In this document: positions 1 to 64,000 of the stretch, piece by piece
How the letters are laid out: the number at the start of each line of letters is the position of its first letter
Position numbering within the stretch: position 1 is the stretch's first letter
IMG/VR virus record: IMGVR_UViG_3300029305_011445
Origin: a virus
Lineage: Duplodnaviria > Heunggongvirae > Uroviricota > Caudoviricetes
DNA: 64,000 bases
Direction: 5' to 3' (one strand)
Translations under genes and position numbers: made by a program
The notes under the pieces: generated by a model
The model's database searches: none
Told to the model about the DNA's origin: nothing
Seen by the model: the letters and a program-made list of their open reading frames with translations, nothing else

Positions 1-123
1 TCATCTGCCAGTTTAATCATAGCTGTCGGGAAATATGTAGTTGCTGCTAAATCAGGATTCGATCCAGCGCACCCAGATAATAAGCACGTACATGCTGTAA
101 TAATCACAAATAATTTTTTCATT
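1..123 (-). CDS. lipoprotein, 5' part only (gene runs off window start)
   Basis: ATG at 123-121 on minus strand preceded by AAAGGAG; translation MKKLFVIITACTCLLSGCAG has a lipobox; consensus promoter motif at 156-167. Confidence 0.55.
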
Positions 124-155
124 GTTTTATTCTCCTTTTAAATTTGTTTTGTAAA

Positions 156-167
156 ATAAATATGGTA
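156..167 (-). promoter_or_regulatory. consensus promoter motif (ACCATATTTATT in gene orientation)
   Basis: exact copy ~30 nt upstream of lipoprotein start 123. Confidence 0.6.
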
Positions 168-170
168 TGT

Positions 171-593
171 CTAATTTGTGTTTAATAAATCATCGTACCA
201 ATCGATTATGGTGTCTTTTAAATCTCGGATTGAAGCATTTACATTCCAAATAACAACTCCATAAAACTTTTCTTTTGGAATCTCACCAAACGTTCTGCTA
301 TCTAAACTATTGTCCATATTATCTCCGATCACATACAATCCGTTTTCTGATGATAAATCTTCGTAATATCGTTTTACAATTAATTCGCACTCAATATCAA
401 GTTCTCCGGCTTTAATAATAACAATATCCTGATCTTCTGGCTTCGCTTTTATATCAACAATAAGATAATCACCATCATAAAGCGTTGGATACATAGATTC
501 TCCAACAACTTGAGTAATGCCCATGTGATTCGTTGAAATCACAAGAAGTGTAACGATTATAGTATTTATAAGTCTTTTAACACGTTTAAACAT
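171..593 (-). CDS. signal peptidase I (S26 family)
   Basis: N-terminal TM then GESMYPTL (catalytic Ser), VKRY (catalytic Lys), GDNxxNSLDSR box. Confidence 0.85.
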   Translation of the reverse strand: MFKRVKRLINTIIVTLLVISTNHMGITQVVGESMYPTLYDGDYLIVDIKAKPEDQDIVIIKAGELDIECELIVKRYYEDLSSENGLYVIGDNMDNSLDSRTFGEIPKEKFYGVVIWNVNASIRDLKDTIIDWYDDLLNTN

Positions 594-645
594 TTGTATA
601 CCTCTTTACATTTATTTTATGACTTAAAAACTTTGATTCGAAATA

Positions 646-897
646 TTACTGCTGCATAAGTTTTTTGGTGACGTATTCTAACGGAGCAGCATGATCCGGT
701 TCCTTCATTAACCGCACCCGTAATATCTGCAGCTGAGATCTATTTGAAATATCCGCTAATCGTTCATAAGTAAGAGACGATTGATTGGATTTAATTCGTT
801 GATAAAGATCTTCCCATTCTTTATCTGAAAACATTTGTGCCTGAATCATATATCCTCCTAAAGTTAAAACAAAAACACTATGTTTTATTAGGTCCAA
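646..897 (-). CDS. hypothetical protein
   Basis: 83 aa ORF, 6 nt from upstream gene, likely operon 904..1491>646..897>171..593. Confidence 0.5.
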   Translation of the reverse strand: MDLIKHSVFVLTLGGYMIQAQMFSDKEWEDLYQRIKSNQSSLTYERLADISNRSQLQILRVRLMKEPDHAAPLEYVTKKLMQQ

Positions 898-903
898 AAT
901 CGT

Positions 904-1491
904 TTAAAACGATGGTAAAAATTGTGTACCTGGGTTAATAGTTATGTTTTTATTAAAGGTTGCTTTGGAAAGCTCTGTTTGGTTGTCTTTAAACACATCA
1001 AATAATGCCGTCAATACTTCAATCGAATATGCTGATCGTTTCATTAAATCTAATCCGGAATCAATATTAAATTCACACGAGATTTTATCTGTATTTTTAC
1101 TATTTGTTAATCGTAGTTTCATAATCCCATCCCAGTGTTCTTCTACTCTTAGATAAAAGATGACATCCTTTGGTTCATAATGTATTCTGTAACTGGTAAC
1201 CCTTTGAGTCGAAATTAATTCATCGAACGAAAACAACAACCAATCACAATCTGCTTCGTACCCGGGCATCCATCGGTCTCTGTCGCCATGAACGCAGGAT
1301 AATACATATTTAATCAAATCATAATCAATCGATTCTTCTGCTTCGGAACGATTTATCGGTCGGTAATAAACCAATCGGTTATCAACGTAAAATTCAACCA
1401 TTGATGTTCCACCGTGTGGTCCTAGCCGGATCATGACATTGCGGTCTTCGTGCTTATATATATAATCTGTTGAAACTATTATGGTGTTCAT
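904..1491 (-). CDS. hypothetical protein
   Basis: ORF track start 1503 lies only 6 nt from promoter motif; second ATG (1491) has GGAGG RBS so start moved to MNTIIVS. Confidence 0.55.
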   Translation of the reverse strand: MNTIIVSTDYIYKHEDRNVMIRLGPHGGTSMVEFYVDNRLVYYRPINRSEAEESIDYDLIKYVLSCVHGDRDRWMPGYEADCDWLLFSFDELISTQRVTSYRIHYEPKDVIFYLRVEEHWDGIMKLRLTNSKNTDKISCEFNIDSGLDLMKRSAYSIEVLTALFDVFKDNQTELSKATFNKNITINPGTQFLPSF

Positions 1492-1509
1492 ATCTACCTC
1501 CATATACTG

Positions 1510-1521
1510 AATAAATATGGT
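1510..1521 (-). promoter_or_regulatory. consensus promoter motif
   Basis: exact copy 18 nt upstream of ATG 1491; limits TSS to within ~9 nt of motif. Confidence 0.6.
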
Positions 1522-1580
1522 TTAACTTCCCGCAAAACAAAAGAAACGCTTAAATAAAAATAAGAGGCCGTACAAGCCTC

Positions 1581-1958
1581 TTATTCTACACTAGTTTTGT
1601 CTTCAAGAATGTATATATCACCATCTTTTTCGCGGATATAATACTTTTCTTGCAATTCTTCTATTGAAACTGATTCATCTACGACGCAACGATATATGTA
1701 TCGTCCTGTTGGTGTTTGTTTTTCAAGTGAATTAAAAAACATTGGAATAAATGTAAACGAAAACCAACCGATTACTATCAAAACAATAGGGATGAAACGT
1801 TCATCATCAAGAGTTACCAAACAAACAAATACACCAAGTGCAAACGTAACAATTGCTGGTAAGAAAAAGTTTGTAAGAAAATAATTCTGATTCATATTTG
1901 TGCTCATGATTTCAATTTTTTCTAATATTGTAACGCCATCTATCATCTTATTTAACAT
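1581..1958 (-). CDS. small integral membrane protein
   Basis: two predicted TM helices; start trimmed to internal Met to avoid overlap with upstream LRR gene; hairpin terminator 1562-1582 follows. Confidence 0.45.
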   Translation of the reverse strand: MLNKMIDGVTILEKIEIMSTNMNQNYFLTNFFLPAIVTFALGVFVCLVTLDDERFIPIVLIVIGWFSFTFIPMFFNSLEKQTPTGRYIYRCVVDESVSIEELQEKYYIREKDGDIYILEDKTSVE

Positions 1959-1965
1959 CCTTAAT

Positions 1966-2862
1966 TTATTTGTTTTCGGAGTAATTGCAAATAACTTTTG
2001 TACTGTCATCATGAACAAGTTCTATACCTGCAATGAGATTGTTCCATTGTTCTTCTGTGCCTTTAAAATATATGGTTAATTCTACATTTCGGTCATCATC
2101 TGATGTCCAAAAAGAACATTCTCCAATATTTTCTAAAGATGCTGGTAAAATCAATGTTTTTAAGTTTTTGCAGTTTGAAAAAGCGTATTCGCCAATTTCT
2201 GTAACGCCATCAGGTACTGTAATATCCTCTATAGCAGTGCCACCTAAAGCCCAATCACCTATTTTTGTTACGTTTACAGGAATCGTAACATTTTTTAAAT
2301 TTTTACAATGACCTAAAAGACTTTTCGATATTTCTGTTATATTTTCAGGTAATTTGATAGATGTTAAATTTTCGCAACTAGCAAATACGTTTACGCCAAA
2401 TTCAGTTACACTATTTGGAATAATAACTTCTTCCAATTCATAACATTTCCAAAAAGTGTCTGATTCAATTTTTGTAACACCATCTGGGATTTCAATACGT
2501 TTTAAAGATGATTGACTAAATGCAAAACCACCAATTTCTGTTACAGAATTTGGAATTTCAATATATGAAATACCATTCCAATTGTTTAACTGTCGAACAA
2601 ATGTTGCCGTTTCAGGGATTTTCAGTGTCAAATTAGTCCCATATTGTTCTGAATCTTCTAAAAATGCATTCCATTCATCAGGATGAATATAATCAGTGCC
2701 TAAATTGAATCCATATTTTTCGGCAAACGCATTGTATCCAATTACAAGCTCTCCAGACTCATTAAATAAACCATACTTTTCTACTTCTTCTTTGCCGCAT
2801 CCTGTAAATAAGGTAAGTATTGTTACAAACAATAATCCGAAACTTACAATTTTCTTTTTCAT
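1966..2862 (-). CDS. leucine-rich-repeat (BspA-type) lipoprotein
   Basis: signal peptide with LFTGCGKEE lipobox; repeated IPxxVTxIGxxAF units typical of BspA-like LRR surface proteins. Confidence 0.75.
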   Translation of the reverse strand: MKKKIVSFGLLFVTILTLFTGCGKEEVEKYGLFNESGELVIGYNAFAEKYGFNLGTDYIHPDEWNAFLEDSEQYGTNLTLKIPETATFVRQLNNWNGISYIEIPNSVTEIGGFAFSQSSLKRIEIPDGVTKIESDTFWKCYELEEVIIPNSVTEFGVNVFASCENLTSIKLPENITEISKSLLGHCKNLKNVTIPVNVTKIGDWALGGTAIEDITVPDGVTEIGEYAFSNCKNLKTLILPASLENIGECSFWTSDDDRNVELTIYFKGTEEQWNNLIAGIELVHDDSTKVICNYSENK

Positions 2863-2910
2863 CTATATTCCTCGCTTCATATTATTTTAGAACAAATTTA
2901 CTTGTTTCAT

Positions 2911-2922
2911 CATAAATATGGT
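2911..2922 (-). promoter_or_regulatory. consensus promoter motif
   Basis: ACCATATTTATG upstream of 1966..2862; TTGTAA 9 nt further upstream. Confidence 0.6.
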
Positions 2923-2938
2923 TGGAATTGTTTACAAA

Positions 2939-2974
2939 GCAAAAAAAAACACCGGAAGCAATTAACCTCCGGTG
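2939..2974 (-). terminator. rho-independent terminator (CACCGGAAGCAATTAACCTCCGGTG + T-run on minus strand)
   Basis: GC-rich hairpin with A9 on plus strand, placed after the stop of 2989..4275 and before the next promoter motif. Confidence 0.7.
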
Positions 2975-2988
2975 CGAATATTTATGTT

Positions 2989-4275
2989 TTACTGATTTGA
3001 TACGATTAATACATACATTACTTCATCATCATCTTCGTCGACTTCTAGTGAAAGATAATTTGAATTTTTAAATGCTTCACTAAATTCTTGATAATTAGAT
3101 TCTGTATCGTATTCTTTGTTTGCATACCCATCACTTAAAAAATAGATACATGAATCATATGATGTCCAAATTCTATCATCAACAGAAACTGTATTTGTGC
3201 ATGAATATAAGTCACCAAGCATTGCTTTTGCCTCAGCAATTGTTAATTCATCCTCATTAAATTTGAAATTGCCATCAGCTGCAACAATATCAATTGCTTC
3301 ATCTTCATCGTATGCAAATGGGATACAAATTGCAGTCAATGTACAATCGTAAATCGGAATCACATCATCTGTTCTATTTTCAATAGTAACTTCAATTTCT
3401 TCTGAATCTTTACAAGTTCTACTGAATACATCGATTTTAAAATTCAAAGATTCACCCGGTTCTGCGGTCAAACTATCAATATATCCTTCATCAGCAACAA
3501 ATATATTATCAGCATTTAAAAGTTTGCTAATTTTATCTTTGCCTACAGTATATACGACACCGTCTAACTTAAATTCCATATAATTGTAACCAGAGAATGG
3601 TTCGTCATAGTCTAAATCGTTTACTTTTATACCAAGTTCATCTCTGTAACTAAAATCAATGTTTTTGAACATTCTGTAATCAGATGCAAGAAAAGCACTA
3701 ACCATATTATTTTCAAAATTCGCACTAAAGTTCACATAAGATTTGTCGTCATATTTATTACTGACATCTTCCATAAGTGCAACAAATTTATCTTTGTTTT
3801 CTTGATTTGTCGCTTCCATACCATTGATTTTAACATTCATTGCTGTCATTGCCTTATGACCACCTGTTAATTGCATATTAACAATGATACAATCCTTCAT
3901 TGGTGTAAACACATTTTTTTCTGGAGTCATTAAATCAAATGAAGCATAAGCATCATCGATTCCTGCTATTTTGCGATCACCAGATCCTGTATTGTAACCA
4001 ACTAAATTAGAATCACTTAAATATAAGTTACGATCTTTTTCATCTTCAAATACATCGACAATTTCACCTAATGTTGTTTCACCTAAAACAACTGTTTTAC
4101 CCATAAATTCTACAGTAAACAATGGATCCAGTTTTTCAACCTTTTCTTCCTGTTTTACAACACTATTGTTACTGTCGATACCATTTGAATCAGTTACATT
4201 TGATTCAGAACCGCACGCTGCAAATAAACTTGTTGTCATAATTAATGACAACAACAAACATAATTTCTTTTTCAT
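2989..4275 (-). CDS. lipoprotein, unknown function
   Basis: MKKKLCLLLSLIMTTSLFAACGSE lipobox; own promoter motif (4325-4336) and terminator (2939-2974). Confidence 0.7.
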   Translation of the reverse strand: MKKKLCLLLSLIMTTSLFAACGSESNVTDSNGIDSNNSVVKQEEKVEKLDPLFTVEFMGKTVVLGETTLGEIVDVFEDEKDRNLYLSDSNLVGYNTGSGDRKIAGIDDAYASFDLMTPEKNVFTPMKDCIIVNMQLTGGHKAMTAMNVKINGMEATNQENKDKFVALMEDVSNKYDDKSYVNFSANFENNMVSAFLASDYRMFKNIDFSYRDELGIKVNDLDYDEPFSGYNYMEFKLDGVVYTVGKDKISKLLNADNIFVADEGYIDSLTAEPGESLNFKIDVFSRTCKDSEEIEVTIENRTDDVIPIYDCTLTAICIPFAYDEDEAIDIVAADGNFKFNEDELTIAEAKAMLGDLYSCTNTVSVDDRIWTSYDSCIYFLSDGYANKEYDTESNYQEFSEAFKNSNYLSLEVDEDDDEVMYVLIVSNQ

Positions 4276-4324
4276 TTATTTTCCTCGTTTCATATAATTT
4301 TGGAATCAAATTATTTGATTCACT

Positions 4325-4336
4325 AATAAATATGGA
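4325..4336 (-). promoter_or_regulatory. consensus promoter motif
   Basis: TCCATATTTATT upstream of 2989..4275. Confidence 0.55.
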
Positions 4337-4348
4337 TATAGTATTATG

Positions 4349-4384
4349 CAAAACAAAAACACCGGAAGCAATTAGCTCACGGTG
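4349..4384 (-). terminator. rho-independent terminator, near-identical hairpin family member
   Basis: CACCGGAAGCAATTAGCTCACGGTG + A-run; differs at only a few positions from the hairpins at 2950 and 8748. Confidence 0.65.
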
Positions 4385-4554
4385 TAATTGTTTAATATAT
4401 TAATCTATATCGTTCCTAACATTATAAGCGAATGATTTTTTCTTCATTTAAATGTATCTTCTTCTGTTAATACTTTTAAAACAGAATGTTTCTTTTTGAC
4501 CGCTTTGTTTGAAAATCCCACTTTCCATTTATATTAATATATAATATATTTTAC

Positions 4555-5064
4555 TTAAATTTCTGTTATTTTTGATCTCAAAATTTCTTCTAACTCATAT
4601 TTTCTTTGGCTAAAAATCATACTTGGATTTTTGTTACCTTCTAAATAAACTACATAACAAATATCCCCTACCTTGATTTCTTTAGATTTTTTCCTATCTA
4701 CCCAAGCTCCTGAATTTTCTCCAAATATGATTTGCGTGTCATTTGATGTATCTTCATTACTAACAACTTGTTTATCAATACATTTTCTTTCCAAAATATA
4801 AAATTGACCTTTTTTCACTTTATTTATATCGGCATAAGTTTCTAACAATTTCTTTACACCTAGAAAATATCCAAAAGGAATGAGAATCGGCACACCCACA
4901 AATAAAAGCAATATTAATAATTTCTTAAGACTGTCAGCAAAGGTTAAGCCTACCCCAAATATAAATAGACCTGCTATACAAAACCCAATGTAACAAGGAA
5001 TTTGTTTATAATATTTTCCCTCTTCTAATAATTTATCTGTTGTAATTAATATTCTTTTTTGCAT
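4555..5064 (-). CDS. membrane protein, unknown function
   Basis: 169 aa ORF with 2 TM helices; 44 nt after upstream gene (operon). Confidence 0.5.
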   Translation of the reverse strand: MQKRILITTDKLLEEGKYYKQIPCYIGFCIAGLFIFGVGLTFADSLKKLLILLLFVGVPILIPFGYFLGVKKLLETYADINKVKKGQFYILERKCIDKQVVSNEDTSNDTQIIFGENSGAWVDRKKSKEIKVGDICYVVYLEGNKNPSMIFSQRKYELEEILRSKITEI

Positions 5065-5108
5065 TTTTTACTCCTATATTATTTTTAAATTAAACTCTTT
5101 TACATACA

Positions 5109-5963
5109 TTATTCAATTTCTTCTAAGGCAACATGATATCTATCAAAATTTTTACCTTGATAGTATACTTTTACTGTTTCACCTTTATAAGAACGTTCTG
5201 GTTCTCCCCAAAAACCTCTTGATGCAAAAATATGAATAATTCCATCTGGTGCTACATATTTGCATAATACAATATAACCCATAAATGTACGATTTTTATT
5301 ATCTGTTGGAATACCATAATCGTATGCTAATTTTTTGTTTATTTTTAAAAAGACAGGTTTAATTATACTATTAACTTTTATACGTCCAACTAATTCAACT
5401 CCACATGTTATAGCTTCAATATATTGATTACTTGCTATAAGTGTCTCTGCCTGCTTTTCGCTATCATATTTGAATTTATGTAAAACAGCATCGTGTGGTA
5501 AAATTGAATTCGTATCAACATAATAATTTTTAGGATTTTTTAAATCTACATATACTTTTAATTGTTTTGTAGATATTAATGCAGATGGATTATATAAAAG
5601 CGAATGACTCTTAAATAAATATTCTTTTCCTGTTTCATCTATATATTTACATATAATAAAATATGGATTCATAGATATTCTATCAATTTGTACTTTTTGA
5701 TATACATTTATATCAACATCTATAATTTCTGCATATACATATTTATTTGCTGTAATAAGTGATTCTTTTTTATTCTTTTTTATAGAATGAATCATTTTAC
5801 ATACAGCTCCTGCTATTAAAAATGTACTTATAACACCACAAAAAATAATACTAAATAACCACATATTTGGATTTATTAACCAGATAAGTAATCCCATTAC
5901 ATTTCCAAATAATCCTATTAATAAAAATAAATTACCCAAACTGTTTAATATACTTTTTTTCAT
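5109..5963 (-). CDS. membrane protein, unknown function
   Basis: 284 aa, two N-terminal TM helices. Confidence 0.5.
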   Translation of the reverse strand: MKKSILNSLGNLFLLIGLFGNVMGLLIWLINPNMWLFSIIFCGVISTFLIAGAVCKMIHSIKKNKKESLITANKYVYAEIIDVDINVYQKVQIDRISMNPYFIICKYIDETGKEYLFKSHSLLYNPSALISTKQLKVYVDLKNPKNYYVDTNSILPHDAVLHKFKYDSEKQAETLIASNQYIEAITCGVELVGRIKVNSIIKPVFLKINKKLAYDYGIPTDNKNRTFMGYIVLCKYVAPDGIIHIFASRGFWGEPERSYKGETVKVYYQGKNFDRYHVALEEIE

Positions 5964-6037
5964 AAAATAATCCTTTCTTTTGCATATTTATTAATACAAT
6001 TTTTTCGATTATTTATAATGCTATTCTTTATTTTGGT

Positions 6038-6478
6038 TTATTTTAATAAACCTTGTTTTTTAAAAACAAAAATGAATATAAATATTCCTATAAAAATAAA
6101 AACAGAAGATACTGTAGTTGCAGCTACACTAATTAATTTCCAGTCTTTATTCTCTGTCATAATTGTAGGATCTTCAGGGTCTACCCAAATAATTATCGTT
6201 GTTCCTTCTTCAATTGGATCTGACTCGTGGCTATAAATTGTTCTTTCATATTCTTTTCCGTTTACTTGATATTTTATTTCTTGATTGTAATAAGTGCGTG
6301 TAACGTTATCACTATCACTTTTTGTATATTCTCTATTTCCAGTTACAACTGCTTTAACTTCTAATGTACAATTTTCACTATTACTTTTTGCTGTTGGTAT
6401 AACAACGAATATTGTTAAACATAATAATACTAATCCTATTATTAGGAATAAAATACCAAAACTGATACCTTTTTTCAT
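6038..6478 (-). CDS. DUF3592-like small membrane protein
   Basis: N- and C-terminal TM helices flanking a soluble beta-rich core; has a truncated paralog at 7290-7680. Confidence 0.6.
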   Translation of the reverse strand: MKKGISFGILFLIIGLVLLCLTIFVVIPTAKSNSENCTLEVKAVVTGNREYTKSDSDNVTRTYYNQEIKYQVNGKEYERTIYSHESDPIEEGTTIIIWVDPEDPTIMTENKDWKLISVAATTVSSVFIFIGIFIFIFVFKKQGLLK

Positions 6479-6490
6479 AAGAGCACTCCT

Positions 6491-7144
6491 TTACTGTTCA
6501 CTTCTAACTGTTAAGATCATCGCATCTACGATTTCTTTAATCGCATCAATCTGTTCTTGTGGCTGTTCTCTGTCTTTAACTGCACCGATAATCGCACATG
6601 GCATTCCTTCATATACAAAAGAATAACCTTTTACATAAGATGTGTAGTGTTTAGCTGTTCCACAATCCATTGTACCTTCAAACGAATATACCTTGATTCC
6701 ATTAATTTCTAAATACTCTTCTGTAAGTTCGCCCATCTCATTAATCGTATCATAACCATCCATATTTCTTATAAATCTTTCAAATACGATATCAAATGCT
6801 TCTTTTTCATCTGCCGCACTGGCTACTTGAATACATGAAAAAGTAGCATATTTTACTTCATCTTCATACCATATCTGTGTAAATCCTGACTCGATTGGAT
6901 GCATACCTGGCGCATTTACATAAATGTCCCAGCCTGGCACTTTATATGTATTCGGCAACAATGAATCCTCTTCTTTTTCGCTTTCTACTACTTCTATCTC
7001 TTGCTTTTCACTAACTTCATCTTTATTATTTTCTTCTTCCTGCTGATTCACCTCCGGTGTGTCTGCTGCCTCTGTGTTTCCACCACATGCACATGTAAAA
7101 ATTAGTGTAACTAACATTAATAAGCTAACAATTCTTTTCTTCAT
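6491..7144 (-). CDS. lipoprotein, acidic, unknown function
   Basis: MKKRIVSLLMLVTLIFTCACGG lipobox; 12 nt upstream of 6038..6478 (operon). Confidence 0.7.
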   Translation of the reverse strand: MKKRIVSLLMLVTLIFTCACGGNTEAADTPEVNQQEEENNKDEVSEKQEIEVVESEKEEDSLLPNTYKVPGWDIYVNAPGMHPIESGFTQIWYEDEVKYATFSCIQVASAADEKEAFDIVFERFIRNMDGYDTINEMGELTEEYLEINGIKVYSFEGTMDCGTAKHYTSYVKGYSFVYEGMPCAIIGAVKDREQPQEQIDAIKEIVDAMILTVRSEQ

Positions 7145-7289
7145 TTAAGTCTCTCCTCGTCTATCGATTATTTATTTTTGATAAACCAGTTCGCCAAACT
7201 CCTGAGCTTTAGCTCAGTGAGTTAAGCGAACTTATACTCCTAACGGAGTATTTAATCAATCACACACCGAAGGTTTACCTTCGGGTGTT

Positions 7290-7680
7290 CTTGATTTTGT
7301 TCCGGTTATACATATAACTATACCACAGACAATAAAGGCAAATGACACGTCCAACGCTGCGCCTGATACCATCTTCCAGTCTTTATTTTGAGTCATAACC
7401 GTTGGATCATTTGGATCTATCCATATTATTATTTCTGACCCTCTTCAATAGCGTCTGATTCCTTACTATGAATTGTTTTTTCATACTCTTTACCGCCTAC
7501 TTCGTATTTAATTTCTGGATTATAATAGGTTCTGGTCACATCATCGCTGTCGCTTTTTGTATATTCTCTGTTCCCGGTCACAATTGCCGTAATTTCCACT
7601 GTACAGTTTTCACTGTTGTTTTTTGAAATTGGAATGACAACCAACACTGTTAAACTTAATAGTGCGATTCCTATTGCCAA
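7290..7680 (-). pseudogene. frameshifted or truncated paralog of 6038..6478
   Basis: 83-aa ORF 7429..7680 is ~75% identical to residues 1-83 of 6038..6478 and then terminates; the homologous C-terminal part continues in another frame down to ~7290. Confidence 0.5.
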
Positions 7681-7753
7681 AAATAAAATGGCAAATTTAC
7701 TATTTTTTTTTCATTAAATAGTCAATCATTTCTGTTCTCCTAAAAAAACAAAA

Positions 7754-8602
7754 TCAATTATAAAATGGAAGCCAATATATGATAGTTCCCATTATAGCAA
7801 CTACAAAAAAGGCTACTATCATTATTTTTTGTCCCATTTTAGTATGTTTCTCATACCTCTCCCATTGCTCAAGACCTAATATATCTTTTAATTCAAATTT
7901 TGGAAGAAATTCAAACTGAGTATTTACCGAGGAAGGCACTTTCTTTTTTACCATCTCGATAAACTCTTTGTCATACAGTTCATTTTCCTCTTTTAAAAGA
8001 GATTTTCCCGGCCACGGGTCTATATTTTCTCCCTTACTTAAGTAGTTAATGCAATCTACTATTTTTGATACACAAGCAAGCATTGTGATTGGAATATCTT
8101 TCTCATCTTTTATGTACAATGTTGCCATAAGATTCTCTTCCATTGTATCGGAATCCCATCTTTTTATTATCGCTATAAGATTTCCATCGTTATCGTATAG
8201 GCAAAAGGCATCGTTCATCCCAAAGAGCATATAGGATTTTTCATTATAATCTATTACATTTAATCCAATATTCTTATTTAATCCACGCTCTTCGCATTGT
8301 AAGGCATCCCAGTGATTAGTCATAACGCGTGTGCCGTTTTCATACACTCCAAATCCTATAGCCCATTCTCTTTTTGAAGAATAAGGGTATTTAAAGTTTA
8401 ATTCCTTTCTTTTAATGAGGATTGGTCTGTTTTTAAAACAATAGTTTTTATTGTTATATATCATCTGCGTATGAAAGCATTGTCCATTGGCAGCAATTGC
8501 AATTACATCCCCTGTCGTTTCGGATATGAACCACCATTTATTTAGCTGCTCTTTAAATAAGTTCTCTTGATATAATTTCAGAATCATAATCTTTTTCTCC
8601 AA
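7754..8602 (-). CDS. hypothetical protein with C-terminal TM helix
   Basis: 282 aa; own promoter motif at 8714-8725. Confidence 0.55.
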   Translation of the reverse strand: MEKKIMILKLYQENLFKEQLNKWWFISETTGDVIAIAANGQCFHTQMIYNNKNYCFKNRPILIKRKELNFKYPYSSKREWAIGFGVYENGTRVMTNHWDALQCEERGLNKNIGLNVIDYNEKSYMLFGMNDAFCLYDNDGNLIAIIKRWDSDTMEENLMATLYIKDEKDIPITMLACVSKIVDCINYLSKGENIDPWPGKSLLKEENELYDKEFIEMVKKKVPSSVNTQFEFLPKFELKDILGLEQWERYEKHTKMGQKIMIVAFFVVAIMGTIIYWLPFYN

Positions 8603-8713
8603 TTCTACAATTACGATAAACCTTACGGCATTTTACTTACAGCTCAAAATACTAATCTCATTTTATCTATTTCTCTCGTTTCATATTATTTTAGAGAAAA
8701 TTTGTTTGTTTAA

Positions 8714-8725
8714 CATAAATATGGT
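8714..8725 (-). promoter_or_regulatory. consensus promoter motif
   Basis: ACCATATTTATG upstream of 7754..8602. Confidence 0.55.
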
Positions 8726-8740
8726 TACATATTATACAAA

Positions 8741-8772
8741 GCAAAAACACCGGGAACGATAAGTCTCCGGTG
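8741..8772 (-). terminator. rho-independent terminator, same hairpin family
   Basis: CACCGGGAACGATAAGTCTCCGGTG + A-run, ~140 nt after the stop of 8910..10175. Confidence 0.65.
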
Positions 8773-8909
8773 CTATTTTCTTACTGCTTATTAGTTCTTG
8801 CTGCGAAAATTTAAAGTCACAATATTCACATATTTATACGATTACAAAAATGGGTCACAAATTAATTCGCCATCACAATTTAGATACTTAAAACCAACAG
8901 CTGACACTA

Positions 8910-10175
8910 TTATCTCTTTGCCTTCCCACAATTGCTACAAAATCTACCTTCATTTTCTGCACCACATTCACAGGTCCATTTAGCTATTGGTGCCGGCTTA
9001 CCACATTCGCTACAATATTTACCTGTATTTGTCGCACCGCATTCACATGACCAAAAGTTCTTTGGTGCTGGCATTGGTTTGCCGCATTCGCTACAGAATT
9101 TACCCGTATTTACATTACCACATTCACATGTCCAACCGTTAGTCGTAGGTGTAGGATTTGTCACAATAGTGTTCTGTGCCGAATTCTGTTCTGCCGGTGT
9201 CATTAGACCGCTTAAACTTCCAAGTGTGCCATTCATAGCATTCATGCCCATACCAACGCCCATGAATCCAGCCATTGCACCACCTTCATTTGATCCGGCG
9301 GCTTTGATACCTTCTGTAATGTTTCTTACAGCCATGCCACGTAATACATTCGGATCGGTACCCATCATAGCACCTTCGTTACGCATATTGATAAGTTTCT
9401 GTGACTCTTCATCGTAAGAAATACTACCGATACCAACGGCCTGAATCTCCATGCCACGCATCTTTGTCCAATCTTCATCCAAGATATTGGCCATGTATTT
9501 ACCAAGTTCTAATGCTTTTGATGACACATGAGAAACTCTTGTCCCATCTGCTGACATCTGATTAATTGCAGACTGTAATGCTTGTAAGAACTCATTGATA
9601 TATTGTTCATTAATTTCTTCGATTTCAACTTTATTTGCGTTTCTTGGAATCACTTCTGCATAAAACTGTAACGGATTCGTAATCTTAATTGAATACGAAC
9701 CATGTGTTCTTAGAAATAGCTCTGCATTATAGAAACTGTCAAAGTAGTTAATCGGATTTCTTGTACCGAATTTGATACCTTTAATTTCCTGCAAATTGAT
9801 ATAGAAAACCTTCTGCATTCTAGGTGTTTCTCCACCAAATTTAATACGATTAAATGCATCTTTTAATGAATCACCAAACTGACCATTAAATAATGATGGC
9901 GTTGATGAATTATCAACCTTGTAATATCCCGGTTCAGCTGTATAGTCAACAATTTTACCACCATCAACAAGCAACATCATTTGATTATCGTAAACATGAA
10001 TCATTGAACCATTTGAAACTGTTACGTCAGTTCCTTTTGTATTTTGTCCTTTTCGAACCAAAACACCATTTGTGAATACGGTTCTTTCACCCATATCGTT
10101 TGGTTCAATTACCTCTAACCAGGTATCGGCAAACGAATCGCCTACTGCGCTTTTAATTGCCTGAATAAGTCCCAT
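8910..10175 (-). CDS. SPFH/band-7 domain protein with four C-terminal zinc-ribbon repeats (YdjI-like)
   Basis: N-terminal SPFH-like domain; C-terminus has four repeats of W(T/S)CECG..N.GK(F/Y)CSECGKP. Confidence 0.7.
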   Translation of the reverse strand: MGLIQAIKSAVGDSFADTWLEVIEPNDMGERTVFTNGVLVRKGQNTKGTDVTVSNGSMIHVYDNQMMLLVDGGKIVDYTAEPGYYKVDNSSTPSLFNGQFGDSLKDAFNRIKFGGETPRMQKVFYINLQEIKGIKFGTRNPINYFDSFYNAELFLRTHGSYSIKITNPLQFYAEVIPRNANKVEIEEINEQYINEFLQALQSAINQMSADGTRVSHVSSKALELGKYMANILDEDWTKMRGMEIQAVGIGSISYDEESQKLINMRNEGAMMGTDPNVLRGMAVRNITEGIKAAGSNEGGAMAGFMGVGMGMNAMNGTLGSLSGLMTPAEQNSAQNTIVTNPTPTTNGWTCECGNVNTGKFCSECGKPMPAPKNFWSCECGATNTGKYCSECGKPAPIAKWTCECGAENEGRFCSNCGKAKR

Positions 10176-10229
10176 TTTATAGTCTCCTTATCTATTTTAT
10201 TTTTATTAAAACAGAATTTTGTTTCAAAA

Positions 10230-10241
10230 ATAAATATGGTG
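10230..10241 (-). promoter_or_regulatory. consensus promoter motif
   Basis: exact copy upstream of 8910..10175. Confidence 0.6.
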
Positions 10242-10307
10242 ATTATTTTTACAAAACAAAAATACTGTAAAAAAGACTTGCAGTCGTGCAAGTCTTTCTG
10301 TTTTGTT

Positions 10308-10718
10308 TTAATAATTAGATTCTGTTTCAGATGCAACAACCGGTTCATATGGAATAAGTTCAAATAATACTTCTGCATCAATTCCATTGATATGAATCAC
10401 TCCTGGCTTTAAATCGTATACAGTATCATTGACTACTGCTACAACTTTTTTGATACTTTTCCATTTGTTTAACAGTCTAATAACATCATATGGATTAGGA
10501 TTCTTTGAAATGCCGCATCCGGAATTACGTACCGGAAATTTATTGCTGCCAGTTACAAGGCACAAACAATTCGGGACTTCTTTTGACATCGTTACATAAG
10601 CTACGGTTCGGTATCGAATACTTTCATTATTTGTAACCTGCATATCGTAACAAATATGACTGTCGCTCCAATCAATGTTTAAAAACTCTTCTCTTGTCAT
10701 AGTTATGACTCCTTTCAT
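10308..10718 (-). CDS. hypothetical protein
   Basis: 136 aa ORF with own promoter motif (10738-10749) and upstream hairpin. Confidence 0.5.
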   Translation of the reverse strand: MKGVITMTREEFLNIDWSDSHICYDMQVTNNESIRYRTVAYVTMSKEVPNCLCLVTGSNKFPVRNSGCGISKNPNPYDVIRLLNKWKSIKKVVAVVNDTVYDLKPGVIHINGIDAEVLFELIPYEPVVASETESNY

Positions 10719-10737
10719 ATATATATTGTTTATGTAT

Positions 10738-10749
10738 AATAAATATGGT
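10738..10749 (-). promoter_or_regulatory. consensus promoter motif
   Basis: exact copy upstream of 10308..10718. Confidence 0.6.
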
Positions 10750-10840
10750 ATCCAACAAATAAAAAAGACTCACAACCATCGTTGCAAGTCTTTTTCTGCT
10801 TTCTCTGTTTCATTAAGTTTGTTCACAGCCACTTAATAAA

Positions 10841-12070
10841 TTAAGCAATTTCTACCAAATATCTGGCAGTTAACTGTTCTTCTTTGTAAACGATAATCTC
10901 ATCGTTACGAAGCATTGTACCTGCATGTGCATGCAAACAAGTAGCTCCTGGACAGGTACTCTGCAGTCTATTCCAATCGAAATTGTAATACTTTGGATCA
11001 AAAGAATACACGTCATAAGGTGTCCCATATGCACATTCATGAAGAATCATGAATCCGCTGTTTGCAGTACCCCTGGTCCAATATGACCCCTGTACCGAAG
11101 TATATCCGATAGATTTTCTTGCACGTGGGGCAAAATAAATACCATATCCAAACATTTTACCAGTGATAACAGCATTTGTTGGACGAAGTACTAAACCTGT
11201 TTTTAAAATATTCCAAACATTCTCGTTCCGGGTTCCATGCCAGAGTAATTTAATATCATTATCTGCCATACCATGGTCTGCAACAAATTTCTGGAACCGC
11301 TCTTCCTGTTTCTTATTAACAATGCGCCAAGCATTTTTGTAACGAGATTCATCTTCACCAAGTTCTTTCTTGATACGTTTGATATCCGCATCAGTAACTG
11401 GTGCGATTTCAATACCGAATGCTTCTAAAATAGTGTAATTATGCTCGTACTCATTTTCATCGATATCGGCTTCTTTGCTAACAATAACAACTTGACCGCG
11501 AAGTGTATCGAGCAATGACTGTTCCTTAGCAATAATATTGTTAAAATTTTCGTTGTCTGAAACAAGATGGTCTCGTACGTTACCCATTCGCCTCGGAATT
11601 ACTGCGTACAATTGCAATAACAAATCATTAAATTCTTTAACAGAGTCTACTTTTAATAAAGATTCGATTAACACCTGAGCCTCATCAATCATAGCCTGCG
11701 TTACCTGATTTGCCTGGACTTTGTAATTTGCAGCAATCACCTTTTTCGCATATGCCTGCAAACGTTCTACAATTTCAGCGATTGCTTTGTCATTAATTGG
11801 TAAATACTCATGATCTTTCTGTTTCACATCAGCAACAACATCAGCAATCAGCTCCGATTTATCTACGTAACCCTTCTTTACTTTGCTACGATAGATACTG
11901 TCCCATTCTCTGATTGGTTTTGTAATTGTGGTACAAGTAGAATCGATTCTGCCGTACTTGATTTCAATCACATCACCTTTCGGAGTCATGTCATAATACT
12001 TATTGTTGTTTTCTGCTGTCACCATTACAAGGTGTACCGGACGTAATTCACGTTCCATTTCTCTTCCCAT
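10841..12070 (-). CDS. poly(ADP-ribose) polymerase homolog (WGR + PARP regulatory + PARP catalytic domain)
   Basis: KLLWHGTRNENVWNILKTGL...GKMFGYGIYFA...DEIIVYK aligns residue-for-residue with the PARP1 active site (LLWHGSR...GKGIYFA...YNEYIVY), so the H-Y-E triad is intact; N-terminal YGRI WGR-like region. Confidence 0.85.
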   Translation of the reverse strand: MGREMERELRPVHLVMVTAENNNKYYDMTPKGDVIEIKYGRIDSTCTTITKPIREWDSIYRSKVKKGYVDKSELIADVVADVKQKDHEYLPINDKAIAEIVERLQAYAKKVIAANYKVQANQVTQAMIDEAQVLIESLLKVDSVKEFNDLLLQLYAVIPRRMGNVRDHLVSDNENFNNIIAKEQSLLDTLRGQVVIVSKEADIDENEYEHNYTILEAFGIEIAPVTDADIKRIKKELGEDESRYKNAWRIVNKKQEERFQKFVADHGMADNDIKLLWHGTRNENVWNILKTGLVLRPTNAVITGKMFGYGIYFAPRARKSIGYTSVQGSYWTRGTANSGFMILHECAYGTPYDVYSFDPKYYNFDWNRLQSTCPGATCLHAHAGTMLRNDEIIVYKEEQLTARYLVEIA

Positions 12071-12106
12071 AGTTTATCTGCTCCTTTCATGGGTTTTGTT
12101 TTGCAG

Positions 12107-12118
12107 AATAAATATGGT
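12107..12118 (-). promoter_or_regulatory. consensus promoter motif
   Basis: exact copy upstream of PARP gene. Confidence 0.6.
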
Positions 12119-12178
12119 ATGAGAGTATTTGAAACAATAAAAAGCCCGGACCATTTCTGATCCGGACCGTCTTTCATT

Positions 12179-13573
12179 TTACGTTGCTTTATTCATTGCA
12201 TTTAACTTCATTGCAACATCATAATAATTGTGATCTTTTTGATTTGCATAAAAATCTAAGATTGCATCAGGAACTTGTCGATCCTGTAAAAATTGAAGAA
12301 TCATATCTTTGATTTCTGACTCTTGTTTGGTTGGATCGAATATGTATGGGATGCGAAGGATGGGAATGCCGTTGTCTTTACAATATTTATTTTTTATACT
12401 GTCTCTATTAACAACTTTTTCAAATGAATATGTTCCAAAATGACGTCTATTTACAAAATGTTGTTCTCCATCATATTCAATAATCAACCTGTCATTTGGT
12501 AAATAAAAGTCAAACGACAAACGTTTTCGATTATTATGTACCACATTAATTGTATACTCAAATTGAAAATCAATATTATTATCTAATAAAAAATTATAGA
12601 TAAACCTTTCGGATTTTGGTGCATTCATATATGGATGTTTTGTTCCTTCAAGTGCTCTATGAGCGACTGTTGTTTCCCACTCTAATATTAAAACTCTATT
12701 TTCAGGATCGGTATATTGAATTCGCCACCATACTTTTTGATTGCTAGACACTGTTACATCTTTTGGTTTTAAATCTCCATTTTTTGTAAGGTGCCACTCT
12801 TTTGCTAAATCAGGTCGAAGCGTCGCTAAATCATTAAAGCCAACCCATACAGCTTGTCCCGTTAAATATGGACAATTTCTATTAAGAATCGTCCTATTCC
12901 CAATCTTAGACTCCCATTCAAAATCAAAATGTTTACCAGTAATTGGATCATCATATGGTAGGTACCACCACACTTTTTGATTCGAACCACATGTTACATC
13001 GCTTGGTTTTAAATTCTCATTCTTTGTAGGGTGCCATTCCATTGCTAAATCAGGACGAAGTGTTGCTAAATCATTAAAGCCAGTCCATACTTCTTTACCT
13101 GAAAGATATGGGCAGCCATTCCCTCGACTTCTATGATTTATTGCAACTTTCCATTCAAAATCAAAGTGCTTACCAGTAATTGGGTCATCATATGGTAAAT
13201 ACCACCATACTTTTTGATTGCTAGACACTGTTACATTTTCAGGTTTTAAATCTCCATTTTTTGTTGGATGCCATTCCATTGCTAAATCAGGGCGAAGTGT
13301 CGCTAAATCATTAAAACCTTTCCACACGGCTTTACCTAAAAGGTATGGACAGCCACTCCCTCGACTTCTATGATTTATTACAGCTTTCCATTCAAAGTCA
13401 AAATGTTTACCGGTAATTGGGTCATCATATGGTAAATACCACCATATCTTTCTACCACTACCCTCTGTTACATCTTCTGGTCTCAAATCACCATTCTTTG
13501 TTGGATGCCACTCTTTTGCCAGTTCTGGATGTGTTTCAGCCAGACTCAACTTTTGGTTCTTTTGCTTTGTCAT
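12179..13573 (-). CDS. zinc-ribbon-repeat protein fused to PD-(D/E)xK nuclease-like domain
   Basis: 3.5 tandem ~78-aa repeats (EWHPTKNGDL...KVWWYLPYDDPITGKHFDFEW...GCPYL.GK.VW.GFNDLATLRPDLA); C-terminal FDFYLPNDRLIIEYDGEQH resembles a PD-(D/E)xK/DUF559-type core. Confidence 0.65.
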   Translation of the reverse strand: MTKQKNQKLSLAETHPELAKEWHPTKNGDLRPEDVTEGSGRKIWWYLPYDDPITGKHFDFEWKAVINHRSRGSGCPYLLGKAVWKGFNDLATLRPDLAMEWHPTKNGDLKPENVTVSSNQKVWWYLPYDDPITGKHFDFEWKVAINHRSRGNGCPYLSGKEVWTGFNDLATLRPDLAMEWHPTKNENLKPSDVTCGSNQKVWWYLPYDDPITGKHFDFEWESKIGNRTILNRNCPYLTGQAVWVGFNDLATLRPDLAKEWHLTKNGDLKPKDVTVSSNQKVWWRIQYTDPENRVLILEWETTVAHRALEGTKHPYMNAPKSERFIYNFLLDNNIDFQFEYTINVVHNNRKRLSFDFYLPNDRLIIEYDGEQHFVNRRHFGTYSFEKVVNRDSIKNKYCKDNGIPILRIPYIFDPTKQESEIKDMILQFLQDRQVPDAILDFYANQKDHNYYDVAMKLNAMNKAT

Positions 13574-13625
13574 TATATATTTCCACCATATCGTATTTAT
13601 CTTGTTTCATTTCTTTTTGTGACAA

Positions 13626-13637
13626 TATAAATATGGT
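13626..13637 (-). promoter_or_regulatory. consensus promoter motif
   Basis: ACCATATTTATA upstream of 12179..13573. Confidence 0.55.
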
Positions 13638-13694
13638 GAAAGAAATCGCAAAACAAAAAAACACGCATCAAACGATACGTGTTTCTTCTTTGTT

Positions 13695-14147
13695 TTAATA
13701 ATGATGTTCCAATTCTCTGTGACTAATGTAGTTGCCATTCAAATCAAAGACATACTCATACTTGGTCCATGATAAATCTTCAGAACCATAAAATGTGGCT
13801 CTAACAATCTTTTTGTCACCTTCTACTTTTACAGAAGTCTCATCAACATCGGTACAATTTAACAAGAAATCAAGAGTGCTCATGCAATTTTGCTGCCACT
13901 TTGCTTTTGAAACAGGTTTTGTTGTTTCCTGCAACTTTTTGATCGCAAGTCTCATCGCCGCATGCCATCTTGTAGCATCATATTCATCTTCCGAATATGT
14001 TTTGCCAGGTGTAGGTGCTACAATGTAATTTTGCGGCAACCAACCTCTTTTGATACCTTCTAAGGTTGTAACAATATCTTCGTTTGACATATTTTCTAAT
14101 GCATCAAGATCTGCTGCATCATATTCTCTTACGGTGTACTCTCTCAT
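13695..14147 (-). CDS. hypothetical protein
   Basis: 150 aa ORF, 12 nt after 14160..14597 (operon). Confidence 0.5.
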   Translation of the reverse strand: MREYTVREYDAADLDALENMSNEDIVTTLEGIKRGWLPQNYIVAPTPGKTYSEDEYDATRWHAAMRLAIKKLQETTKPVSKAKWQQNCMSTLDFLLNCTDVDETSVKVEGDKKIVRATFYGSEDLSWTKYEYVFDLNGNYISHRELEHHY

Positions 14148-14159
14148 TTTGTGTCCCTT

Positions 14160-14597
14160 CTAGCGATTTGCTTTTGCCATAAACTCGTTTAACTCATCTC
14201 TTGTTGCCATTCTCCATGCTTTTACAATATAATGCTGAAATGGCATTCCTACGTTAAATGGTTCGTTAACAAAGTCAATTGCTTCAACATCGTTTGTTAA
14301 CAATACTTTGACCAACACATTTACTGGTGGCAATTCATCTGTAACAGATATCCATGTGTCTGTTTTTTCTGCTTCATTTGGATTGTAAGTTTTTGGCATT
14401 TTGCACCATGCTACTACTCTGTCACCATAATAAGCCCATTCATTGTTTGTGAGTCTATCAATTCCTGTTTCATATTCACCATCCATATTAATGAATGTTA
14501 CCCAGATTTCATCTGACATTAATAAATTGGTATCAACTAATTGCTGCTCCGGGAGTACTCCTGTTGTTACTGGAATCCAGTTTGTTATTGTAATCAT
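14160..14597 (-). CDS. hypothetical protein
   Basis: 145 aa ORF with promoter motif 14673-14684. Confidence 0.5.
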   Translation of the reverse strand: MITITNWIPVTTGVLPEQQLVDTNLLMSDEIWVTFINMDGEYETGIDRLTNNEWAYYGDRVVAWCKMPKTYNPNEAEKTDTWISVTDELPPVNVLVKVLLTNDVEAIDFVNEPFNVGMPFQHYIVKAWRMATRDELNEFMAKANR

Positions 14598-14672
14598 TTT
14601 ATTTCTCCTTTTGAATTAATAGATGTACCTTATTGAACATTAGTAGTTCAATAAGCATGTATTTTGATACGA

Positions 14673-14684
14673 AATAAATATGGG
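14673..14684 (-). promoter_or_regulatory. consensus promoter motif
   Basis: CCCATATTTATT upstream of 14160..14597. Confidence 0.55.
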
Positions 14685-14735
14685 ACGTGAGGAATAAAAA
14701 AATGAGCCACATCACTGTGACTCATTTCTTTTGTG

Positions 14736-16937
14736 TTAATTTTCTCTACTTGCGTAAAATGCTCGACGCAATGTGCAAATGTCATCAAGTTCAAGCTGAC
14801 CACTTGTTTCGTTACGATCTTTCATCCATGCGTAAAATTCCTGTGCAAGCGGAATGTCTAATGACACAGATTTCCCGATACAACCATTTTTGAATACCTG
14901 CTCTGATACTTTTCGCATCTGTTTCCAGAAGTTATAGTAATGAAGCTTTACTTTCACCATAAACCCTGTCGCATCTTCTAATACAAATCCTTCAATCTTT
15001 CGACCGTTAAGTTCATAATCCGGATGCATTACTTCTTTGTACCATTTACGGAACTCTGTCCAACTATTGATTTCAATGGCTTTTTCTTTTGGTGTTAACC
15101 CGAAACGATGTGCTACTGCCACCATATCGTTGTATTCATATTTCTTGAATTCCATCTCATTTGATACGATATCAAGTAAGATAAGCTTGCTTTCTGGATA
15201 TTCAATGATATGCGGATCATGTTCCATATCAACGCATTCAAAAACAAATGTTACATCATTTTCTTTGATGAATGATTTCATTGCTTCAAGTGTATCTGCA
15301 GCAACAGTTTTATGTAACATCTCTCTTACCCATCCGGCATAATCGCCTTCAACTGTTGATTTACTTGCAATAAGTAAGTTGTCACCATATTCATCGTAAC
15401 TAACCATGCCTAAGAATCCATTTTCTTTTACGTAACCAATTAATGGATACTGTAAATTCTTTTCTAACGAACTGAATAATGTTTCAGGACGTTCGTTAAC
15501 ATTAAAGAATTTTTCAAACGAGCGCATGCATACCTTGTTTCTAAAAGTGTCAATGAACAAACCTCTTGCTTTACAAGTCTGTTCGTTCCAAACTTTACCG
15601 TAAAATGCTTTTGATGTAAAATTGAATGATGAAATATTGCCAAACTGTTTCTCCTGTACATATGGATTATTACGTAACATAGTGACAAGTTCTTCAATTG
15701 TTTCAGGAACTTTATCTGTCACAATCTTTTCCTGTTTTGGTTCCACTTTTTTGAATACAGTATTTTTTGTTTCAAATGTATGAATACCATCAGAATCAAC
15801 CTGTACACATCTTAAATTGCCACCAAATTCAACTTCATTTTCCAGGTTGTACATACGTTCATTTGCCTGTACTGGAACACCAGTGATATTTCTATGTCCA
15901 TGAATCTGAGTGACAATACATGGGGCTGTTTCTAAGAATGTTTTCGCCACCTTGTCATAATCACTGTAGCGGCCAACACCATGGATCATCTGATCTGTTG
16001 AAATAAGTGTTAAGTTATCCGGTAATGTGCCCAAACCAGCATGTGTTACAAGGAAATATTTGTTTCCATAATGGTAATATGCACACTGTGCAAGTTTGCG
16101 ATAAAACTGTCTCAAGGTCTTTTTGCTAACACCTGCTTCAAGAAGCTGTGGTTTTGTGTTATTTTCAAACTCTTTTGATTTTGCTTCTTTATCATGTGCA
16201 AACAAATTGAGCCATCTTTCATGATTGCCTTCCAACAATAACACATTTTTACGATCCATGATTGTAAACAAGAATTCTAACACTGCTGCATTTTCAATGC
16301 CGCGATCAATGTAATCGCCAGTAAAAATGTAATATTCATCATCCTTGATGCCACCATTTGCGGCTAAATATTCCTGCAGCACAGAATGACATCCATGTAC
16401 ATCTCCAATATGATGAATCTTTTTGTAATGAGACAAATCAATTGGTTTCATCCAAATCGTATCAAGTTCATCCGGTGCAATGACTTTGATACCGGATGGT
16501 ACCTTTTCCGTTTTGAATCGTTCATACATTCTGTCGATTGCATAGTCTGGTACACGTTTTAACTCTTCTCTGAATACATTTCTACGTTTCACTTCTTCAA
16601 TTGGAAGCGTAGTAAAGTCGACAAGATAAATTCTGTAACGATAATCCTGACACAACTGTTTATATCGTGTTAATTCGGATGTTTTAGAATTTGTTGCATC
16701 AATTACTGTAAATGCACCTTTTTTCATACGGAATTCCAGCATTGAAAAAAGTGTTTCCCATGCAATATCAGAAACTCCCTGATCAATACCCATTGTGCCA
16801 TCGAGTTGCATCATTGGACTATTATACATAAGTCTCAATGTATCAGCACATAATGTATATGGTTCTAATCCATGTTCTTTGATCCAAGTGCTCTTGCCAC
16901 ATCCAGGTGCGCCTCGTAAAATTAATAATGTTCTCAT
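14736..16937 (-). CDS. Pnkp-like polynucleotide kinase-phosphatase-ligase (RNA/DNA end-healing and sealing)
   Basis: N-terminal P-loop GAPGCGKST kinase; central calcineurin-like phosphoesterase motifs GDVHG, GDYIDRG, GNHE; C-terminal adenylyltransferase-like domain with KENG (KxDG-like) motif, as in Clostridium thermocellum Pnkp. Confidence 0.8.
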   Translation of the reverse strand: MRTLLILRGAPGCGKSTWIKEHGLEPYTLCADTLRLMYNSPMMQLDGTMGIDQGVSDIAWETLFSMLEFRMKKGAFTVIDATNSKTSELTRYKQLCQDYRYRIYLVDFTTLPIEEVKRRNVFREELKRVPDYAIDRMYERFKTEKVPSGIKVIAPDELDTIWMKPIDLSHYKKIHHIGDVHGCHSVLQEYLAANGGIKDDEYYIFTGDYIDRGIENAAVLEFLFTIMDRKNVLLLEGNHERWLNLFAHDKEAKSKEFENNTKPQLLEAGVSKKTLRQFYRKLAQCAYYHYGNKYFLVTHAGLGTLPDNLTLISTDQMIHGVGRYSDYDKVAKTFLETAPCIVTQIHGHRNITGVPVQANERMYNLENEVEFGGNLRCVQVDSDGIHTFETKNTVFKKVEPKQEKIVTDKVPETIEELVTMLRNNPYVQEKQFGNISSFNFTSKAFYGKVWNEQTCKARGLFIDTFRNKVCMRSFEKFFNVNERPETLFSSLEKNLQYPLIGYVKENGFLGMVSYDEYGDNLLIASKSTVEGDYAGWVREMLHKTVAADTLEAMKSFIKENDVTFVFECVDMEHDPHIIEYPESKLILLDIVSNEMEFKKYEYNDMVAVAHRFGLTPKEKAIEINSWTEFRKWYKEVMHPDYELNGRKIEGFVLEDATGFMVKVKLHYYNFWKQMRKVSEQVFKNGCIGKSVSLDIPLAQEFYAWMKDRNETSGQLELDDICTLRRAFYASREN

Positions 16938-16978
16938 AATTGTTCTCTCCTTTTTTTTATAATCATTTTTCGATACAG

Positions 16979-16990
16979 AATAAATATGGG
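16979..16990 (-). promoter_or_regulatory. consensus promoter motif
   Basis: CCCATATTTATT upstream of Pnkp gene. Confidence 0.55.
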
Positions 16991-17062
16991 ATGTAAATAT
17001 AGAAACAAAAAAGCTTACACAAATTGCGCAAGCTTTTGGTGTTAAAATTCCGATTTCAAAGG

Positions 17063-17236
17063 CTATTCTTCTTCCTCTTCTAAGATTCTATCTGCATCTC
17101 TATCCAAATCTAAAACCTCATTTGCAACTAAATTTGCAGTAGTTCTATCACAATGAGCAATCATCATAATATGGTTTTCCATAACCGTCATAATATTATT
17201 ATGTGCTGCCTTAAATTCTTCCTTTGTTAATCTCAT
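17063..17236 (-). CDS. 57-aa acidic micro-protein
   Basis: ATG 17236 with GGAGG RBS, promoter motif 17320-17331 upstream; hand translation MRLTKEEFKAAHNNIMTVMENHIMMIAHCDRTTANLVANEVLDLDRDADRILEEEEE; below the 60-aa ORF-track cutoff. Confidence 0.4.
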   Translation of the reverse strand: MRLTKEEFKAAHNNIMTVMENHIMMIAHCDRTTANLVANEVLDLDRDADRILEEEEE

Positions 17237-17319
17237 TTTCTATTCCTCCATTTCTTGATAAAATCCTGATTCAAAGGATTCTTGCTTATCTCCTTTTGAA
17301 TCATATTAATAGTTTCAAT

Positions 17320-17331
17320 AATAAATATGGC
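17320..17331 (-). promoter_or_regulatory. consensus promoter motif
   Basis: GCCATATTTATT upstream of micro-ORF 17063..17236. Confidence 0.5.
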
Positions 17332-17388
17332 ACACGTATTTATAAAAATAAAAAGAGCCACCGTATCAAACAGTGACTCTAGTTCCTT

Positions 17389-18024
17389 TTATGCAGCAAA
17401 GCAAGGCTCTTTTAACCAATCCATATTGATTCCATCAGTACTTGGTACAAGAAGTTCGGCTCCTTTTCCAGCTGCAACCATTTTTGTCATGAGACGGCCT
17501 GGAACCGATTCAGCGCACATTGGATCGCGACTAATTGCGTATTTGCAGAAAGTGAGTAATTCTTCATCGTTCAATTTGAGTTCCTTTAATATAGTGCTCA
17601 TATTTGATCTGTTAGAAAAATAATAAGTTTTTCCTTTTCTGTTGTAACCATCATTGAACTGTTCATTAAAAAGATATACAGCAGTCTGTAAATTTGGAAT
17701 GATAACACCGTCTTCAATTAATAATTTTGTACGATAACAATATGTATCATTTTTCATAAGACCCATAACAACCTTCTTGTCGGTTAAATCCGGTTCAAAT
17801 GATTTACCGGCATCTTCCCAACCATAAATCATTTTCATTGCTTCTTTGAAATTGTCAGCACGACCGGCGTTCATATATCTTGTTTCGATATAAGCATAGC
17901 TACCAGATGGTTTGATAATGGTGTATTTCTGACCGGATGGTGTTGTAATTTTCCAAACGGTCCGGGTTCCACCATCATAACATCCATAGTATCTTGTTGA
18001 TTCGCATTGATAATTTTTTCTCAT
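17389..18024 (-). CDS. hypothetical protein
   Basis: 211 aa ORF with own promoter (18065-18076) and terminator hairpin. Confidence 0.55.
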   Translation of the reverse strand: MRKNYQCESTRYYGCYDGGTRTVWKITTPSGQKYTIIKPSGSYAYIETRYMNAGRADNFKEAMKMIYGWEDAGKSFEPDLTDKKVVMGLMKNDTYCYRTKLLIEDGVIIPNLQTAVYLFNEQFNDGYNRKGKTYYFSNRSNMSTILKELKLNDEELLTFCKYAISRDPMCAESVPGRLMTKMVAAGKGAELLVPSTDGINMDWLKEPCFAA

Positions 18025-18064
18025 AGTTCTTCGTCTCCTTTTCTTTGAATATATTTATTGTATC

Positions 18065-18076
18065 AATAAATATGGG
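18065..18076 (-). promoter_or_regulatory. consensus promoter motif
   Basis: CCCATATTTATT upstream of 17389..18024. Confidence 0.55.
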
Positions 18077-18153
18077 ATACAATATTTGAACAAAAAAAAG
18101 AGCCAATACATAAATGTATCAGCTCAGTTTTAAATTACAATTTAGCTTACTAA

Positions 18154-18405
18154 TCATTTAAGCCAAACTGGTTTGCTAAACCTATCAGTATATGTAATTT
18201 CTGTTACTTCTTCTGAATCAATATCATATGCATCATCCCAATATTTAAGTAAATCTTCTTCCTTTGGTAAATAGCATACAATAGTTACATACTCAACCCC
18301 ATAGGTTGTGCACCACCAAGGCATTTGAATATCTGCCATGTCTATTAATGGTCTATAGTCATCTACGGATTTTGTTTTAAATCTGTATCGCATTAAATTT
18401 CCCAT
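18154..18405 (-). CDS. hypothetical protein
   Basis: 83 aa; third gene of a tight three-gene operon. Confidence 0.45.
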   Translation of the reverse strand: MGNLMRYRFKTKSVDDYRPLIDMADIQMPWWCTTYGVEYVTIVCYLPKEEDLLKYWDDAYDIDSEEVTEITYTDRFSKPVWLK

Positions 18406-18419
18406 ATTACTACCTCTTT

Positions 18420-18827
18420 CTAAACTAGATCGTTATTTTGTTCATAAAAGAATACCCACAACGGAAATCCGCTGCTTACGTTACATTCTTTTTGAATCGC
18501 AGTTAACTTAACATTTGTTCCAAGATATAATGATAAAAACCGTTCGATATCTTCAGGTTTTCTGCTATCGAAATACTGTCCAGTATCACCAAAAACTTCC
18601 TGGCAACAAGAATTGAATTTCTTATAGTCCCACTGATACAATCGATCAGAATAAACAGCTGAGTGCTTGTCTTTCTGGTACTCATTTAAATATGTGACAA
18701 ATGGGTCGAAGCTGTATGGATAGTTAAAAGGTGTCTTCTTTACACGGCGTCCATGGATGTCAGTGAAATTTGGAACAATTTCGCCATCGTTTAAGCAATA
18801 TCGAATGTTATTTGTGTTATCATTCAT
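18420..18827 (-). CDS. hypothetical protein
   Basis: 135 aa; middle gene of operon. Confidence 0.5.
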   Translation of the reverse strand: MNDNTNNIRYCLNDGEIVPNFTDIHGRRVKKTPFNYPYSFDPFVTYLNEYQKDKHSAVYSDRLYQWDYKKFNSCCQEVFGDTGQYFDSRKPEDIERFLSLYLGTNVKLTAIQKECNVSSGFPLWVFFYEQNNDLV

Positions 18828-18851
18828 AGTTATTTTCTCCTTTCAATAAAA

Positions 18852-19070
18852 TTACGCAACCATAAATAATTGCCACAATTTTGGATGTTGCTCAATATTT
18901 TCTGCCAAACATTTTGCAATAACTGCATTTGCATTAGCCCCACTTCCGGTATCCATTACATAACCATGTTCCGAAATTAAAACGGATTTCATAAATTTTG
19001 CAAAATCTTCATCAGACATGTAACCTTTGTTACAAGCGTCGTTTAATAATTCTTTTGTTTCTTTGTTCAT
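18852..19070 (-). CDS. hypothetical small protein
   Basis: 72 aa; promoter motif 19111-19122. Confidence 0.45.
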   Translation of the reverse strand: MNKETKELLNDACNKGYMSDEDFAKFMKSVLISEHGYVMDTGSGANANAVIAKCLAENIEQHPKLWQLFMVA

Positions 19071-19110
19071 ATTTGTTTGTCTCCTTTTTCTTGAATATAT
19101 TTATTGATAC

Positions 19111-19122
19111 AATAAATATGGT
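19111..19122 (-). promoter_or_regulatory. consensus promoter motif
   Basis: exact copy upstream of 18852..19070 operon. Confidence 0.6.
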
Positions 19123-19175
19123 TTGTAATATAAAAAAAAGAGATCAAACCATAATTGGTTTAACCTCTTGTTGCT

Positions 19176-19661
19176 CTACACTTCTTGTTCACAGTATCTT
19201 TTAAATCGATTTGTACATTTATCATCTGGCTCATTGTTACAAGACCCATACAGTTCTTTACATTTCTCGCACGTAAGAACTTCTGATAATAATATGATAG
19301 AACAATCTCCATGTTCCATTAATTCTTCAAATTCAGATATGAATTCGTAAAAAGTAACAGCGTCCATTTCTTGTATTTGATCACAAATTGATTGTTTCAT
19401 TTTATCTAAATTGTTCATTAGAATGTTCTCCTTTATTAAATTAGATTCATTTGATATGTATTCTTTGTGTAAATTATCCGCAAACTCTTTGTCGCAAAAT
19501 ATTTCTCCCATTTTAATTACATGAGCAATATTTCTGGGCATTGTTCCGGTCTCCCATTTTGAAATCGTGTTTTCTGAAACACCAATTAATTCTGCAAGTT
19601 GTTTTTGCGTCAGACTGAGTTGTTTTCGTTTTTGCTTAATACTACTATTAAATTCATTCAT
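19176..19661 (-). CDS. XRE-family HTH transcriptional regulator with Cys-rich C-terminus
   Basis: LSLTQKQLAELIGVSENTISKWETG helix-turn-helix; GGAGG RBS; upstream motif is a G-to-A variant (CCATAAATATGAA, 19678-19690). Confidence 0.75.
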   Translation of the reverse strand: MNEFNSSIKQKRKQLSLTQKQLAELIGVSENTISKWETGTMPRNIAHVIKMGEIFCDKEFADNLHKEYISNESNLIKENILMNNLDKMKQSICDQIQEMDAVTFYEFISEFEELMEHGDCSIILLSEVLTCEKCKELYGSCNNEPDDKCTNRFKRYCEQEV

Positions 19662-19803
19662 TTGTTCTTTATTGCCTCCATAAATATGAAACAGTTTTCT
19701 TTAGTTATGGGTTTAATTATATCACAATCAATATATTATTCCAAATATAAAAACCACCAGAAATTCTGATGGCTTTTAATTTTGCATATTCGCTTTGTAA
19801 TTT

Positions 19804-21162
19804 TTACAATGTCATTCGTTTTGCGGCTTCCACACATAAAGCACTTCTCTGCGCCTCTTCTTCTTCGAACGTAATCTGTGCACAAAGTTTTGAGCCCTTC
19901 ATCTTTTCTGCAGCAAATACTAATCCATTGTTTCGTTTGTCTAAGTATCTGGCATCAATCTGATTCGGATCACCCAGTAACACCACTTTTGTTCCTTCTC
20001 CCGCTCTTGTTACAATTTCAAGTGCCTGATGTACTGTCATATTCTGTGCTTCGTCGACAATCAAATATGTGTTTGGCAATGAACGTCCGCGAAGATATCC
20101 TACTGCCGCAATATTTACAATGCCCTTACCCATAACGTATTCAATCTGTTCTGCGGCAAGATCTAAGTCGCGTTCTTTGCCTGCAAAAATAGTTTTCATA
20201 TTATCCATAAATGGAGCAATGAGTGGATCCATTTTTTCTTCTAATGTTCCAGGTAAGAAACCTAAATCATTGTCAGAAATTGTATTGGTACGAGTAATCA
20301 TGACACTTTCGTATTTCTGATCTTTGTTTCGTTTCTTATTATCCATTGATGCATAAGTCTGTTCTAAGGCGCATGCAATTGCAAGTAAAGTTTTACCGGT
20401 ACCAGCCGGACCTTTACAAATAACAAGTGGAATTTCATCAGCCGGAGCTAAAAGTGCATGCATCAGCATTTTCTGTGGTGCATTTCTGCCTTCGATTCCA
20501 TATGCTGTTAACTCTTTATCATTAAGACGATATAACATTCCACTCTTGTGAACACATAATGCAGAAACATTACCATTCTTTAAAATTACATATTCATTTT
20601 CTTCTAATTCAATATCTTCTGGAACCGGATATTCTGTTGCTCCATAAATATCAAACATTGGGTCTGGCCACTCAATGAAGCATCTTCCTGTATATGCTTC
20701 ATCATCTTCGATCATTTCATTTTTGTAACTCTGTACTGTTACACCACATGCTGATGCATTGATTCTCATCGAAATGTCATTTGTAACAAGAATTACCGGC
20801 ATTGGGTACTTGTCACTCTTTTCCATACCAAGGACTGCAGCGATGATTCGATTATCTGCCACAGATAATGAATATCCATAAGGCAAGCAGTCTTCAATAC
20901 AATTTGTTTCAAGAAAAAGTGTTCCACCATTATGAAGATCAACGCCATCGATAAGGTTACCTTCCTGTCGCAAGGCATCTAAGATTCGAATACTCTCTCT
21001 GGCATTGAATCCAGCTTCACCTTTGTCGTTTTTGTGAGTATCTAGTTCCTGCAATGTTGTACCTGTGATAACTACATAGTTATCCGCAAATCCATAGATT
21101 GCATTTGGACTTGTCATTAAAATGTTTGTGTCGAGAACGTAAGTTTTCTTTGAGTTTTCCAA
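19804..21162 (-). CDS. PhoH2-type protein (N-terminal PIN nuclease domain + PhoH-like P-loop ATPase)
   Basis: YVLDTNILM PIN start; GPAGTGKT Walker A; DEAQN Walker B-like. Confidence 0.85.
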   Translation of the reverse strand: MENSKKTYVLDTNILMTSPNAIYGFADNYVVITGTTLQELDTHKNDKGEAGFNARESIRILDALRQEGNLIDGVDLHNGGTLFLETNCIEDCLPYGYSLSVADNRIIAAVLGMEKSDKYPMPVILVTNDISMRINASACGVTVQSYKNEMIEDDEAYTGRCFIEWPDPMFDIYGATEYPVPEDIELEENEYVILKNGNVSALCVHKSGMLYRLNDKELTAYGIEGRNAPQKMLMHALLAPADEIPLVICKGPAGTGKTLLAIACALEQTYASMDNKKRNKDQKYESVMITRTNTISDNDLGFLPGTLEEKMDPLIAPFMDNMKTIFAGKERDLDLAAEQIEYVMGKGIVNIAAVGYLRGRSLPNTYLIVDEAQNMTVHQALEIVTRAGEGTKVVLLGDPNQIDARYLDKRNNGLVFAAEKMKGSKLCAQITFEEEEAQRSALCVEAAKRMTL

Positions 21163-21237
21163 TTGAAAATGCCTCCTGCAATATAATAATATATTTTATT
21201 AGGCTCAAAACTTCTTTTATCGAAGTCTATCGCATGA

Positions 21238-21249
21238 AATAAATATGGT
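21238..21249 (-). promoter_or_regulatory. consensus promoter motif
   Basis: exact copy upstream of PIN-PhoH gene. Confidence 0.6.
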
Positions 21250-21305
21250 TTTCGCTTGTTGCAAAGCAGAAAAAAAACAGCCACTTTGCAGTGACTGTTT
21301 ATTAA

Positions 21306-21914
21306 TTACTCGTTACTATTTTCAGAATTGCATTCTTTCCAGACTGTATAAGCTTTTTTCTTATTCAGCCAATGATAAGCCATTTTTCTCGCTTTTGAAG
21401 AGCCATACTGTTTCGAAAAATAAGATTCTTCATATGCCATATTTTCTAACATAACCGTAACAAATGATTTTGTTTTGGAATCCATTGCAACCCCGGCGTC
21501 ACGTTTTTTATACCACCATTGCAATTCACCGTCTAAAGTAAAACTTTTCCCACTATATACTTGTCCGGCAGCAAGATAATCACACACTAATTCCAATGCG
21601 TATTTGAATGGCATCTGCAAATGTACTGTTCCTTTGTCAAACGAGTCCTGCCAATATTCGTAATGGTGCTTATTACGGCCTTTATGATGTAGCCAAGCCA
21701 TAGATATTCCATTATTTGCTTCTTTACACGCGTCAATTGGAGAGCGAGTGCCTTGATAATATTTTACTGATTCAAAAAACTCCGTTGGTGAATATTTGGA
21801 TAAGTCATGTACAATTCCCTGCCAATAAAGACCGGCTCTTATGCAGTTTTTGAATACAGCAATCTTATGTTTTGTAATAGTAACAAAATGTTTCCATATA
21901 TTTTTTATTTTCAT
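21306..21914 (-). CDS. hypothetical protein (possible HD-like metal-dependent hydrolase)
   Basis: 202 aa; GIVHDLSKY resembles an HD motif but is weak; no consensus motif upstream, only the UvrD-like gene's terminator hairpin. Confidence 0.45.
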   Translation of the reverse strand: MKIKNIWKHFVTITKHKIAVFKNCIRAGLYWQGIVHDLSKYSPTEFFESVKYYQGTRSPIDACKEANNGISMAWLHHKGRNKHHYEYWQDSFDKGTVHLQMPFKYALELVCDYLAAGQVYSGKSFTLDGELQWWYKKRDAGVAMDSKTKSFVTVMLENMAYEESYFSKQYGSSKARKMAYHWLNKKKAYTVWKECNSENSNE

Positions 21915-21969
21915 GGTTTTCTCCTTTTAAACAAACCCCAGAAACATATGTTACTGGGGCTCGTTTTTC

Positions 21970-24171
21970 TTATAAATCTAATGTTAACTGTTTTGCGTTT
22001 TTGGTTAACGAATCATATTGTTTCTTTTCTGCATCTGTAAGAGGTCTACTCTTCCCTGATGCTTTGGATGATTTTGTCGTTTTTCCACCACCTTTGTATG
22101 ACGGTGAATATGGACTTCGTTTTGTCATTCCTAATCCAGTAACAGTTGATCCGGAAGCCACAGATGCATCAAGTTCTGCCATGCGTTTTGCTTTCGCTTC
22201 TGCACGTTTATTTCTTGCACTTTCATTTTTGGCGGCACGGCGTTCTAATTCACGCTGTGCTTTTGCCTGTTTCATTGCAAGAATTTCAGCCTCGAACTCT
22301 TTTTCTTTGTCGGTTACTTTGTATAAATCATGTAAAAACTGATTGTATGTTTCACCGGCAAACTCATCCGAATATGCTACGTACTCGCTAACAACATGTA
22401 ACAGTTCTTTAGCTCTCGTCATAGATACGAATAAAAGACGTCGTCTTTCTTCTACTTCCATCACATTACGAGCTTTGTGAAGTACACGACTGTCGTAATC
22501 AGAGATACTATTGATTACAACTGGCCATTCAAGACCCTTAGATGAATGAGCAGTAATCAGTGTCACACCTTCATATCGCTGATCCATCTTTGCTTCCGTA
22601 TCCTTGCCAAATCGTTTAAAATTCTGAATAAATTCGATCTCTTTTGCAAGAGCAGATTTGTTCGGATCATCCGGATCAATCTTTGTATCTTCATCGTAAA
22701 CCATATCTAACCATTTCTGATATAATTCATCGTCTCCGATATTAATTGCTTCCAGATATTCGTGCCACTTACGTAACTGGTTCTCAGGTGTCATAAGTTC
22801 AAAGCTACTGAAGCTGCGACGTAATTCATCGATTTCAGCTGAAATCTCATCATCAGTCAACTCTTCGTAAATTTTGCCATCGTATTTTGGTACGAGATAT
22901 TCAAAATAACTCTGAGTTGCGTCCGGATCAAAGAACGCGTCACAAAGTTTCATTGCACCACGGACACGGCTATTTTCGATCAATTTAACCGGAGCCATAA
23001 TTACCCATGGAATATTAGCTTTTGATAACGCTGCAGAATACTTACCAAGATCTTTTTTGCCAAAAGTGATTACCGCAATATCGCGGTATTCATATTTGCC
23101 AGACTCGATAAGTTCTTTGATAATTTCAACAGAATGTTCGATTTTTTCAGATTCTGTCTCAAATCCTTTGATAACTGTTTTTCCACCTTTGCCTTTTGCA
23201 GCAATAAGAGGCTTGTCGATTCTGTTTACATTGAGTGCAACAAGTTTATTTGCCTGTTCAATGATTTCTTCGTAAGAACGATAATTCTGTGACATTAATA
23301 ATTTAGTTACAGGCTTGCCGATTTTTTCCTCGAAGTGAATCATATTATCAGGATTTGCGTTACGGAATCCATAAATTGACTGATTATCGTCACCGATTAC
23401 CATAATGGATTCGATAGATCCACCGTTGTCAGTCATACATGCTACCAAACGTTTTACAAATTCCATATTCATATCGTTGGAATCCTGGAACTCATCGATT
23501 ACCACATGTTTGATTTTCAAACTGTTTAAGTAATCTGGGTTTAAATCTAAAAGTTTAAGACCCATTGGCTCCTGATCAGCAAATGTAATCAAGCCTTCAC
23601 TGTTTAAAATCTTATTGTATGTATCATACAAATCAATGAAACAAGAAATAGACTGATCTGACATTTTACTATAAATACCAGCATCTTGGCATAACTCTTT
23701 TACTTTTTCGGCAGCACCGACCTCTGTGACATCAAGATTGGCGGATTTGATTAAATCAAATACTTTCAAAGCAATTGTTAATGCGCCCTGTGCTCCTTTT
23801 GCACCGGCGTTCATTTCAACAGGAATTGCATAATTCAAACCGTCTACTTTATTTTCACCGGTAACAAGTGGCAATACTTTTGCCGCAACACGAGTTGGAT
23901 TCGTATCAATTACAGTTGGAACATTCAAAAATCCCAACTGGTCATGAAATTTCTTAATTAAATCCATATCAAACGCATTAAATGTCATAGTTGGAATTTT
24001 TTCTGGATCTACATGAAATCCTTTTGTTGCAAATGCACCTGCTAATCTTTCGCGCATTTCCCTTGCTGCAGCATCCGTAAATGTTACTAATAAAATGTGG
24101 CTTAAAATGCTTTCCAGCCAGCTTTCTTTTTGCGCCTGAGTTGCGGTGCGTTTCTTAGTTTCTTTCGCCAT
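21970..24171 (-). CDS. UvrD/PcrA-like SF1 helicase homolog lacking Q-motif and Walker A
   Basis: motifs Ia (VTFTDAAAREM), II (VIDEFQDSN), IV (QNYRS), V (VTLITAHSSKGLEWPVV), VI (LLFVSMTRAKELLHV) present but protein starts ~35 aa downstream of where GxxGxGKT would be; lysine-rich C-terminal tail. Confidence 0.75.
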   Translation of the reverse strand: MAKETKKRTATQAQKESWLESILSHILLVTFTDAAAREMRERLAGAFATKGFHVDPEKIPTMTFNAFDMDLIKKFHDQLGFLNVPTVIDTNPTRVAAKVLPLVTGENKVDGLNYAIPVEMNAGAKGAQGALTIALKVFDLIKSANLDVTEVGAAEKVKELCQDAGIYSKMSDQSISCFIDLYDTYNKILNSEGLITFADQEPMGLKLLDLNPDYLNSLKIKHVVIDEFQDSNDMNMEFVKRLVACMTDNGGSIESIMVIGDDNQSIYGFRNANPDNMIHFEEKIGKPVTKLLMSQNYRSYEEIIEQANKLVALNVNRIDKPLIAAKGKGGKTVIKGFETESEKIEHSVEIIKELIESGKYEYRDIAVITFGKKDLGKYSAALSKANIPWVIMAPVKLIENSRVRGAMKLCDAFFDPDATQSYFEYLVPKYDGKIYEELTDDEISAEIDELRRSFSSFELMTPENQLRKWHEYLEAINIGDDELYQKWLDMVYDEDTKIDPDDPNKSALAKEIEFIQNFKRFGKDTEAKMDQRYEGVTLITAHSSKGLEWPVVINSISDYDSRVLHKARNVMEVEERRRLLFVSMTRAKELLHVVSEYVAYSDEFAGETYNQFLHDLYKVTDKEKEFEAEILAMKQAKAQRELERRAAKNESARNKRAEAKAKRMAELDASVASGSTVTGLGMTKRSPYSPSYKGGGKTTKSSKASGKSRPLTDAEKKQYDSLTKNAKQLTLDL

Positions 24172-24209
24172 AGTGTATATCCTCCTTTTAATTGTTTTTA
24201 CTATTGCTA

Positions 24210-24221
24210 AATAAATATGGT
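24210..24221 (-). promoter_or_regulatory. consensus promoter motif
   Basis: exact copy upstream of UvrD-like gene. Confidence 0.6.
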
Positions 24222-24278
24222 ATATGAAAGATAAAAAATAAAAGGCCGAAACGTTTTCGTAACGACCTTTGGTTAAAG

Positions 24279-26033
24279 CTAAATCTTAAATTTGTTTACT
24301 TCTGTGCTTAATTTTGCAGCAATATTACTACAATTATCAGCTTCTATATTAATATCTGAAACAGAAGTTGTTAAATCAACGGTATGCGAAGCAACATTAC
24401 TGATACCGTTTGCAGTTTCTTCGATAGCAACACTGATTGCTTCGCTATTCTCTTTTAAGCCCTGCATATGAACATTGAGATTTTTGCATTCTTCTGCAAA
24501 AGTATTCATAATACTACTTAAGTGTTTAGCATCACGTTGATAATTTTCACTGGTTGTTAATAACTTATCATATCCAATCATAGCAACAGATTCCATAAAT
24601 GTTAACATTTCCTCTGCCTTTTGAGCCAATTCTGTAACTGTTTGAATAACATCTTCGCTTACGGTTTGGATTTCGGTCGCAGTTTCTGCTGAATGAGTTG
24701 CTAATTTTCCGATTTCACTTGCTACAACTGCAAATCCGCGACCAGCTTCTCCGGCTCTTGCTGCTTCTATTGATGCGTTTAATGATAACAAATTTGTCTG
24801 AGTGGTAATCTCTAAAATATTTTCAGTCATTGTCTTGATATCTTCAACTCGTTTGGACCGTTCAATCATTTCACTTACAGCAACACGCATTGCTTCAGCT
24901 TGTGTTTTCGCATCAATCTGCTCTTTTGTCGCCGTTTCATTAATAGTGTTTGCATTATTAGCGATTTTCAAGGTATTACTTTCTTCAATGCCTGCAGCTT
25001 CCGCAACCTGTTCTACTGATGTAACCACATCTTTAATAGCAGTATCCATCTGCGTCAAGGAAGCACTGATTTCTTCAATTGCAGCACCCATTTGTTCCAT
25101 TGTTGCAGAGACATCTGTGACTCTTGTTTCTGCATCTTTTAATTGTCCCGAAACCGTGTTTGACGATGTATGAAGCTCTGTTGAATTGTCATTAATATTT
25201 ATCATAATTCCGCGAATATAGACTAAAAATTTATTTACGTTATCAGCAATTAATTCTAATTCATCTCCGGTAGCTACATTAATTGTTTGAGTTAAGTCGC
25301 CTTCGTTACTTGCTAATTCGTGTAACTTTTCATTTACTCTCTTCATATTTTTAATGATTCTGTTTACAATTAAATAAACAATGATTGTGGCAACAATAAC
25401 ACCGAGTCCGGATACAGTAATTAATTCGATTACAACAGATTGTATATTATCCTTAATATATGTAGCGTCATAATCACATCCTAAGATGCCAAGTTGATTA
25501 CCTTCGCTATCATAAACTGGAACATAAGATGTGATATAAGCTTTATCACCATCCAATGTAAATTCTGATTCAGATAAGGCTGTTCCATTAAATACAGATA
25601 CCAAATATTCGTAATCTACTTCAAATAATTCTCCGATTTGTGCACGTTCTTCTGAATCTTCATCACTATCGACTCCATAGAATACATCTGTACCATTGGT
25701 ATAAAGAGTATATAAATAAGCGACGTTATATGTATTTTTAATTCTAGTAAGATCTTCCAATACGTCTTTATATTCTTTCGTTTCTTCAGCACCTTTATTT
25801 AATTTACTAAGAGAATCAGTATTAATTGATTTAGAAGCAAATTCAGCAACAATCATAGCTTCTTCACCACCAAGTGTTAAAAAGCCTTCGCTGATTTTAT
25901 AAAATGACTGTAATGTTAACATGGAACATAAAATAATAATGATAATGTTGATTGGTATAAGAATCTGCCATCTGATACTTAATTTTCTGCTCCCGTTATT
26001 CATTCGATGAAAAATACTTTTCTTTTTATTCAT
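24279..26033 (-). CDS. methyl-accepting chemotaxis protein with periplasmic sensor
   Basis: two TM helices around a sensor domain, then HAMP and signalling domain with [31 protein letters not shown]. Confidence 0.85.
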
Positions 26034-26086
26034 ATGATCCTCCTATACAAATTGTTAGACCTGATAGATATCAGGTCATAACAATA

Positions 26087-27865
26087 TCAATCCAATTTAA
26101 ATTTACGAACTTCATTTGTAAGTTCATCTGCAATCGCCTTATTATCCAATGCTGTTTTTTGAATTTCTGATACATCTGCATTTATCGCAGTTGTTGTATT
26201 TGCGATGCTGTTAACACCAGTTGTACTTTCTTCAATTGCAATATTGATCGCATTCATGTTTTCTAAGATCTTATGAATTGCCTGCTCAATATAATCCGTA
26301 GAATTGCAAAAAGCTTCCATCTGACGTCCCATTGTTTCAACATCTGTTTTATATGCAATACCTGTGTCTTTTAATTCATCGTATCCTTTCATTGCAACTT
26401 CATCTAAAAATGTAAGCATTCTTTCAGTTTGTTCGGCTAAAAGTTCTACAGCTGCAATTACTTCGTCGCTAACTTTTTTAATTTCATTCGCTGCATCCGC
26501 AGAAGTGTTTGCGAGTTTTCCAATTTCTGTTGCAACAACAGCAAATCCGCGACCGGATTGTCCGGCACGCGCGGCTTCGATACTTGCATTTAATGCTAAA
26601 AGATTTGTTTGGCTTGCAATTTCCAAAATATTCTCTGTTAATTTTGAAATTTGTGTTACAGCGTTGGAGCGTTCAAGACTTTCCTTGACATCAATTGTTA
26701 ATTGATCTGAAAGTTCTTTTGCTTTCGTAATATTTTCATCAACCTGTGACTCAATATTTGAAGCCTTTTTAACCGTTGCACGTGCGTCCATTTCACTCTG
26801 TTTTGCATATTTGGCAACATCGCCGGTTGTATCTGATACCTGTTTAATTAACGAACTAATTTCCACAATTGATGCACTCGTTTCTTCCATTGCAGCACTC
26901 ATCTGTTCCATTGTAGAAGAAACATCTGCGATTTCACTTTCTGAATCTGTAACCTTTTCTGTGATTGCAACTACAGAATCAGATAATTTAAGAGAATCAT
27001 CGCGAATACTAACCATAATAGCTCTAATATATGACAACAATGTGTTTACGTTTCCTGCAATTAATTCTAATTCATCGCCCGAATGAATATCTAAAGATTG
27101 TGTTAAGTCTCCGTTGTTGTTAGCAAGTTCACATATTTTTTCATTTACTTGGCGAATATTTTTAATGATGCCTTTTACGATTAAGCAAATAATTAATGAA
27201 TCAAATAGCAATGTTACAACTAGCACAAGAACCAATCTCGAAATCATTTGATATCTTATAGTCAAAATATTAGATGCGTCATAATCAATACATAATACTG
27301 CAGTTACATTTTCATCTGCATCAATAATTGGCTGATATACGGATAACAAATGTACATCATCTCCAAGATTTTTAATTACGGGGCTATTTGCTACAGTTCC
27401 GGAAAACGCTTTATTGATTAAATCAGAATCAACTAAATTCGTAGCAGCAGTTCCTACTTGTTTCGATGAATCAATATCGCTATTTAATCCATAAACAATT
27501 GAACCATTATTCGTTTTGTGTAAAGTATAAAACTGTTTCAAGTGTCCCTGTTCTAATAACATTTGTAGCGTTGTATTTATTGAAATAGCGTTTTCTTCAC
27601 TTAACAAGTTTTCATAATTAAGAGCTTCTGCGTCAATCAAATCTGACGCAATGGCCGCTATAGATTTTGCATTTTCAATTGCTAGATCACGATATTTATC
27701 GTTATAACCTTTTACGCTACTGTAACCAACTACAAAACAACCTGATATTACAACTAAAATAACAGGAACGAGTATTTTAAGTTGCAACGAAAATCGTCTT
27801 ACCTTTTGTTTTTCTTTTTTATCCCTCATTTTCTTTCTCTCCACTAAAAATTTTACTAAATTCAC
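26087..27865 (-). CDS. methyl-accepting chemotaxis protein (paralog)
   Basis: same architecture; [32 protein letters not shown]; start overlaps stop of upstream small ORF (ATGA). Confidence 0.85.
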
Positions 27866-28044
27866 TCACCTAATTCATATGTTACTTGTAACTGCACTTT
27901 ATTTTTAACAGCATTTTCGATTAACAGATTTAATATATCGCTTTTACTTAATCCGGTATCTTCATGCCATTTTTCTAACATTTTCATATTATCCGGCGTA
28001 AAACCAACACAGGTCTTAATAGATGCGTTTTGTTTTTTTCGCAT
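27862..28044 (-). CDS. small protein cotranscribed with sigma factor (possible RHH-like regulator)
   Basis: ATG 28044 with AGGAG RBS 14 nt after the sigma stop; 60 aa; [15 protein letters not shown] helix. Confidence 0.45.
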
Positions 28045-28058
28045 GCGTGTTCTCCTTT

Positions 28059-29102
28059 CTATAAAAACTGTTTCAATTCGGTATAAGCTTTTCCGGTTCG
28101 GCAAAACTTAATAAAACGAGCTTCTACTTGACGAACACGTTCCCTTGTGAGACCATGATAATCGCCAATTGCTTCGAGAGTCTGAATTGTACGGCCATGT
28201 AATCCGAATCTTTTATACAAGATGTCTCTATTTCGGTTAACATTTGCAGGATTGGTTCGCCCACGCTCAAGAAATCTCTCAATCAATTCATCAAATTTTT
28301 CTGCCAGTTCTTTGTTTTCAGCAACAGCACTAATATCAAAATTTTCATCTGCAATGAAATCAATCATTTCAGATGATTCATCAATATCAGTAGATATAGC
28401 GCGGTTTAACGAATCTGTGTTTGCATTAAAATACGCACTGATAATATTGTTATACTGAAAGTCATTACATCCGAGTTTTTCTACCACATATTCTTTCGGT
28501 GGTAGAACATTAGAATTTGTTTCATCTTGAAACTCTTTAACGACTCTTGCGTAACGATAGACTTGTTCACTCATATGAACAGGAATTCGGATAATTGTAT
28601 CACCATCCATAATCGCTCTTGTAATGGACTGGCGAATCCAATGATAAGCATAGGTTGCAAATTTGAACCCCTTATCCGGGTCGAAACGATCAATGGCTTT
28701 CAAAAGTCCAAAGTTTCCTTCCATAATAATGTCCAATTCTGTAAGAGTTTTAGTATGTTTCATATATTTTTTTGCAACATAAACAACAAGTTTTAAGTTG
28801 TGTAAAAAAATCTTTTCTCTTGCTTCTGTGTCGCCTTCTTTTGCTTTTCGTGCCAAGTCACAAACTTCTTCATTTGATAACAACTGGTATTTTGCGATTT
28901 CTTTTAAATAACCAGCCATGTGATCAGATAAGTAGTGAGACTGGAATTCAACGCTTTCTTCAACCTTTTTAGAAGAAAGTGATTCGATTTCTGATAATTC
29001 GTCATTGTTATTAGTTGCATTATATTCATATAAAGATTCGGTTTCAAAATTTCCCTGATCCAAATCCTCGTGCTCTAAAACAAATTCATTCGTTAATGTC
29101 AT
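28059..29102 (-). CDS. RNA polymerase sigma-70 family factor with ~100-aa acidic N-terminal extension
   Basis: region 2 DIIMEGNFGLLKAIDRFDPDKGFKFATYAYHWIRQSITRAI; region 4 LTRERVRQVEARFIKF; exact promoter motif 29146-29157 ~45 nt upstream. Confidence 0.85.
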   Translation of the reverse strand: MTLTNEFVLEHEDLDQGNFETESLYEYNATNNNDELSEIESLSSKKVEESVEFQSHYLSDHMAGYLKEIAKYQLLSNEEVCDLARKAKEGDTEAREKIFLHNLKLVVYVAKKYMKHTKTLTELDIIMEGNFGLLKAIDRFDPDKGFKFATYAYHWIRQSITRAIMDGDTIIRIPVHMSEQVYRYARVVKEFQDETNSNVLPPKEYVVEKLGCNDFQYNNIISAYFNANTDSLNRAISTDIDESSEMIDFIADENFDISAVAENKELAEKFDELIERFLERGRTNPANVNRNRDILYKRFGLHGRTIQTLEAIGDYHGLTRERVRQVEARFIKFCRTGKAYTELKQFL

Positions 29103-29145
29103 AAATTCCTCCTATTGCGAAATATTTTATTTCGCGCCTTCCTGT

Positions 29146-29157
29146 TATAAATATGGT
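29146..29157 (-). promoter_or_regulatory. consensus promoter motif
   Basis: ACCATATTTATA ~45 nt upstream of the sigma-factor gene. Confidence 0.6.
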
Positions 29158-29282
29158 TATGAGTTTTGCAAACTAATCCGCAAAATTAATTGTTAAATTA
29201 TATCCGTTTTATATAACGCTCATATCCAAAATATATTAGGTTCAAAAATGCGCTAAACGAAGGTAAAATTTAATTTTATCAA

Positions 29283-29300
29283 CTTGGAAGTACTTCCAAG
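29283..29300. promoter_or_regulatory. perfect 18-bp palindrome CTTGGAAGTACTTCCAAG plus three GTACAAAA repeats (29302-29372) in the sigma/parA divergent region
   Basis: seen directly; ~160 nt upstream of parA, in a 300-bp ORF-free region. Confidence 0.6.
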
Positions 29301-29462
29301 CGTACAAAAACAGTTAAAACGTACAAAAGGAAGTGCTTCGCATAGAACAAAACAAGGAGAAATGTACAAAAAGAAATATATTTAAAATATTCTTATTGCA
29401 TATAACTGAAATATCGCTTATAATTTTCACTGTTAAAAAACTTTTGCGGGGAGAAAAAAGAA

Positions 29463-30332
29463 ATGATTATTACAACAAATACATCAAAGGGTGGCGAAAC
29501 AAAAACAAGCAGTACTGTCACGTTCGGTTCAATATTAGCTGTTGCCGGATATAAAGTGTTACTTGTTGATTCTGATCCGCAGCAAAATTTAACATATTTA
29601 TGTGCGACAGAAGATACAAATGTGAACCCTCCAATTGTTATTTATGATTTACTATTGCGAAGTTCAGTTGATGATAGTGAGCTAAAAGATGCAATTGTGA
29701 CAACAAAAATAAAAAACATGGATATGATTCCAGCAAATGATAGTTTGTATTTAGCACCATATCATTTATACGACAAAGTAGTTCACGAAGGCGAGACACA
29801 AAGTATATTAAATTTACGAAACAACTTAATGCGCATTCAAGAAATATTCGAATATGATTACATACTTATTGACACTCCACCTACGAAATCATATGCAGTT
29901 AATGCAACACTTGCTGCAGCAGATTATGTTGTTACCGGTATTTCACCGGATAATTTATCGTGGCAGGGTTTATCTGCGATGATACAAGCAGTTGATGACA
30001 ATAATGTTACTTATGCAAGAGATACGCAAGTTGCAGGTGTATTTTTAACAAGAGTCAACCCTCGTACAAATCGATACCGAGAAATGAGTGCTGGTTACAA
30101 ACAACTCTTAGGAGATATTTTCTTAAATAGTTTTGTTCGTACAAATGAAGAAATGGGTAAAGCGAACTCTTATATGGTTCCTATTGTATTGTTTAATAAA
30201 CGATGCGAAGTGATCGAGGACTATATTAATGTAATGATTGAATTAGGATTGCTTGACACAAATGATTGGCATTATCTCGAATTGCGGAAGTATTTAAGAA
30301 GCAACAATAGGCAGAAAGAAAGCGAGGATTAA
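29463..30332 (+). CDS. parA: ParA/MinD-family partition ATPase
   Basis: deviant Walker A-like SKGGETKTSS near N-terminus, LLVDSDPQ, ParA-like size (289 aa), immediately followed by parB. Confidence 0.75.
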   Translation: MIITTNTSKGGETKTSSTVTFGSILAVAGYKVLLVDSDPQQNLTYLCATEDTNVNPPIVIYDLLLRSSVDDSELKDAIVTTKIKNMDMIPANDSLYLAPYHLYDKVVHEGETQSILNLRNNLMRIQEIFEYDYILIDTPPTKSYAVNATLAAADYVVTGISPDNLSWQGLSAMIQAVDDNNVTYARDTQVAGVFLTRVNPRTNRYREMSAGYKQLLGDIFLNSFVRTNEEMGKANSYMVPIVLFNKRCEVIEDYINVMIELGLLDTNDWHYLELRKYLRSNNRQKESED

Positions 30333-30335
30333 TAT

Positions 30336-31433
30336 ATGGCAGCAAACAGACAACCTATGATGCCGGGAATGACAAGTATCGGACAAATTGGAACAAGAGG
30401 TACCGGGTTAGGACAAATTCAGGCACAGAAAGCATCTGGTATCAATTATATTCCATACGATAATATTATCCCAAATAAGAAAAATAAACGATATGACCAA
30501 ATTGACATTGAATCGTTAAGTTATTCTATTGAAGATAGAGATTTGCTTCATAATTTAGTTGTTACGCCTTCCGAAACAAGTGGTATGTATGATTTAATAA
30601 GTGGTGAGCGAAGATGGCGCGCAATTGGACTGCTTAGAGATAGAAATCCAAAACGTTTTGAAGAATTATTTCCAGGTGGACTCATCCCATGTAAAGTTCA
30701 AGTACTCGATAATGTGGATGATGAAATTTCTTTGATAGTTGCAAACACTGAAGTTCGAAATATTAGTGTTAAAGATAAATTAAATGATGTAAGGCGGTTG
30801 GCAGAATTATACGCAATCAAATATGAAAATGAACCAAAGACAAATGTTTCTGAAATGATTGCAAAGCAATTAGCAATGTCAGAACGTCAGATTCGTAAAT
30901 ATATGAGTCTTGACAAACTAGTTCCAGAATTAATGCAAGCATTTGATGATGATATTTTAAATATCGAAGCAGCAAGTAAAATTGCTCTTCTAGGAGAGAC
31001 AGAACAATTGTATCTTGTTGATATATTAAACGAAACAGAAAAAATTACTGAAGATGATATTGTTGCTGCAAAGGCGTTACAGGTTCAAAAAGAGACTGCG
31101 TTAAAAGAAATCGATACAAAGCAGGAAGAAATTGCAGCATTAGAAGAAATGAAATCCATCGCAAAAACTACAGATGAAACTGAGTTCATTAATACTAGAA
31201 TTGAAGAACGTTTAAAAGCAATTGATGATACGAAGCAAAAATTATCTGATAGACAAATGCGAAAGCTTCGAAAAGTTGCGAAGGCTGGTAAAATTGTAGA
31301 TCAAACAACAGAAGCGATTGATAAACTCCAAAATATGATTGAACCAATCAAATCTGATACGACAATTATTCTTCGTCTTGAGATGCTACAAATGAAATTG
31401 AACCGATTGATTGAACAAGTAAAAAAAGAATAA
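30336..31433 (+). CDS. parB: ParB-family partition protein
   Basis: ParB/Srx N-domain GERRWRAIGLL; coiled-coil C-terminus; 3 nt after parA. Confidence 0.8.
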   Translation: MAANRQPMMPGMTSIGQIGTRGTGLGQIQAQKASGINYIPYDNIIPNKKNKRYDQIDIESLSYSIEDRDLLHNLVVTPSETSGMYDLISGERRWRAIGLLRDRNPKRFEELFPGGLIPCKVQVLDNVDDEISLIVANTEVRNISVKDKLNDVRRLAELYAIKYENEPKTNVSEMIAKQLAMSERQIRKYMSLDKLVPELMQAFDDDILNIEAASKIALLGETEQLYLVDILNETEKITEDDIVAAKALQVQKETALKEIDTKQEEIAALEEMKSIAKTTDETEFINTRIEERLKAIDDTKQKLSDRQMRKLRKVAKAGKIVDQTTEAIDKLQNMIEPIKSDTTIILRLEMLQMKLNRLIEQVKKE

Positions 31434-31449
31434 TACAAATAAAGAAAAT

Positions 31450-31469
31450 GGAGCAGGATATCCTGCTCC
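31450..31469. terminator. bidirectional terminator between parB and SPFH gene
   Basis: GGAGCAGGATATCCTGCTCC perfect hairpin between convergent genes. Confidence 0.7.
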
Positions 31470-31475
31470 ATTCTT

Positions 31476-32510
31476 TTAACGGTTCTTAAATTTCTGTTCC
31501 AATCTTTCTTTTGCTTCATTAACTGTCTGAGAAATATTAGAAAGATTTTTTGTAACATTACTGCGCTCCGGTTCGTCACAACACTCATCACTATGAGTTT
31601 CGTCCACTTTCGATTTCGGAGTTGTGTCAATATCTTTTGTGATATTCAACACTTCACCAATGTATGAAAGGTTTGATGCGCTTTCTGTCAAATTTGTAGG
31701 AATAATAAGTTTTGTAGCGCGACCATCTCCCAATGCTTTTAATGCATCAAGCTGTCTCAATTGCATTACAGCCTGGTTTACAGGAACTGAAGTTAATTTA
31801 CTCAAGCCTTCTGCTTCGGCTTCGTATTTGAGACGAATACTCTCTGCCTCACCAGTTGCTCTTGCGATAGCGGCGTCACGTTCTGCTTCTGCCTTGAGAA
31901 TCATTGCTTGCTTATCGCCTTCTGCACGCATTATAGATGCCTGTTTATGAGCTTCTGCTTCAAGCAATGTCTGTCGTTTTTCACGTTCTGCACGCATCTG
32001 TTTTTCCATGGATTCTTGAATATCTTTTGGTGGAATAATATTTTTCAATTCTACACGATTAACTTTGATACCCCATTTATCTGTTGCTTCGTCCAAGATT
32101 TGACGCATTTTTACATTAATAACGTCTCTGGATGTTAAAGTTTCGTCTAATTCTAATTCGCCGATAAGGTTTCGTAATGTAGTGGCAGTAAGTGTTGCTA
32201 ATGCTTCGATCGGATTATTAACACCGTATGTGTAAAGCTTTGGATCAAAAACATTGTAATATACAACAGTATCAATCTGCATTGTAACATTGTCTTTTGT
32301 GATTACCGGCTGTGGCGGGAAATCGCCTAACTGTTCTTTTAACGAGACACGCTTAGCTACTCGATTAAGAACAGGGATCATAAAATGTAAACCATTGTTC
32401 CAGGTTGCTTGATATGATCCTAAAAATTCAATTACATAAGCATTTGCTTGCGGTACAATTTTAATGCAACTACATACAAGCAAAATCAAAAGAATAACAA
32501 CATAACCCAT
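31476..32510 (-). CDS. SPFH/band-7 (stomatin/HflC-like) membrane protein
   Basis: N-terminal TM, SPFH core, EAEA-rich coiled coil; variant promoter motif 32578-32592. Confidence 0.8.
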   Translation of the reverse strand: MGYVVILLILLVCSCIKIVPQANAYVIEFLGSYQATWNNGLHFMIPVLNRVAKRVSLKEQLGDFPPQPVITKDNVTMQIDTVVYYNVFDPKLYTYGVNNPIEALATLTATTLRNLIGELELDETLTSRDVINVKMRQILDEATDKWGIKVNRVELKNIIPPKDIQESMEKQMRAEREKRQTLLEAEAHKQASIMRAEGDKQAMILKAEAERDAAIARATGEAESIRLKYEAEAEGLSKLTSVPVNQAVMQLRQLDALKALGDGRATKLIIPTNLTESASNLSYIGEVLNITKDIDTTPKSKVDETHSDECCDEPERSNVTKNLSNISQTVNEAKERLEQKFKNR

Positions 32511-32655
32511 TTGGTTACCTCCTTATTTTGTAATAAATTTTATAATGTCAAACTTTAACAAAACGAAGTTTGATCTCGTATTAAATATGGATTTGATATT
32601 AACAAAGTAAAATCATTTACATATTGAATCAGCAGATTTATCAAGTGTGATGCAT

Positions 32656-32667
32656 ACCATATTTATT
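32656..32667 (+). promoter_or_regulatory. consensus promoter motif
   Basis: exact copy upstream of 32705..33817; divergent from the SPFH gene's variant motif. Confidence 0.6.
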
Positions 32668-32704
32668 TTTGTAATTAAAATTGAATACAAAAGGAGAATA
32701 AAAC

Positions 32705-33817
32705 ATGGATCAGAAAGTTAACAAATGCGTTGGTAAAGGAAATGGTGAAAATCATAGCAATTGGGAACGAAAATTTAAATCATTACCATTGATTGTAGAT
32801 TATGAAGAATTCGTTAAATTCGGTCGCAAAATCGCAAATGATGATATGAACTCATGGGATCTACGTGCTGTTTGTGTTGCAATGCTTACGGCGCAAATAG
32901 ATAACCGTGAAGATGTGATAGAGAAATGCCTGGATCGTTTAATGACCGATTCACAAACGCGTAGCGCAATTACAAATTGTATAAACCGTAATTACACGCG
33001 TTATGGAATTGATGAATTACGTAAAATATACGATTCGATTTCTTATGACGATGTGCATTGTGCTATTGAAGCTGCAACTAGAAACATTTGGAAATATCAA
33101 ATGAAGCCAGAACCGTTATTACGTTGGTGTGATGGAACAATTCCATATCAACAGGGTAGATTTGTAAATACGTTTTTAAGTTGTAGACTTAAAGACGCGT
33201 ACAAACAATATACTCTAAGTATTGCGAAAGAGTTTTATCCAACATTATCTTACGGCTCGTTAAAACTTTATATCAAAATTAGAAAAGAGTCAAAGTACAT
33301 GATAACATTATCAACAGAGACAACGTCTTCTTTAGATACGTTTTGTTTAAATCATGACATCAAGGCAACTTGGGGACAAATAGTAGCTATGCAAAAGAGT
33401 TTTGGTTACGAAACGGAAGAAGATAAAGTTGCGATTGCTCGCCATGAACAAGCCGTTTGGAATGCGACGCATAGGAGTGAAATATTGTTTTGGAAACAAA
33501 CAGATGCAAATAATATTACGGAAGACGAACTTGAAGATACATTGTTATTGATCCGTGATAAAATGCAGTATGACGATGCAGAAATTGCATGTCTTAGAAA
33601 CTGGGTTAATACAGCTCGGTATGAAGGTCGTGCGATATCGAGTTTTGCATGTATGCCGGTTACATTTGATAAAAGGTATCGAATCCGAAAATCGGATAGT
33701 GACATCGTTATTAGTAAACGTGTTCGAAAAGATATTATTAATGTATTAGGTTCAGATTTAAACAGAGTGACCAAAACGTTATCTAAAAATCTCGGTGGAA
33801 AAATCATTATACCGTAA
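32705..33817 (+). CDS. hypothetical protein
   Basis: 370 aa; exact promoter motif 32656-32667; AAGGAG RBS. Confidence 0.55.
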   Translation: MDQKVNKCVGKGNGENHSNWERKFKSLPLIVDYEEFVKFGRKIANDDMNSWDLRAVCVAMLTAQIDNREDVIEKCLDRLMTDSQTRSAITNCINRNYTRYGIDELRKIYDSISYDDVHCAIEAATRNIWKYQMKPEPLLRWCDGTIPYQQGRFVNTFLSCRLKDAYKQYTLSIAKEFYPTLSYGSLKLYIKIRKESKYMITLSTETTSSLDTFCLNHDIKATWGQIVAMQKSFGYETEEDKVAIARHEQAVWNATHRSEILFWKQTDANNITEDELEDTLLLIRDKMQYDDAEIACLRNWVNTARYEGRAISSFACMPVTFDKRYRIRKSDSDIVISKRVRKDIINVLGSDLNRVTKTLSKNLGGKIIIP

Positions 33818-33854
33818 ACAAAAAACGGACCAGAATAACTCTGATCCGTTTTTT

Positions 33855-34286
33855 TTATGCTTCGTAAAATTCATATTCGCGATATAATTCTGGTCTGGAA
33901 TCATATTCTCTATGGTTCTCAGTTGTTGCGACCAAGGTGTCAATGATTGCAAGAAATTCGTCTTTAGATTCAATATCCATTGTGTCATTATTGACTGTTT
34001 CGAAATTACCCGGGTCGTCAGCGACAGGAATGTAACGATATGATTTGATTTTCCCGTCTACAATGGATAATGAGATAGGAGAAACAAGTAATGTAAATGT
34101 TTTTACCCCATTACTCATTCGGTCCCATATACATAAATATTTCTTTGCATGATCAATAACATCCTCATCGAAATTATGATTGATAATATCTGTTGCTGCA
34201 TCAAATAATAAGTCAACAACCTTTTTATATGATTCACGAAGACGTTCTGTTTCTGTTTCTAAAATCGTATACTTCATTTTACCCAT
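33855..34286 (-). CDS. hypothetical protein
   Basis: 143 aa; no consensus motif upstream. Confidence 0.45.
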   Translation of the reverse strand: MGKMKYTILETETERLRESYKKVVDLLFDAATDIINHNFDEDVIDHAKKYLCIWDRMSNGVKTFTLLVSPISLSIVDGKIKSYRYIPVADDPGNFETVNNDTMDIESKDEFLAIIDTLVATTENHREYDSRPELYREYEFYEA

Positions 34287-34383
34287 ACAGTCTATCCTTT
34301 CTTTACATCAATAATCATTTTATCTTTTATTAGGACCAAAATTATCGGAAGCGAAGATTATGGTGCAAATATAAAATAATTAT

Positions 34384-36462
34384 TTAATGTTCTGGATCGA
34401 AGCTTTCTGATATAGGAACATCTGGCTCCAAAGGATTCTTTTCTTGCGATTTTAAAAAGTCATCATATGCATCTTTAGCACAGATGTACATGTATCTTTC
34501 CTCATCCGGTAGCGATTCATAATAATCATTTGCTAAAAGATGATATTCTTCATTCCCTAGTAACTCTATAAACTTCGGAGAAATTTTATATTGTTCTAAT
34601 TTATCAATGGAGTCTTGTACATTTCTTGTTTCCAGGTTTTTCTTTACAAGAATTAATCGTTCTCTGGATGTTAAATCTGGATATTCTTCTTTTATCTTTT
34701 CTGTTTCGTATCTAAAAAGTTCATTCTCTAAATGTTTGTTGCCGTACTCACTCAACTCTTTTGCAAACTTATGATTCACGATCAATTCGTTACCAAAAGT
34801 TTTATAGTAAAATTCACGATATAAGCTTTCAACGTGTTTATATTCTTTTTCAGTTACCAATCCTTCACATTCCTGAATAAATTCTTCAAGCGTAAATACG
34901 GCTGATCCCGTATTTGTTGGATACGGTTCATCTTTTCTGTTTGTAGGTAAGTTGTCTATAAACTTTACACCGTATAAGGAACCACCAATATGGTTTGCAT
35001 CTTTTACAGCAACAGAATCTTCAAGTAGCAGTTCTGGATGTTTATCAAAAAATTTACGTGCATCTCCAGTTGCTGCTTCGATAATGATTCCGCGACCATA
35101 AAGAACATCTAATTCATGAAAGATAGAGCGTTTCATTTGACTATAATCCCAAGAACCATCACGATTTTGTTTTAAACGATAATCGCAGCTACAAGAACTG
35201 TCTGCAACATAAAACGACATTCCTGCATCGATTAAATCTTCACCAATAGTTGAAAGCTTTGAGGCAAAATCAAGCGGATTCTTCGCTGAAACAATAATAC
35301 AATGTCCGGATGGGGATTTTTCAAAGCTTTGTGATTTGTGCATGTAGCCACCGATGGTGTATTGTTCTGATTCCGGAAGTGGAACCTCGTTAAATACAAT
35401 ATTTCCATTTTCTAATCTGCTCCGACGTTCACTTGTAATATGTTTAATTGAAGATGCTTGGATTCCCTGCATATATTTATGGCAAAATGCTTCATATCGA
35501 ACGCGTGCAATATCGCGCTCCGTAATAATTATTTCATCAGGTTGAACCCAAACAATAAATGACTTTGGTTGCATTAAATGAATCCCAGCTTTATAAAAAT
35601 CGTTACGGAATTTCACGAGATTGCGAAGTTGTTTTTCATTCCAACATTCATTGTGGTTAACAATATTTGTGCCTGATTTCTGAAACTCTAAAGGTACAAT
35701 ATTATTATCCTGAAGAATTGATAATTCGCCAATAAAAAGTGCATAGACGTAATTCATTACTTTCTTTTCATCTTCAGGCGTTAGTAATTTATGTAACGCT
35801 GGTTTAATAATTTCATCACAGGTTCTTTGATATCTGTCGTACGAAAAATTTAATTCTCCAAACGGTGCAAAACATGCAATCAACGCTGCAATTTTTTCAT
35901 ATGGATTGGACCGACTATTAATAAAATCAATACGTTCTTGCCAACCTTTCATTTCTTTGTCACTAATCTGGTTTCTCATCCAAGGAAATGTAAGAGCAAT
36001 TCGTTCTAAATAATCTGGATGAAATGGCCAATATGTAAGAGAGAAACATTCAAGGAGATCTTTAATCTTAAAAGGTTTATAACCAGCTAGATTATCAATA
36101 AAGGCTTCGTTTCGGAAATTCATAGTCATCATGTCATCTTTAGGAGAACGACAATAATCTTCAGAAAACTCAAGGCGAGCGTAAGATAATGGATGCATCC
36201 AATATTTTTCACCTTTGTAATAATTTGTTAGATGTTCTGTTTTCGCAAAATTAAAGAAGTCCTTATACATCTGATCCACTTGTTTGAAACGATGCCGGTC
36301 ATCTTCTGGAATAAATAATTCACCAGCTGGTCGCATATCTCTGCGTAATAATTTATATGCGCCATATTCTGTGAGCTCAAGGCTTGTCTCTTTTTTCTTT
36401 TCGCTTGCTTCATCTGGTTTTGTACCGAGTGCGTTTTTTATTGATTGAAATATTCCAGCCAT
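34384..36462 (-). CDS. large hypothetical protein (692 aa)
   Basis: long ORF; upstream has only a terminator hairpin, no consensus motif. Confidence 0.6.
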   Translation of the reverse strand: MAGIFQSIKNALGTKPDEASEKKKETSLELTEYGAYKLLRRDMRPAGELFIPEDDRHRFKQVDQMYKDFFNFAKTEHLTNYYKGEKYWMHPLSYARLEFSEDYCRSPKDDMMTMNFRNEAFIDNLAGYKPFKIKDLLECFSLTYWPFHPDYLERIALTFPWMRNQISDKEMKGWQERIDFINSRSNPYEKIAALIACFAPFGELNFSYDRYQRTCDEIIKPALHKLLTPEDEKKVMNYVYALFIGELSILQDNNIVPLEFQKSGTNIVNHNECWNEKQLRNLVKFRNDFYKAGIHLMQPKSFIVWVQPDEIIITERDIARVRYEAFCHKYMQGIQASSIKHITSERRSRLENGNIVFNEVPLPESEQYTIGGYMHKSQSFEKSPSGHCIIVSAKNPLDFASKLSTIGEDLIDAGMSFYVADSSCSCDYRLKQNRDGSWDYSQMKRSIFHELDVLYGRGIIIEAATGDARKFFDKHPELLLEDSVAVKDANHIGGSLYGVKFIDNLPTNRKDEPYPTNTGSAVFTLEEFIQECEGLVTEKEYKHVESLYREFYYKTFGNELIVNHKFAKELSEYGNKHLENELFRYETEKIKEEYPDLTSRERLILVKKNLETRNVQDSIDKLEQYKISPKFIELLGNEEYHLLANDYYESLPDEERYMYICAKDAYDDFLKSQEKNPLEPDVPISESFDPEH

Positions 36463-36577
36463 AACATCTCCTTTATGCTTGTAAAATATTATACGTTAAA
36501 AGAATATCACAGGTTTTTGTTTTTTACAAGAAACGGAGCAGAGTGTTATTAACTCTGCTCGTCTCTATATTCTTAGA

Positions 36578-38455
36578 TTAAACAAGATCCGAATCACTAA
36601 AATCAAAGCCACGATCATTTTCAATAAAATCATCCATTGCATCTTCAATTGATTCAATCGTAATATCAGTTATTTCAGAAATTCCTCGTGCGGCTTCAAA
36701 TTCTTCCTCAAATTGTCTATCGTGTTCTTCTTCTAGCTCGGCGCCAGCTTCTGTTCTGGCGATGATTGGATCCGCGCCTTCTGGAACAATTGATGTACGT
36801 GGAGCGTCAAATACATCACGATCTTCAACTTTTGTTTTATTAATTTCAATATCATTTTTCTTTTGTTGAACCGCAACCTGAATAGCAGCAATATCGATAC
36901 GGGTATCTTTGATTGCATTTGGAACAATATTGAACATTGTTGGTTCTGCAAGTTTGTAATAAGTTTCTGCCTTACTTTGTTCATTTTGGATATTTTTCAT
37001 CCATATTTCAGTCTCATCTTTTTCTTTTAAGTCAAAAGTACGCTGAATTACATCTACTGTTCCAGGAATTCTTATTTCGCAAGAACGGTTTGATGTTTTC
37101 TCCGGATCGATATCATCAATATCCGGTTCGTCAATACGAACCATATCATTGCGCTCTAACTCAAAAGCTTCTTCCATGGCACCAACACATTCGTTAAAAT
37201 ACTGTTCCCTTAATGCGAATGATTTAAAATCTTGATATTCCACAGCTTCAACAAAAGTTTTAATATTTGCATATTTTGCAATAAGCATTTCGTCGTTTTT
37301 ATCAAGGTTAAGATATCCACTTTCTTCTTCACGAGCTTTATCTAATAATTCCTTGTAATCTTCCGACTCTAATTCTAAAATACCACATTCTTTTTCGATA
37401 GCGATTTCTGTTAATTTTCTGTATAAATCATAGCGCATTCCCATACAGCTATATTCGCGTCCGGAGATGGCCTTGTAATCACCAAGATTTTCCATCAGTT
37501 TTACAAATTCATCATACTGAGCCGCATCTTTAAGGTTATATGATTTAACAGCCATTTTATCAAGAATAGGTTCGCCCTTTTCGTCTAATTCGAAATAACG
37601 ATGATTGACAATAGAATTTCCGGTAAAAATAATTGCGTTTTTAAAGTTCTCAGACTGCGTTGTTGTTCCAACATTGTAAATTGCCAGTTGTTCGTAGCGT
37701 TCTCCATTTGATGCTTTGTAAATTGCCTGCTGCAACATTTCACGGGATTCGCTTCGTTCGTTAAAATAATCCGCAACCGAAGGATGACTTCGGAACAAAA
37801 TATAACGCTCCTTTAGTTTATCGAATTCACTTTTTTCAGAAAGATCTGTGCTAATCGCAAGTTCTGCTGGGATTGCAACACTAAACATGTTTGTTTCTTC
37901 GCTTAATGTCATGATACTCTTAATTTGCATTTCGTTGGCAATATCCTGATAAACCTTTGCATCAGTAAAGCTTTGGAATCGCATTTCAATCATATTGCAA
38001 TTTTTAAACTCTTTATTCGCTTCATCAATAGTTGGTGGTTGAGCTTCTTTGTATCTTTCGATAGTATCAGAAATAATTTCTTGAATTTTGTCACGATCAC
38101 CTTTTACAAGAATGACTTTTTCTCCATTTTCATCTAAAACAAATTCGCCGAACGCATCCTTCTGATATACGTTGTCCTTAAACTGAATTGTTGTAAGGTT
38201 TCTTTCACCGAAATTTTCAGCATTACCAAATTGAAATACGATGTTTTCTTCGTTTAATCTTGCAGCAATTTTACTTATTGCGTCTGTTGGAACATCTATT
38301 TGACCAATAGAACCACCTTTGTTGAAATACTCACCCAGTGGGCTATTTAATCCACCAAGTTTTAAAATAACAGCATTCGCAATACTAACAAATAATTGTG
38401 TGCCGGTTGTTACTGCATGTACGCCAAAATTTAATCCGAGTTGTTCACCTGCCAT
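36578..38455 (-). CDS. large hypothetical protein (625 aa), acidic C-terminus
   Basis: long ORF with promoter motif 38510-38521. Confidence 0.6.
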   Translation of the reverse strand: MAGEQLGLNFGVHAVTTGTQLFVSIANAVILKLGGLNSPLGEYFNKGGSIGQIDVPTDAISKIAARLNEENIVFQFGNAENFGERNLTTIQFKDNVYQKDAFGEFVLDENGEKVILVKGDRDKIQEIISDTIERYKEAQPPTIDEANKEFKNCNMIEMRFQSFTDAKVYQDIANEMQIKSIMTLSEETNMFSVAIPAELAISTDLSEKSEFDKLKERYILFRSHPSVADYFNERSESREMLQQAIYKASNGERYEQLAIYNVGTTTQSENFKNAIIFTGNSIVNHRYFELDEKGEPILDKMAVKSYNLKDAAQYDEFVKLMENLGDYKAISGREYSCMGMRYDLYRKLTEIAIEKECGILELESEDYKELLDKAREEESGYLNLDKNDEMLIAKYANIKTFVEAVEYQDFKSFALREQYFNECVGAMEEAFELERNDMVRIDEPDIDDIDPEKTSNRSCEIRIPGTVDVIQRTFDLKEKDETEIWMKNIQNEQSKAETYYKLAEPTMFNIVPNAIKDTRIDIAAIQVAVQQKKNDIEINKTKVEDRDVFDAPRTSIVPEGADPIIARTEAGAELEEEHDRQFEEEFEAARGISEITDITIESIEDAMDDFIENDRGFDFSDSDLV

Positions 38456-38509
38456 AAATTTTCCCTCGCTTTCGTTTTCGTTTATATTTTTAATTCTTTA
38501 TATCCTGAA

Positions 38510-38521
38510 AATAAATATGGC
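38510..38521 (-). promoter_or_regulatory. consensus promoter motif
   Basis: GCCATATTTATT upstream of 36578..38455; TTGTAA 8 nt further upstream. Confidence 0.55.
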
Positions 38522-38663
38522 ATGCGGATTTACAAAATAAATCCGCATACTATCACCCTCAACAAGTTGAGCGATATGGCATACAAGATTACAAAACAAA
38601 TTTCACATATAGTTAAAACAAAAACAAAAAGAACCCACCGTCCGGTGAGTTCTTTGTTTCATG

Positions 38664-40319
38664 TTATACATTTTCGGCTCCTGCTGGTCGAATATCAATA
38701 ACCTGAATCTGAATCTGTGTATTACCGTTATAAACGTTTAATGAAATCTTGCCTAAAACATCTACTGTATCAGGAGTTCCCATTTCACGATAACTTTCAG
38801 CACCGCCAAACCAAACAAGTGGTGCATCGTTATTCATAAGTTTAATATGCTCTTTGGTTTCACCCATTGTAAACACATTTGTTACTGGCACATGATTGAA
38901 TCGAACCAATAACTCTGGATTACCTTGACCATATGGCTGATAACGGTTAATCTCTTTTGTCAAAGCTTTGATATCTGACAAAGTTCCATCGATATCGTAT
39001 TCAATCGAATCAATAACTTCCGGAACAGGAGCAGTAGCGTTAACTGCTGCAATAAATTCATCCAGTTTATCGCGCCGGAGTGTAATACCACAAGCACCAG
39101 CATGTCCACCGTAAGTGTCGATAAGATCAGCATGCTGATTTAAGATTTCAAGGATGTTTGTGCTTAAAACAGAACGTCCGGAACCTTTAACCAATTCATC
39201 CGAGCCGGTTTTTGGAGCAAGTACAATACTTGGTCGATTGTACTTTTCTGTTAATTTACCGGATACAAGCCCGGCGATGCCAGAAGTACAATATTCATCA
39301 AGAATAACCAGAAAATGATCGTTTTCGTGACCAATCATAAGATGAGATGCTCGCTCAACAGCTTCTTTTTCTTGCTGCTTACGTTCTTTATTCCGTTCAA
39401 TTGCAAGTTTACACTGCTCAATAAGCTCCGGAGATTCTTCTGTTGCGGATAAAAGATTCATGATAAATCTAGGCCCGTCATCGTAAAGTCGACCGGATGC
39501 ATTAATGATTGGCGCAAGACCAAATGCGATACCGATAGAAGAGATGTATTCCATTTTCATTTCAGACATCAATGTCTTTAATCCAACAGTACCAAATCCT
39601 TTTTCCATCGCATCGATACCTTCTTTAACGATAAGTCTATTATCGCCTGTCAAAGATACTACATCGCCAATTGTGCCAATAGCTGCGAAACATGCCATCT
39701 TTTTACGAAGAATCCATTTGTATTTTGGACTCATCCATGGGCATTTATCTAACAACATATTTGCAAATCGAAATGTAATACCAGCTCCGCACAAATCATC
39801 AAAATCACCACCGGTTACATGTGGATCCACAATAACATTTGCATCAGGTAAAATCCATTCACCAGTAATTTCGTCTTTCGGCGGAGTGTGATGATCTAAA
39901 ATAATCACATCCATTCCGAGTTCACGAGCTCTTGCAACAGGCTCGACTGCAGCGATACCATTGTCCTGCAAAACCAAAAGTTTCACACCTTTTCCATGAT
40001 ACCATTCGATGTGATTAGTTTTTACTCCGAACCCATCAGTAAATCGTTTCGGTGGATAAATGATACAGTTGTTAATGTGTAATGCTGGAATAAAAATTTT
40101 ATCTTGGCCTAACGAATTAACTCCATCGCAGTCATAATCACCATGCATTGCAATTATGTTACCGTTTTTTGCGTGGTACAGGAAAAGATCTGTTGCTTCA
40201 TCCAATCCTGGATACTGGTATTTGTGTTCATCGAAACGTAATGTTGCGGCATCAATACCAGTATTAAATTGTACGATACGCCCAATATCTGTTTCGTTTG
40301 TTTTCTTGATCCATTTCAT
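38664..40319 (-). CDS. DHH/DHHA1-family phosphoesterase (RecJ-like exonuclease or NrnA-like)
   Basis: HGDYDCDGVNS (DxD), ILDHHTP (DHH), YGGHAGACG (GGGH of DHHA1). Confidence 0.75.
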   Translation of the reverse strand: MKWIKKTNETDIGRIVQFNTGIDAATLRFDEHKYQYPGLDEATDLFLYHAKNGNIIAMHGDYDCDGVNSLGQDKIFIPALHINNCIIYPPKRFTDGFGVKTNHIEWYHGKGVKLLVLQDNGIAAVEPVARARELGMDVIILDHHTPPKDEITGEWILPDANVIVDPHVTGGDFDDLCGAGITFRFANMLLDKCPWMSPKYKWILRKKMACFAAIGTIGDVVSLTGDNRLIVKEGIDAMEKGFGTVGLKTLMSEMKMEYISSIGIAFGLAPIINASGRLYDDGPRFIMNLLSATEESPELIEQCKLAIERNKERKQQEKEAVERASHLMIGHENDHFLVILDEYCTSGIAGLVSGKLTEKYNRPSIVLAPKTGSDELVKGSGRSVLSTNILEILNQHADLIDTYGGHAGACGITLRRDKLDEFIAAVNATAPVPEVIDSIEYDIDGTLSDIKALTKEINRYQPYGQGNPELLVRFNHVPVTNVFTMGETKEHIKLMNNDAPLVWFGGAESYREMGTPDTVDVLGKISLNVYNGNTQIQIQVIDIRPAGAENV

Positions 40320-40371
40320 AATTTCACTCTCCCTTCTTTGTTCTCGTTTGTGATAGGATCACTGTTACGAA

Positions 40372-40383
40372 AATAAATATGGT
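40372..40383 (-). promoter_or_regulatory. consensus promoter motif
   Basis: exact copy upstream of DHH gene. Confidence 0.6.
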
Positions 40384-40384
40384 A

Positions 40385-40960
40385 TGTGGCACATTATCAC
40401 AATATAACATGTCATTTGTATGGTTTAAACATAACAATGAATTAAACATACATCATATGTACGGCCTTATCTGTAACAATAATATATTTATATAAAAATA
40501 TATTTATATAAATAATATATTGTATCAGAATTAATACTGTAATCAAAATAATATTGTAACAAATAATAATTGTAACAATAATAATACTGAATCAATAATA
40601 TTGTTTAACTATAGTTACAATGTATCTAGTATTACATAGTAAACAGGATTTATTATAATCTCGTAACAGTAATAATACCGAACCAATAATATTGTTTAAC
40701 TATAGTTACAATGTATCTAGTGTTACATAGTAAACAGGATTCATTATAATCTCGTAACATTAGTAATACTGAATCAATACAACACTGTAACAATAATAAT
40801 ACTGAACCAATAATACTGTTACGTAACTATAGTTACAATGTATCTAGTGTTACATAGTAAACAGGATTCATTATAATCTCGTAACAACAATAATACTGTT
40901 ACAGAATAATACTGAATCAGATATTATTTGTTACAAGATAAGGTCCATTTTTGGGTGCGG
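40385..40960. repeat. complex tandem-repeat region: three ~115-125-bp direct repeats plus >=10 TGTAACA/TTGTTACA heptads
   Basis: units starting ~40587, ~40676, ~40800 share ...aatattgtttaactatagttacaatgtatctagtgttacatagtaaacaggattcattataatctcgtaaca; each contains 12-bp palindrome TAACTATAGTTA. Confidence 0.8.
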
Positions 40961-41031
40961 CGAAGTAAATTTTTCAAATTCGGCAATTTGTACAAAAAAA
41001 AAAAGAGACTCAATCGAGTCTCCCTTATAAA

Positions 41032-41136
41032 TTATTTTTCTTCATCATCTTTTACAGTAATGATGATCTGCTGTGGTAATAAGCCTAAAAGCGGGCTCAC
41101 TTCTTCCCCAACAGTTCTTTTGATTTCAATCTGCAT
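41032..41136 (-). CDS. 34-aa micro-protein
   Basis: track ORF trimmed to ATG 41136 (AAGGAG RBS) because promoter motif 41169-41180 lies inside the longer ORF; MQIEIKRTVGEEVSPLLGLLPQQIIITVKDDEEK; hairpin terminator after stop. Confidence 0.4.
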   Translation of the reverse strand: MQIEIKRTVGEEVSPLLGLLPQQIIITVKDDEEK

Positions 41137-41168
41137 ACTTTTGTCTCCTTTTCGTATTTTCTTGATGT

Positions 41169-41180
41169 AATAAATATGGC
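41169..41180 (-). promoter_or_regulatory. consensus promoter motif
   Basis: GCCATATTTATT upstream of micro-ORF 41032..41136. Confidence 0.5.
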
Positions 41181-41221
41181 ACATGAATATTACAAAACAA
41201 ATTACTTTGCAAGATGATAAA

Positions 41222-41233
41222 ACCATATTTAAA
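41222..41233 (+). promoter_or_regulatory. consensus promoter motif
   Basis: ACCATATTTAAA upstream of 41270. Confidence 0.55.
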
Positions 41234-41269
41234 ATACAGTTTTCATAAATCGAAAAACAGGAGGATAAA

Positions 41270-42781
41270 TTGATGAAAAAGAATTATGGCAGAATTATTA
41301 CTGCTGCATTAATGGTGTTGACATTAAGCGTATTTACTGGATGTGGTTCTTTTTGGTCGTTAGACTTTTTAAGCAAAGTACCAACGGCAGAGGAATTATT
41401 AGATCAGTCTTATGAAGTAACGCAGGACACCTATCTTGACGCAGATATGAAGATGGACATCAAAGCACTTATGGATATGAGTGGATTGATGGGTGAGTCA
41501 TCTGGATCGAGTGCAACAATGGAAATGGCAATCTGTTTAGATGCTAATATTGTCAGTGACAATACGACTCAGCACATGAAGGGTGACATGGACGTTAATG
41601 TTTTTGGAATGAATATGCAAATTCCGGTAGAAACATATACCGCTATCCATGATGATACCGCTACAGTTTTTGATTATAGCGCTGATTATGAAATATGGAC
41701 AATGGATGAAACGAGCATTGAAGATTCGTCATTTATTGATTTAATGAGTATTATTAAAGGATTACCGGCTGAGATGTTTGAATCTTATGAGCTAAAAGAG
41801 CTTGAAGATAAAGATGCAGATTACATCATTACAGGTGTAATTGATATGGCGAGTCTTATGAATTTATTAGGATCTGATACAGAGTCATTACTTGGTACTA
41901 CTGAATTAACAACAGATGCATTCGACGTTAGTAAGCTGGTAATGAATGCAACAATCGTTTTTGATAAAGAAACTTTAATGCCTGTTTCGTATGCGTTTTA
42001 TATCGATCCAGAATCTGTAACAGTAGAAGACGCTGGTGTTGAAAAATTTGATATTGAAATTGTTATCAATGATGTAAATGAAACTGGAAAAGTTATAATA
42101 CCAGACGATGTGATTGATGCAGCAATTGGTAATTCAATAGATTACGAATCAGAATCAGAACCGGATATCATAATTGAAACCGGAGATGGTGTTGTTTTAG
42201 TCGAACCTGAATCAGAAGATGTTAATCCGGAAATTGTTTTGGATCAGGATGTTGATGGAATCGATAACTGGACTACATATGAATTCAATGTAAATGGAAC
42301 AACAATGCTGCTTCCTTGTACGTATGCAGAATTTAAAAATGCAACAGGATGGGCGATGAAACCTGCAGATGAAAAATCATATTTAGAAGGTGGTTATTAT
42401 ACATCTGTTAATCTTTACAACGAAGCTGAGGATTTAATGTGTTATATCAGTATTGCAAATCCTACAGATGGTGATCTTTGTTACGCAGATGCAACAGTGA
42501 TGAAAATTAATCAATCATCATATAATGTTGAGCAGGGTTCACATGTAATTACATTCCCGTATAATTTAAAAGTTGGTATGGAAATTACTCCTGATATGCT
42601 CAAGACGTTAATTGGTGAACCATCTGATACATATGAATATCTTGACAATCCAGATTATCAATCGTATACATATACTTGGAACGAGCATGAAAGATATATC
42701 AATGATAGTTTTGAAGTCAATATTGTAAATAATGTTATTGAAGAAATTGAATTAAGTGCTGAAAGTTATGCATTCCAGTAA
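41270..42781 (+). CDS. acidic lipoprotein, unknown function
   Basis: MMKKNYGRIITAALMVLTLSVFTGCGS lipobox; promoter motif 41222-41233; terminator 42789-42816. Confidence 0.7.
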   Translation: MMKKNYGRIITAALMVLTLSVFTGCGSFWSLDFLSKVPTAEELLDQSYEVTQDTYLDADMKMDIKALMDMSGLMGESSGSSATMEMAICLDANIVSDNTTQHMKGDMDVNVFGMNMQIPVETYTAIHDDTATVFDYSADYEIWTMDETSIEDSSFIDLMSIIKGLPAEMFESYELKELEDKDADYIITGVIDMASLMNLLGSDTESLLGTTELTTDAFDVSKLVMNATIVFDKETLMPVSYAFYIDPESVTVEDAGVEKFDIEIVINDVNETGKVIIPDDVIDAAIGNSIDYESESEPDIIIETGDGVVLVEPESEDVNPEIVLDQDVDGIDNWTTYEFNVNGTTMLLPCTYAEFKNATGWAMKPADEKSYLEGGYYTSVNLYNEAEDLMCYISIANPTDGDLCYADATVMKINQSSYNVEQGSHVITFPYNLKVGMEITPDMLKTLIGEPSDTYEYLDNPDYQSYTYTWNEHERYINDSFEVNIVNNVIEEIELSAESYAFQ

Positions 42782-42788
42782 GATTTGA

Positions 42789-42816
42789 CACGGAGTTTTA
42801 TAGCTCCGTGTTTTTC
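42789..42816 (+). terminator. rho-independent terminator
   Basis: CACGGAGTTTTATAGCTCCGTG + T-run. Confidence 0.75.
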
Positions 42817-42832
42817 TTTGTGTAAACATTTA

Positions 42833-42844
42833 ACCATATTTAAT
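42833..42844 (+). promoter_or_regulatory. consensus promoter motif
   Basis: ACCATATTTAAT upstream of 42873; TTGTGTAAACA just upstream. Confidence 0.55.
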
Positions 42845-42872
42845 TTATAAAATATAAACAGGAGGTTTCGTT

Positions 42873-43601
42873 ATGGAATATAACAGAGCACAAATCAAAC
42901 ATGTAGCGAAAGAAGCTGCAAAAGGCAATCGTTGGCGTTGGTGGAAAATGTTAATATTTGGATCTTTAATTGCATCGGGTATTTCGGTTATTGGAAATAT
43001 AGTTTCTGCAATTCTTGCCGGACTTGGTGATTTTGGTGCATTAATGGGAAGTGTTATTGCACTCGCAGTATCTATTGTATCTGCTGCAGCAACAATGATT
43101 GCAACATTTACCGTAATCAAATTAACATTGAATATTTATGATGGTAAACCAAAGGAATTTGATCCGGTATTATTTGGTTCTTTAGATGGTACACCGCTTC
43201 CAGATGACACGAAATACGACGCATCATATTGGAAAGATGTTATTTTTATTAATTTTGTAATGACTGCAGGAATATTTTTAGGTACGATTTTATTTGTTAT
43301 TCCTGGTATCTATTTCATGTTCTGCTATTGTATGTCATTATATGTAAAAGCTGATCATCCAGAATATGACTGGAAAGAGTGTATGAAAGCATCGAAAGAA
43401 ATGATGATTGGACAAAAATGGAAATATATTATTTTTGTGTTATCATTTATTTTATGGGAATATGCTGTTGCATTTACCTTTGGTATCGCTGGTATCTGGG
43501 TAGCACCGTATATGGCAATTGCTTCCGCTGGTTTTTATCGATATGTTAGCAATACGGCTATCAAGCCGATTGAATCAAATACTTCACAGCCAGAAGTTTA
43601 A
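42873..43601 (+). CDS. integral membrane protein (DUF975-like)
   Basis: 5-6 TM helices; promoter motif 42833-42844. Confidence 0.55.
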   Translation: MEYNRAQIKHVAKEAAKGNRWRWWKMLIFGSLIASGISVIGNIVSAILAGLGDFGALMGSVIALAVSIVSAAATMIATFTVIKLTLNIYDGKPKEFDPVLFGSLDGTPLPDDTKYDASYWKDVIFINFVMTAGIFLGTILFVIPGIYFMFCYCMSLYVKADHPEYDWKECMKASKEMMIGQKWKYIIFVLSFILWEYAVAFTFGIAGIWVAPYMAIASAGFYRYVSNTAIKPIESNTSQPEV

Positions 43602-43664
43602 TAGTAAAAAATATATTCCAAAGCGAGTCTGTCATGGGCTCGCTTTTAGTTTGTAAAAAATATT

Positions 43665-43676
43665 TCCATATTTATT
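43665..43676 (+). promoter_or_regulatory. consensus promoter motif
   Basis: TCCATATTTATT upstream of the 43700/MCP operon. Confidence 0.55.
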
Positions 43677-43699
43677 TCAAATAATCAAAGAAAGGAGCT

Positions 43700-44008
43700 A
43701 TGTACGTGGGCCGATGGATTACGTTAAAACTTACAAATAATTGGTACATTAAAACAAATGGTATTGAATTTAAGTTGCAACAAAAAATCATGAAAGAAAA
43801 TGAACATGGAGAGATGGTTGAAAAGCGTAGCAAATCAAAATATTTTGGGACACTCAGTGATTGTATCGAGTGTGCTGCAAGATTAATTGCATGCGAAAAT
43901 GCTGAATCAGACACGCTTGAATTAAAAGAGTATATCAAGCTTGTAGATCAAACGTTTGAAACATTAAAAGCATTAGTTGTTTCTCTGGAAAAACATGATG
44001 AAAAATAA
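43700..44008 (+). CDS. hypothetical protein
   Basis: 102 aa, AAAGGAG RBS, promoter motif 43665-43676; 20 nt before the MCP gene. Confidence 0.5.
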
Positions 44009-44028
44009 TTAAAAAGGTGGGTTTAAAA

Positions 44029-45639
44029 ATGAGGGAAAAGAAAAGCAGAAAATCGTTATTGTCTTCGTTTAAGACACAATTACTGGCAATGAGTATTTTA
44101 CCAATGTTATTTTCGTTATTGGTTGTTCTTATTGTAGCAATTACTGGGATGAGAAATCTTGCACAAACTATGATGTATGACAAATTTGAATGTACATCAA
44201 TTTTAGTGCAAAACTCCTCTCAGGATACAATTGATGCGGAAATGAAGGCGATTGCAGAAGAACAGGATATGATACTTTCATTCTTGAAGCAGGGAAAGAT
44301 TGTTTATTCAACCAATCTGGAATTAATTGGATCTGCTTCCGATATTACCGAAACAGAACATTCATTAGTAAGACATACAGTTAATAACATTGAATATTTA
44401 TCAGCAACTTTTGAAATGCGGGATGGATCGACATTACTTGTTAGTGAAGAACGTAATACTTATTTAAATTTATTATCTCCGTATCAAGTGAAAATGTTTT
44501 GGACCGGCGTTGCGATGTTAATCAGTGCGATCATAATTATCTTCGTATTAAGCACTCGTATTGCAAAAATACTTGGGGCTGTAAGAGATATCGTTCATGA
44601 GGTTGGTAGGGGTAATCTTAATAATGATTATGATGAGAAATTATTATCTCGAAAAGATGAAATTGGTTCTATTTATCGAAATACAAAAAGCATGGATGAA
44701 ATGTTTATGGACGTTGTGTCAAAAATGCGATCAACGATTAATGGATTAAATGATTCTGCAGAAACTATTAAAGTATCTGTAGATACTTGTCTTGAAAATA
44801 CGAACGGAATAGAATCAGCTGTTGAAGAAGTTGCGCAAGGTGCCTCACAACAAGCAAATGAGTGTACAACCGGAACAGGTGCTACTGCAGAAATTAATCA
44901 GTTTATAGATGGTGTTGTTATCGAATCAAATGGGCTTAAAGCGGTTTCTGATAACATGTTCAGATTGAAAGATGTATCTCTTGAATCATTAAATCAACTG
45001 GTTGAGCATAATGAGGACAACACAATTGCAATAAAAGATATTGCGAAACAGATTGCAGAAACGAATGAATCGATCACAAATGTAATTGAAATCATTCAAA
45101 AGATTGAACAAATTAGTAGCCAAACAAATTTACTTTCGTTAAACGCGTCTATTGAAGCAGCAAGAGCTGGAGAAGCAGGACGTGGTTTTGCGGTTGTAGC
45201 GAGTGAAATTGGGAAACTTGCGGAACAAACATCAGCGTTGACAAAAGAAATTACAGATCATGTTGCAATTCTTAATTTAAATTCGGAAAATTCATTGCAG
45301 ATGATGTCCGGAGTTAGTGAGAGCGCTATCGCACAGTCGAAATTAATTACGTTGACCAAAGATGGTTTCTCTGAATTAGATCAAAATATCAATCAATCTG
45401 TTTCTAGCATTAATGCCATCGCTAAAGCAATGGATGAGTTATCTACTCAGTCTGCAAATTTAGTTGATACATTATCAAGTTTATCTGCAATCTCTGAGGA
45501 AAATGCAGCATCCGCAGAAGAGTGCTCTGCATCTGTTGTATCTCTTAATGGCACCATGGAAGATTTGAAGCAAAAGGTTAATGTGCTCGAAGGGAATAAA
45601 AATGCATTAATTAAACTTGTGGAATTTTTCCATGTTTAA
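44029..45639 (+). CDS. methyl-accepting chemotaxis protein
   Basis: start moved to ATG 44029 (AAAGGTGG RBS); TM helix, [35 protein letters not shown]. Confidence 0.85.
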
Positions 45640-45739
45640 TAATTGATCGGAGACGCGGACAATATCCGCGTCTTCTTCGTTTCGTGATTACATGGTCCTA
45701 ATAAGTGTAAAACAAGTTCTTAATAGGAGGTGATAAAAT

Positions 45740-45967
45740 GTGAAAGAATTAAATGTAGGTGATAAAATTGTAATTATAAAAGCCGATGGTGGCGCATTAT
45801 CATATTATCCAGTAGGAACAATCGGAACAATTGTTAAAATTCGAGACAAGGCAAACAAAACTCCATTATCGTTAAATTATTTAGTCCGTATTGGAAAAGT
45901 GGAGCTCTGGTATAAAGAGTCTGCAATTGCGTTGTTAGAAGAAAAACAGTCAAGTATTGCATTATAA
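45740..45967 (+). CDS. hypothetical small protein
   Basis: 75 aa, GTG start 9 nt after AGGAGG; no consensus motif upstream. Confidence 0.4.
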   Translation: MKELNVGDKIVIIKADGGALSYYPVGTIGTIVKIRDKANKTPLSLNYLVRIGKVELWYKESAIALLEEKQSSIAL

Positions 45968-46031
45968 AGGTACTAGAAAACAAAAGAGAAACATAGTATA
46001 ATGCAAATAAGATATAAGAAAGGAACGGAAT

Positions 46032-46868
46032 ATGAAAACAATTTTACTTACAGTAGACGACCTGGTTTCGTTAAAATTATCGAACCCGGGTGCTGTTATT
46101 CGTTTGTATTACAAAAAGAATGAAACAATCCCTGTTTCAGAAGTTGCACTGTTACATAATATGGATGTGCAATTCATCGAAATTGATTCATTCACAGATT
46201 TGGTTTTTGATATTGGGATGGTTGTAGGAGAACAGAAGACGAAAGGCGAGGAAATTGAATTGTTCTATGGCCCGAACATTAATATTCCAGAACAGTTTGT
46301 GAAGTCATTAGGTATTAAAAAACTTGGCAGTATGAAGCAAAGCTCTGCAACTAAACTCAAGAAAGATACTGAGAAAAAACCAGTATCGAGAAAGAAATCG
46401 CAGCAGAAAGAAACTATTTCAAATATTGAAAATGTAAAAAACGGTACTAAGAAAGAATCTGTTAAATTAGAGCCGGAGATGACCGAGGTTCCTAAAAAAC
46501 GAGGACGAAAAAAGGGAGACGCTCAAAAAACAGAATCAAAAGAGACTGTAGTGACGGTTGAAGAAACTAAAGTTATAGCTTCGAAACCAGAAGAAACTAT
46601 TAAAAAACAAGTTGCTGTAACTGGTGATACATCAATGTTTTTAAAACAGATGAGTGTGCGTGGCTCAGATTTGGTTGATGAATCTGTTAGTGATGATGAA
46701 TTACTACAATCATTGATTCAGATCTTTAAGGATGCAAGAGCTTTAAATCCAAAAGATTTGGTTCAGATGTTATTTGATCGATTTTCTGAAAACGATGCAG
46801 AAATTATTTACAAATGGGTTAAACCGAATGCAAAACGATTGCACGCATTGGCTCAAGAAATTGAATAA
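46032..46868 (+). CDS. hypothetical protein with lysine-rich middle region
   Basis: 278 aa; upstream has a sigma-A-like TATAAT (catagTATAATgc) but no consensus motif. Confidence 0.55.
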   Translation: MKTILLTVDDLVSLKLSNPGAVIRLYYKKNETIPVSEVALLHNMDVQFIEIDSFTDLVFDIGMVVGEQKTKGEEIELFYGPNINIPEQFVKSLGIKKLGSMKQSSATKLKKDTEKKPVSRKKSQQKETISNIENVKNGTKKESVKLEPEMTEVPKKRGRKKGDAQKTESKETVVTVEETKVIASKPEETIKKQVAVTGDTSMFLKQMSVRGSDLVDESVSDDELLQSLIQIFKDARALNPKDLVQMLFDRFSENDAEIIYKWVKPNAKRLHALAQEIE

Positions 46869-46883
46869 AATAGAAATAAAACA

Positions 46884-46920
46884 GAAACGAAGCAGTTCTA
46901 TTCCGCTTCGTTTCTTTTGT
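46884..46920 (+). terminator. rho-independent terminator
   Basis: GAAACGAAGCAGTTCTATTCCGCTTCGTTTC + TTTTGTTTTG; same stem family as 48253-48285. Confidence 0.75.
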
Positions 46921-46984
46921 TTTGGCCCTAATCGATTATAAAGAATGTAAGTTTTTAAAATATCTTTTAAAGGAGTACGATTAA

Positions 46985-47944
46985 ATGAGCAAAATTCTTT
47001 TATACACAGTACAGGATGCAAAATTGACAGAGGTTGCTATTAAAGATTCGAAAATTCTTGATAGTATCTCAGATAAACACGGGTTAACTGAATATTTGGG
47101 ATACAGACCAATTTTTTGTACGAAATTAGATGAAACATCAATATCCGAATCTTGGTTTCGTGTTTGGGCGACATCACCTCGTTATCCGGAAATTATACAT
47201 ATTTTTGAGGTGGACGAATCGGAATGTATTCCTCTCAATGTAATTGAATGGTCAAATCATTGTTTATCCAAAAAACAATCTGTAGCAGAGCATTCAAATT
47301 CAATCTTTTGTGCGAATAACCCTAGCTCTACAGAATATTTAATTAAGAAGTTACCTGATGAAAAATTATCGATTCCGGTAAGTGCATTATATACGGATAC
47401 AGATTGTGCAAAGATGCTTTGTGACGCATTTAACATTCCATCAGATGATATTTGTAACACAATTGCTGAAATGCAAACCGAGTGGCATAAAATGATGGAC
47501 TCAGGAAGACTTGGCTCAACATCTAAAACAGTAACAATGCTTGATTTGGTTTATGGATCTCTTTGTTTTACAGGATTAGTTCCATTCTTATGGCATGTTG
47601 CAACTTCTGTTTATACAAATAACACGGCTCCTTTGCCAATTTGGACATTAGAATATGCTACGGATATTTTATCTGAATCACAATTTGCTCGTGCCCAGGA
47701 ATTATTAGTTAAATGGGATAAAGGAATTGAAAATGGTGATACATTTTCGACAGATGAATTTTTCGAGATGAGGCGATGTTTTATTGCCGCATTAGACCAG
47801 TTGGCTATGGATAAAATGAACCAGATTCCAGCGGAATTAAAACTTAATCGAAATGATAAATGTTTTTGCGGATCCGGGAAGAAGCTGAAACAGTGTCATG
47901 GTCGACAGATGACAATGGACGATACAATTAAATCATTTTTATAA
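46985..47944 (+). CDS. hypothetical protein with C-terminal SEC-C zinc motif
   Basis: C-terminal CFCGSGKKLKQCHG. Confidence 0.55.
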   Translation: MSKILLYTVQDAKLTEVAIKDSKILDSISDKHGLTEYLGYRPIFCTKLDETSISESWFRVWATSPRYPEIIHIFEVDESECIPLNVIEWSNHCLSKKQSVAEHSNSIFCANNPSSTEYLIKKLPDEKLSIPVSALYTDTDCAKMLCDAFNIPSDDICNTIAEMQTEWHKMMDSGRLGSTSKTVTMLDLVYGSLCFTGLVPFLWHVATSVYTNNTAPLPIWTLEYATDILSESQFARAQELLVKWDKGIENGDTFSTDEFFEMRRCFIAALDQLAMDKMNQIPAELKLNRNDKCFCGSGKKLKQCHGRQMTMDDTIKSFL

Positions 47945-48004
47945 ACAGAAGCCTGCAGTTTTATCTGCAGGTTTTTATTTACCTATGATAGTACATAATG
48001 GCAT

Positions 48005-48016
48005 ACCATATTTATT
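48005..48016 (+). promoter_or_regulatory. consensus promoter motif
   Basis: exact copy upstream of 48052. Confidence 0.6.
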
Positions 48017-48051
48017 TTTGCAAATATTAATAAAACAAAGGAGACGCCATT

Positions 48052-48246
48052 ATGGCTAAGACAAGAGAAATTGCGTGCATTCATTATGTGTGTGAAGGTA
48101 ATTGTGATCTTGGAAAGGATGGCACTTTTAGAAAGCATTGTCAGATTTGTAAAACATACAAAAAGAAACCAGGTGGCAAGCCGGCACGTACAGATAATCG
48201 CAGACAAAAAACAGAACGTATCCAGAGAAAAGAACGATATGAGTAA
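48052..48246 (+). CDS. small basic zinc-ribbon protein
   Basis: 64 aa, CIHYVCEGNC...CQIC plus Arg/Lys-rich tail; promoter motif 48005-48016; terminator 48253-48285. Confidence 0.45.
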   Translation: MAKTREIACIHYVCEGNCDLGKDGTFRKHCQICKTYKKKPGGKPARTDNRRQKTERIQRKERYE

Positions 48247-48252
48247 AACATA

Positions 48253-48285
48253 GAGACGGAGCAGTAATGCTTCGTTTCTTTTTGT
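48253..48285 (+). terminator. rho-independent terminator
   Basis: GAGACGGAGCAGTAATGCTTCGTTTC (two G-U wobbles) + TTTTTGTTTT. Confidence 0.65.
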
Positions 48286-48309
48286 TTTGAACCTAATAAT
48301 TAGTGTGAG

Positions 48310-48897
48310 GTGAAAATTATGAAACAAATAACAGATCATTTGGGAAATAAATACAAAACACAAACAGAAATGTGTAAAAAATACGGCATTAGTTCTGCGA
48401 CATATACGAGTCGAATTAAGAAGGGTTGGAGTAAAAAGAAAGCATTAACGACACCTACTGGCAAAAAGAGTAATAAATCGAATATTACGAAAGGGAAATC
48501 AGGGAGCGCACAGGCTAAAGTAAAGGATATCCAGACTTCGTTTAAACCGTTAACTAATCGTCCGGCACAAGAATATATGCGATACTTGGATTTTATGAAT
48601 CAGCGATTACTTGTATTAAAATCTATGACTTTAAAACAATGTACAAATAAAGTTGATAAAGAGATTGCGGATGAAGCGTATAATGCGGTAATTTTACGAA
48701 ACAAACAAATTATGAAACAACTGAATACGTTATGGTTTGTTGCGAGTGATGATTATTTTTCCGGAAATACAGGAACGATGGCAACAACAACCTTTAATTC
48801 AATAGAATCTCAGTTCAAAAATATAGAGAACCAGAAGGGGCTATTTTACACAGTATATGTTTGGTTTGTTGGTAAATTTAACATAAAGAGAAAATAG
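48310..48897 (+). CDS. hypothetical protein, possible HTH
   Basis: 195 aa; KYGISSATYTSRIKKGWS resembles a small HTH; no consensus motif upstream. Confidence 0.5.
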   Translation: MKIMKQITDHLGNKYKTQTEMCKKYGISSATYTSRIKKGWSKKKALTTPTGKKSNKSNITKGKSGSAQAKVKDIQTSFKPLTNRPAQEYMRYLDFMNQRLLVLKSMTLKQCTNKVDKEIADEAYNAVILRNKQIMKQLNTLWFVASDDYFSGNTGTMATTTFNSIESQFKNIENQKGLFYTVYVWFVGKFNIKRK

Positions 48898-48948
48898 TTT
48901 TGGTTTGCAAAAAACAAATTCATATTTATATTGTTAGGAGGAATGATT

Positions 48949-49137
48949 ATGTTTGGATCAAATAGTAAACAGCAGTGTGGATTTTCCACATGCTTAAATC
49001 AAAATTGTGGTATTTTGTTTTGTAGCAAAAATATAAAACGTAATAAGAATCGAGATAAGCGATTTGGGTTTTATGAAAATACAAAACACTGTTTAAAGTC
49101 AAAATTGAAAGGTGTGTTGACCGGTCATGGAAAATAA
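48949..49137 (+). CDS. small Cys-containing protein
   Basis: start ATG 48949 (AGGAGG +8); variant motif TCATATTTATA at 48917-48931. Confidence 0.35.
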   Translation: MFGSNSKQQCGFSTCLNQNCGILFCSKNIKRNKNRDKRFGFYENTKHCLKSKLKGVLTGHGK

Positions 49138-49816
49138 TGTAATAGTGCAAAATATTGAAACAGAGTTACCTTTGGTTACAGGCCGAACAATGTTAGGCCT
49201 TCTTATGGTTCAGGGCGAATTACAAGCTGGATATGATCGGTACAAAGATGAAGAAGTAGAAGAAGTGTTGATGCGCGTAAAAGAATATTCGCAATGGGCA
49301 TATGATCAAGGTCTTATTTCTGAACAAAATAAGATGTTATCTGTGCATCAAGCAGAATGTATCAAACAGATCAATGCATTGCAATCCACGCATTCATTCG
49401 GAGATATTTTAGGTCCGTTACAAAGTTTTATGTATGAAGATGGAGCAAATGTAAATAGGGTCCTTTCGCGTCAAGAGTGGTCGGCATTTCATTCTTGTGT
49501 ATGTGACATTTTAATTAACATGACAAGCCCGAACCGAAAAGAGCGTTTTAACGAACTAATTTGTGACGTAAGAAGTAGTATCGTATTATATTGTTTCAAT
49601 ATATGGCTGGAACAAAATATTGATGAATGTAAAGATCTTCGATACGGTGAGCAATTACGAAAATGGGTAAGTAGTAAAATGGGGATTAAAGTTCGAGATA
49701 TTATGGATGAGGCGGTGGCGAAAGCGATAGCTCATAAAGATATAAAATATATTTTGTTTGCAGGAGATGTTTTGCCAGATATTGTTCGAAATAAGAATAA
49801 TGATTACGTAGAATAA
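49127..49816 (+). CDS. hypothetical protein
   Basis: 229 aa, overlaps previous ORF by 11 nt. Confidence 0.5.
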   Translation: MENNVIVQNIETELPLVTGRTMLGLLMVQGELQAGYDRYKDEEVEEVLMRVKEYSQWAYDQGLISEQNKMLSVHQAECIKQINALQSTHSFGDILGPLQSFMYEDGANVNRVLSRQEWSAFHSCVCDILINMTSPNRKERFNELICDVRSSIVLYCFNIWLEQNIDECKDLRYGEQLRKWVSSKMGIKVRDIMDEAVAKAIAHKDIKYILFAGDVLPDIVRNKNNDYVE

Positions 49817-49825
49817 TATTTGATT

Positions 49826-49874
49826 AAGGTATATACTTTATAAGGTATATACCTTTTATAAAGTATATATAGTG
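49826..49874. repeat. left inverted-repeat arm bounding the ori-like module
   Basis: AAGGTATATACCTTttatAAAGTATATATAGTG (49842-49874) is the reverse complement of 51211-51244 (CACTATATATACTTcgtgcgAGGTATATACCTT) apart from the 4-6 nt spacer; AAGGTATATACCTT is itself palindromic. Confidence 0.75.
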
Positions 49875-50002
49875 AAACTGTACTCTTTCGGGTCGGATGG
49901 TTTTTCTGCCTTTTATTCCGACACGTAAGATTGTCTTTTAATAATTTTGGTTTCGAAGTTTTAAGTGTCAGTACTAACTGGCACTTTTTCTTTACCCGTT
50001 AT

Positions 50003-50071
50003 CTCTGGTTTCGGAACATCTCTGGTTTCGGAGTACTTCTGGTTTCGGGGTATCTCTGGTTTCGGGGTATA
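50003..50071. repeat. 4x tandem 17-18-nt repeat (a)TCTCTGGTTTCGGrgTA
   Basis: tctggtttcgg at ~50003, 50020, 50038, 50055. Confidence 0.8.
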
Positions 50072-50242
50072 TCTTATCTCAACATTCCTTATCCCTAATA
50101 TACCTTTCTTCAAATGTATCACTATGCCATATCTTTGTTTCAAACAATTTTGGGACAGTAAATTCTCGCATCAAGAAATGTTCGAAGCAGTAGTATTGCA
50201 GCGCACTTGTTTCGAGACTTTTTCGGTTTCATATATCATTTC

Positions 50243-50890
50243 TACATCACTTAACTGAGGCAGTTATGTTGATATCAGTACTACTTTATTCTTTAATACA
50301 CCATGTAGCTGATGTAATTTGAAACCAGAATTGTTATAGATGCATCATCTAGTTGGGGTGGTTATTTTTGTTTCGCGGATGTTTACGAAGCCAAATACCT
50401 CATGTTAGTGATGTAGTTCTGAAACTAAGGTTATATTAGATACATCATCTAGCTGGGGTAGTTATAATTATTGATACAGAATATTTCGGATCAAATATAT
50501 CATCTAAGTGGGGTAGTTTTGGAGCCGGAACATCCATAGATACATCATCTAACTGGGGTAGTGGAGTATTGATTCTATAATTTTTCTGATATAAATACAT
50601 CATGTAGCTGAGGCATTTCTGGTTTCGTATTATCTTCTCTACCTCGTCTTATTGGTGTGATTGGCTATTAAATACATCATCTAGCTGATGTAGTTGTCAT
50701 GAGATAATGATAAATTTAGCACCATGATATATCACGTAGCTGAGGTAGTTTGAAACCAGAATTATTATAGATACCTCATCTAACTGGGGTAGTTATATTT
50801 CGGTACAGAGGAAATTTTTAATAAATACATCACGTAGATGAAGTAGTACGTACCAAAATAATAGGTACCTCATTTTGCCGGGTTAATTAT
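50243..50890. repeat. iteron-like array: ~13 degenerate copies of a ~24-bp element (consensus aTACATCAtcTAgCTGgGGTAGTt) at 43-77-bp spacing
   Basis: copies at ~50243, 50296, 50339, 50395, 50440, 50494, 50539, 50593, 50670, 50727, 50772, 50823, 50866; two subtypes (..TAGCTGATGTAGTT with CATCA/TGATG inverted arms, and ..TAaCTGGGGTAGTT); longer unit TGAAACCAGAATTrTTATAGATrC repeated at ~50320 and ~50750. Confidence 0.8.
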
Positions 50891-51210
50891 CACTCGAAAC
50901 CAGCATTCCCAGTTTCAGATATATTTGCTAGAAGAATTGATTGTATAGTGCATGTGGTGTTGTTCGCTAGAAGAGTTATATCGAAACAAGAGGTGTTGCA
51001 AAAAAAAAAAAAGAATTATGTGTGCAGGTAAGATTTTGAGAAAAGGAAAAGTGAGAAAGGGATGTTATTTTAAAACCAGATAGATTAGTTTGAAAGATGG
51101 CGGTGCAAAATACGGTGCACCTAAAAAAAACAAAAAAAAAGACGAATCCGCTTCGGAAATCGGTGCAGGAAAAGCGCACCGAAAAGAACCCGAAACGAAA
51201 GGTACATGTT

Positions 51211-51263
51211 TCACTATATATACTTCGTGCGAGGTATATACCTTGTAAAGTATATACCTTATT
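51211..51263. repeat. right inverted-repeat arm bounding the ori-like module, immediately upstream of the relaxase promoter
   Basis: see left arm; followed by a second AAAGTATATACCTT copy and then promoter motif 51280-51291. Confidence 0.75.
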
Positions 51264-51279
51264 TTTCGATAAATCACAT

Positions 51280-51291
51280 ACCATATTTATT
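51280..51291 (+). promoter_or_regulatory. consensus promoter motif
   Basis: exact copy upstream of relaxase gene. Confidence 0.6.
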
Positions 51292-51328
51292 CCCGGAACA
51301 AAAATTAATAGAAAGGTTGGTGCAGAAA

Positions 51329-52630
51329 ATGAGAGCACATGAACATACTGGAACAAGAAATAATACAACAAACTTTACTGCAAAACCTGTAAAACTTGCG
51401 CATCGAAATCAAATAAAGGGTATGACAATCCATAATGGTCGACTTGAAGCTGAAACAGGGAAGGATCTTCGTGAAAATGTAGATGAAAAAAGAACTCATT
51501 TAAACGACGTTTTGATTGGTGACAAAACAATGGATCTGTATTACGAAACTATTAAACGAATTTCCGGGAAAGATATATCAAAAGAAGATGTTGAAGATTT
51601 AGAATTTGAAAATATCAAATTTGCAAATGGAAGAAAAGTTCGAAAAGATGCAAATGTGCTGGAATGCCAATCCCAGTATCCAGGAAAAATGGTACACGCA
51701 AAACTTGATGAATACGGAAAGGTTCAGATTTTACCAGAAGGAACTGAATTTTCAGATGCTGATATCGATAAAGGCGGAGACGATGTTTTTTCGTATCCAG
51801 CAGATATGGAAGAATTTAATCGTTGGAAAGAGTTAACAATGAATTATATGGCGGAACGATTTGGTGGCAGAGAAAATATCATTCAAGCGGTATGTCATAT
51901 GGATGAAAGTATTCCCCACATCCATGCATATATCGTTCCGATGTATCACGACGTCAAGAGTAATACAGATAAACTTTCTTTGAAACATTATCTATCCGGG
52001 CCAAGATGCTTTGATGAATTACAAACCGAGTATGCAGCGTATATGAGTGAATTAGGTTATCGCCGCGGAACAAAAAGTTCTCCGGTTAAAGTAACCCCTC
52101 AGACAGCCACTCAGTTTCGAAACAGTGCTGCACGCGTACTATCTACAGTTCCAGACTCCCCTACTGCGGCAAGACAATTTGTAAACGAATTAAGTGACCA
52201 AGAATTATACGAAGAACTAAGAGGAGCTGGCGTGCAATTATATATTGCAAAAGATAAAGTCAAGAAAACAGAAACAGCATTGGCAAGCAGCAATCGTATT
52301 ATTACAAAACAATCTGATACAATCAAGAAAAAAGATGAAGAAATTAAACATCTCAAAGAACAGATTGAAGAACAAAAAAGAGAACTTGCAAAAGCACAAC
52401 TTCAAGCTCAACGTAGATTATGCGAAAAACAAGGGCTTCAAAAATGTGATGACAAAGAAGCTGTTGATGTGTATTTGCAATTTCAGGAACAATTAGTTGA
52501 AGATGGATTAGAGGTATTAAAGCTCGCCGGTCTCGACATCAATTTAAACGGTATTGATGATCGTGTCGAAAATTACATTGATAAAGACAATAATGGTATC
52601 GATGATAGACTAGAAGATAATAATAATTAA
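51329..52630 (+). CDS. MobV/Pre-family relaxase (plasmid recombination/mobilization enzyme)
   Basis: start moved to MRAHEH (ATG 51329, AAAGGTTGG RBS); motif III HMDESIPHIHAYIVP (HxDExxPHxH); N-terminal LAHRNQ (HxxR-like); C-terminal coiled coil. Confidence 0.8.
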   Translation: MRAHEHTGTRNNTTNFTAKPVKLAHRNQIKGMTIHNGRLEAETGKDLRENVDEKRTHLNDVLIGDKTMDLYYETIKRISGKDISKEDVEDLEFENIKFANGRKVRKDANVLECQSQYPGKMVHAKLDEYGKVQILPEGTEFSDADIDKGGDDVFSYPADMEEFNRWKELTMNYMAERFGGRENIIQAVCHMDESIPHIHAYIVPMYHDVKSNTDKLSLKHYLSGPRCFDELQTEYAAYMSELGYRRGTKSSPVKVTPQTATQFRNSAARVLSTVPDSPTAARQFVNELSDQELYEELRGAGVQLYIAKDKVKKTETALASSNRIITKQSDTIKKKDEEIKHLKEQIEEQKRELAKAQLQAQRRLCEKQGLQKCDDKEAVDVYLQFQEQLVEDGLEVLKLAGLDINLNGIDDRVENYIDKDNNGIDDRLEDNNN

Positions 52631-52637
52631 ACAAAAG

Positions 52638-52667
52638 GAAACCGCTACGGAATTCTCTGTAGCGGTT
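52638..52667. terminator. bidirectional terminator between relaxase gene and sigma/small-ORF operon
   Basis: AAACCGCTACGGAATTCTCTGTAGCGGTTT. Confidence 0.7.
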
Positions 52668-52854
52668 TATCTTTTGAAGAATAAGAGAATCCATACCGAA
52701 CTGGATCCAGACGTTCTGTCTTGCGGGTTTCTTTTGAAAACGGATAATCAAATGCAGAACACCATTCTCGTGTAGAAACAACACGGTTTGTTTTTATACA
52801 TTTTAAAAGCCCTGATGATTTGTTACAAAAACGACACATTATACAACTATCCAT
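52645..52854 (-). CDS. small Cys-rich protein overlapping 3' end of sigma gene (candidate anti-sigma or partner)
   Basis: ATG 52854 overlaps sigma stop (ATGGATAGTTGTATAA coupling); CIMCRFCNKSSGLLKC; the bidirectional terminator hairpin 52638-52667 is placed after this ORF, not directly after the sigma gene. Confidence 0.4.
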   Translation of the reverse strand: MDSCIMCRFCNKSSGLLKCIKTNRVVSTREWCSAFDYPFSKETRKTERLDPVRYGFSYSSKDKPLQRIP

Positions 52855-53597
52855 TGATTAACCTCCTTACTCTGTTTCATCTTGTTTAAAGCTTTTCTGT
52901 GAATCTGAGAAATTCTGGATTCGGTTACATTAAGAACCAGCGCAATTTCCGCAATTGTCATATCTTCGTAATAAATCATTCGAATCACGTCGCGTTCTCG
53001 GTCCGTAAGTTTGCTCATTGCTAAATCCAGTATGCGATGTAAATCTTCTTGTAGCGCATTTAATTCACAAACATTAAATGAATCATGACCCAGTATATCA
53101 AATGAATACTCATCACCATCTGGTGAGAATAAAATTGCATCCAAAGATGATGCCTCTTCTAAAGTAGCTAATTGTTCCAAATTCGTAAATTCTTTACTTG
53201 AAAGTTTACTAACAGATAACAACTGTTGACGAGTATAATTAGGACCGTATGTATCTTGTGCTATAATACAAAATTGTTTGAATCGCTTTTGTTGATCCCT
53301 GGTACTACGTTTAATCTGATCAAAAGTTCTTAAGTTATCAACAATAGACCCTTTGATCCTATGAGATGCATAAGTTTCAAATTTAACATCCAAAGACGGG
53401 TTGTATTTTTCAATCGCGTCAAGAAGACCTAAAATACCGAAGCTTTCATAATCCGACTGTTCTAAAAGATACGAAGCCGTTTTTGCATATAATTGTGCAG
53501 CCAAAAGCTTTACTAGACCGGCATATTCTTTTATCAATAATTCCCGATACCGGGGTTCTCCGGTCTCTTTATATAATTCAAGATTCGTTTTATCCAT
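52839..53597 (-). CDS. FliA/WhiG (sigma-28) family sigma factor
   Basis: 252 aa; region 2 ILGLLDAIEKYNPSLDVKFETYASHRIKGSIVDNLR; region 4 MTIAEIALVLNVTESRISQIHRKAL; variant motif AATAAATATGTT at 53625-53640. Confidence 0.8.
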   Translation of the reverse strand: MDKTNLELYKETGEPRYRELLIKEYAGLVKLLAAQLYAKTASYLLEQSDYESFGILGLLDAIEKYNPSLDVKFETYASHRIKGSIVDNLRTFDQIKRSTRDQQKRFKQFCIIAQDTYGPNYTRQQLLSVSKLSSKEFTNLEQLATLEEASSLDAILFSPDGDEYSFDILGHDSFNVCELNALQEDLHRILDLAMSKLTDRERDVIRMIYYEDMTIAEIALVLNVTESRISQIHRKALNKMKQSKEVNQWIVV

Positions 53598-53676
53598 TTC
53601 CTAAAACTCCTTATAAATTCATTTGTAATAAATATGTTTGAAATTCATACAAAGTAATTCCTTTGTAACGATAGCA

Positions 53677-53688
53677 ACCATATTTATT
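53677..53688 (+). promoter_or_regulatory. consensus promoter motif
   Basis: exact copy upstream of RecU-like gene. Confidence 0.6.
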
Positions 53689-53722
53689 AATGAAGACAAT
53701 ATTTAAAACGGGAGTATTCGAA

Positions 53723-54214
53723 TTGAAAAATACAGGAAAAATATTTGAAGATGATTTTAAAGCATCTGTTCCAAGAGACGTTTACTACTTACGATTACAT
53801 GATTCGTCCATTGGGTTTGATATTGCACATAGCACGCAGCGGTTTTCGTTAAAATCACCGTACGATGCAGTGCTTTGTAAAAATGGAAAAATGTATGCAC
53901 TTGAATTGAAAAGCCACAAAGGTAAAAGCATGTCATTTGGTGATAAAAAGGATAAAGTAATCAAAATGAGACAGGTCGAAAACTTATTAGCAGCAAAAGA
54001 AGTGGGCGGTGCTGTAGCGGGACTCATATTAAACTTTAGTGATTACGAAGAAACATATTTTATTGATGCTAGAAAGTTTTATGATTTTACACAAACCTGT
54101 GGTAAGAAAAGTATCAATCTTGATAATGTGAGAGAGTTCGGTATTAAAATTCCATGCGAAAAGAAAAAGACTCATTATCGATATGATTTAAATCCAATCT
54201 TAAAGAATAGTTAA
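53723..54214 (+). CDS. PD-(D/E)xK nuclease, RecU/Holliday-junction-resolvase-like
   Basis: DAVLCKNGKMYALELKSHKG (D...E-L-K core); track start ATG 53690 is only 1 nt after promoter motif 53677-53688, so in-frame TTG 53723 with GGGAG RBS preferred. Confidence 0.5.
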   Translation: MKNTGKIFEDDFKASVPRDVYYLRLHDSSIGFDIAHSTQRFSLKSPYDAVLCKNGKMYALELKSHKGKSMSFGDKKDKVIKMRQVENLLAAKEVGGAVAGLILNFSDYEETYFIDARKFYDFTQTCGKKSINLDNVREFGIKIPCEKKKTHYRYDLNPILKNS

Positions 54215-54235
54215 AAAATCAATATAGGTCTATAT

Positions 54236-54247
54236 ACCATATTTATT
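54236..54247 (+). promoter_or_regulatory. consensus promoter motif
   Basis: exact copy upstream of micro-ORF 54282. Confidence 0.55.
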
Positions 54248-54281
54248 TTCGTAAACAACTGATTCGAAAGGAGATAGTGTT

Positions 54282-54425
54282 ATGAATAATATAACGTTAG
54301 TGGATCATCCGGAACAATATGGTATTGTAGACGAAGAATATGAATTAACTGTTTTAGCGCAACAGAAATTACATCGAAAACGAAAAAATTGTGAAACAGA
54401 ATCAGAAGAGGCTTACAGTTTGTAA
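54282..54425 (+). CDS. 47-aa micro-protein
   Basis: AAAGGAG RBS, ATG 54282, MNNITLVDHPEQYGIVDEEYELTVLAQQKLHRKRKNCETESEEAYSL; promoter motif 54236-54247; hairpin GCTTACAGTTTGTAAGC + T-run right after stop. Confidence 0.45.
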   Translation: MNNITLVDHPEQYGIVDEEYELTVLAQQKLHRKRKNCETESEEAYSL

Positions 54426-54456
54426 GCTTCTTTTTTTTAGTTTGCCAGGCTTACAT

Positions 54457-54468
54457 ACCATATTTATG
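54457..54468 (+). promoter_or_regulatory. consensus promoter motif
   Basis: ACCATATTTATG upstream of SleB-like gene. Confidence 0.6.
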
Positions 54469-54502
54469 AAGCCAAATTATTGTGTAAGAAAGGAGATACA
54501 TA

Positions 54503-55189
54503 ATGAAATTAATAAAAAGAGCAGCAATTGATGCATTATTTGTGTTTGTATTAATGAACAGTACAATTCCGGATTCAGCAGCAAATGGATTCAATTTAGA
54601 CTTGTTAACGCAACATAAGAACGGAACAGTTTCAGAAGCAACAGATTTGGATTTAGACTTACATCCAGTCAAGTTTAGCACTGTTAAAAGATCTTTTGAG
54701 TCAGATTCAGTTGCGAGCATAACAAAGAAAATGCCACTATATGTAGCATCTGGTGAAGAAACTCTTTTAACAAATGATTCAGATTCCAAAACAATAACCC
54801 AAGATGTCATAGAACCTAAAAATCGTTGGAACATCGAATTAACAGAAGACGAGATTGAGTTACTCGCAAAAATCTTATGGCTTGAAGCACGTGGAGAACC
54901 AGAAGATGGTCAACGTGCGGTTGTTGAAGTTATATTCAATCGTATTGTATCAGATAAATTTCCAGACACATTATATGATGTATTAAGTCAAGATGATCCG
55001 GTTCAATTTTGTTCATGGAAAAATCGAGATAATGCAACGCCTACCGAAAAGGAATATGAATCAATCAATACTGTACTAAACGGAGAATCAGAATTGCTAA
55101 AAGAAAACACAGTATTTTTTGCAACATCTCCGCATAATAAAAATATTGATATTCAAATTGGTGGACATTATTTTTGTTACAAAGAGTAA
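54503..55189 (+). CDS. SleB/CwlJ-type cell-wall hydrolase with signal peptide
   Basis: LAKILWLEARGEPEDGQRAVVEVIFNRI...YDVLSQ...QFCSW hydrolase_2 signature; promoter motif 54457-54468. Confidence 0.8.
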   Translation: MKLIKRAAIDALFVFVLMNSTIPDSAANGFNLDLLTQHKNGTVSEATDLDLDLHPVKFSTVKRSFESDSVASITKKMPLYVASGEETLLTNDSDSKTITQDVIEPKNRWNIELTEDEIELLAKILWLEARGEPEDGQRAVVEVIFNRIVSDKFPDTLYDVLSQDDPVQFCSWKNRDNATPTEKEYESINTVLNGESELLKENTVFFATSPHNKNIDIQIGGHYFCYKE

Positions 55190-55275
55190 CAACATGAAAA
55201 CACACTGAGATTTTTCTCAGTGTGTTTTTTATAAGGACAAATTTTATAAGAGCGAACGAATTAGTATATTCATAT

Positions 55276-55287
55276 ACCATATTTATT
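55276..55287 (+). promoter_or_regulatory. consensus promoter motif
   Basis: exact copy upstream of 55326. Confidence 0.6.
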
Positions 55288-55325
55288 CTTGTATCAAATA
55301 AATTTATAAGAAAGGAGAATAGCCT

Positions 55326-55511
55326 ATGGAAAGTATTAAACAATTAATTTACGGTGTCATCGCTTTAATGTTAGGTTTATCATTTGCAAGATGGGGCGTT
55401 GCTTTAGCACATCCTGTAGCAGCAATGATTTATATTAGCATTGCAATGGTATCATTGTTTGTTGCGGCGATGTGGTTTACATTTGTTGTAACAGATGAAC
55501 TTTTTAAATAA
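55326..55511 (+). CDS. small membrane protein (2 TM)
   Basis: 61 aa hydrophobic; AAAGGAG RBS; promoter motif 55276-55287; terminator before and after. Confidence 0.5.
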   Translation: MESIKQLIYGVIALMLGLSFARWGVALAHPVAAMIYISIAMVSLFVAAMWFTFVVTDELFK

Positions 55512-55519
55512 TAATTACA

Positions 55520-55553
55520 ACACCGGATGATTTTTCGTTCGGTGTTTTTTTGT
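55520..55553 (+). terminator. rho-independent terminator
   Basis: ACACCGGATGATTTTTCGTTCGGTGT + T7. Confidence 0.75.
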
Positions 55554-55576
55554 TAATTATTTTGCAACAATAACAT

Positions 55577-55588
55577 ACCATATTTATT
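55577..55588 (+). promoter_or_regulatory. consensus promoter motif
   Basis: exact copy ~150 nt upstream of 55740. Confidence 0.55.
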
Positions 55589-55739
55589 CTGTCACAAAAT
55601 ACAAGAATGGAGTCAGACATACAACAAGTTCCAGATGCGGACAGTAGCGAGCGAAGCAAGCCGTGAAAAGGATCCGGAACGCACTACCATTCACCAAATA
55701 ATCCGACCGAAACAAGGCGGAAATTAGGAGGAAAAGAAT

Positions 55740-56936
55740 ATGGCAAAGAAAACACAGAGTATCGCAACAATGGTAGCAGGTCAGAAAAGAACTGGTCGTG
55801 AGATTATTGGTCTCATTGCGGAAAACAAAGTTGACGCAAATAAGAAATATGTGTTAACAGCGTATGATGCAGAGGAAGGTGAACTCACCTTCACAGAACA
55901 GTTACCAGACGACGCGCCAGAAGGTACAGTTGCTAACGTAGTTAAGATTACTGAGGCAAATGCAGCAGTAATGCGTTATGTAGTAAACCCTAACGAGAAA
56001 CCGGTTCCAGAGGCTTCTGTTATCAATAAAGATGGCGAGAAGTATTTAAAGATCGGTGAACGTGAAGTATACCTTGGTACTATTGAAGCGGAAAAGGTTG
56101 TTGCCGGTTACACAGGAGAAATTATTCTTGGTGTAAAGAGTGACGAAGAAGGTCAGATCGGATTACTTCGTTATGACGTACAGTTTGACAAATTTGACTC
56201 GGCTCCATTTGCAACAATTTCAGCAGATGCGAAAGTTGTTGTGGTTGCTGAAAATACTTACATTATCAATAATGTAATCAAAGATGTTGAACAGATTGAT
56301 GCAAATGGCAATAAGATTGTCGATGAGAACGGTGACGTTGTAACAAAACCACATTTAGTTGCTGCAGAGTTATTGCAGTATACTGGTAATGGACATTTAA
56401 TCTCCAGACTCTCAGATTATGAAGAATATTATGATGAGGATGAAGATGAATATTACAATGAGGCCGTATCAGCACTCAATGTTCCAATTGAAAGCGTACG
56501 TCTTGTTGAGCAGGGCGAACGTAAAGATCTTGCAATTGTTACAACAAAAGAAGTTGATGACGATGGCTATCTTGTAACCGCAGCGAATGCAACAATCATC
56601 TTATTCAGATTAAGTGATTATGCAAGAGTTGGATCCTTTGAAGTTACGGATGCAGAAGCTAAGGTTTATCTTGGTGGATCATTCCGCAAGGCTCCGGTTG
56701 TAACTGTAAAAGATTCCGGTCAGATTTTGATCCGTGACAACTACGGTTTACATGTGGTGAAAACTGCGGCTGTTGTAACTGCAATGGAAGGTTACAACTA
56801 TTTCTGTGGAACAGAAGTGAAAAAAGATGATGACGAGAATGAAGTTGTCATCTACACATACGCAAACAAAGATTCAGCAGTGAAGTCATTCAAGATGACA
56901 AAATCTGATAGAGGTATTTTGTTTGAAATGATGTAA
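55740..56936 (+). CDS. acidic hypothetical protein (398 aa)
   Basis: AGGAGG RBS; promoter motif 55577-55588 is ~150 nt upstream (long leader). Confidence 0.6.
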   Translation: MAKKTQSIATMVAGQKRTGREIIGLIAENKVDANKKYVLTAYDAEEGELTFTEQLPDDAPEGTVANVVKITEANAAVMRYVVNPNEKPVPEASVINKDGEKYLKIGEREVYLGTIEAEKVVAGYTGEIILGVKSDEEGQIGLLRYDVQFDKFDSAPFATISADAKVVVVAENTYIINNVIKDVEQIDANGNKIVDENGDVVTKPHLVAAELLQYTGNGHLISRLSDYEEYYDEDEDEYYNEAVSALNVPIESVRLVEQGERKDLAIVTTKEVDDDGYLVTAANATIILFRLSDYARVGSFEVTDAEAKVYLGGSFRKAPVVTVKDSGQILIRDNYGLHVVKTAAVVTAMEGYNYFCGTEVKKDDDENEVVIYTYANKDSAVKSFKMTKSDRGILFEMM

Positions 56937-56996
56937 TTCATAATTCAAAGAACACTCAGCCTTTGGGCTGGGTGTTTTTTGTTTGCATTTTTAAGC

Positions 56997-57008
56997 ACCA
57001 TATTTATT
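56997..57008 (+). promoter_or_regulatory. consensus promoter motif
   Basis: exact copy upstream of HTH ORF 57033. Confidence 0.6.
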
Positions 57009-57032
57009 CATAAATGTATATAAAGATGGAGA

Positions 57033-57344
57033 TATGAAATAAAAAACAACACAATCGATACACGACAAACCGGGTTCAATATTTTCTCGAAGCGAGAAAA
57101 TCTCGGACTCAGTCGTAGTAAACTTGCAGAATTATTAAATGTATCTGTGGTGATGGTGTATAAATGGGAATCTGGAGAAAAAATGCCTGGTGTTAGTACA
57201 TTTTTAATGATGTCACATTTATTTAAAACGCCCTTGGATCAAATAATTATCGCTGACAAAATTAAAATGCAAGATTATTACACAAGAGTCAAAGAATTTG
57301 AAGCAGAAATAAACGAACCAGAAGAAGATTTTGAACTAGAATAA
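57033..57344 (+). CDS. XRE-family HTH regulator interrupted by an in-frame TAA at codon 3 (possible pseudogene or non-canonical start)
   Basis: ATG AAA TAA then in-frame ...IFSKRENLGLSRSKLAELLNVSVVMVYKWESGEKMPGVSTF (complete HTH) with no canonical start between the stop and the HTH; promoter motif 56997-57008 and AAAGATGGAG RBS point at the ATG 57033. Confidence 0.4.
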   Translation, partial: YEIKNNTIDTRQTGFNIFSKRENLGLSRSKLAELLNVSVVMVYKWESGEKMPGVSTFLMMSHLFKTPLDQIIIADKIKMQDYYTRVKEFEAEINEPEEDFELE

Positions 57345-57358
57345 GGACTAGATAGATA

Positions 57359-57811
57359 ATGAGTTGGATAGAAGAGCTTAAAAAGAGAGCAGAAGCAACT
57401 TTGGGACGTCCCCACGAACAAAAAGAAAGCAATAATAACATACTATCAATGAATAAGCAACAATCGCAACAATTATCATTTGACGAAATAAATAAAATTG
57501 TAAAAGAGTTATTTGTTTCAAGATATAAGATTCCAAAAGATTATGAAGTGGAAGTATTTGGCGGTAAAATAATGTTGTGCGGAAACAACGAGATACAAAC
57601 ACTTGGTGTGTTCACATACACGAACCCGGAATGTATTTTTATTGAAGAAAATATAATGAAGAGATATTTGGGAATCAAAAGGGATGATTATCAGGTAATA
57701 TGTGAATCAGATATATCAGTTCAAGATGAATGTTTGATGGATATAAAACCGTTAGAATCATACATAGATACAGAATATGATGAATTAGATATTGATATTG
57801 AACTGGATTAG
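57359..57811 (+). CDS. hypothetical acidic protein
   Basis: 150 aa, 14 nt after the HTH ORF (operon); terminator 57838-57877 follows. Confidence 0.55.
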   Translation: MSWIEELKKRAEATLGRPHEQKESNNNILSMNKQQSQQLSFDEINKIVKELFVSRYKIPKDYEVEVFGGKIMLCGNNEIQTLGVFTYTNPECIFIEENIMKRYLGIKRDDYQVICESDISVQDECLMDIKPLESYIDTEYDELDIDIELD

Positions 57812-57914
57812 CATCTTAAATTCACAAAATGCAAAGAAAAAATACCCAATTTTAATTAATTGGGTATTTTTTTTTAACAAAGTGTTGACATTTGTATTCA
57901 TATTGTATACCATG

Positions 57915-58112
57915 TATGTGAACGGGATATATAGTATATATCCAAAGAACACTTCGAAGATATTAAATTTACATATGCTATTTGTGACGGCATTGATGTC
58001 ACAACGGTTATCTGTTACAACCGTAATGTTAAACAGCGTTGGTTTATAATTTAAATCATCGAAAATATAAGAAATTTTACCTACTAAGTCAATTTGCTTA
58101 GTAGGTTTTTTT
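57915..58112 (+). ncRNA. candidate small RNA between two terminators
   Basis: perfect TTGACA (57885-57890) then TGtATACCATgtatg; ~190 nt; ends at strong hairpin CCTACTAAGTCAATTTGCTTAGTAGG + T7 (58080-58112); only an RBS-less overlapping ORF. Confidence 0.3.
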
Positions 58113-58137
58113 ATTGCTCATTTTTATAATTCCACAT

Positions 58138-58149
58138 GCCATATTTATT
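58138..58149 (+). promoter_or_regulatory. consensus promoter motif
   Basis: GCCATATTTATT upstream of 58192. Confidence 0.55.
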
Positions 58150-58191
58150 TTGATTCAAAATCGATTTCAAAAGAAAAGGAGAAAAATAAGT

Positions 58192-58941
58192 ATGAAACAG
58201 AATTATATTGATATCGAATTTATTAAAAAATGGGTAAACATTAGTGAAGAAGAACTTATGAGGCGTCTTGTGAAAGATGCAGTTGCTTTGCAGAAAGAAG
58301 CTGAAGAAAACAAAGCAGCATTAGAAACACAGGAACGACTTAATGATCCAAAATATCCTGGTATCGTTCTTAAGTTCTGGAGACAGGTTCCATATTTGCG
58401 TCAGTATTTTACCGATGATGAGATTGTTGTAGTTGCTGCAAAACATCTTAGCATCAGAGATTTGACGCAGGAGCATTTTGTTCGCGGTTTTAGATGCAAA
58501 GAAGATATTGAGCATATCGAAAAACATGCGAATATGGAATTTTTACGTCATGAACGTAGACACAGATTTGAAGAATACAAAAGCGGTTGGAAACGTGAAG
58601 TCGAAGACGAAGCCGATGTATTCTTAATGGCAAGTCAGTATCAGAGTTGTCACGATGGTAATCCGGTACGAGAATTATTAGAATCAAAGCTTCCGTATCT
58701 GAAGAAATACACAACAGAAGTGCATTCTTTAAACAAAAATAATGATTGGATCTATATTAAATTAAATGACCACTCATTGTATTGTCCTGTATCAGCATTA
58801 TTTGCAAAAGATGCTGATAAGATTGTCTCGACGCATCTTAATTATTGGCATGGTTATGGCAGTGGCAAATATGATAAACGTGAACAGGCATTTATCGAAT
58901 CGGATACTGTAAAAGAGTTTTTAGCGGATGTAAAAGGATAA
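58192..58941 (+). CDS. hypothetical protein
   Basis: start moved to ATG 58192 (AAAGGAG RBS) downstream of promoter motif 58138-58149. Confidence 0.6.
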   Translation: MKQNYIDIEFIKKWVNISEEELMRRLVKDAVALQKEAEENKAALETQERLNDPKYPGIVLKFWRQVPYLRQYFTDDEIVVVAAKHLSIRDLTQEHFVRGFRCKEDIEHIEKHANMEFLRHERRHRFEEYKSGWKREVEDEADVFLMASQYQSCHDGNPVRELLESKLPYLKKYTTEVHSLNKNNDWIYIKLNDHSLYCPVSALFAKDADKIVSTHLNYWHGYGSGKYDKREQAFIESDTVKEFLADVKG

Positions 58942-58958
58942 ACCATAACAAGAAGAAG

Positions 58959-58991
58959 AGTCGGTACATTTATTGTACCGACTTTTTTTTA
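58959..58991 (+). terminator. rho-independent terminator
   Basis: AGTCGGTACATTTATTGTACCGACT + T8. Confidence 0.75.
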
Positions 58992-59000
58992 TTGCAACAA

Positions 59001-59012
59001 ACCATATTTATT
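59001..59012 (+). promoter_or_regulatory. consensus promoter motif
   Basis: exact copy upstream of 59050. Confidence 0.6.
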
Positions 59013-59049
59013 TTGAAACGATATATTAATTAACGAAAGGAGAAATACA

Positions 59050-59361
59050 ATGATCCAATGGAAACAATTAACAGTAGATTGGTCCACTTTCCCGATGCAA
59101 AGTGATATAACATCATTTGATCGTAAAGGAGAAGTTTATGTAACACTTACAAACGAATCATTTAAACATGATGATAAGTTATATCGTGTTTGTATTGTTG
59201 ATCACAGACGTTCCAAAACAAAAGAGTTCATTCGATGGAGTGAATCATTACATACGCTTCCATCAGAATATGGTCCATATGTTTACGCACGTGGCAGAAA
59301 AGTGTATGTTGGTGCATTATTGAAAAACGTAAGAGAAGGAGAACCAAACTATGAAAATTAA
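59050..59361 (+). CDS. hypothetical protein
   Basis: 103 aa; AAAGGAG RBS; promoter motif 59001-59012. Confidence 0.55.
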   Translation: MIQWKQLTVDWSTFPMQSDITSFDRKGEVYVTLTNESFKHDDKLYRVCIVDHRRSKTKEFIRWSESLHTLPSEYGPYVYARGRKVYVGALLKNVREGEPNYEN

Positions 59362-60262
59362 TGAACTTAACGGCTTATATGTAGCCTATTCATTATGGAG
59401 AGATTATCGTATCTTAATTTGCGCAAATGAAGAATTAGAAGCAAAAGCTGCTGCAGAAAGTTATGGTAACGACGTTTGTATCGAAGATTTTGTTGTTTCA
59501 ACACTTGATGAGGCATTAGAAGGTGTTGGTGGCGACATTAATAAGTTACGATTTGATTGTGACTACGTTGTTGTTCCAAGCGAAGATGATATCTTTAATG
59601 CTTTTGTTGAATCCACCGCATCATTAGTAAATGCTTCAAAGCTTACTGCCTCATCAAAATTTGTAATTTCTTTTGACGGTAGTTGCTATTTAGCAATCGT
59701 ATATGATTCTGATGCAGACAATCATGAAGAAGTAATATTGATGCGTGGTGACCATGATAATGTTGAAAAAGTTTGTAATACATTAGAAGAACGATTTGGC
59801 ATTTGTGATGACCCATTTTTTACATTCCGTCTCGAAGGTTCTATTCGATTCAACAAAACAATTCCGAAAGAACATTGTGCTCTTAGTATTGGTGGATTTG
59901 AGATGACAATGGCCGGCAAATCGGTACAGTTTGATTTCGAAGAATGGAAAGCAAATATCGATGAAGATGAGCCGAATTTGCTTCATTTTGAATGTAAAAA
60001 TCCAGATGAAGATACATTCGAGGATATTGCCTGTATCAACAAATTTATGTTATCAAAAGTGGAAGCAATCACAGAATTTTATGTAGAATCTACAGAACTT
60101 GATGAGAACAATCATGAACTTGGCGAACAGACTTTGTTACCAATTAACATTGAATCACTTAAATTTGTGTTACCATATGAAGATTTCAAATCAATTTCTG
60201 TATCAAAAGAAGTTGTAACAAAATTTGTTGAGTCAGAATGGAAGGATAATACCGATGAGTAA
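59351..60262 (+). CDS. hypothetical acidic protein
   Basis: 303 aa, overlaps upstream gene by 11 nt (operon). Confidence 0.55.
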   Translation: MKINELNGLYVAYSLWRDYRILICANEELEAKAAAESYGNDVCIEDFVVSTLDEALEGVGGDINKLRFDCDYVVVPSEDDIFNAFVESTASLVNASKLTASSKFVISFDGSCYLAIVYDSDADNHEEVILMRGDHDNVEKVCNTLEERFGICDDPFFTFRLEGSIRFNKTIPKEHCALSIGGFEMTMAGKSVQFDFEEWKANIDEDEPNLLHFECKNPDEDTFEDIACINKFMLSKVEAITEFYVESTELDENNHELGEQTLLPINIESLKFVLPYEDFKSISVSKEVVTKFVESEWKDNTDE

Positions 60263-60821
60263 AACATACCCGGAAAAATGTATAACATGTTCATATTTTG
60301 AACATTTTGCTTCATGTTACGCATGTTCCACATGCAAAGTGCTACAAAATTCTATTGTTAACGATATTAATGAAAGTGAATCAATATTGTTACAATTGAC
60401 ACCTGAATCGATTATAACAATGGAAGTACATGGCAAAACAAAAACATATCGTCCTATTAAAGATACCGATGATAGTTGGGACATGGATGTTGTAGGTGAA
60501 GAAAATGCGTCGTATGGACTTAGTTGCAAAAGCTTGAAAGAGCTAAAATATTTGCTACTTGCTGATTACGCAACAGAGATTATTACGAAAGTGACATCGT
60601 CTCATGTTATTAAGATTAAGTCAATGAAAGTAAAATGCATTGAGAATCAACATAACAATACCAACTTTACCGAAGGTAAAGAATACGAAGCGTCTACAGA
60701 AGGTATTCGTTGTGACTGGGGCGGTATGTGGACCAAATTTAAAGATTGGAACAAACCTAAAAGTTTCAATGTTGGTGACGTATTCGAATTTGCTATGTGT
60801 AAGTTCGAGGTTATCGCGTAA
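60255..60821 (+). CDS. hypothetical protein with Cys-rich N-terminus
   Basis: ATGA overlap with upstream stop; CITCSYFEHFASCYACSTC. Confidence 0.5.
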   Translation: MSKTYPEKCITCSYFEHFASCYACSTCKVLQNSIVNDINESESILLQLTPESIITMEVHGKTKTYRPIKDTDDSWDMDVVGEENASYGLSCKSLKELKYLLLADYATEIITKVTSSHVIKIKSMKVKCIENQHNNTNFTEGKEYEASTEGIRCDWGGMWTKFKDWNKPKSFNVGDVFEFAMCKFEVIA

Positions 60822-60872
60822 AGCAAAAGAAAAGAGTCGGTACATAATTATTGTATCAACTCTTTTCTTTGT

Positions 60873-61082
60873 TTATTTCATTAACTCATTTCGATTGTCA
60901 CTCGTAACAACAATCATTCCATTTTCTACTCTACCAGTGATTCGCCAGCCGCAATGTCTACACGTTCTTTCAAACGTATTATCTTCAACAATAAATTTGC
61001 TGCCATTGCCTACTGTATCATCACCGCAAACAGGACATATTGCTACAGTTTCTGTTATTTTTCCAATTGAACTCATATCCAT
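60873..61082 (-). CDS. small zinc-ribbon protein
   Basis: start trimmed to ATG 61082 (AAGGAG RBS) because promoter motif 61132-61143 lies within the longer track ORF; CPVCGDD...CRHCGW. Confidence 0.5.
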   Translation of the reverse strand: MDMSSIGKITETVAICPVCGDDTVGNGSKFIVEDNTFERTCRHCGWRITGRVENGMIVVTSDNRNELMK

Positions 61083-61131
61083 AATATTTATCTCCTTTTG
61101 ATTTGATTTAAGGTGTTTTTTTTCGTTGCAA

Positions 61132-61143
61132 TATAAATATGGT
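61132..61143 (-). promoter_or_regulatory. consensus promoter motif
   Basis: ACCATATTTATA upstream of 60873..61082. Confidence 0.55.
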
Positions 61144-61210
61144 ATATAAGGTTTAAAAAATAAGTAAAACATAGAAATGGGGCCAAAATTATTTGTTTGC
61201 CAAATGTTTA

Positions 61211-61222
61211 ACCATATTTATT
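61211..61222 (+). promoter_or_regulatory. consensus promoter motif
   Basis: exact copy upstream of 61255. Confidence 0.6.
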
Positions 61223-61254
61223 TGTAGAGATAAAATGAAAATATGGAGGCAATT

Positions 61255-62115
61255 ATGAATTTATTTGAAGGATTAGAGATGTTTGGTCTCAAAACAGAAG
61301 GGTCCAGTTTATTTGAAGACGATAAGAAAACTGAAACAAACGCAGACGGATCAAAAACAGCTGTTGAGAAAATTCCAACAGAGGATGAGTTTTTAATTGA
61401 AAAGAAAATAAAATGTCCTATTTGTGACAAAGAATTTAAGACACGTGCAATCAAGAATGGTAAATTAAGACGATTAGAATCAGATCCGGATCTTCGTCCA
61501 AGGTACCAGTATATTGATTCCATTAAATATGATATCTATTCATGTCCGCATTGTGGTTATACGGCAATGCCACGGTATTTTGACCATTTATCTTCGGTAC
61601 AAGCAAAACTGATTAAAGAAAAACTTTGCGCCAATTTCAAGGCAACAGAAGAAACTGTGCCGGAAACATATGATTACGATTATGCAATTGACCGATATAA
61701 GTTGGCATTATATGGCGCTGTTGCAAAGATGGGTAAGGCGAGTGAAAAGGCATATAACTGTTTAAAACTTGCATGGCTGTATCGTGGCAAAGCTGAAAGT
61801 TTAGATAAAACTGCTGCAGATTATGAAGCAACATTAAAAGCATGCAAAGACCAGGAAGAAATGTTTTATGGTCAAGCATATGAAGGTTTCATGAAAGCGG
61901 TATCAGCCGAAATGTTCCCAATGTGTGGTATGGATCAGAATACCATGGATTATTTATTAGCATACATGGCAGCACATTTTAAGCGATATGATGTTGCATC
62001 AAAGTGTATTGCAAACATTTTACAGTCATCATCAGCACAAAGTAAGACCAAAGAGCGTGCCAGAGATTTAAAGGAACAGATTGTAGCTGAGATTAAAAAG
62101 AGTAAGGAGCAATAA
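61255..62115 (+). CDS. zinc-ribbon plus helical-repeat protein (DUF2225-like)
   Basis: start at ATG 61255 (GGAGG RBS); CPICDKEF...CPHCGY; promoter motif 61211-61222. Confidence 0.55.
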   Translation: MNLFEGLEMFGLKTEGSSLFEDDKKTETNADGSKTAVEKIPTEDEFLIEKKIKCPICDKEFKTRAIKNGKLRRLESDPDLRPRYQYIDSIKYDIYSCPHCGYTAMPRYFDHLSSVQAKLIKEKLCANFKATEETVPETYDYDYAIDRYKLALYGAVAKMGKASEKAYNCLKLAWLYRGKAESLDKTAADYEATLKACKDQEEMFYGQAYEGFMKAVSAEMFPMCGMDQNTMDYLLAYMAAHFKRYDVASKCIANILQSSSAQSKTKERARDLKEQIVAEIKKSKEQ

Positions 62116-62117
62116 CA

Positions 62118-62588
62118 ATGGCAAAGAAATTTAGATACATTATGTGTGGCATGTTTTGTGGAACAGATGGTGAACAGTATGAGATTAACTTGCCGTCACA
62201 TTTGATGCATGATACAGAAGCAAAAGCAATGGTTGATGGAAATTTTGGTTATCGATTTGTATGGTTCGCCGGATCAAACGAACCCGAAATTATTGTCTAT
62301 GAAAGAGAGAATTTTGAAGTCATTGAAGATGGTGGCGGAAAACATTTGAAGCAGTGGGTTGAGGGAAATGTTGTTAAGATATATACTTTTGATGAGTTTA
62401 AAGCTGTAGGCGGATATATTCGTATGTTAAAACCGGAGCTTAAAGGATGTGGGTACATTGATGCTGAAACAGATTTTCTTGATACAAATAAAACGTTTCT
62501 GGATGTATTTTTAAATATGCAGAAGCAGAAATTGTATTATATTGATCATTTAGCATATTCGATTGAAACAATTGAAGATGAATTTTAA
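62118..62588 (+). CDS. hypothetical protein
   Basis: 156 aa, 3 nt after upstream gene; terminator 62604-62640. Confidence 0.55.
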   Translation: MAKKFRYIMCGMFCGTDGEQYEINLPSHLMHDTEAKAMVDGNFGYRFVWFAGSNEPEIIVYERENFEVIEDGGGKHLKQWVEGNVVKIYTFDEFKAVGGYIRMLKPELKGCGYIDAETDFLDTNKTFLDVFLNMQKQKLYYIDHLAYSIETIEDEF

Positions 62589-62800
62589 ATAATGCAAATA
62601 AAAAGAACCGGTGCGAGAGTGTACCGGTTCTTTGTTGTTTTGTTACGATTTGATTTATGGATATTGTATGTATCCTTTTTATAATGCTTATATCGCTTAT
62701 GTGTAACATTAGCGTTTTGATACATAATAATTGTTGCAGACATTCCACAATTCATAATTCGTGTTTCACCAATTCGTTCTTTTACTTTGTTTTTACCCAT
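62585..62800 (-). CDS. possible small basic protein (doubtful)
   Basis: 71 aa ORF preceded by variant motif AATTAAATATGGAC (62843-62858) but its 3' third runs through the terminator hairpin of the convergent gene. Confidence 0.25.
   Translation of the reverse strand: MGKNKVKERIGETRIMNCGMSATIIMYQNANVTHKRYKHYKKDTYNIHKSNRNKTTKNRYTLAPVLFICII
62604..62640 (+). terminator. rho-independent terminator
   Basis: AGAACCGGTGCGAGAGTGTACCGGTTCT + TTGTTGTTTTG. Confidence 0.7.
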
Positions 62801-62945
62801 TAGCTTAAATATTATCCTTATTCGATTACTTTTATTTGTTTCAAATTAAATATGGACATATGAAGGACAAAGCAATAGATTAAGATATCTGCTTTTATAG
62901 AATTACACAATAATAAAGGAGCCAAGGATTTCTTGGCTCCTAAAT

Positions 62946-63605
62946 TTACACTGCTTCAAATTCTTTCAATGAAGCTTTAAAACATTCCATTACTTTGGGA
63001 TTAAACACACCACAATTACCATTTAAAATCATTGAAACGGCTTTTTCACGTTCCACTGCACCACGATAGATCTTTTGGTTTACTAAAGCATCGTAAACAT
63101 CTGCAATGCCAACAATATGCGCCCAGATTGGAATCTTTTCTCCAATCAATCCTTCTGGGTATCCTTTTCCATCCCAGCGTTCATGATGATATTTACAAAT
63201 ATCAAAGCAATAACGATAGAATTCGTCTTCATATTGAACGAATCGGTCTAAAATTTCACAACCATACAAAGTATGTCTTTTAACTTCTGCAAATTCATCA
63301 CTAGTTAATTTTCCAGGTTTCATCAAAATCTCATCTGGTATCACAATTTTACCGATATCATGCAACGCTGATGCAGTAGTAATAAGTTTACAATCTGCCT
63401 CTGTAATGCCATATTCCGGATACAAATTCATAACCTTACGAATCATGATATTCGTATAAGCTTGAATTCTCTTTACATGTTCGCCAGATTCCAAATCACG
63501 GAATTCGCAAATAGAACTAAGGATAGCTACTAAAAAACTAATCGTATTATCTAGTTGTTCTTCCTGTGTAATGTCTGATATAACCGTGGCGCTCTGAAAC
63601 TTCAT
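62946..63605 (-). CDS. HD-GYP domain phosphodiesterase
   Basis: start trimmed to MKFQS (63605); LHDIGK, HHERWDGKGYP, DVYDAL. Confidence 0.8.
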   Translation of the reverse strand: MKFQSATVISDITQEEQLDNTISFLVAILSSICEFRDLESGEHVKRIQAYTNIMIRKVMNLYPEYGITEADCKLITTASALHDIGKIVIPDEILMKPGKLTSDEFAEVKRHTLYGCEILDRFVQYEDEFYRYCFDICKYHHERWDGKGYPEGLIGEKIPIWAHIVGIADVYDALVNQKIYRGAVEREKAVSMILNGNCGVFNPKVMECFKASLKEFEAV

Positions 63606-63811
63606 AATGTACGTTCCTTTTCCTTCTGATACATAAATAAAACTATAAACAGTCCAATAATAATGCAAATAGGCATCATCATATTAATGAGCAATGCCCA
63701 TGTCTCTGATAAAAACAGATCTAAAACGATAGCGATAATCTTACCTGATAAACCACCTGCAATAATTGCTAATACAATCCATTTAATCCAACGTTTTTCT
63801 ATACTATCCAT
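63602..63811 (-). CDS. small membrane protein (2 TM) translationally coupled to HD-GYP gene
   Basis: 69 aa hydrophobic; stop overlaps HD-GYP start by 4 nt. Confidence 0.5.
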   Translation of the reverse strand: MDSIEKRWIKWIVLAIIAGGLSGKIIAIVLDLFLSETWALLINMMMPICIIIGLFIVLFMYQKEKERTL

Positions 63812-63813
63812 TT

Positions 63814-64000
63814 TTATTCTCCTTTATCGATATCCTTTTTCATTTCCGGATCCGGAGTTCCTTCCTGGCTTGTATGAGTTGATTCCAAAACATCATCACG
63901 ATAATCTCGTAAATATTCCATTGAATAAGGAGTGAGATTCATAGTTTGAGCTTTGTACGTAAATGGTTGTCCACATTCATCGCATGCAGCAGTTAAATCA
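63814..64000 (-). CDS. 3' end of a gene running off the window end (zinc-ribbon-containing C-terminus)
   Basis: open frame from window end to TAA at 63814-63816: ...LTAACDECGQPFTYKAQTMNLTPYSMEYLRDYRDDVLESTHTSQEGTPDPEMKKDIDKGE. Confidence 0.4.
   Translation of the reverse strand, partial: DLTAACDECGQPFTYKAQTMNLTPYSMEYLRDYRDDVLESTHTSQEGTPDPEMKKDIDKGE

Follow-up and report, generated by a model that had tools for sequence, protein, structure and literature searches.

The window, that is, the whole 64 kb stretch of DNA analyzed here, comes from a 136 kb metagenome contig of an uncultured element. Coding sequence makes up ~85% of the window (~70 genes), with features that include ParA/ParB, iteron-like repeats, a MobV relaxase and many DNA-metabolism genes; no phage structural genes were found. 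The element is large and plasmid-like. It also encodes: (i) an RpoD/SigA-like sigma factor, (ii) a 60-aa protein whose gene follows that sigma gene, (iii) a second sigma factor of the FliA/WhiG type and (iv) two XRE-type proteins (19176..19661 and 57033..57344). A likely parS-like palindrome, GGAAGTACTTCC, is distinct from CCATATTTAT, the motif examined below.

The 10 bases of CCATATTTAT occur in 34 exact copies in the window, whereas shuffles predict 0.42 (at most 2 in any shuffle). All 34 lie outside coding sequence, are co-oriented with the next gene and stand 19-152 nt (median 41) from its start codon, while seven one-mismatch variants occupy the same promoter-like position (Table 1). The 36 coordinates listed in a preliminary description were all confirmed, 34 as exact copies and two (41222 and 42833) as variant CCATATTTAA, and its observation that the motif is oriented with the downstream gene holds (34/34). 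Its statement that the motif precedes nearly every gene was too broad: the motif is widespread, being found in the upstream gap of 39 of the ~70 genes, but only ~55-60% of genes have it in front, with most of the others downstream in short operons. The whole set of 41 sites covers most transcription units, and the motif goes on beyond the window (50 exact copies in the 82.4 kb of the contig that was read). The TTGTAA-like hexamer reported for a subset of sites is recovered as TTGYAA-like, 9-10 nt upstream of the CC, at 16 of 34 sites in the window and 24 of 58 in the extended contig. A terminator had been said to usually precede the motif; a strict one (hairpin plus T-run within 70 nt upstream) marks 24 of 58 sites, versus 3% of random positions. 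A second, minor motif, TGRNCCTAAT, occurs at ~8 sites and is the only hint of temporal classes.

Table 1. Putative promoter cores (exact copies of CCATATTTAT, "exact"), one-mismatch variants and sigma-related genes of the window.
Feature	Position	Strand	Downstream gene and remarks
exact	156..165	-	gene starts near 122, runs off left window end
exact	1511..1520	-	904..1491; tightest site
exact	2912..2921	-	1966..2862 (LRR lipoprotein); TTGTAA 10 nt upstream
exact	4326..4335	-	2989..4275
exact	8715..8724	-	7754..8587; 127 nt leader
exact	10230..10239	-	8910..10175 (Band_7_1 / zinc-ribbon protein)
exact	10739..10748	-	10308..10700
exact	12108..12117	-	10841..12070 (PARP-domain protein)
exact	13627..13636	-	12179..13573 (HNH/homing-endonuclease-like protein)
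exact	14674..14683	-	14160..14597
exact	16980..16989	-	14736..16937 (kinase-phosphatase-RNA ligase)
exact	17321..17330	-	small ORF 17063..17236
exact	18066..18075	-	17389..18024
exact	19112..19121	-	18852..19070
variant TCATATTTAT	19680..19689	-	19176..19661 (XRE), ATG 18 nt away; promoter role less certain
exact	21239..21248	-	19804..21162 (PIN-PhoH); second-motif site TGAGCCTAAT between core and gene
exact	24211..24220	-	21970..24171 (UvrD-like helicase)
60-aa protein gene	27862..28044	-	follows sigma gene; looks ribbon-helix-helix by sequence reading
RpoD/SigA-like sigma gene	28059..29102	-	347 aa; regions 1.2, 2 and 4; canonical region 4.2 (TRERVRQ)
exact	29147..29156	-	sigma gene 28059..29102; TTGCAA 9 nt upstream; alternative reading TTGCAA-N16-TATAAC
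variant CCATATTTAA	32581..32590	-	31476..32510 (Band 7 protein)
exact	32657..32666	+	32705..33817
exact	38511..38520	-	36578..38455
exact	40373..40382	-	38664..40319 (RecJ-like)
exact	41170..41179	-	small ORF 41023..41127
variant CCATATTTAA	41223..41232	+	41270..42781; TTGCAA 10 nt upstream
variant CCATATTTAA	42834..42843	+	42873..43601
exact	43666..43675	+	43700..44008, then chemoreceptor (MCP) gene 44029..45639
exact	48006..48015	+	small ORF 48055..48249
variant TCATATTTAT	48920..48929	+	TTGCAA 10 nt upstream; then GGAGG, ATG at 48957
exact	51281..51290	+	MobV relaxase (about 51329..52630)
FliA/WhiG-like sigma gene	52839..53597	-	252 aa; upstream motif ACATATTTAT
variant ACATATTTAT	53628..53637	-	FliA/WhiG-like sigma gene, 30 nt away
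exact	53678..53687	+	53723..54214 (RecU-like)
exact	54237..54246	+	54282..54425
exact	54458..54467	+	54503..55189 (cell-wall hydrolase)
exact	55277..55286	+	55326..55511
exact	55578..55587	+	55740..56936; 152 nt leader
exact	56998..57007	+	57033..57344 (XRE-type HTH protein)
exact	58139..58148	+	58192..58941
exact	59002..59011	+	59050..59361
exact	61133..61142	-	60873..61082; divergent from site 61212
exact	61212..61221	+	61255..62115 (DUF2225)
variant CCATATTTAA	62846..62855	-	62585..62800

Here the motif occurs 6.07 times per 10 kb; control chromosomal loci of 80 bacterial species (1.24 Mb, including Lachnospiraceae) have 0.056 copies per 10 kb, or ~100-fold less. Eight control loci (121 kb in all; six from Lachnospiraceae, two from related genera) hold two copies, and no exact CCATATTTAT is present in the chromosomal locus of the closest chemoreceptor (MCP) homologue. 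Matches to a generic sigma-70 promoter show no enrichment in the window, numbering 72 versus 83 expected.

The two sigma genes of the preliminary description both exist, the first with the exact motif in front and the second with ACATATTTAT. By its sequence, the RpoD/SigA-like protein is a full-length, group-1/2-like sigma factor. Among solved structures it matches Firmicutes SigA best (E = 2e-44), but its scores fall well short of the RpoD equivalog cut-offs; it matches RpoD/RpoS models over the full length and SigK over region 2 only. In region 2.3, most residues of the presumed -11A pocket look conserved. The otherwise conserved wedge tryptophan W433 is replaced; AYHW stands in place of ATWW, and IIMEGN in place of LIQEGN. 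The clade-specific changes of the family are LIQEGN to LIMEGN and, in members with CATATTTA, W433 to H, R, N or A. The 60-aa protein has only a weak, sub-threshold DnaB_2 match in Pfam.

The FliA/WhiG-like sigma factor may read the minor motif TGRNCCTAAT, which fits it better than CCATATTTAT does: the -10 element of FliA-type sigma factors is GCCGATAA, unlike CCATATTTAT, and no TAAA-N15-CCGATA site is present. That this factor or a single-subunit or other non-canonical RNA polymerase reads CCATATTTAT is very improbable. Such a polymerase could be encoded in the ~54 kb (~40%) of the contig outside the sequence read, and no family was matched by several large proteins (692 and 625 aa). However, neither the single-subunit enzyme that was to be sought in the flanking sequence nor another non-canonical polymerase left a sign within 82 kb, where the DxDGD catalytic motif is absent from all ORFs >150 aa and Pfam, PHROG and NCBIfam give no polymerase match. 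The conserved block spans 10 bp, whereas T7-type promoters conserve roughly 20 bp across the start site, and the motif is common to relatives that were found via the RpoD-like sigma factor.

Eight other metagenomic plasmid-like elements encode a sigma factor 36-60% identical to the RpoD-like protein. In seven of the eight, CATATT(TA) stands ~30-55 nt upstream of 40-70% of genes; counted 15-100 nt upstream, CATATT precedes 40-70% of genes with an upstream gap versus 5-11% by chance, a co-occurrence that is partly circular as the relatives were picked via their sigma homologues. The exception, L226, encodes the family sigma and lacks CATATT. Conservation is graded across the relatives (CATATT > TA > flanking C and T), with L009 retaining CATATT alone. 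In the orthologous uvrD promoters of L004 and L008, TACCATATTTATT is the sole conserved island, as is the motif in the orthologous sigma promoters. The 60-aa gene comes after the sigma gene in the present element, L004 and L008, and is absent beside it in L217, L224 and L228.

The preliminary description had weighed dedicated promoters against global operators. An operator bound by an element-encoded regulator (an XRE-type protein, the 60-aa protein or a MotA-type activator) and overlapping every promoter, as for KorA/KorB of IncP plasmids, could account for the invariance, and candidate genes are at hand in the two XRE-type genes and the small, possibly ribbon-helix-helix gene beside sigma. 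The TTGYAA box at about -28 also has the geometry of the T4 MotA box. This reading is nevertheless quite unlikely, as the motif is non-palindromic, strictly gene-oriented and at a fixed distance from start codons, and thus sits at -10 itself; its sites lack any other conserved -10 element. Moreover, L217, L224 and L228 have the motif with no 60-aa gene beside sigma, and no regulator co-varies with it. Orientation, distance, CATATT in seven of eight relatives and rarity in the control loci favor dedicated promoters, while the operator reading gained no positive support.

The promoter role of CCATATTTAT is well supported, and we put a probability of about 0.6 on the motif being the core (-10 region) of a dedicated promoter class read by the element's own sigma factor. 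The reader, the register and the start site are each predicted from sequence. Host core RNA polymerase would carry the RpoD-like sigma factor and recognize CATATT (motif positions 2-7) as the -10 hexamer, whose -12, -11 and -7 positions would be C, A and T. The -11 A and -7 T are the two bases flipped out by sigma-70-type factors. The invariant C ahead of CATATT would be position -13, TAT(T) would form a fixed discriminator (-6 to -3), and transcription would start ~7 nt past the hexamer at motif position 14-15, which is often a pyrimidine-then-purine step. The tightest site (gene 904..1491) requires a -10-proximal motif, since the GGAGG there begins 9 nt beyond the motif and the ATG lies 19 nt away, in agreement with the earlier placement over the -10 region; a start at position 14 would leave a 6-nt leader there. 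The -35 element would be dispensable, with about half of the sites having none and the rest having TTGYAA 9-10 nt upstream of CC. The sigma gene would belong to the same promoter class as its proposed targets, and host SigA could start the circuit via the near-canonical TTGCAA-N16-TATAAC that overlaps the sigma gene's exact CCATATTTAT. With many genes ending in an intrinsic terminator, the outcome would be short insulated units of one specificity. The tryptophan change does not explain the C at -12, since the L009 sigma keeps both tryptophans and is paired with CATATT.

The position of the box speaks against this register: TTGYAA lies only 10-11 nt upstream of CATATT (~-28), not at the canonical -35 position, while the register TTGYAA-N16/17-TATTnT fits the box-bearing sites. 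Host housekeeping SigA acting alone could use TTGYAA as -35, a 16-17 bp spacer and TATTnT as -10, with CCATATT an unusual extended -10/spacer and the element's sigma factor doing something else. The exact 9-10 nt placement of the box at 16 of 34 sites gives this spacing, the sigma gene's own promoter can be read in the same manner, and CATATT matches TATAAT at four of six positions. We consider SigA alone unlikely, as ten invariant bases over 34-50 sites go far beyond housekeeping promoter conservation, half of the sites are without a -35 element, and the motif is rare in chromosomal loci, including those of Lachnospiraceae. Its register also needs TAT, yet L009 keeps CATATT without TAT, and this reading leaves the divergent RpoD-like sigma factor in every family element unexplained.

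Compared to canonical sigma-A/sigma-70 promoters (TTGACA-17-TATAAT with or without the extended -10 TG), the proposed class keeps the -11 A and -7 T if CATATT is the hexamer, has a TTG-containing hexamer at about half of its sites, and would be served by a sigma factor in which region 4.2 and most of the presumed -11A-pocket residues look canonical. It differs in the C for T at -12, the ten invariant positions, the -35-like box 10-11 rather than 17 nt from CATATT, the replaced wedge W433 and the ~100-fold rarity in chromosomal loci. The sporulation factors SigE, SigK and SigG use -10 elements of CATA-type that, like the one here, start with CAT(A) and are longer than a hexamer; however, the exact consensus differs, no AC or ATA-type -35 is present, and the element's sigma factor resembles SigK over region 2 only. 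IncP KorA/KorB likewise place one short sequence at many plasmid promoters, and a ParB homologue is present here. By contrast, Kor operators are palindromes that are orientation-independent and variably placed relative to promoters, whereas CCATATTTAT is asymmetric, gene-oriented and itself at -10, with the parS-like sequence separate.

Phage systems with dedicated specificity factors are also similar. For T4 late promoters (TATAAATA) the reader is gp55, together with gp33 and the sliding clamp; SPO1 has gp28 and gp33-34 promoters, the late -10 element being GATATT, which resembles CATATT. In these, an A/T-rich, near-invariant 8-10 bp -10 element suffices without a -35. The small sigma factors gp55 and gp34 have diverged strongly, depend on co-factors and define one temporal class; no homology to them was found here. 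PhiEco32 and phage 7-11 encode a sigma factor with a single 9-bp promoter element, of consensus TAATGTATA / TGATGT..TATA, and host as well as phage promoters drive their sigma gene (PMC4331800). The likeness to the element extends to a sigma-70-family factor of its own, a single short near-invariant -10 element without -35, promoters spotted as an over-represented intergenic motif, and a sigma gene with host-type and element-type promoters. PhiEco32 and 7-11 are lytic phages with about 6-10 promoters for middle and late genes, whereas the element is plasmid-like (ParAB, iterons, MobV) with 41 sites in 64 kb, a motif unrelated in sequence and a full-length sigma factor close to Firmicutes SigA. 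Most likely, these dedicated promoters of a mobile-element sigma factor are a kind of system already known, represented here by an undescribed family.

The 64 kb window has 34 copies of the 10-nt motif CCATATTTAT, whereas dinucleotide-preserving shuffles yield 0.42 on average and never more than 2; with up to one mismatch there are 58 matches where 12.8 are expected. The 36 sites listed in the preliminary description are all real; 34 are exact, and those at 41222 and 42833 read CCATATTTAA. On a simple gene model (checked against the source contig's own gene calls), all 34 exact copies are intergenic despite 85% coding sequence in the window, and all are co-oriented with the next gene, the start codon of which lies 19-152 nt downstream (median 41). 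One-mismatch variants occupy the same position at seven sites: CCATATTTAA (four), TCATATTTAT (two) and ACATATTTAT (one, preceding the gene of a second, FliA/WhiG-like sigma factor). The motif is found in the upstream gap of 39 of the approximately 70 genes, while another 19 genes begin less than 60 nt after the preceding gene and are probably co-transcribed with it. A strict hairpin with a T-run is present within 70 nt upstream at 24 of the 58 motif sites on the extended contig compared to 3% of random positions, and further imperfect hairpins are apparent by eye; thus, the earlier picture of terminator-promoter-RBS-ORF units is correct. At the most closely spaced site, the ribosome-binding site begins 9 nt past the motif, which must therefore be -10-proximal. 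Taken as a whole, the motif is very probably a promoter. A role at the RNA level was rejected, as the motif stands directly after terminators, which leaves no space for a promoter in front of it, and matches no Rfam family or tRNA; origin as a repeat element or MITE was also rejected, as the flanks are unconserved beyond the T-run and TTGYAA.

The motif appears to be specific to the element. Exact copies have a density of 6.07 per 10 kb across the 82.4 kb of contig read (50 copies, flanks included) and 0.056 per 10 kb in chromosomal loci around rpoD (1.24 Mb, 80 species, many Firmicutes), which were reused as negative controls from the matches of a sigma-alignment scan of genome contigs; this makes it about 100-fold rarer in controls that may not include the true host. 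Two copies are found in 121 kb of control loci (six loci from Lachnospiraceae, two from related genera), and no exact copy in the chromosomal locus with the closest chemoreceptor homolog. Matches to a generic TTGACA-17-TATAAT promoter show no enrichment in the window (72, with 83 expected). A scan of IMG/VR with the 14-mer ATACCATATTTATT gave mostly single matches among the matches listed, apparently by chance, and a full-text search of papers for the motif yielded primers and unrelated sequences only.

Around the core, position 11 is T at 28 of the 34 sites, A is preferred directly upstream (often as cATA) with a T-rich stretch beyond it, and a pyrimidine-then-purine step at positions 13/14-15 is followed by A-rich positions 16-24. 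At 16 of the 34 sites in the window, and 24 of the 58 on the contig, a TTGYAA-like hexamer precedes the CC by exactly 9 or 10 nt; the sites without it have no other -35-like element. The bases captured by sigma-70-type factors are A at -11 and T at -7. If CATATT (motif positions 2-7) is the -10 hexamer, as we infer, both are present at every site, TTGYAA sits 10-11 nt from the hexamer, and the zone 16-18 bp upstream is only T-rich, with no TTGACA-like -35. The TAT(T) that follows would then be a fixed discriminator, and transcription would start at motif position 14-15, leaving the most closely spaced gene a leader of 6 nt, which is workable. This register is favored because CATATT is the part conserved across the family and the sole register in the conserved core with both -11A and -7T, because most of the region 2.3 residues that we take to form the -11A pocket look conserved in the proposed sigma factor, and because the start falls on the pyrimidine-purine step.

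An alternative register, TTGYAA-N16/17-TATTnT, would let host SigA alone read the promoters. It fits the box-bearing sites and is the only register with a -35 at the required spacing (16 of 34 sites), but it fails for the half of the sites that are boxless and for the relative L009, and reading by SigA alone is considered unlikely. Both registers could coexist, with host SigA using the box-bearing sites, including the promoter of the sigma gene (also readable as TTGCAA-N16-TATAAC), which would solve how the sigma factor is first made. The same host-plus-element promoter arrangement is described for the sigma factor of phiEco32 and phage 7-11 (PMC4331800). It is quite improbable that TTGYAA, at about -28 in the CATATT register, reflects sigma region 4 in a non-canonical position or a co-activator of the MotA type. 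A SigK-type reading (CATA-N3-TA) was rejected, since the sigma factor is unlike SigK and the final two bases do not match.

The element encodes its own RpoD-like sigma factor, a 347-residue protein with regions 1.2, 2 and 4, and the CATATT-type promoters are proposed, with a probability of about 0.6, to be read by this protein. The best relatives of solved structure are SigA proteins of Firmicutes (E = 2e-44, ~40% identity). The protein scores far below the cut-offs of the NCBIfam RpoD equivalog NF006666 (197 bits; cut-off 572) and the RpoS equivalog (205 bits; cut-off 379) and is a member of the sigma-70 superfamily only. Region 4.2 (TRERVRQ) is canonical, as are the region 3.0 His and Glu; LIMEGN replaces LIQEGN across the whole clade. 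The first Trp of the WW pair (E. coli W433, the -12 wedge) is His, Arg, Asn or Ala in seven members, all from elements with CATATTTA, and is kept in the sigma factors of L009 (P0008; CATATT only) and L226 (P0246; no CATATT). This covariation, seen in only nine elements, is suggestive. Reading by another polymerase or sigma factor is very unlikely: family searches and a search for the DxDGD motif found no single-subunit or non-canonical RNA polymerase gene in the 82 kb read, and a FliA-type reading of the motif was rejected, as there is no FliA-type site.

The sigma clade is small, with only ~20 of 5.8 billion proteins above the ordinary RpoD background. IMG/VR has no relative, the genome-contig scan gave ordinary RpoD genes (best among the matches listed, 39% identity) with no close relative or host among the matches listed, and a metagenome scan with a trimmed family-specific segment found only three weak loci, all without the motif. 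Nine elements with clade members were compared. The metagenomic elements L004 (60% sigma identity) and L008 (49%) show synteny to the window (ParAB-sigma-60 aa-MCP/UvrD-PhoH), and CCATATTTAT precedes their genes unchanged; TACCATATTTATT is the sole conserved block of the orthologous uvrD promoter, and TTGCAAAAC...ACCATATTTA is conserved in the sigma promoter. Among more distant elements, the motif is yCATATTTAw in L217 (42%), L228 (39%) and L224 (36%; a plasmid with Rep_3, ParA and MobV), CATATTTAT plus a separate TGTACAGAA box in L216 (41%), and only (C)CATATT in L009 (41%), while CATATT is absent altogether from L226 (36%). Conservation is graded, with CATATT above the following TA and this above the flanking C and T. 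In seven of the eight other elements CATATT lies 15-100 nt upstream of 40-70% of the genes with an upstream gap (chance, 5-11%), a co-occurrence that is partly circular as these elements were sampled via the sigma gene.

The gene immediately after the sigma gene encodes a 60-residue protein with only a weak, sub-threshold Pfam match (DnaB_2) and what looks like a ribbon-helix-helix fold; its position is the same in L004 and L008, which suggests a conserved operon of sigma factor and small regulator, and it is missing in more distant relatives. A global regulator of the KorA/KorB type could, in principle, use the motif as its operator. This explanation is rather improbable, as the motif is asymmetric rather than palindromic, is always gene-oriented and itself occupies the -10 position, and the 60-residue protein gene is missing in some motif-bearing relatives. 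The sub-branch of L216 and L226 has another intergenic box, present 8-11 times in each (GTGTACAGAA in L216, TTGTACAAAA in L226); both versions contain the palindrome TGTACA and stand at variable distance upstream of a CATATT or CATACTT element, as an operator would.

The window comprises bases 32,839-96,838 of a 135,915 bp JGI metagenome contig, and a 157.8 kb contig also encodes a chemoreceptor, P0121, with 100% identity to the MCP at 24279-26033. Recognized genes include those of ParA/ParB, the RpoD-like and FliA/WhiG-like sigma factors, three methyl-accepting chemotaxis proteins (MCPs), UvrD, PIN-PhoH, RecJ, a kinase-phosphatase-RNA ligase, PARP, PARG, dUTPase, NrdD split by an HNH gene, SSB, a RecU-like protein and a MobV relaxase. 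Searches for phage structural genes, tRNAs and Rfam RNAs found none, no Rep protein was recognized in the window, and megablast of 24 kb of the window to PLSDB plasmids and GenBank phages gave no nucleotide match. Of the parts of an iteron-type plasmid (partition genes, iterons, an initiator and a relaxase), ParA/ParB, an iteron-like array and the MobV relaxase are present; distant relatives have Rep_3 initiators (adjoining the sigma gene in L224 and L226), a type IV coupling protein, ParM-like proteins and MobV, and the element is therefore read as a large plasmid, possibly a phage-plasmid. Lachnospiraceae account for most of the full-length chemoreceptor homologs with a named source, suggesting a host in this family. 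The anaerobic ribonucleotide reductase gene, on the contig to the left of the window (L010), is in two ORFs with an HNH endonuclease gene between them and looks like a homing-endonuclease or intron-type insertion. The MCPs are accompanied by an HD-GYP-type phosphodiesterase and the FliA-like sigma factor, a gene set that suggests that the element alters host motility or chemotaxis; L009 has type IV pilus/T2SS-like genes at the corresponding place.

A second upstream motif, (TT)TGRNCCTAAT(AA), has eight copies in the window (0.94 expected). Seven are in promoter position, mostly before genes without CCATATTTAT; one copy separates the PhoH gene from its main motif, and another precedes the promoter of the sigma gene. 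It may represent a second promoter class. It is loosely like the FliA-type CCGATAA, the element encodes a FliA-like sigma factor, and the motif was not found in L004 or L008. Further repeats are possible origin, transfer or partition sites (Table).

Table. Coordinates of genes, second-motif sites and repeats (window positions unless another element is named)
Feature	Coordinates	Strand	Remark
RpoD/SigA-like sigma gene	28059-29102	-	
60-residue protein gene	27862-28044	-	
Three MCPs, HD-GYP-type phosphodiesterase, FliA-like sigma	24279-27829 (-), 44029-45639 (+), 62946-63605 (-), 52839-53597 (-)		
Split NrdD gene (L010)	15653-18780		
(TT)TGRNCCTAAT(AA)	887-896, 21198-21207, 29235-29244, 33745-33754, 34329-34338	-	
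(TT)TGRNCCTAAT(AA)	45693-45702, 46923-46932, 48288-48297	+	
Iteron-like region	49,825-51,261		Directly upstream of MobV relaxase gene; candidate oriV or oriT; ~12-14 copies of ~26-nt unit AKATACATCATCTAGCTGGGGTAGTT, spacing 44-55 nt
Iteron-like array	49,980-50,900		
Tandem units	50,001-50,088		Five 17-nt units, TCTGGTTTCGGrgtatc
80-nt inverted repeats	49,825-49,904 and 51,182-51,261		Bracket the array
AT-rich noncoding region	40,460-40,940		Three ~108-nt unit copies, many TAATACTGTAACA-like sub-repeats; upstream of promoter of RecJ-like gene (40373-), adjoins small ORF 41023-41127; second origin or centromere are possibilities
parA-sigma intergenic region	29,284-29,340		Palindrome TTGGAAGTACTTCCAA, nearby GGAAGTGCTTCG upstream of parA; candidate parS/ParB sites, distinct from promoter motif
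GAAGCACTTC, six times (L008)	~3,716-4,698		Candidate parS/ParB sites, distinct from promoter motif

The broader reading, put forward tentatively, is that a family of large plasmids from uncultured Firmicutes (probably Lachnospiraceae) has a natural 'orthogonal' transcription system, in which a SigA-derived sigma factor without W433 would read CATATT-TAT with C at -12, most genes would be rewired as short terminator-insulated units, and expression would be largely free of host promoter specificity. If the link to the sigma factor is true, this would be a clear example of a plasmid, not a lytic phage, with most genes under a single invariant promoter and a near-housekeeping sigma factor of its own, and it would show how large mobile elements can free their expression from the host. 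The compact pair of sigma factor and 10-bp core could then serve as an orthogonal expression module for Firmicutes, and the system would be a natural experiment in how -10 elements are recognized, given C at -12, the missing W433 wedge and the fixed discriminator. As a practical marker, the motif could help to spot fragments of the plasmid family in metagenomes and to annotate its transcription units. By analogy, the system may be likened to phiEco32/7-11, T4 late and SPO1 transcription, in which a sigma factor encoded by a mobile element has dedicated promoters made of a single element; the motif sequence is new compared to those promoters. It differs from these phages in that the replicon is plasmid-like, the sigma factor is near-housekeeping, and most transcription units are covered instead of one temporal class. 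By contrast to the KorA/KorB networks, the sites of which are palindromic and orientation-independent, CCATATTTAT is asymmetric and oriented with the gene.

Follow-up and report, generated by a model that had tools for sequence, protein, structure and literature searches.

Promoter-early stem-loop (PeSL) elements are known from the hyperplastic regions of T4-type phages, where they shuffle genes by means of a terminator stem-loop and a consensus promoter placed around single non-essential ORFs (PMC2839356, PMC4122927). The stretch described here, positions 8910 to 24171 of a 64-kb window (the whole stretch of DNA that was analysed), is built alike: its elements recur many times, cluster in variable regions and are found where close relatives differ by indels, as PeSL elements do (PMC2839356, PMC4122927). 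Unlike the PeSL cassettes, they are carried by a Firmicute plasmid and not a T4-like phage, they are spread over the whole window instead of being confined to discrete regions, and their CCATATTTATT consensus is not of the sigma70 type, its probable reader being a sigma factor that the element itself encodes. Phage morons, too, are accessory genes inserted singly between other genes, each with a promoter and a terminator of its own, whereas all cassettes here use one element-specific promoter and fill most of the region. We consider it likely, with a probability of about 0.7, that the stretch is a hyperplastic accessory region of PeSL-like promoter–terminator cassettes, filled with enzymes from the phage gene pool that each act alone.

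The host replicon is best read as a large plasmid of clostridial type, at least 136 kb long, from an uncultured low-GC Firmicute, partitioned by ParAB and equipped with a Mob_Pre relaxase. The readable part, 64 kb of the 136-kb element, encodes ParA/ParB, the Mob_Pre relaxase, two sigma factors and three MCPs, and none of the window's gene products matched a phage structural protein; the mobile element postulated in the preliminary description is thus borne out by the plasmid context. IMG/VR does not contain the source contig, although it does represent the samples from which that contig came. Three sister loci were compared. ParAB, an RpoD/RpoS-like sigma factor (28059..29156, minus strand; Pfam, NCBIfam), a helicase and a PhoH2 protein are common to the window and the sister plasmids L008 and L015, in both of which the sigma gene also adjoins ParAB, and the remaining cargo differs.

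Within this 15-kb stretch the motif CCATATTTAT recurs from gap to gap. It is present 34 times in the 64-kb window against 0.42 expected, and 11 copies lie in the intergenic gaps of the cluster (10230..24220, minus strand), at 10230, 10739, 12108, 13627, 14674, 16980, 17321, 18066, 19112, 21239 and 24211. Most of these 11 follow a terminator hairpin and T-run, so that the earlier characterization of the genes as individually promoted is strongly borne out at the level of sequence. By inspection, the motif is oriented as the local genes are. A ribosome-binding site and an ORF lie downstream of 32 of the 34 copies (median distance 41 nt), an unusually stable hairpin precedes 24 of the 34 (MWU p = 7e-11), there are 19 terminator-like sites where 9.2 are expected, and the junction elements are dispersed repeat families. 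The motif is peculiar to the family of this plasmid, where its density reaches 5.5 and 3.5 per 10 kb, compared with 0.07-0.45 in other locus classes. In a footprint upstream of the helicase orthologs, the only invariant bases are CCATATTTATT and a few bases of the ribosome-binding site. The promoter-like element would consist of a weak TTTG-rich box, a gap of about 13 nt and CCATATTTATT. We infer from these patterns its promoter function, its assignment to a sigma factor and the recombination of its junctions; the plasmid-encoded RpoD-like sigma factor, with a copy of the motif ahead of its own gene (29147-29156), is probably the reader of CCATATTTAT. A cassette would run from terminator hairpin and T-run through promoter-like element and ribosome-binding site to one to three ORFs, and about 12 such self-contained expression cassettes appear to form the array.

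A shared promoter invites another reading, in which the plasmid sigma factor switches the modular genes on together, for example at host entry, as a co-regulated establishment or anti-defence regulon. Such genes would jointly neutralise anticodon nucleases, nicking or NAD+-based defences, and would repair incoming DNA and RNA. Nearly all units carry the motif, the sigma gene included; the sigma gene, helicase and PhoH2 form a backbone adjoining ParAB that is kept in three plasmids; and the PHROG memberships of the cargo point to phage accessory functions. Counter to the reading of genes that each act alone, the order 3' of the sigma gene is constant (helicase, PhoH2, plus PARP or Pnkp in two of three plasmids); a common promoter would co-express these genes, and they may cooperate functionally. 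Against the regulon, the cargo varies between sister plasmids, and the motif is found plasmid-wide, ahead of most transcription units in the 64-kb window, among them RecJ (38664-40319, minus strand; Pfam DHH/DHHA1/RecJ_OB), RecU (53690-54214, minus strand; Pfam), the relaxase region and many ORFs of unknown function. Because it also precedes such unrelated genes, the motif does not define the cluster, and we regard the regulon as unlikely.

All of the genes listed in the preliminary description are present on the minus strand, as confirmed by ORF calls and Pfam. The first is a UvrD/PcrA-like SF1 helicase (21970..24171, minus strand) that begins some 25 aa ahead of motif Ia and has neither Q motif nor Walker A. 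It had been described as a UvrD homolog without a P-loop, correctly so, as the Pfam UvrD-helicase match begins only at profile position 46. The N-terminus is genuine: a ribosome-binding site is present, the start is kept in L008, and the same start is shared by the more than 60 clusters of its clade. The remaining ATPase motifs are all invariant. The protein probably represents the C-terminal part of a helicase, with the P-loop supplied by another polypeptide in related elements. The clade belongs to plasmid and ICE backbones, and topoisomerase III and HNH genes are associated with it in distant relatives. In other elements, the P-loop of this conserved UvrD clade sits on a separate gene.

The SF1A UvrD-like core is common to this helicase, Gabija GajB and other defence helicases of UvrD type, and GajB-type HMMs of PADLOC match the helicase (best 1.1e-41). 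In L008 the helicase is followed by a P-loop ATPase with weak AAA_15/GajA/PtuA-type matches, and both PIN domains and enzymes that consume NAD+ are known from defence systems. One might therefore see an abortive-infection or defence island that shields the host cell from phages by means of a Gabija-like helicase, PIN-PhoH2 as a toxin and a PARP that consumes NAD+. We think this very unlikely: in contrast to GajB, the helicase has neither a Walker A motif nor a GajA partner, a GajA/OLD nuclease and any other obligatory partner are lacking, and the PADLOC matches are generic ones to UvrD/GajB-type helicase, P-loop and HTH profiles. Moreover, PARP, Pnkp and the nuclease are phage families found mostly in phage genomes, on the opposite side of the conflict.

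Only 55 nt after the helicase, and without a promoter motif of its own, lies the gene of a DUF5662 protein (21306..21914, minus strand; Pfam 5.5e-34, phrog_20637), which is therefore probably co-transcribed with it; the gene is missing from L008 and L015. For this protein, previously thought HD-like, Pfam found no HD domain and a PDB search no match, the AF2 model having a pLDDT of 42. The PIN-PhoH2 protein that follows (19804..21162, minus strand; PIN_4 1.1e-23, PhoH 3.7e-45), presumably an RNA helicase/RNase, has a full-length match to phrog_2765 (1.6e-97) and is kept in L008 (78%) and L015 (94%). It shares the complete PIN_4 and PhoH architecture of the known PhoH2 family, but scores below the equivalog cutoff of the NCBIfam PhoH2 model, which aligns over its full length. 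The neighbouring XRE-family HTH regulator (19176..19661, minus strand; HTH_3 3.2e-12) has its own sigma70-like extended -10 promoter in a promoter scan (19744-19716). Since this gene is missing from L008 and L015, no toxin–antitoxin-like pairing with PhoH2 is evident.

Several cassettes encode proteins of unknown function, all on the minus strand: the small-ORF unit g72-g135-g83 (18154..19070; motif 19112-19121, terminator 18125-18100), of which g72 and g135 are kept in L015; the single genes g211 (17389..18024; motif 18066-18075, terminator 17380-17354), with 82% identity in L015, and g57 (17063..17236; motif 17321-17330, terminator 17037-17009); the pair g145-g150 (13695..14597; own motif 14674-14683), conserved in L015 at 87% and 96% and absent from 28 other Pnkp loci; and the single gene g136 (10308..10718; motif 10739-10748). 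At the end of the stretch, an SPFH protein (8910..10175, minus strand; Band_7_1 1.3e-17; motif 10230-10239) carries three C-terminal Zn-ribbons, visible as three CxxC...CxxC in the protein and three repeats of about 78 nt (family D7) in the DNA.

The gene previously called Pnkp (14736..16937, minus strand) encodes a trifunctional enzyme of 733 aa, in which a P-loop polynucleotide kinase, a calcineurin-type phosphoesterase and an Rnl1-type RNA ligase follow one another in a single chain (Pfam AAA_33, Metallophos, RNA_lig_T4_1). The motifs GAPGCGKS, GDVHG, GDYIDRG, GNHE and KENG are intact, phrog_8238 matches over the full length (2e-228), and in PDB searches the ligase domain best matched Trl1 and T4 Rnl1 and the kinase resembled that of CthPnkp. 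T4 Pnkp with Rnl1, and fungal and plant Trl1, likewise pair a 5'-kinase and a 3'-end-healing phosphoesterase with an Rnl1-family ligase; the enzyme of the window differs in having all three activities in one kinase–phosphatase–ligase chain, and in a calcineurin/lambda-type phosphatase where T4 has the DxDxT type and Trl1 the CPD type. T4 Pnkp and Rnl1 have a known counter-defence role against PrrC; this established role of the class speaks for the regulon reading, and from its family the enzyme would serve counter-defence or self-protection. An anti-defence role, as proposed earlier, is thus plausible for at least this enzyme; a coherent module is not supported. The bacterial Pnkp/Hen1 and Pnkp1–Rnl–Hen1 systems (PMC4411300) have the same kinase and metallophosphoesterase types, the kinase here being similar to that of C. 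thermocellum Pnkp, but the window's enzyme has no Hen1 methyltransferase, its ligase domain is not of the Pnkp type, it is about 120-140 aa shorter, and NCBIfam bacter_Pnkp reaches 73 bits (cutoff 750) over residues 3-302 only. A eukaryote-type PNKP identity was rejected in favour of a phage-type RNA end-healing and sealing kinase–metallophosphatase–Rnl1-type ligase.

Bacterial PARPs such as those of Herpetosiphon aurantiacus and C. difficile CD160 (Clostridiales clade 1.2 of PMC5966428) share with the PARP of the window (10841..12070, minus strand) the WGR–helical–catalytic layout (here YGR), the H-Y-E triad and a length near 400 aa, whereas the latter is plasmid-borne and has no PARG or Macro eraser nearby. 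It is of the bacterial or phage type: Pfam recognizes the catalytic domain (1.9e-22) and, weakly, WGR, the PDB alignment covers the helical and catalytic domains of PARP1, H278, Y312 and E391 are invariant, and phrog_23333 matches. The great majority of its relatives belong to large phage genomes, where they lie directly 3' of a TARG1-like Macro gene, and a Macro domain is the usual phage partner (89 of 160 PARP loci); a search for a Macro homolog in the 64-kb window found none. The protein would sense nucleic-acid breaks through YGR/WGR and ADP-ribosylate its targets with NAD+, the usual Macro eraser being missing.

Between PARP and g145-g150 lies a protein with four degenerate DUF4379 treble-clef repeats and, at its C-terminus, a nuclease domain like that of phage homing endonucleases (12179..13573, minus strand; Pfam, PHROG). 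The four repeats, each a unit of 237 nt, are matched at 6.7e-46, and a DUF2726 match is sub-threshold. They read WWYL...GCPYL where viral relatives keep GCPxC; with their cysteines lost, they are probably not zinc-binding, so that of the Zn-ribbon-repeat nuclease claimed before, only the nuclease stands. The homing-endonuclease families phrog_559, 9084 and 7140 match residues ~298-444, and FDF...ExDG..H...D..K is invariant. Support for the PD-(D/E)xK assignment is indirect only, coming from these PHROGs and weak PDB matches, and the protein is probably a selfish nuclease akin to homing endonucleases.

The preliminary description had likened these enzymes to the eukaryotic single-strand-break response. 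As an analogue of that pathway, the PARP would sense nicks, Pnkp would restore the ends, and the repair of the plasmid DNA would be finished by ligase, nuclease and helicase. The YGR/WGR break-sensing domain and H-Y-E triad are indeed kept, phage PARP often adjoins NAD-dependent DNA ligase, ERCC4 and Pol III alpha, and DNA ends can be substrates of Pnkp-type enzymes in vitro. With a calcineurin-type phosphatase and an Rnl1/Trl1-type RNA ligase, however, the parallel to PARP1–PNKP DNA repair is superficial, and neither an XRCC1-like scaffold nor a Macro or PARG eraser was found in the window. Pnkp and PARP were never within 10 kb of each other in 188 other loci, and sister plasmids have one without the other: L015 has Pnkp and lacks PARP and the nuclease, whereas L008 has PARP and lacks Pnkp, the nuclease, SPFH, XRE and DUF5662. 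A true analogue of this repair pathway is extremely improbable.

Linkage is equally poor elsewhere. Other cluster components number 0-2 near PARP (160 loci), 0 near Pnkp (28 loci) and 0-2 near the nuclease (38 loci); PARP is solitary in L242 and L009, and one solitary PARP has 65% identity to the window's copy. With gene subsets that differ among three sister plasmids, neither a coherent toolkit nor a new multi-gene system is upheld, and sister plasmids, the 160 PARP, 28 Pnkp and 38 nuclease loci and PADLOC gave no evidence of one shared pathway among the cargo proteins. Unlinked genes in relatives and merely generic defence-HMM matches correspond to the two outcomes by which the preliminary description said its reading would be refuted. 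Viral relatives are plentiful (PARP in 171 viral contigs, Pnkp in 23, the nuclease in 38 viral loci), and together with the PHROG matches and phage contexts the cargo is best read as coming largely from the large-phage gene pool.

How such cargo may move is illustrated by the one indel whose breakpoints were mapped. A 2.9-kb block (10772..13655, minus strand) with the nuclease and PARP cassettes is present in the window and absent from L015, where g136 directly follows g150. In a blastn comparison of the two, both ends of the block fall in terminator/T-tract sequence just upstream of a promoter motif, and the homology blocks on either side of it overlap, in L015, by 13 bp. Because the cassette junctions are alike, they can act as recombination linkers. 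Under the PeSL-like reading each cargo gene probably acts on its own, and related plasmids would acquire, lose and exchange cassettes through the junctions, as seen for this indel and as we would expect in general.

The genes named in the preliminary description are all present on the minus strand at the coordinates it gives, and its suggestion that they are individually promoted was borne out, in that one promoter-like element, CCATATTTAT(T), is common to the intergenic gaps. The window contains 34 copies of this element against 0.42 expected, with a maximum of 2 in any of 100 shuffles; 11 of the 34 lie within the 15-kb region, and the sites extend from 156 to 61221 (e.g., 24211-24220, 29147-29156, 40373-40382, and 53678-53687). 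When the site and ORF lists were compared by eye, the strand of the motif matched the local gene direction. A ribosome-binding site and ORF start are located downstream in 32/34 cases, at a median of 41 nt, and a weaker TTTG-rich box is found approximately 13 nt upstream. A T-run (T5+) precedes the motif at 23 of the 34 sites, and at 24 of them the 65 nt upstream fold into a hairpin at least as stable as the 5th percentile of folding energy in random windows (medians of -17.2 vs -8.0 kcal/mol, p = 7e-11). A terminator scan of the region returned 19 terminator-like hairpins, placed directly 3' of genes, where 9.2 were expected, and an independent repeat search also picked out these junctions, which make up the region's main families of dispersed repeats (D4, D8-D13).

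By motif and terminator, the 15-kb stretch consists of about 12 units: the UvrD-like helicase with a DUF5662 protein (21970..24171 and 21306..21914); PhoH2 (19804..21162); an XRE regulator with its own sigma70-like promoter (19176..19661); the small ORFs g72–g135–g83; g211; g57; the "Pnkp" gene (14736..16937); g145–g150; the nuclease (12179..13573); PARP (10841..12070); g136; and SPFH (8910..10175). Sigma70-like sites occur at the level of chance in a promoter scan (75 vs 74.6), and CCATATTTATT is not TTGACA/TATAAT; canonical promoters therefore do not account for the unit structure. Between the helicase and DUF5662 (21915-21969) there is also a GC-rich hairpin, CCCCAG...CTGGGG, that has no T-run and may serve in RNA processing or attenuation and not as a terminator.

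Specificity for this plasmid family shows in the density of the motif, with 5.5 copies per 10 kb in the source contig, 3.5 in the sister plasmids, and 0.07-0.45 in all other fetched loci. Upstream of the helicase orthologs of five loci, CCATATTTATT is the only long invariant block apart from a few bases of the ribosome-binding site, and in the same five loci the hairpin varies in sequence while its stem and T-run are kept. Copies are also found 5' of the RecJ and RecU genes, the relaxase region, many genes without known function, and the RpoD-like sigma gene itself (28059-29102), and the motif is therefore a plasmid-wide feature rather than a signature of the "toolkit". We infer that the element-encoded RpoD-like sigma factor is probably its reader. 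A shared promoter would co-express the genes behind it, and a co-regulated establishment or anti-defense regulon is a possible, clearly secondary reading of the region.

Two copies of the motif touch on individual gene calls. The longest ORF of the Mob_Pre relaxase (51206-52630) contains a motif (51281-51290), followed 29 nt on by a ribosome-binding site and a 436-aa frame, and for this reason the predicted start is probably near 51320 and not at 51206. The copy at 41170-41179 (minus strand) has no RBS-preceded ORF of at least 40 aa within 400 nt downstream; it might serve a small ORF or a non-coding RNA located close to the GC-skew switch, in the gap at 40320-41170.

Among described architectures, the nearest is that of the promoter-early stem-loop (PeSL) cassettes of T4-type phages (PMC2839356, PMC4122927). 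In both cases a stem-loop terminator is followed directly by a consensus promoter in the intergenic gap, and in both there are many copies, which in the phages flank non-essential or ORFan genes (on the plasmid, 34 in 64 kb and 11 in 15 kb). Indel breakpoints between close relatives fall within the PeSL elements, and the one indel that we mapped here behaves in the same way. The block carrying the nuclease and PARP (window 13655-10772) is missing from the sister plasmid locus L015, and both junctions are placed in a terminator/T-tract just 5' of the motif; the flanking homologies overlap by 13 bp, and the junction regions cross-match one another at 74-84% over 67-122 bp. The systems differ in that PeSLs carry sigma70-like early promoters in T4-type phages, whereas here a plasmid carries a promoter that is not sigma70-like and that is probably read by a sigma factor of the element's own. 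We put at roughly 70% the probability that the stretch is a hyperplastic accessory region of the plasmid, made of uniform terminator–promoter–gene cassettes that would be shuffled when similar junctions recombine. Its cargo was drawn largely from the large-phage gene pool and most likely acts gene by gene.

Comparison with the sisters and with wider samples bears on whether the genes travel together. In L015, from the same sample, the helicase, PhoH2, and Pnkp are 84%, 94%, and 96% identical to those of the window, and the order is sigma, MCP, helicase, PhoH2, a 406-aa ORF without known function, g72, g135, g211, Pnkp, a 116-aa ORF, g145, g150, and g136; the locus contains no DUF5662, XRE, nuclease, or PARP gene. 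The other sister, L008, shares the helicase (81%), PhoH2 (78%), and PARP (77%) in the order sigma, helicase, a 253-aa P-loop protein, PhoH2, two small ORFs, PARP, and a 509-aa ORF without known function, and the Pnkp module, the nuclease, SPFH, and the MCPs are missing from it. Two further related PARPs (loci L242 and L009; 65% and 61% identity) are solitary, among unrelated genes, and lack the motif. We then counted neighbors within ±10 kb in a PARP-anchored set of 80 species-representative genome loci and 80 viral loci (approximately 2.7 Mb of flanks). Pnkp, the helicase, and SPFH co-occurred with PARP in none of the 160 loci, PhoH2 and the nuclease in one each, and DUF5662 in two. No other component, g145 and g150 included, was found at 28 Pnkp-anchored loci, and 38 nuclease-anchored viral loci yielded PhoH2 once and DUF5662 twice. 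Viral relatives of the single genes are numerous, with PARP in 171 contigs, Pnkp in 23 contigs, and the nuclease in 38 loci.

A comparison of 20 proteins with the PADLOC defense models identified no system specifically through two or more cognate components. For PhoH2, the helicase, and XRE the matches were generic only (helicase, P-loop, HTH), and SPFH, PARP, the nuclease, Pnkp, DUF5662, RecJ, RecU, and the small ORFs g72, g83, g135, g136, g145, g150, and g211 matched 0 families. Gabija was considered and rejected: the matches were of GajB type only, no GajA-like protein was among the 20 scanned, and the helicase has no Walker A; in Gabija, GajA (an OLD-family ATPase-TOPRIM protein) adjoins the GajB helicase. 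Because the genes are unlinked, in the sisters as in the PARP, Pnkp, and nuclease sets, and because their PADLOC matches are only generic, the proposal that they form one system does not stand. A host-protective defense island is in our judgment improbable. The "eukaryote-like damage-response toolkit" is an assemblage and not a system, although the observation itself is real and the insight into its transcription units was a good one.

The source of the window is a 135.9-kb contig from a JGI metagenome (sample 3300031555, Ga0318466_10002512), of which it covers positions ~32839-96838; a second sample contains a stretch identical to it, and an identical PARP is carried by a contig of 157.8 kb. 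Megablast of the region against phage and plasmid collections returned no near match. Its GC content is approximately 34%, and gene orientation tracks GC skew. Beyond the 15-kb region the window encodes ParA, ParB, a Mob_Pre relaxase, a RecJ-like DHH nuclease, and a RecU-like protein; an RpoD/RpoS-like and a FliA/WhiG-like sigma factor; three methyl-accepting chemotaxis proteins (MCPs), a second SPFH protein, and a SleB-type hydrolase; and BspA-type LRR, DUF2225, and HD-GYP-like proteins. None of ten large proteins without known function matched a phage structural PHROG, and no structural PHROG or Pfam match was found in the 64 kb. IMG/VR includes both samples but not the PARP and helicase of the contig itself, and no relatives of the helicase or of PhoH2 emerged when viral contigs were scanned for their patterns. 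Because there are no phage structural matches and the contig's PARP and helicase are not in IMG/VR, we set aside a phage or phage-plasmid identity and worked on the view that the element is a large low-GC Firmicute plasmid, an identity that is based on 64 kb and that the unseen 72 kb could change.

The MCPs, the FliA/WhiG-like sigma-28 factor (which scored just under its NCBIfam cutoff), and the SleB-type cell-wall hydrolase (24279-27865, 44017-45639, 52839-53597, and 54503-55189) form an unusual cargo of motility and sporulation flavor. MCP content varies between the sister plasmids: L015 has one, the L008 stretch none, and two are counted here. The plasmid also carries two distinct SPFH proteins. 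The one at 31476-32510 is a classic Band_7 protein that adjoins ParB and is 79% conserved in L015; the one at 8910-10175 combines Band_7_1 with a Zn-ribbon and was not detected in the fetched parts of L008 or L015. No tRNA, tmRNA, or Rfam family was found, and therefore there is no tRNA-like RNA of the kind tied to SPFH RNA-repair loci.

The gene called "Pnkp" encodes a kinase, phosphatase, and ligase, and its domain content points to RNA end-healing and sealing and not to a eukaryote-type DNA PNKP. The 733-aa enzyme matches AAA_33 (2.1e-17), calcineurin-type Metallophos (8.7e-15), and RNA_lig_T4_1 (9e-44) in Pfam, and all of the active-site motifs are intact (GAPGCGKS, GDVHG, GNHE, and the KxxG nucleotidyl-lysine motif KENG). 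It is matched end to end by phrog_8238 (2e-228); in the PDB, the ligase domain matches fungal Trl1 and T4 Rnl1, and the kinase that of C. thermocellum Pnkp. The equivalog for bacterial Pnkp, TIGR04075, reached 73 bits against a cutoff of 750 and aligned only to residues 3-302 (kinase and phosphatase). In the bacterial Pnkp/Hen1 system a Pnkp-type ligase is accompanied by an adjoining Hen1, whereas here the ligase is Rnl1-like and Hen1 was not found: the neighbors g145, g150, and g57 have no Pfam match, and there is no methyltransferase among the called genes of loci L001 and L015. By its domains, the protein would instead unite the three activities of T4-type healing and sealing: a P-loop 5'-kinase, a 3'-end phosphoesterase, and an Rnl1-family ligase. 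Its relatives are located in phage replication and nucleotide-metabolism modules, some directly 3' of RlaP and a CCA-adding enzyme, a recognized RNA-repair neighborhood (PMC12776372). Of all the genes, this one allows the most defensible functional call: by analogy, the enzyme would serve self-protection or counter-defense.

These results also bear on the parallel that had been drawn with the eukaryotic PARP1–PNKP–ligase response. Eukaryotic PNKP has a HAD/DxDxT 3'-phosphatase and the enzyme in the window a calcineurin-type one, and PARP and Pnkp, both present here, are unlinked in 188 loci and in the sisters. We consequently give almost no credence to a true PARP–PNKP DNA-repair pathway.

PARP itself is typical of the bacterial/phage enzymes, its WGR domain being of YGR type and followed by a helical domain and an H-Y-E triad. 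The triad (H278, Y312, E391) is invariant in 17 sequences, with the His and Tyr aligning to PARP1; residues 141-245 align to the PARP1 helical domain; and the N-terminus has a weak Pfam WGR match (0.0023), with PF05406 present in homologs. Its 'KYGRI' motif fits the YGR variant reported in bacterial PARPs (PMC5966428). Among bacterial PARPs, only those of Herpetosiphon and C. difficile have demonstrated activity in vitro, and the physiological role is unknown (PMC8120803).

Clustering of PARP neighbors across the 160 loci (genome L021-L100, viral L101-L180) revealed a protein of approximately 139 aa directly upstream, at a median gap of -19 bp, in 89/160 loci and in 76 of the 80 viral ones (e.g., L160:6950-7366 and L010:9551-9988). 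Pfam identifies it as a Macro domain (28.2 bits vs a cutoff of 22), and its sequence is like TARG1-type macrodomains. The next most common neighbors are Pol III alpha (52), an ERCC4-like nuclease (31), and NAD-dependent DNA ligase (27); in large gut and rumen phage contigs the Macro–PARP pair is common and often lies beside these three. In the literature searched we found no described function for this writer/eraser pair. No Macro homolog was detected in the window with a 92-sequence Macro profile, or in L008, L009, and L015 by single-sequence TBLASTN, and the plasmid lineage therefore has the writer without its usual eraser; the PARPs of the window, L008, L009, and L242 all lack a Macro neighbor. 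As candidates for a Macro or Hen1-like partner, g136, g145, and g150 were rejected, having no Pfam and no Macro-profile match. PARPs of 40-57% identity were also seen on 73-425 kb contigs binned as Treponema, Absconditabacterales, Pacearchaeota, and Nanoarchaeia MAGs (L021, L027, L043, and L094), which may be mis-binned large phage genomes and not cellular DNA.

The nuclease had been described as a Zn-ribbon-repeat enzyme, a label that needs revision. Viral homologs have an intact zinc knuckle, 'GCP(Y/I)C', but its four DUF4379 repeats of 237 nt carry 'WWYL...GCPYL', and with these cysteines gone the treble-clef fingers apparently lack their zinc ligands. In the C-terminal domain FDF...ExDG..H...D..K is invariant, and the domain matches phage homing/intron-encoded endonuclease PHROGs. 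DUF2726 scored 21.5 bits, under its cutoff of 24.7, and a profile search of the PDB gave nothing significant (AbaSI, E = 0.18; the endonuclease-like protein 3hrl, E = 1.4); a PD-(D/E)xK fold (Vsr/DUF559-like) is only weakly supported. For DUF5662, sequence and profile searches of the PDB likewise gave nothing significant, and we found no support for calling it "HD-like". Single-sequence AF2 models of both were poor (pLDDT of 37.7 for the nuclease domain and 41.9 for DUF5662). PhoH2 is a PIN_4 domain (residues 8-147) fused N-terminally to a PhoH P-loop ATPase (223-446), and aligns over its full length to NF053827 at 212.7 bits, the cutoff being 680.

The description of the helicase as a P-loop-less UvrD held up: its start, approximately 25 residues before motif Ia, has a good ribosome-binding site, and a sister element has the same N-terminus. 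Among the best 120 homologs, about 60 clusters (41-84% identical) have no Walker A and start 20-30 residues before motif Ia; relatives of 950-1050 aa have an N-terminal domain of approximately 300 aa and then AGAGSGKT. Loci L017/L018 (53% identical) carry, two genes upstream of the helicase, a separate 365-aa gene that ends with the Q motif and NAGAGSGKTE (the pair is at L017:7965-9062 and 10001-12022); its product covers positions 1-41 of the UvrD-helicase profile, and the window protein begins at position 46. The homologous half-gene of L019/L020 is directly downstream of the helicase (L019:4915-7140 and 7601-8695). Such separate genes of approximately 365 aa encode an N-terminal Cys-cluster domain, the Q motif, and Walker A. 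In 29 short-form members, motifs Ia, II (DE-QD), III, IV (R298), V, and VI (R577/R578, R586) are invariant, and this invariance of the remaining ATPase motifs argues for a live ATPase site that would be completed in trans over a dead scaffold. No N-terminal half was found in the window or in the flanks of L008, L014, L015, and L016 by TBLASTN and profile (positive controls of 5e-68 and 9e-43); it may be absent altogether or encoded on the plasmid beyond the 64 kb. A metagenome scan with the helicase yielded one distant locus, L014, with nothing else in common with the window. In L008, the slot after the helicase, where the window has DUF5662, holds a 253-aa protein (L008:6921-7682) with an N-terminal P-loop, weak AAA_15/AAA_23 matches, and weak GajA, PtuA, and AriA-type PADLOC matches; it is too short for a full OLD/GajA protein.

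One could combine these features into a sigma-controlled counter-defense/repair regulon that is rebuilt at promoter–terminator junctions, as an integrase-free 'integron', in which broken nucleic-acid ends would be marked by the eraser-less PARP and healed by the Pnkp–Rnl1 enzyme, with the helicase as a two-polypeptide motor that receives its P-loop in trans. We consider this synthesis doubtful, and prefer the accessory region of shuffled cassettes.

For a 'bacterial PARP–PNKP repair system', tempting but without support, the analysis substitutes a testable picture, in which large Firmicute plasmids gather accessory genes by means of uniform cassettes, as T4-type phages do with PeSLs, but with an element-specific promoter. 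Three leads follow: the promoter consensus could be paired with the plasmid-encoded sigma factor; the Macro–PARP writer/eraser pair of large gut and rumen phages can be set against the eraser-less PARP of the plasmids; and there is a clade of SF1 helicases without Walker A whose P-loop is, in some elements, on a separate gene, which is unusual for so well-studied a family.

Follow-up and report, generated by a model that had tools for sequence, protein, structure and literature searches.

The locus and its carrier element

The window, the whole 64,000-nucleotide stretch of DNA analysed here, contains a gene whose product, judged from its sequence, is a PARP-type ADP-ribosyltransferase of the WGR-helical-ART type of prokaryotes and phages (Table 1). 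Terminator-like hairpins lie on both sides of this gene, by which it is predicted to be transcriptionally insulated, and an AGGAG ribosome-binding site is situated between the upstream hairpin and the ATG. Its carrier is extrachromosomal and uncultured, spans at least 158 kb (contigs of 157,780 and 135,915 bp; JGI 3300031555 Ga0318466_10002512) and comes from a Clostridia host of low GC content. This element possesses plasmid-like ParAB and Mob_Pre-like relaxase genes, together with phage-like nucleotide-metabolism genes, homing endonucleases and its own sigma factors. No phage structural genes were detected in the 82 kb of the element examined, a scan for tRNAs found none, and PHROGs, searched with 18 proteins left unassigned in the window and its right flank, yielded just two weak matches of 'unknown function'. 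The element is without a cultured relative, as judged by megablast of the 12 kb around the PARP gene against cultured phages, which gave no match. A large unassigned protein encoded at 34384-36462 has nothing similar to it in phages or plasmids.

Table 1. Features of the PARP locus and the window end, with positions in the window
Feature	Position	Strand	Details
PARP gene	10841..12070	-	409 aa, ATG start; ORF list with profile and fold matches
WGR domain	11846..12040	-	aa 11-75; NNNKYY at 21-26, Y39-G40-R41 replacing W-G-R
Helical regulatory-like domain	11498..11788	-	aa 95-191; counterpart of PARP1 HD / PARP_reg
ART catalytic domain	10844..11431	-	aa 214-409; H278, G279, Y312, K319, S320, Y323, E391
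Catalytic codon H278	11237-11239	-	
Catalytic codon Y312	11135-11137	-	
Catalytic codon E391	10898-10900	-	
Terminator-like hairpin	12143..12168	-	between PARP and the upstream homing-endonuclease-like gene
Terminator-like hairpin	10761..10796	-	45 nt 3' of the PARP stop codon
SSB gene start	63814..64000	-	truncated by the window end; adjoins PARG

An earlier note on this DNA described the PARP as sitting with end-processing enzymes, a description that fits the gene map only loosely. The distances from PARP are 2.7 kb for the Pnkp-ligase (a kinase-phosphatase-RNA ligase fusion encoded upstream), 10 kb for UvrD and 27 kb for the DHH/RecJ protein, and hairpins bracket the PARP gene itself. When gene context was counted within ±10 kb over 65 dereplicated groups, a Pnkp-ligase was found near PARP in two (the window's and one other), and it is absent from a 77%-identical syntenic relative that retains the UvrD / PIN-PhoH / PARP backbone. 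Family-wide linkage of PARP to Pnkp-ligase, UvrD, PIN-PhoH or SPFH genes was rejected, save for that one further Pnkp-ligase case. Because its immediate neighbours are unconserved across the family, context is a weak guide to the function of the window copy.

Domain architecture and active site

Profiles, alignment, family and fold matches agree that the gene encodes a bona fide PARP homolog with a WGR domain on a mobile element, as first proposed from the letters of the sequence. The Pfam PARP catalytic profile (PF00644) matches residues 245-408 far above its cutoff (E = 1.9e-22; 80.2 bits, cutoff 26.7) and also matches 20 of 20 relatives, while the phrog_23333 profile covers the protein at full length (E 3e-59). 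Profile comparison with the PDB matched the HD and ART of PARP1 end to end (E 9e-20). The AF2 model (pLDDT 77) has WGR-HD-ART chains of PARP1 and PARP2 as its top Foldseek matches. The motifs earlier likened to the PARP1 active site are present (LLWHGTR at 275-281, GKMFGYGIYFA at 304-314 and LRNDEIIVYK at 387-396), and in alignment with human and chicken PARP1 'llwhgtr' stands against 'llwhgsr', 'tgkmfgygiyfa' against 'tgymfgkgiyfa' and 'mlrndeiivy' against 'sllyneyivy'. Careful alignment retains the H-Y-E triad, with H278, Y312 and E391 equivalent to H862, Y896 and E988 of PARP1; among the other NAD-site residues, G279 corresponds to G863, K319 to K903, S320 to S904 and Y323 to Y907. All seven are invariant among 20 relatives of 53-77% identity. 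M306 (the M890 equivalent) and K319 are conserved in the relatives' alignment, and Asn389 occupies the position of the PARP1 acceptor-site residue Tyr986. The product is very probably a catalytically competent PARP-family enzyme.

On the window protein alone, the Pfam WGR profile scores 18.4 bits, under its 22-bit cutoff; across the family it matches 20 of 20 members at E ≤ 0.01 (best 3.2e-8). An N-terminal profile places NNNKYY and YGRV on the 'NNNKYY' and 'WGRVG' of the PARP2 WGR, the AF2 model folds residues 12-65 into a four-stranded sheet and a helix, and whole-chain fold matches take in WGR-containing chains. The WGR assignment is therefore made despite the sub-cutoff score. By contrast with WGR, which was recovered at family level, the Pfam PARP_reg profile suggested alongside it matched none of the 20 family members. 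Phmmer and profile alignments nonetheless continue through the PARP1 HD (query 119-245 on a PARP1 catalytic fragment), and five helices are modelled in the region assigned to it. This predicted helical domain agrees with one modelled for a Clostridiales clade (PMC5966428).

A PARG on the same element

The earlier statement that no PARG or macrodomain gene accompanies the PARP holds for the 64 kb window, in which profile searches found neither, and fails for the element. A gene for a bacterial-type PARG begins 843 nt past the window end on the plus strand, at window-equivalent 64,843-65,646 (12726-13529 of the overlapping locus L113, which is 100% identical to the window across an 11,883 nt overlap), next to the SSB gene. 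Its product matches Pfam PF10021 (PARG_cat_microb) and, in the PDB, the PARGs of D. radiodurans (E 3.4e-26) and T. curvata (E 3e-15). The PARG motif reads NPGGMFLEGSIAQEE, with the catalytic QEE intact and GGM where the canonical form has GGG. By sequence, one replicon thus encodes both a putative writer (PARP) and a putative eraser of poly(ADP-ribose) (PAR). The two genes are about 53 kb apart, with no co-transcription; that they act as a functional pair we infer from one circumstance, their co-residence on the element.

In the 82 kb of the element examined no macrodomain was seen. With the C1 macrodomain HMM, the window yielded no match (best E 0.11), and there was none in flanking loci L111 and L113 or the nearest relatives, L109 and L110. 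The neighbouring ORF 10308..10718, previously singled out as a possible macrodomain or PARG, gave no signal with Pfam, PHROGs, PADLOC or the C1 HMM (hhalign probability 0.2%) and was rejected as a hidden eraser; no homolog of it lies near other PARPs of the family, and its single-sequence AF2 model (pLDDT 39) is unusable for fold comparison. Window ORFs of 136, 145 and 150 aa were likewise considered as counterparts of the relatives' 139-145 aa partner and lack similarity to it. In the 77%-identical relative, the gene preceding PARP encodes 179 aa; it matched the macrodomain HMM only marginally (E 0.03), has no PHROG match and was not accepted as a macrodomain.

Relatives and the macro-PARP sister clade

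Bacterial PARPs had been called rare, which is at odds with the metagenomic record: database matches with E ≤ 1e-5 number 4192, at least 120 distinct metagenomic clusters have 54% identity or more, 68 IMG/VR loci carry family members and a PHROG family is dedicated to them. Bacterial and phage WGR-PARPs were catalogued between 2005 and 2018 and are already known, two of them with in vitro activity. The family resides overwhelmingly on viral and plasmid contigs; the closest named database entries, P0086 and P0102, are at most 57% identical to the window PARP.

In a sister clade (L001-L064 and L075-L084), PARPs 48-57% identical to the window's occur on viral contigs of gut Clostridia, 100-200 kb long. 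Here a TARG1-type macrodomain gene (for example L012 9547-9984), directly upstream, overlaps the PARP start (median spacing -11 nt) in 31-32 of the 65 groups. The pair lies in a DnaB-primase-PolIII-ERCC4-LigA module, one order being DnaB-primase-PD(D/E)XK-PolIII alpha-ERCC4-LigA-macro-PARP. This macro-PARP pair appears to be a new pattern. Its PARPs share the length and domains of the window PARP, and its contigs derive from Clostridia MAGs and from metagenomes, in two cases the very JGI samples that gave the window's contig. The window lineage differs in lacking the macrodomain, in placing PARP after UvrD / PIN-PhoH and in having a distal PARG instead. More broadly, PARP has a ligase for DNA or RNA no more than 10 kb away in 19 of 65 groups, or in 14 if the count is limited to the 39 whose flanks are complete. 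Cellulophaga phage has the gene order CCA-NTase-PARP-x-DNA ligase, and in Butyrivibrio pCY360 PARP is followed by a helicase. One unrelated viral contig, of 182 kb, carries a macro-less PARP (49% identical) and, 3 kb upstream of it, a 50%-identical Pnkp-ligase.

Comparison with known PARPs

The window PARP resembles the Clade 1.2 Clostridiales PARPs (Garcia-Saura et al. 2018; PMC5966428), which share its WGR and PARP catalytic domains, Firmicutes origin, H-Y-E triad and Tyr for Trp in the W-G-R motif, and in which PARP_reg is likewise invisible to Pfam and a helical domain is modelled. However, Clade 1.2 members are found in isolate genomes, whereas the window PARP belongs to an uncultured ParAB-bearing element. 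CdPARP of Clostridioides difficile CD160 and HaPARP of Herpetosiphon aurantiacus have the same three-part core and triad, and a bacterial-type PARG in the genome. Both synthesize PAR in vitro when activated DNA is in the reactions, which HaPARP has been shown to need, and their PAR is reversed by their PARGs (PMC5966428; PMC8120803). The PARP inhibitors olaparib and rucaparib are active on CdPARP. The two enzymes differ from the window PARP in belonging to Clade 2, with a Pfam-recognizable PARP_reg, and the CD160 genome carries an additional MacroD, for which the examined part of the window element has no macrodomain counterpart.

Human PARP2, PARP3 and PARP1 residues 518-1014 share the order WGR-HD-ART and the overall fold (Foldseek TM 0.65-0.66 for the PARP model against 4dqy_C and 4opx_C) and the NNNKYY and (W/Y)GRV motifs, but are only 16-21% identical to the window PARP. 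The latter is without zinc fingers, a BRCT or an N-terminal tail, has a five-helix domain shorter than the human HD and differs in how insertions are arranged between Y323 and E391; bacteria are not expected to have HPF1. Phage PARPs (phrog_23333; Cellulophaga phi4:1 and phi17:2, Xanthomonas XacN1 and Klebsiella phages) are 24-34% identical to it and are similarly found in large mobile genomes, often adjacent to ligases or nucleic-acid repair enzymes, whereas the window element has plasmid partition and relaxase-like genes and no structural genes in the part examined.

Predicted activity and role

By analogy with PARP1/2, HaPARP and CdPARP, the WGR domain would bind a DNA nick or end and so release the enzyme from the autoinhibition exerted by its helical domain. 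The H-Y-E site, supplied with NAD+, would then ADP-ribosylate the PARP itself and nearby proteins, most likely with PAR, and the PARG would strip the polymer, leaving a transient mark. Most likely, the enzyme regulates how the element replicates, repairs or processes nicks in its own DNA, since relatives sit in replication and repair modules with ligases. Taken as a whole, this explanation of an active, DNA-break-activated, reversible PARP serving the element's own DNA metabolism may be right or wrong with about equal likelihood; its domain architecture, catalytic residues, family membership, PARG and gene contexts are observed, and its DNA activation, poly over mono activity, targets and role are inferred. 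A target or in vivo function is known for no prokaryotic or phage PARP (PMC8120803).

The window PARP is predicted to build PAR, and this seems the probable outcome, one strengthened by the PARG of the same element, an enzyme known to act on the ribose-ribose bond of PAR. The triad is necessary but insufficient for elongation, since PARP3 has H-Y-E and yet is a mono-transferase. PARP4 also combines H-Y-E with mono-transferase activity, its PDB entry calling it a 'mono-ADP-ribosyltransferase'. A strict mono-ADP-ribosyltransferase like PARP3 would further accord with Asn389 in place of the acceptor-site Tyr986 and with the sister clade's partner, a hydrolase of the type that acts on terminal ADP-ribose. 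That reading is nevertheless unlikely: K319 and M306 are conserved, both of the bacterial H-Y-E PARPs that have been assayed synthesize PAR (PMC5966428), and TARG1-type enzymes, including a bacterial macrodomain that removes PAR from proteins, also release PAR chains (PMC6397177).

The acceptor might instead, or in addition, be a nucleic-acid terminus, with phosphorylated DNA or RNA ends of the element or host capped by ADP-ribose and the erasers and Pnkp-ligase restoring ligatable ends. Human PARP1-3 act on DNA ends, and PARG, TARG1, MacroD2 and ARH3 reverse the modification (PMC8053099; PMC6397177); the sister clade's TARG1-type partner is of the same macrodomain class as the DNA-acting DarG (PMC6397177), ligases recur near PARP, and a Pnkp-ligase lies upstream both here and beside the 49%-identical macro-less PARP. 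Such capping is rather improbable given the rarity of the Pnkp-ligase linkage, its absence from the 77%-identical relative and the insulation of PARP by hairpins, and sequence features cannot tell protein from nucleic-acid acceptors. It is also improbable that the enzyme is a host-takeover or counter-defence effector that ADP-ribosylates host proteins, in the manner of phage T4 Alt/ModA/ModB, or consumes or redirects NAD+. Host RNA polymerase and translation factors are common targets of phage ARTs, Iyer et al. have proposed that phage PARPs resemble these ARTs but transfer chains (PMC7824862), and both the mostly viral and plasmid distribution of the family and the element's own sigma factors would suit such an effector; yet the conserved WGR domain, a predicted break sensor, and the conserved, putatively autoinhibitory helical domain would be superfluous in a constitutive toxin, and relatives' PARPs lie in replication modules beside ligases, not among early takeover genes. 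Least plausible, and very improbable, is the toxin of a toxin-antitoxin or abortive-infection module resembling DarT/DarG, with the hydrolase as antidote. In the sister clade, the overlap of the upstream macrodomain ORF with the PARP start makes for an antitoxin-first, translationally coupled layout, and the macrodomain of the DarG antitoxin is of the same ALC1/TARG1-type clade (PMC6397177). Against this, the window has no hydrolase adjacent to PARP, so that a toxin would be left unguarded and lethal, and in relatives the macro-PARP pair is surrounded by genes for phage replication rather than lying in a defence island. PADLOC 2.0 had no match for PARP, PARG, ORF136, the DUF4379 protein, the SPFH protein or the Pnkp-ligase, its sole matches being generic GajB/UvrD ones for the helicase, and on this ground a catalogued anti-phage defence system was rejected.

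Significance

The window locus alone adds little, because its family, architecture and triad have been described before. Its interest lies in the comparative set: close relatives number in the hundreds, on large contigs of Clostridia phages and plasmids; a translationally coupled TARG1-type eraser in a replication-ligase module accompanies PARP in half of the dereplicated groups, and the window lineage has a PARG beside SSB. A bolder and doubtful reading is that PARP plus eraser constitutes a widespread, exchangeable cassette of large gut and rumen Clostridia elements, in which the eraser is swapped between lineages (the overlapping TARG1-type macrodomain in the phage clade, the distal PARG in this plasmid-like element) and the substrate is possibly nucleic-acid ends, with ADP-ribose caps coupled to ligases and Pnkp. 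If capping were true, the element's replication intermediates would be protected or timed by it. The compact, 400-residue, HPF1-independent PARPs of this family are candidates for biochemistry, and mobile-element DNA metabolism is a place to seek the ancestral role of break-sensing PARPs. The cassette, if real, would provide the first physiological role for prokaryotic PARPs and a tractable system for studying how the break-sensing PARPs of eukaryotes arose.

Catalytic domain, family and architecture

The window protein is a PARP, as proposed from the sequence alone in an earlier note. Residues 245-408 are assigned to the PARP catalytic family (Pfam; E 1.9e-22; 80 bits against a cutoff of 26.7), and the motifs quoted in that note are present in the ORF and fall on PARP1 as described there (HMMER). 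In the same alignments, H278, Y312 and E391 are equivalent to the PARP1 triad H862, Y896 and E988, while G279, K319, S320 and Y323 correspond to G863, K903, S904 and Y907; none of these residues varies among 19 aligned relatives (53-77% identity). The profile alignment with PARP1 reaches the final residue of both proteins, placing 'mlrndeiivy' opposite 'sllyneyivy'.

The WGR domain of the window PARP alone scores 18.4 bits, under the Pfam cutoff of 22, but WGR is matched by all 20 aligned family members at E≤0.01 (best 3.2e-8). In an N-terminal-only profile, the family-invariant NNNKYY and YGRV align with 'NNNKYY' and 'WGRVG' of the human PARP2 WGR, and the top PDB match is a Bacteroides WGR protein; Tyr replacing Trp is the norm among bacterial PARPs (PMC5966428). 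Of the profiles named in the earlier note, only that of the helical regulatory domain (HD; Pfam PARP_reg) matches none of the 20 members. Sequence and profile alignments nevertheless extend across the PARP1 helical domain, and the AlphaFold model (pLDDT 77, pTM 0.71) comprises a WGR sheet and helix (12-65), five helices (95-191) and a catalytic (ART) domain (214-409). Its top Foldseek matches are PARP1/PARP2 WGR-HD-ART chains on DNA breaks (4dqy_C, 4opx_C (TM 0.65-0.66), 6x0l), with alignments spanning ~475 columns. Such an organisation is the published one of 'Clade 1' bacterial PARPs, which combine WGR and catalytic domains, with the helical domain visible in models only (PMC5966428).

The PARP family is not rare in metagenomes, and the rarity that the earlier note ascribed to bacterial PARPs was overstated. 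The window PARP is a full-length match to PHROG family phrog_23333 (E 3e-59), a large protein database yields 4192 matches at E≤1e-5, with an identity of at least 54% in each of the 120 best clusters, and 68 related PARP loci are present in IMG/VR, for the most part on 100-200 kb contigs. Among GTDB genomes, relatives belong to Clostridia (Lacrimispora, Ruminococcus, Lachnospiraceae) and to Bacteroidota MAGs. By tblastn, annotated PARPs turn up in phages of Cellulophaga, Klebsiella, Xanthomonas and Stenotrophomonas (24-34% identity), and 22 plasmids carry them too, Butyrivibrio proteoclasticus pCY360 among them. Bacterial and viral PARPs have stood in catalogues since 2005-2014 (PMC1266365; PMC4245714), PARPs of phages have been noted (PMC7824862), and HaPARP and CdPARP perform PAR synthesis in vitro that is reversed by PARG (PMC5966428). 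In view of these homologs and literature, the window PARP therefore belongs to an already known type.

ADP-ribose erasers

No PARG, macrodomain or ARH gene lies within the 64 kb window, in agreement with the earlier note on the first two, but for PARG this does not hold for the element. The right flank of the contig (L113), reached via a window-encoded protein and sharing with the window an 11,883 nt overlap of 100% identity, encodes a bacterial-type PARG 843 nt beyond the window end, adjoining SSB and HD-domain genes and ~53 kb from the PARP. It matches the PARGs of Deinococcus radiodurans (E 3.4e-26) and Thermomonospora curvata (E 3e-15) and retains the catalytic QEE in NPGGMFLEGSIAQEE, with GGM instead of GGG. 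The element thus encodes both writer and eraser.

Relatives were compared through 106 PARP loci, whose ORFs were all clustered and which dereplicate to 65 PARP groups at 85% identity. In 31 of the 65 groups, an ORF cluster of ~145 aa lies directly upstream of the PARP on the same strand, overlapping its start (median -11 nt); a more sensitive HMM (E<1e-4, ±10 kb) detects a macrodomain in 32. This partner belongs to the TARG1/OARD1-type macrodomains (human TARG1, 4j5r, E 5e-25; Pfam Macro 22.7 bits) and keeps the Lys and Asp aligned to catalytic K84/D125 of TARG1. No description of the macro-PARP pairing was found in the literature searched, which reports bacterial TARG1-type macrodomains to be scarce; one of them strips PAR from proteins (PMC6397177). 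Groups with the partner are all members of the 48-57% identity clade and lie on viral contigs of 100-200 kb; their module reads DnaB-primase-PD(D/E)XK-PolIII alpha-ERCC4-LigA-macro-PARP. It is absent from the window's sub-clade (60-100% identity; L109 and L110, the closest relatives) and from the 37-44% Bacteroidota clade. An ARH-type glycohydrolase occurs near the PARP in five groups.

Genomic neighbourhood and carrier element

The linkage to end-processing enzymes drawn in the earlier note was too strong, as window neighbours are not conserved with PARP across groups save in one case: an IMG/VR viral contig of 182 kb that is otherwise unrelated (L059) carries a 50%-identical Pnkp-ligase, 3 kb upstream of its 49%-identical PARP. 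The window's own Pnkp-ligase has no recognisable Hen1 partner. More broadly, a DNA or RNA ligase lies ≤10 kb from the PARP in 19/65 groups, Cellulophaga phage phi17:2 has the order CCA-NTase-PARP-x-DNA ligase, and a helicase follows the PARP on pCY360. In Bacteroidota loci of Saprospiraceae and Cytophagales, the PARP is directly followed by a second protein, which either has its own WGR (Pfam E 1e-6) or is shorter and has an N-terminus in common with the former.

The PARP is flanked on both sides by terminator-like hairpins, so that it looks like a stand-alone cassette in the element; G+C around it (0.36) equals that of the remainder of the window. The DUF4379 gene directly upstream, with the upstream one of these hairpins following it, probably represents a selfish homing-endonuclease insertion; the C-terminal domain of its product matches homing/HNH endonuclease PHROGs. 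The 77%-identical syntenic relative (L109) keeps the backbone ParB-ParA / sigma-UvrD-PIN-PhoH-...-PARP and lacks the chemoreceptors, Pnkp-ligase and DUF4379 gene; two of the three chemoreceptor genes are inserted between sigma factor and UvrD by comparison. The SPFH protein encoded two genes downstream of the PARP bears three C-terminal CxxC...CxxC zinc-ribbon repeats.

The PARP protein is found unchanged on JGI contigs of 157,780 and 135,915 bp. Its carrier is regarded here as plasmid-like or a phage-plasmid, an uncultured element from a low-GC Clostridia host. PHROGs detect no phage structural genes in the window and flank sequence read, and no tRNA genes were found. The closest ParB relatives are Clostridia plasmid ParBs (30-36% identity), and the left flank (L111) carries a dUTPase and a nucleotidyltransferase near the anaerobic ribonucleotide reductase NrdD, which is split by an endonuclease gene. 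With its relaxase-like protein, ParA/ParB, phage-like nucleotide-metabolism genes and homing endonucleases, the element may be a phage-plasmid. The large unassigned window proteins have no match in cultured phages or plasmids, including the 692 aa protein by tblastn.

Features of the window, its flanks and related PARP loci
Feature	Location	Strand	Details
PARP	window 10841..12070	-	409 aa; ATG start; AGGAG ribosome-binding site
Terminator-like hairpins	window 12168-12143; 10796-10761	-	PARP's own strand
DUF4379 protein	window 12179-13573	-	464 aa; four DUF4379 treble-clef zinc-finger repeats
Polynucleotide kinase-metallophosphatase-T4 Rnl1-type RNA ligase fusion (Pnkp-like)	window 14736-16937	-	733 aa
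SPFH/Band-7 proteins	window 8910-10175; 31476-32510	-	
Methyl-accepting chemotaxis proteins	window 24279-26033; 26087-27865; 44017-45639		
ParA/ParB pair	window 29463-31433	+	
ORFs of 692, 625, 503 aa	window 34384-36462; 36578-38455; 41270-42781		no Pfam or PHROG match
Mob_Pre-type relaxase-like protein	window 51206-52630	+	
Sigma-70 factors	window		two
RecU, RecJ-like DHH protein, UvrD, PIN-PhoH	window		
BspA-LRR protein	window		
PARG	L113 12726-13529 (window-equivalent 64,843-65,646)		267 aa; PF10021
NrdD, two ORFs	L111 15653-18780		broken by HNH_3 endonuclease gene
Macrodomain ORFs (examples)	L012 9547-9984; L001 9569-9988		loci L001-L064, L075-L084
Pnkp-ligase	L059 4531-6717		
WGR protein after PARP (example)	L091 3526-4473		315 aa
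Shorter protein after PARP (example)	L107 7170-7484		104 aa

Proposed function

The PARP would act as an NAD+-dependent ADP-ribosyltransferase that senses DNA breaks, its product probably being poly-ADP-ribose, and the mark would be taken off by the element's own PARG. Its fold, triad and WGR domain, the co-resident PARG and the gene contexts of relatives are observed, while DNA activation, chain elongation, targets and role are inferred. Alternatively, it could be a strict mono-transferase: Asn389 sits at the PARP1 Y986 position, and PARP3 provides a precedent. That the element also carries a PARG speaks indirectly for poly-ADP-ribose.

The targets may also differ. ADP-ribosylation of nucleic-acid ends could be coupled to Pnkp or ligases, and a role as a host-takeover effector has likewise been considered (PMC7824862). 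Membership of a DarTG-like toxin-antitoxin or defence module finds no PADLOC support, and no antidote gene is adjacent to the PARP in the window. Break-responsive ADP-ribosylation, the reading preferred here, would instead work for the element itself, in its replication, repair or nick processing. What makes this PARP of interest is above all the pattern of erasers across its family, along with the question of what prokaryotic PARPs do physiologically in vivo (PMC8120803).
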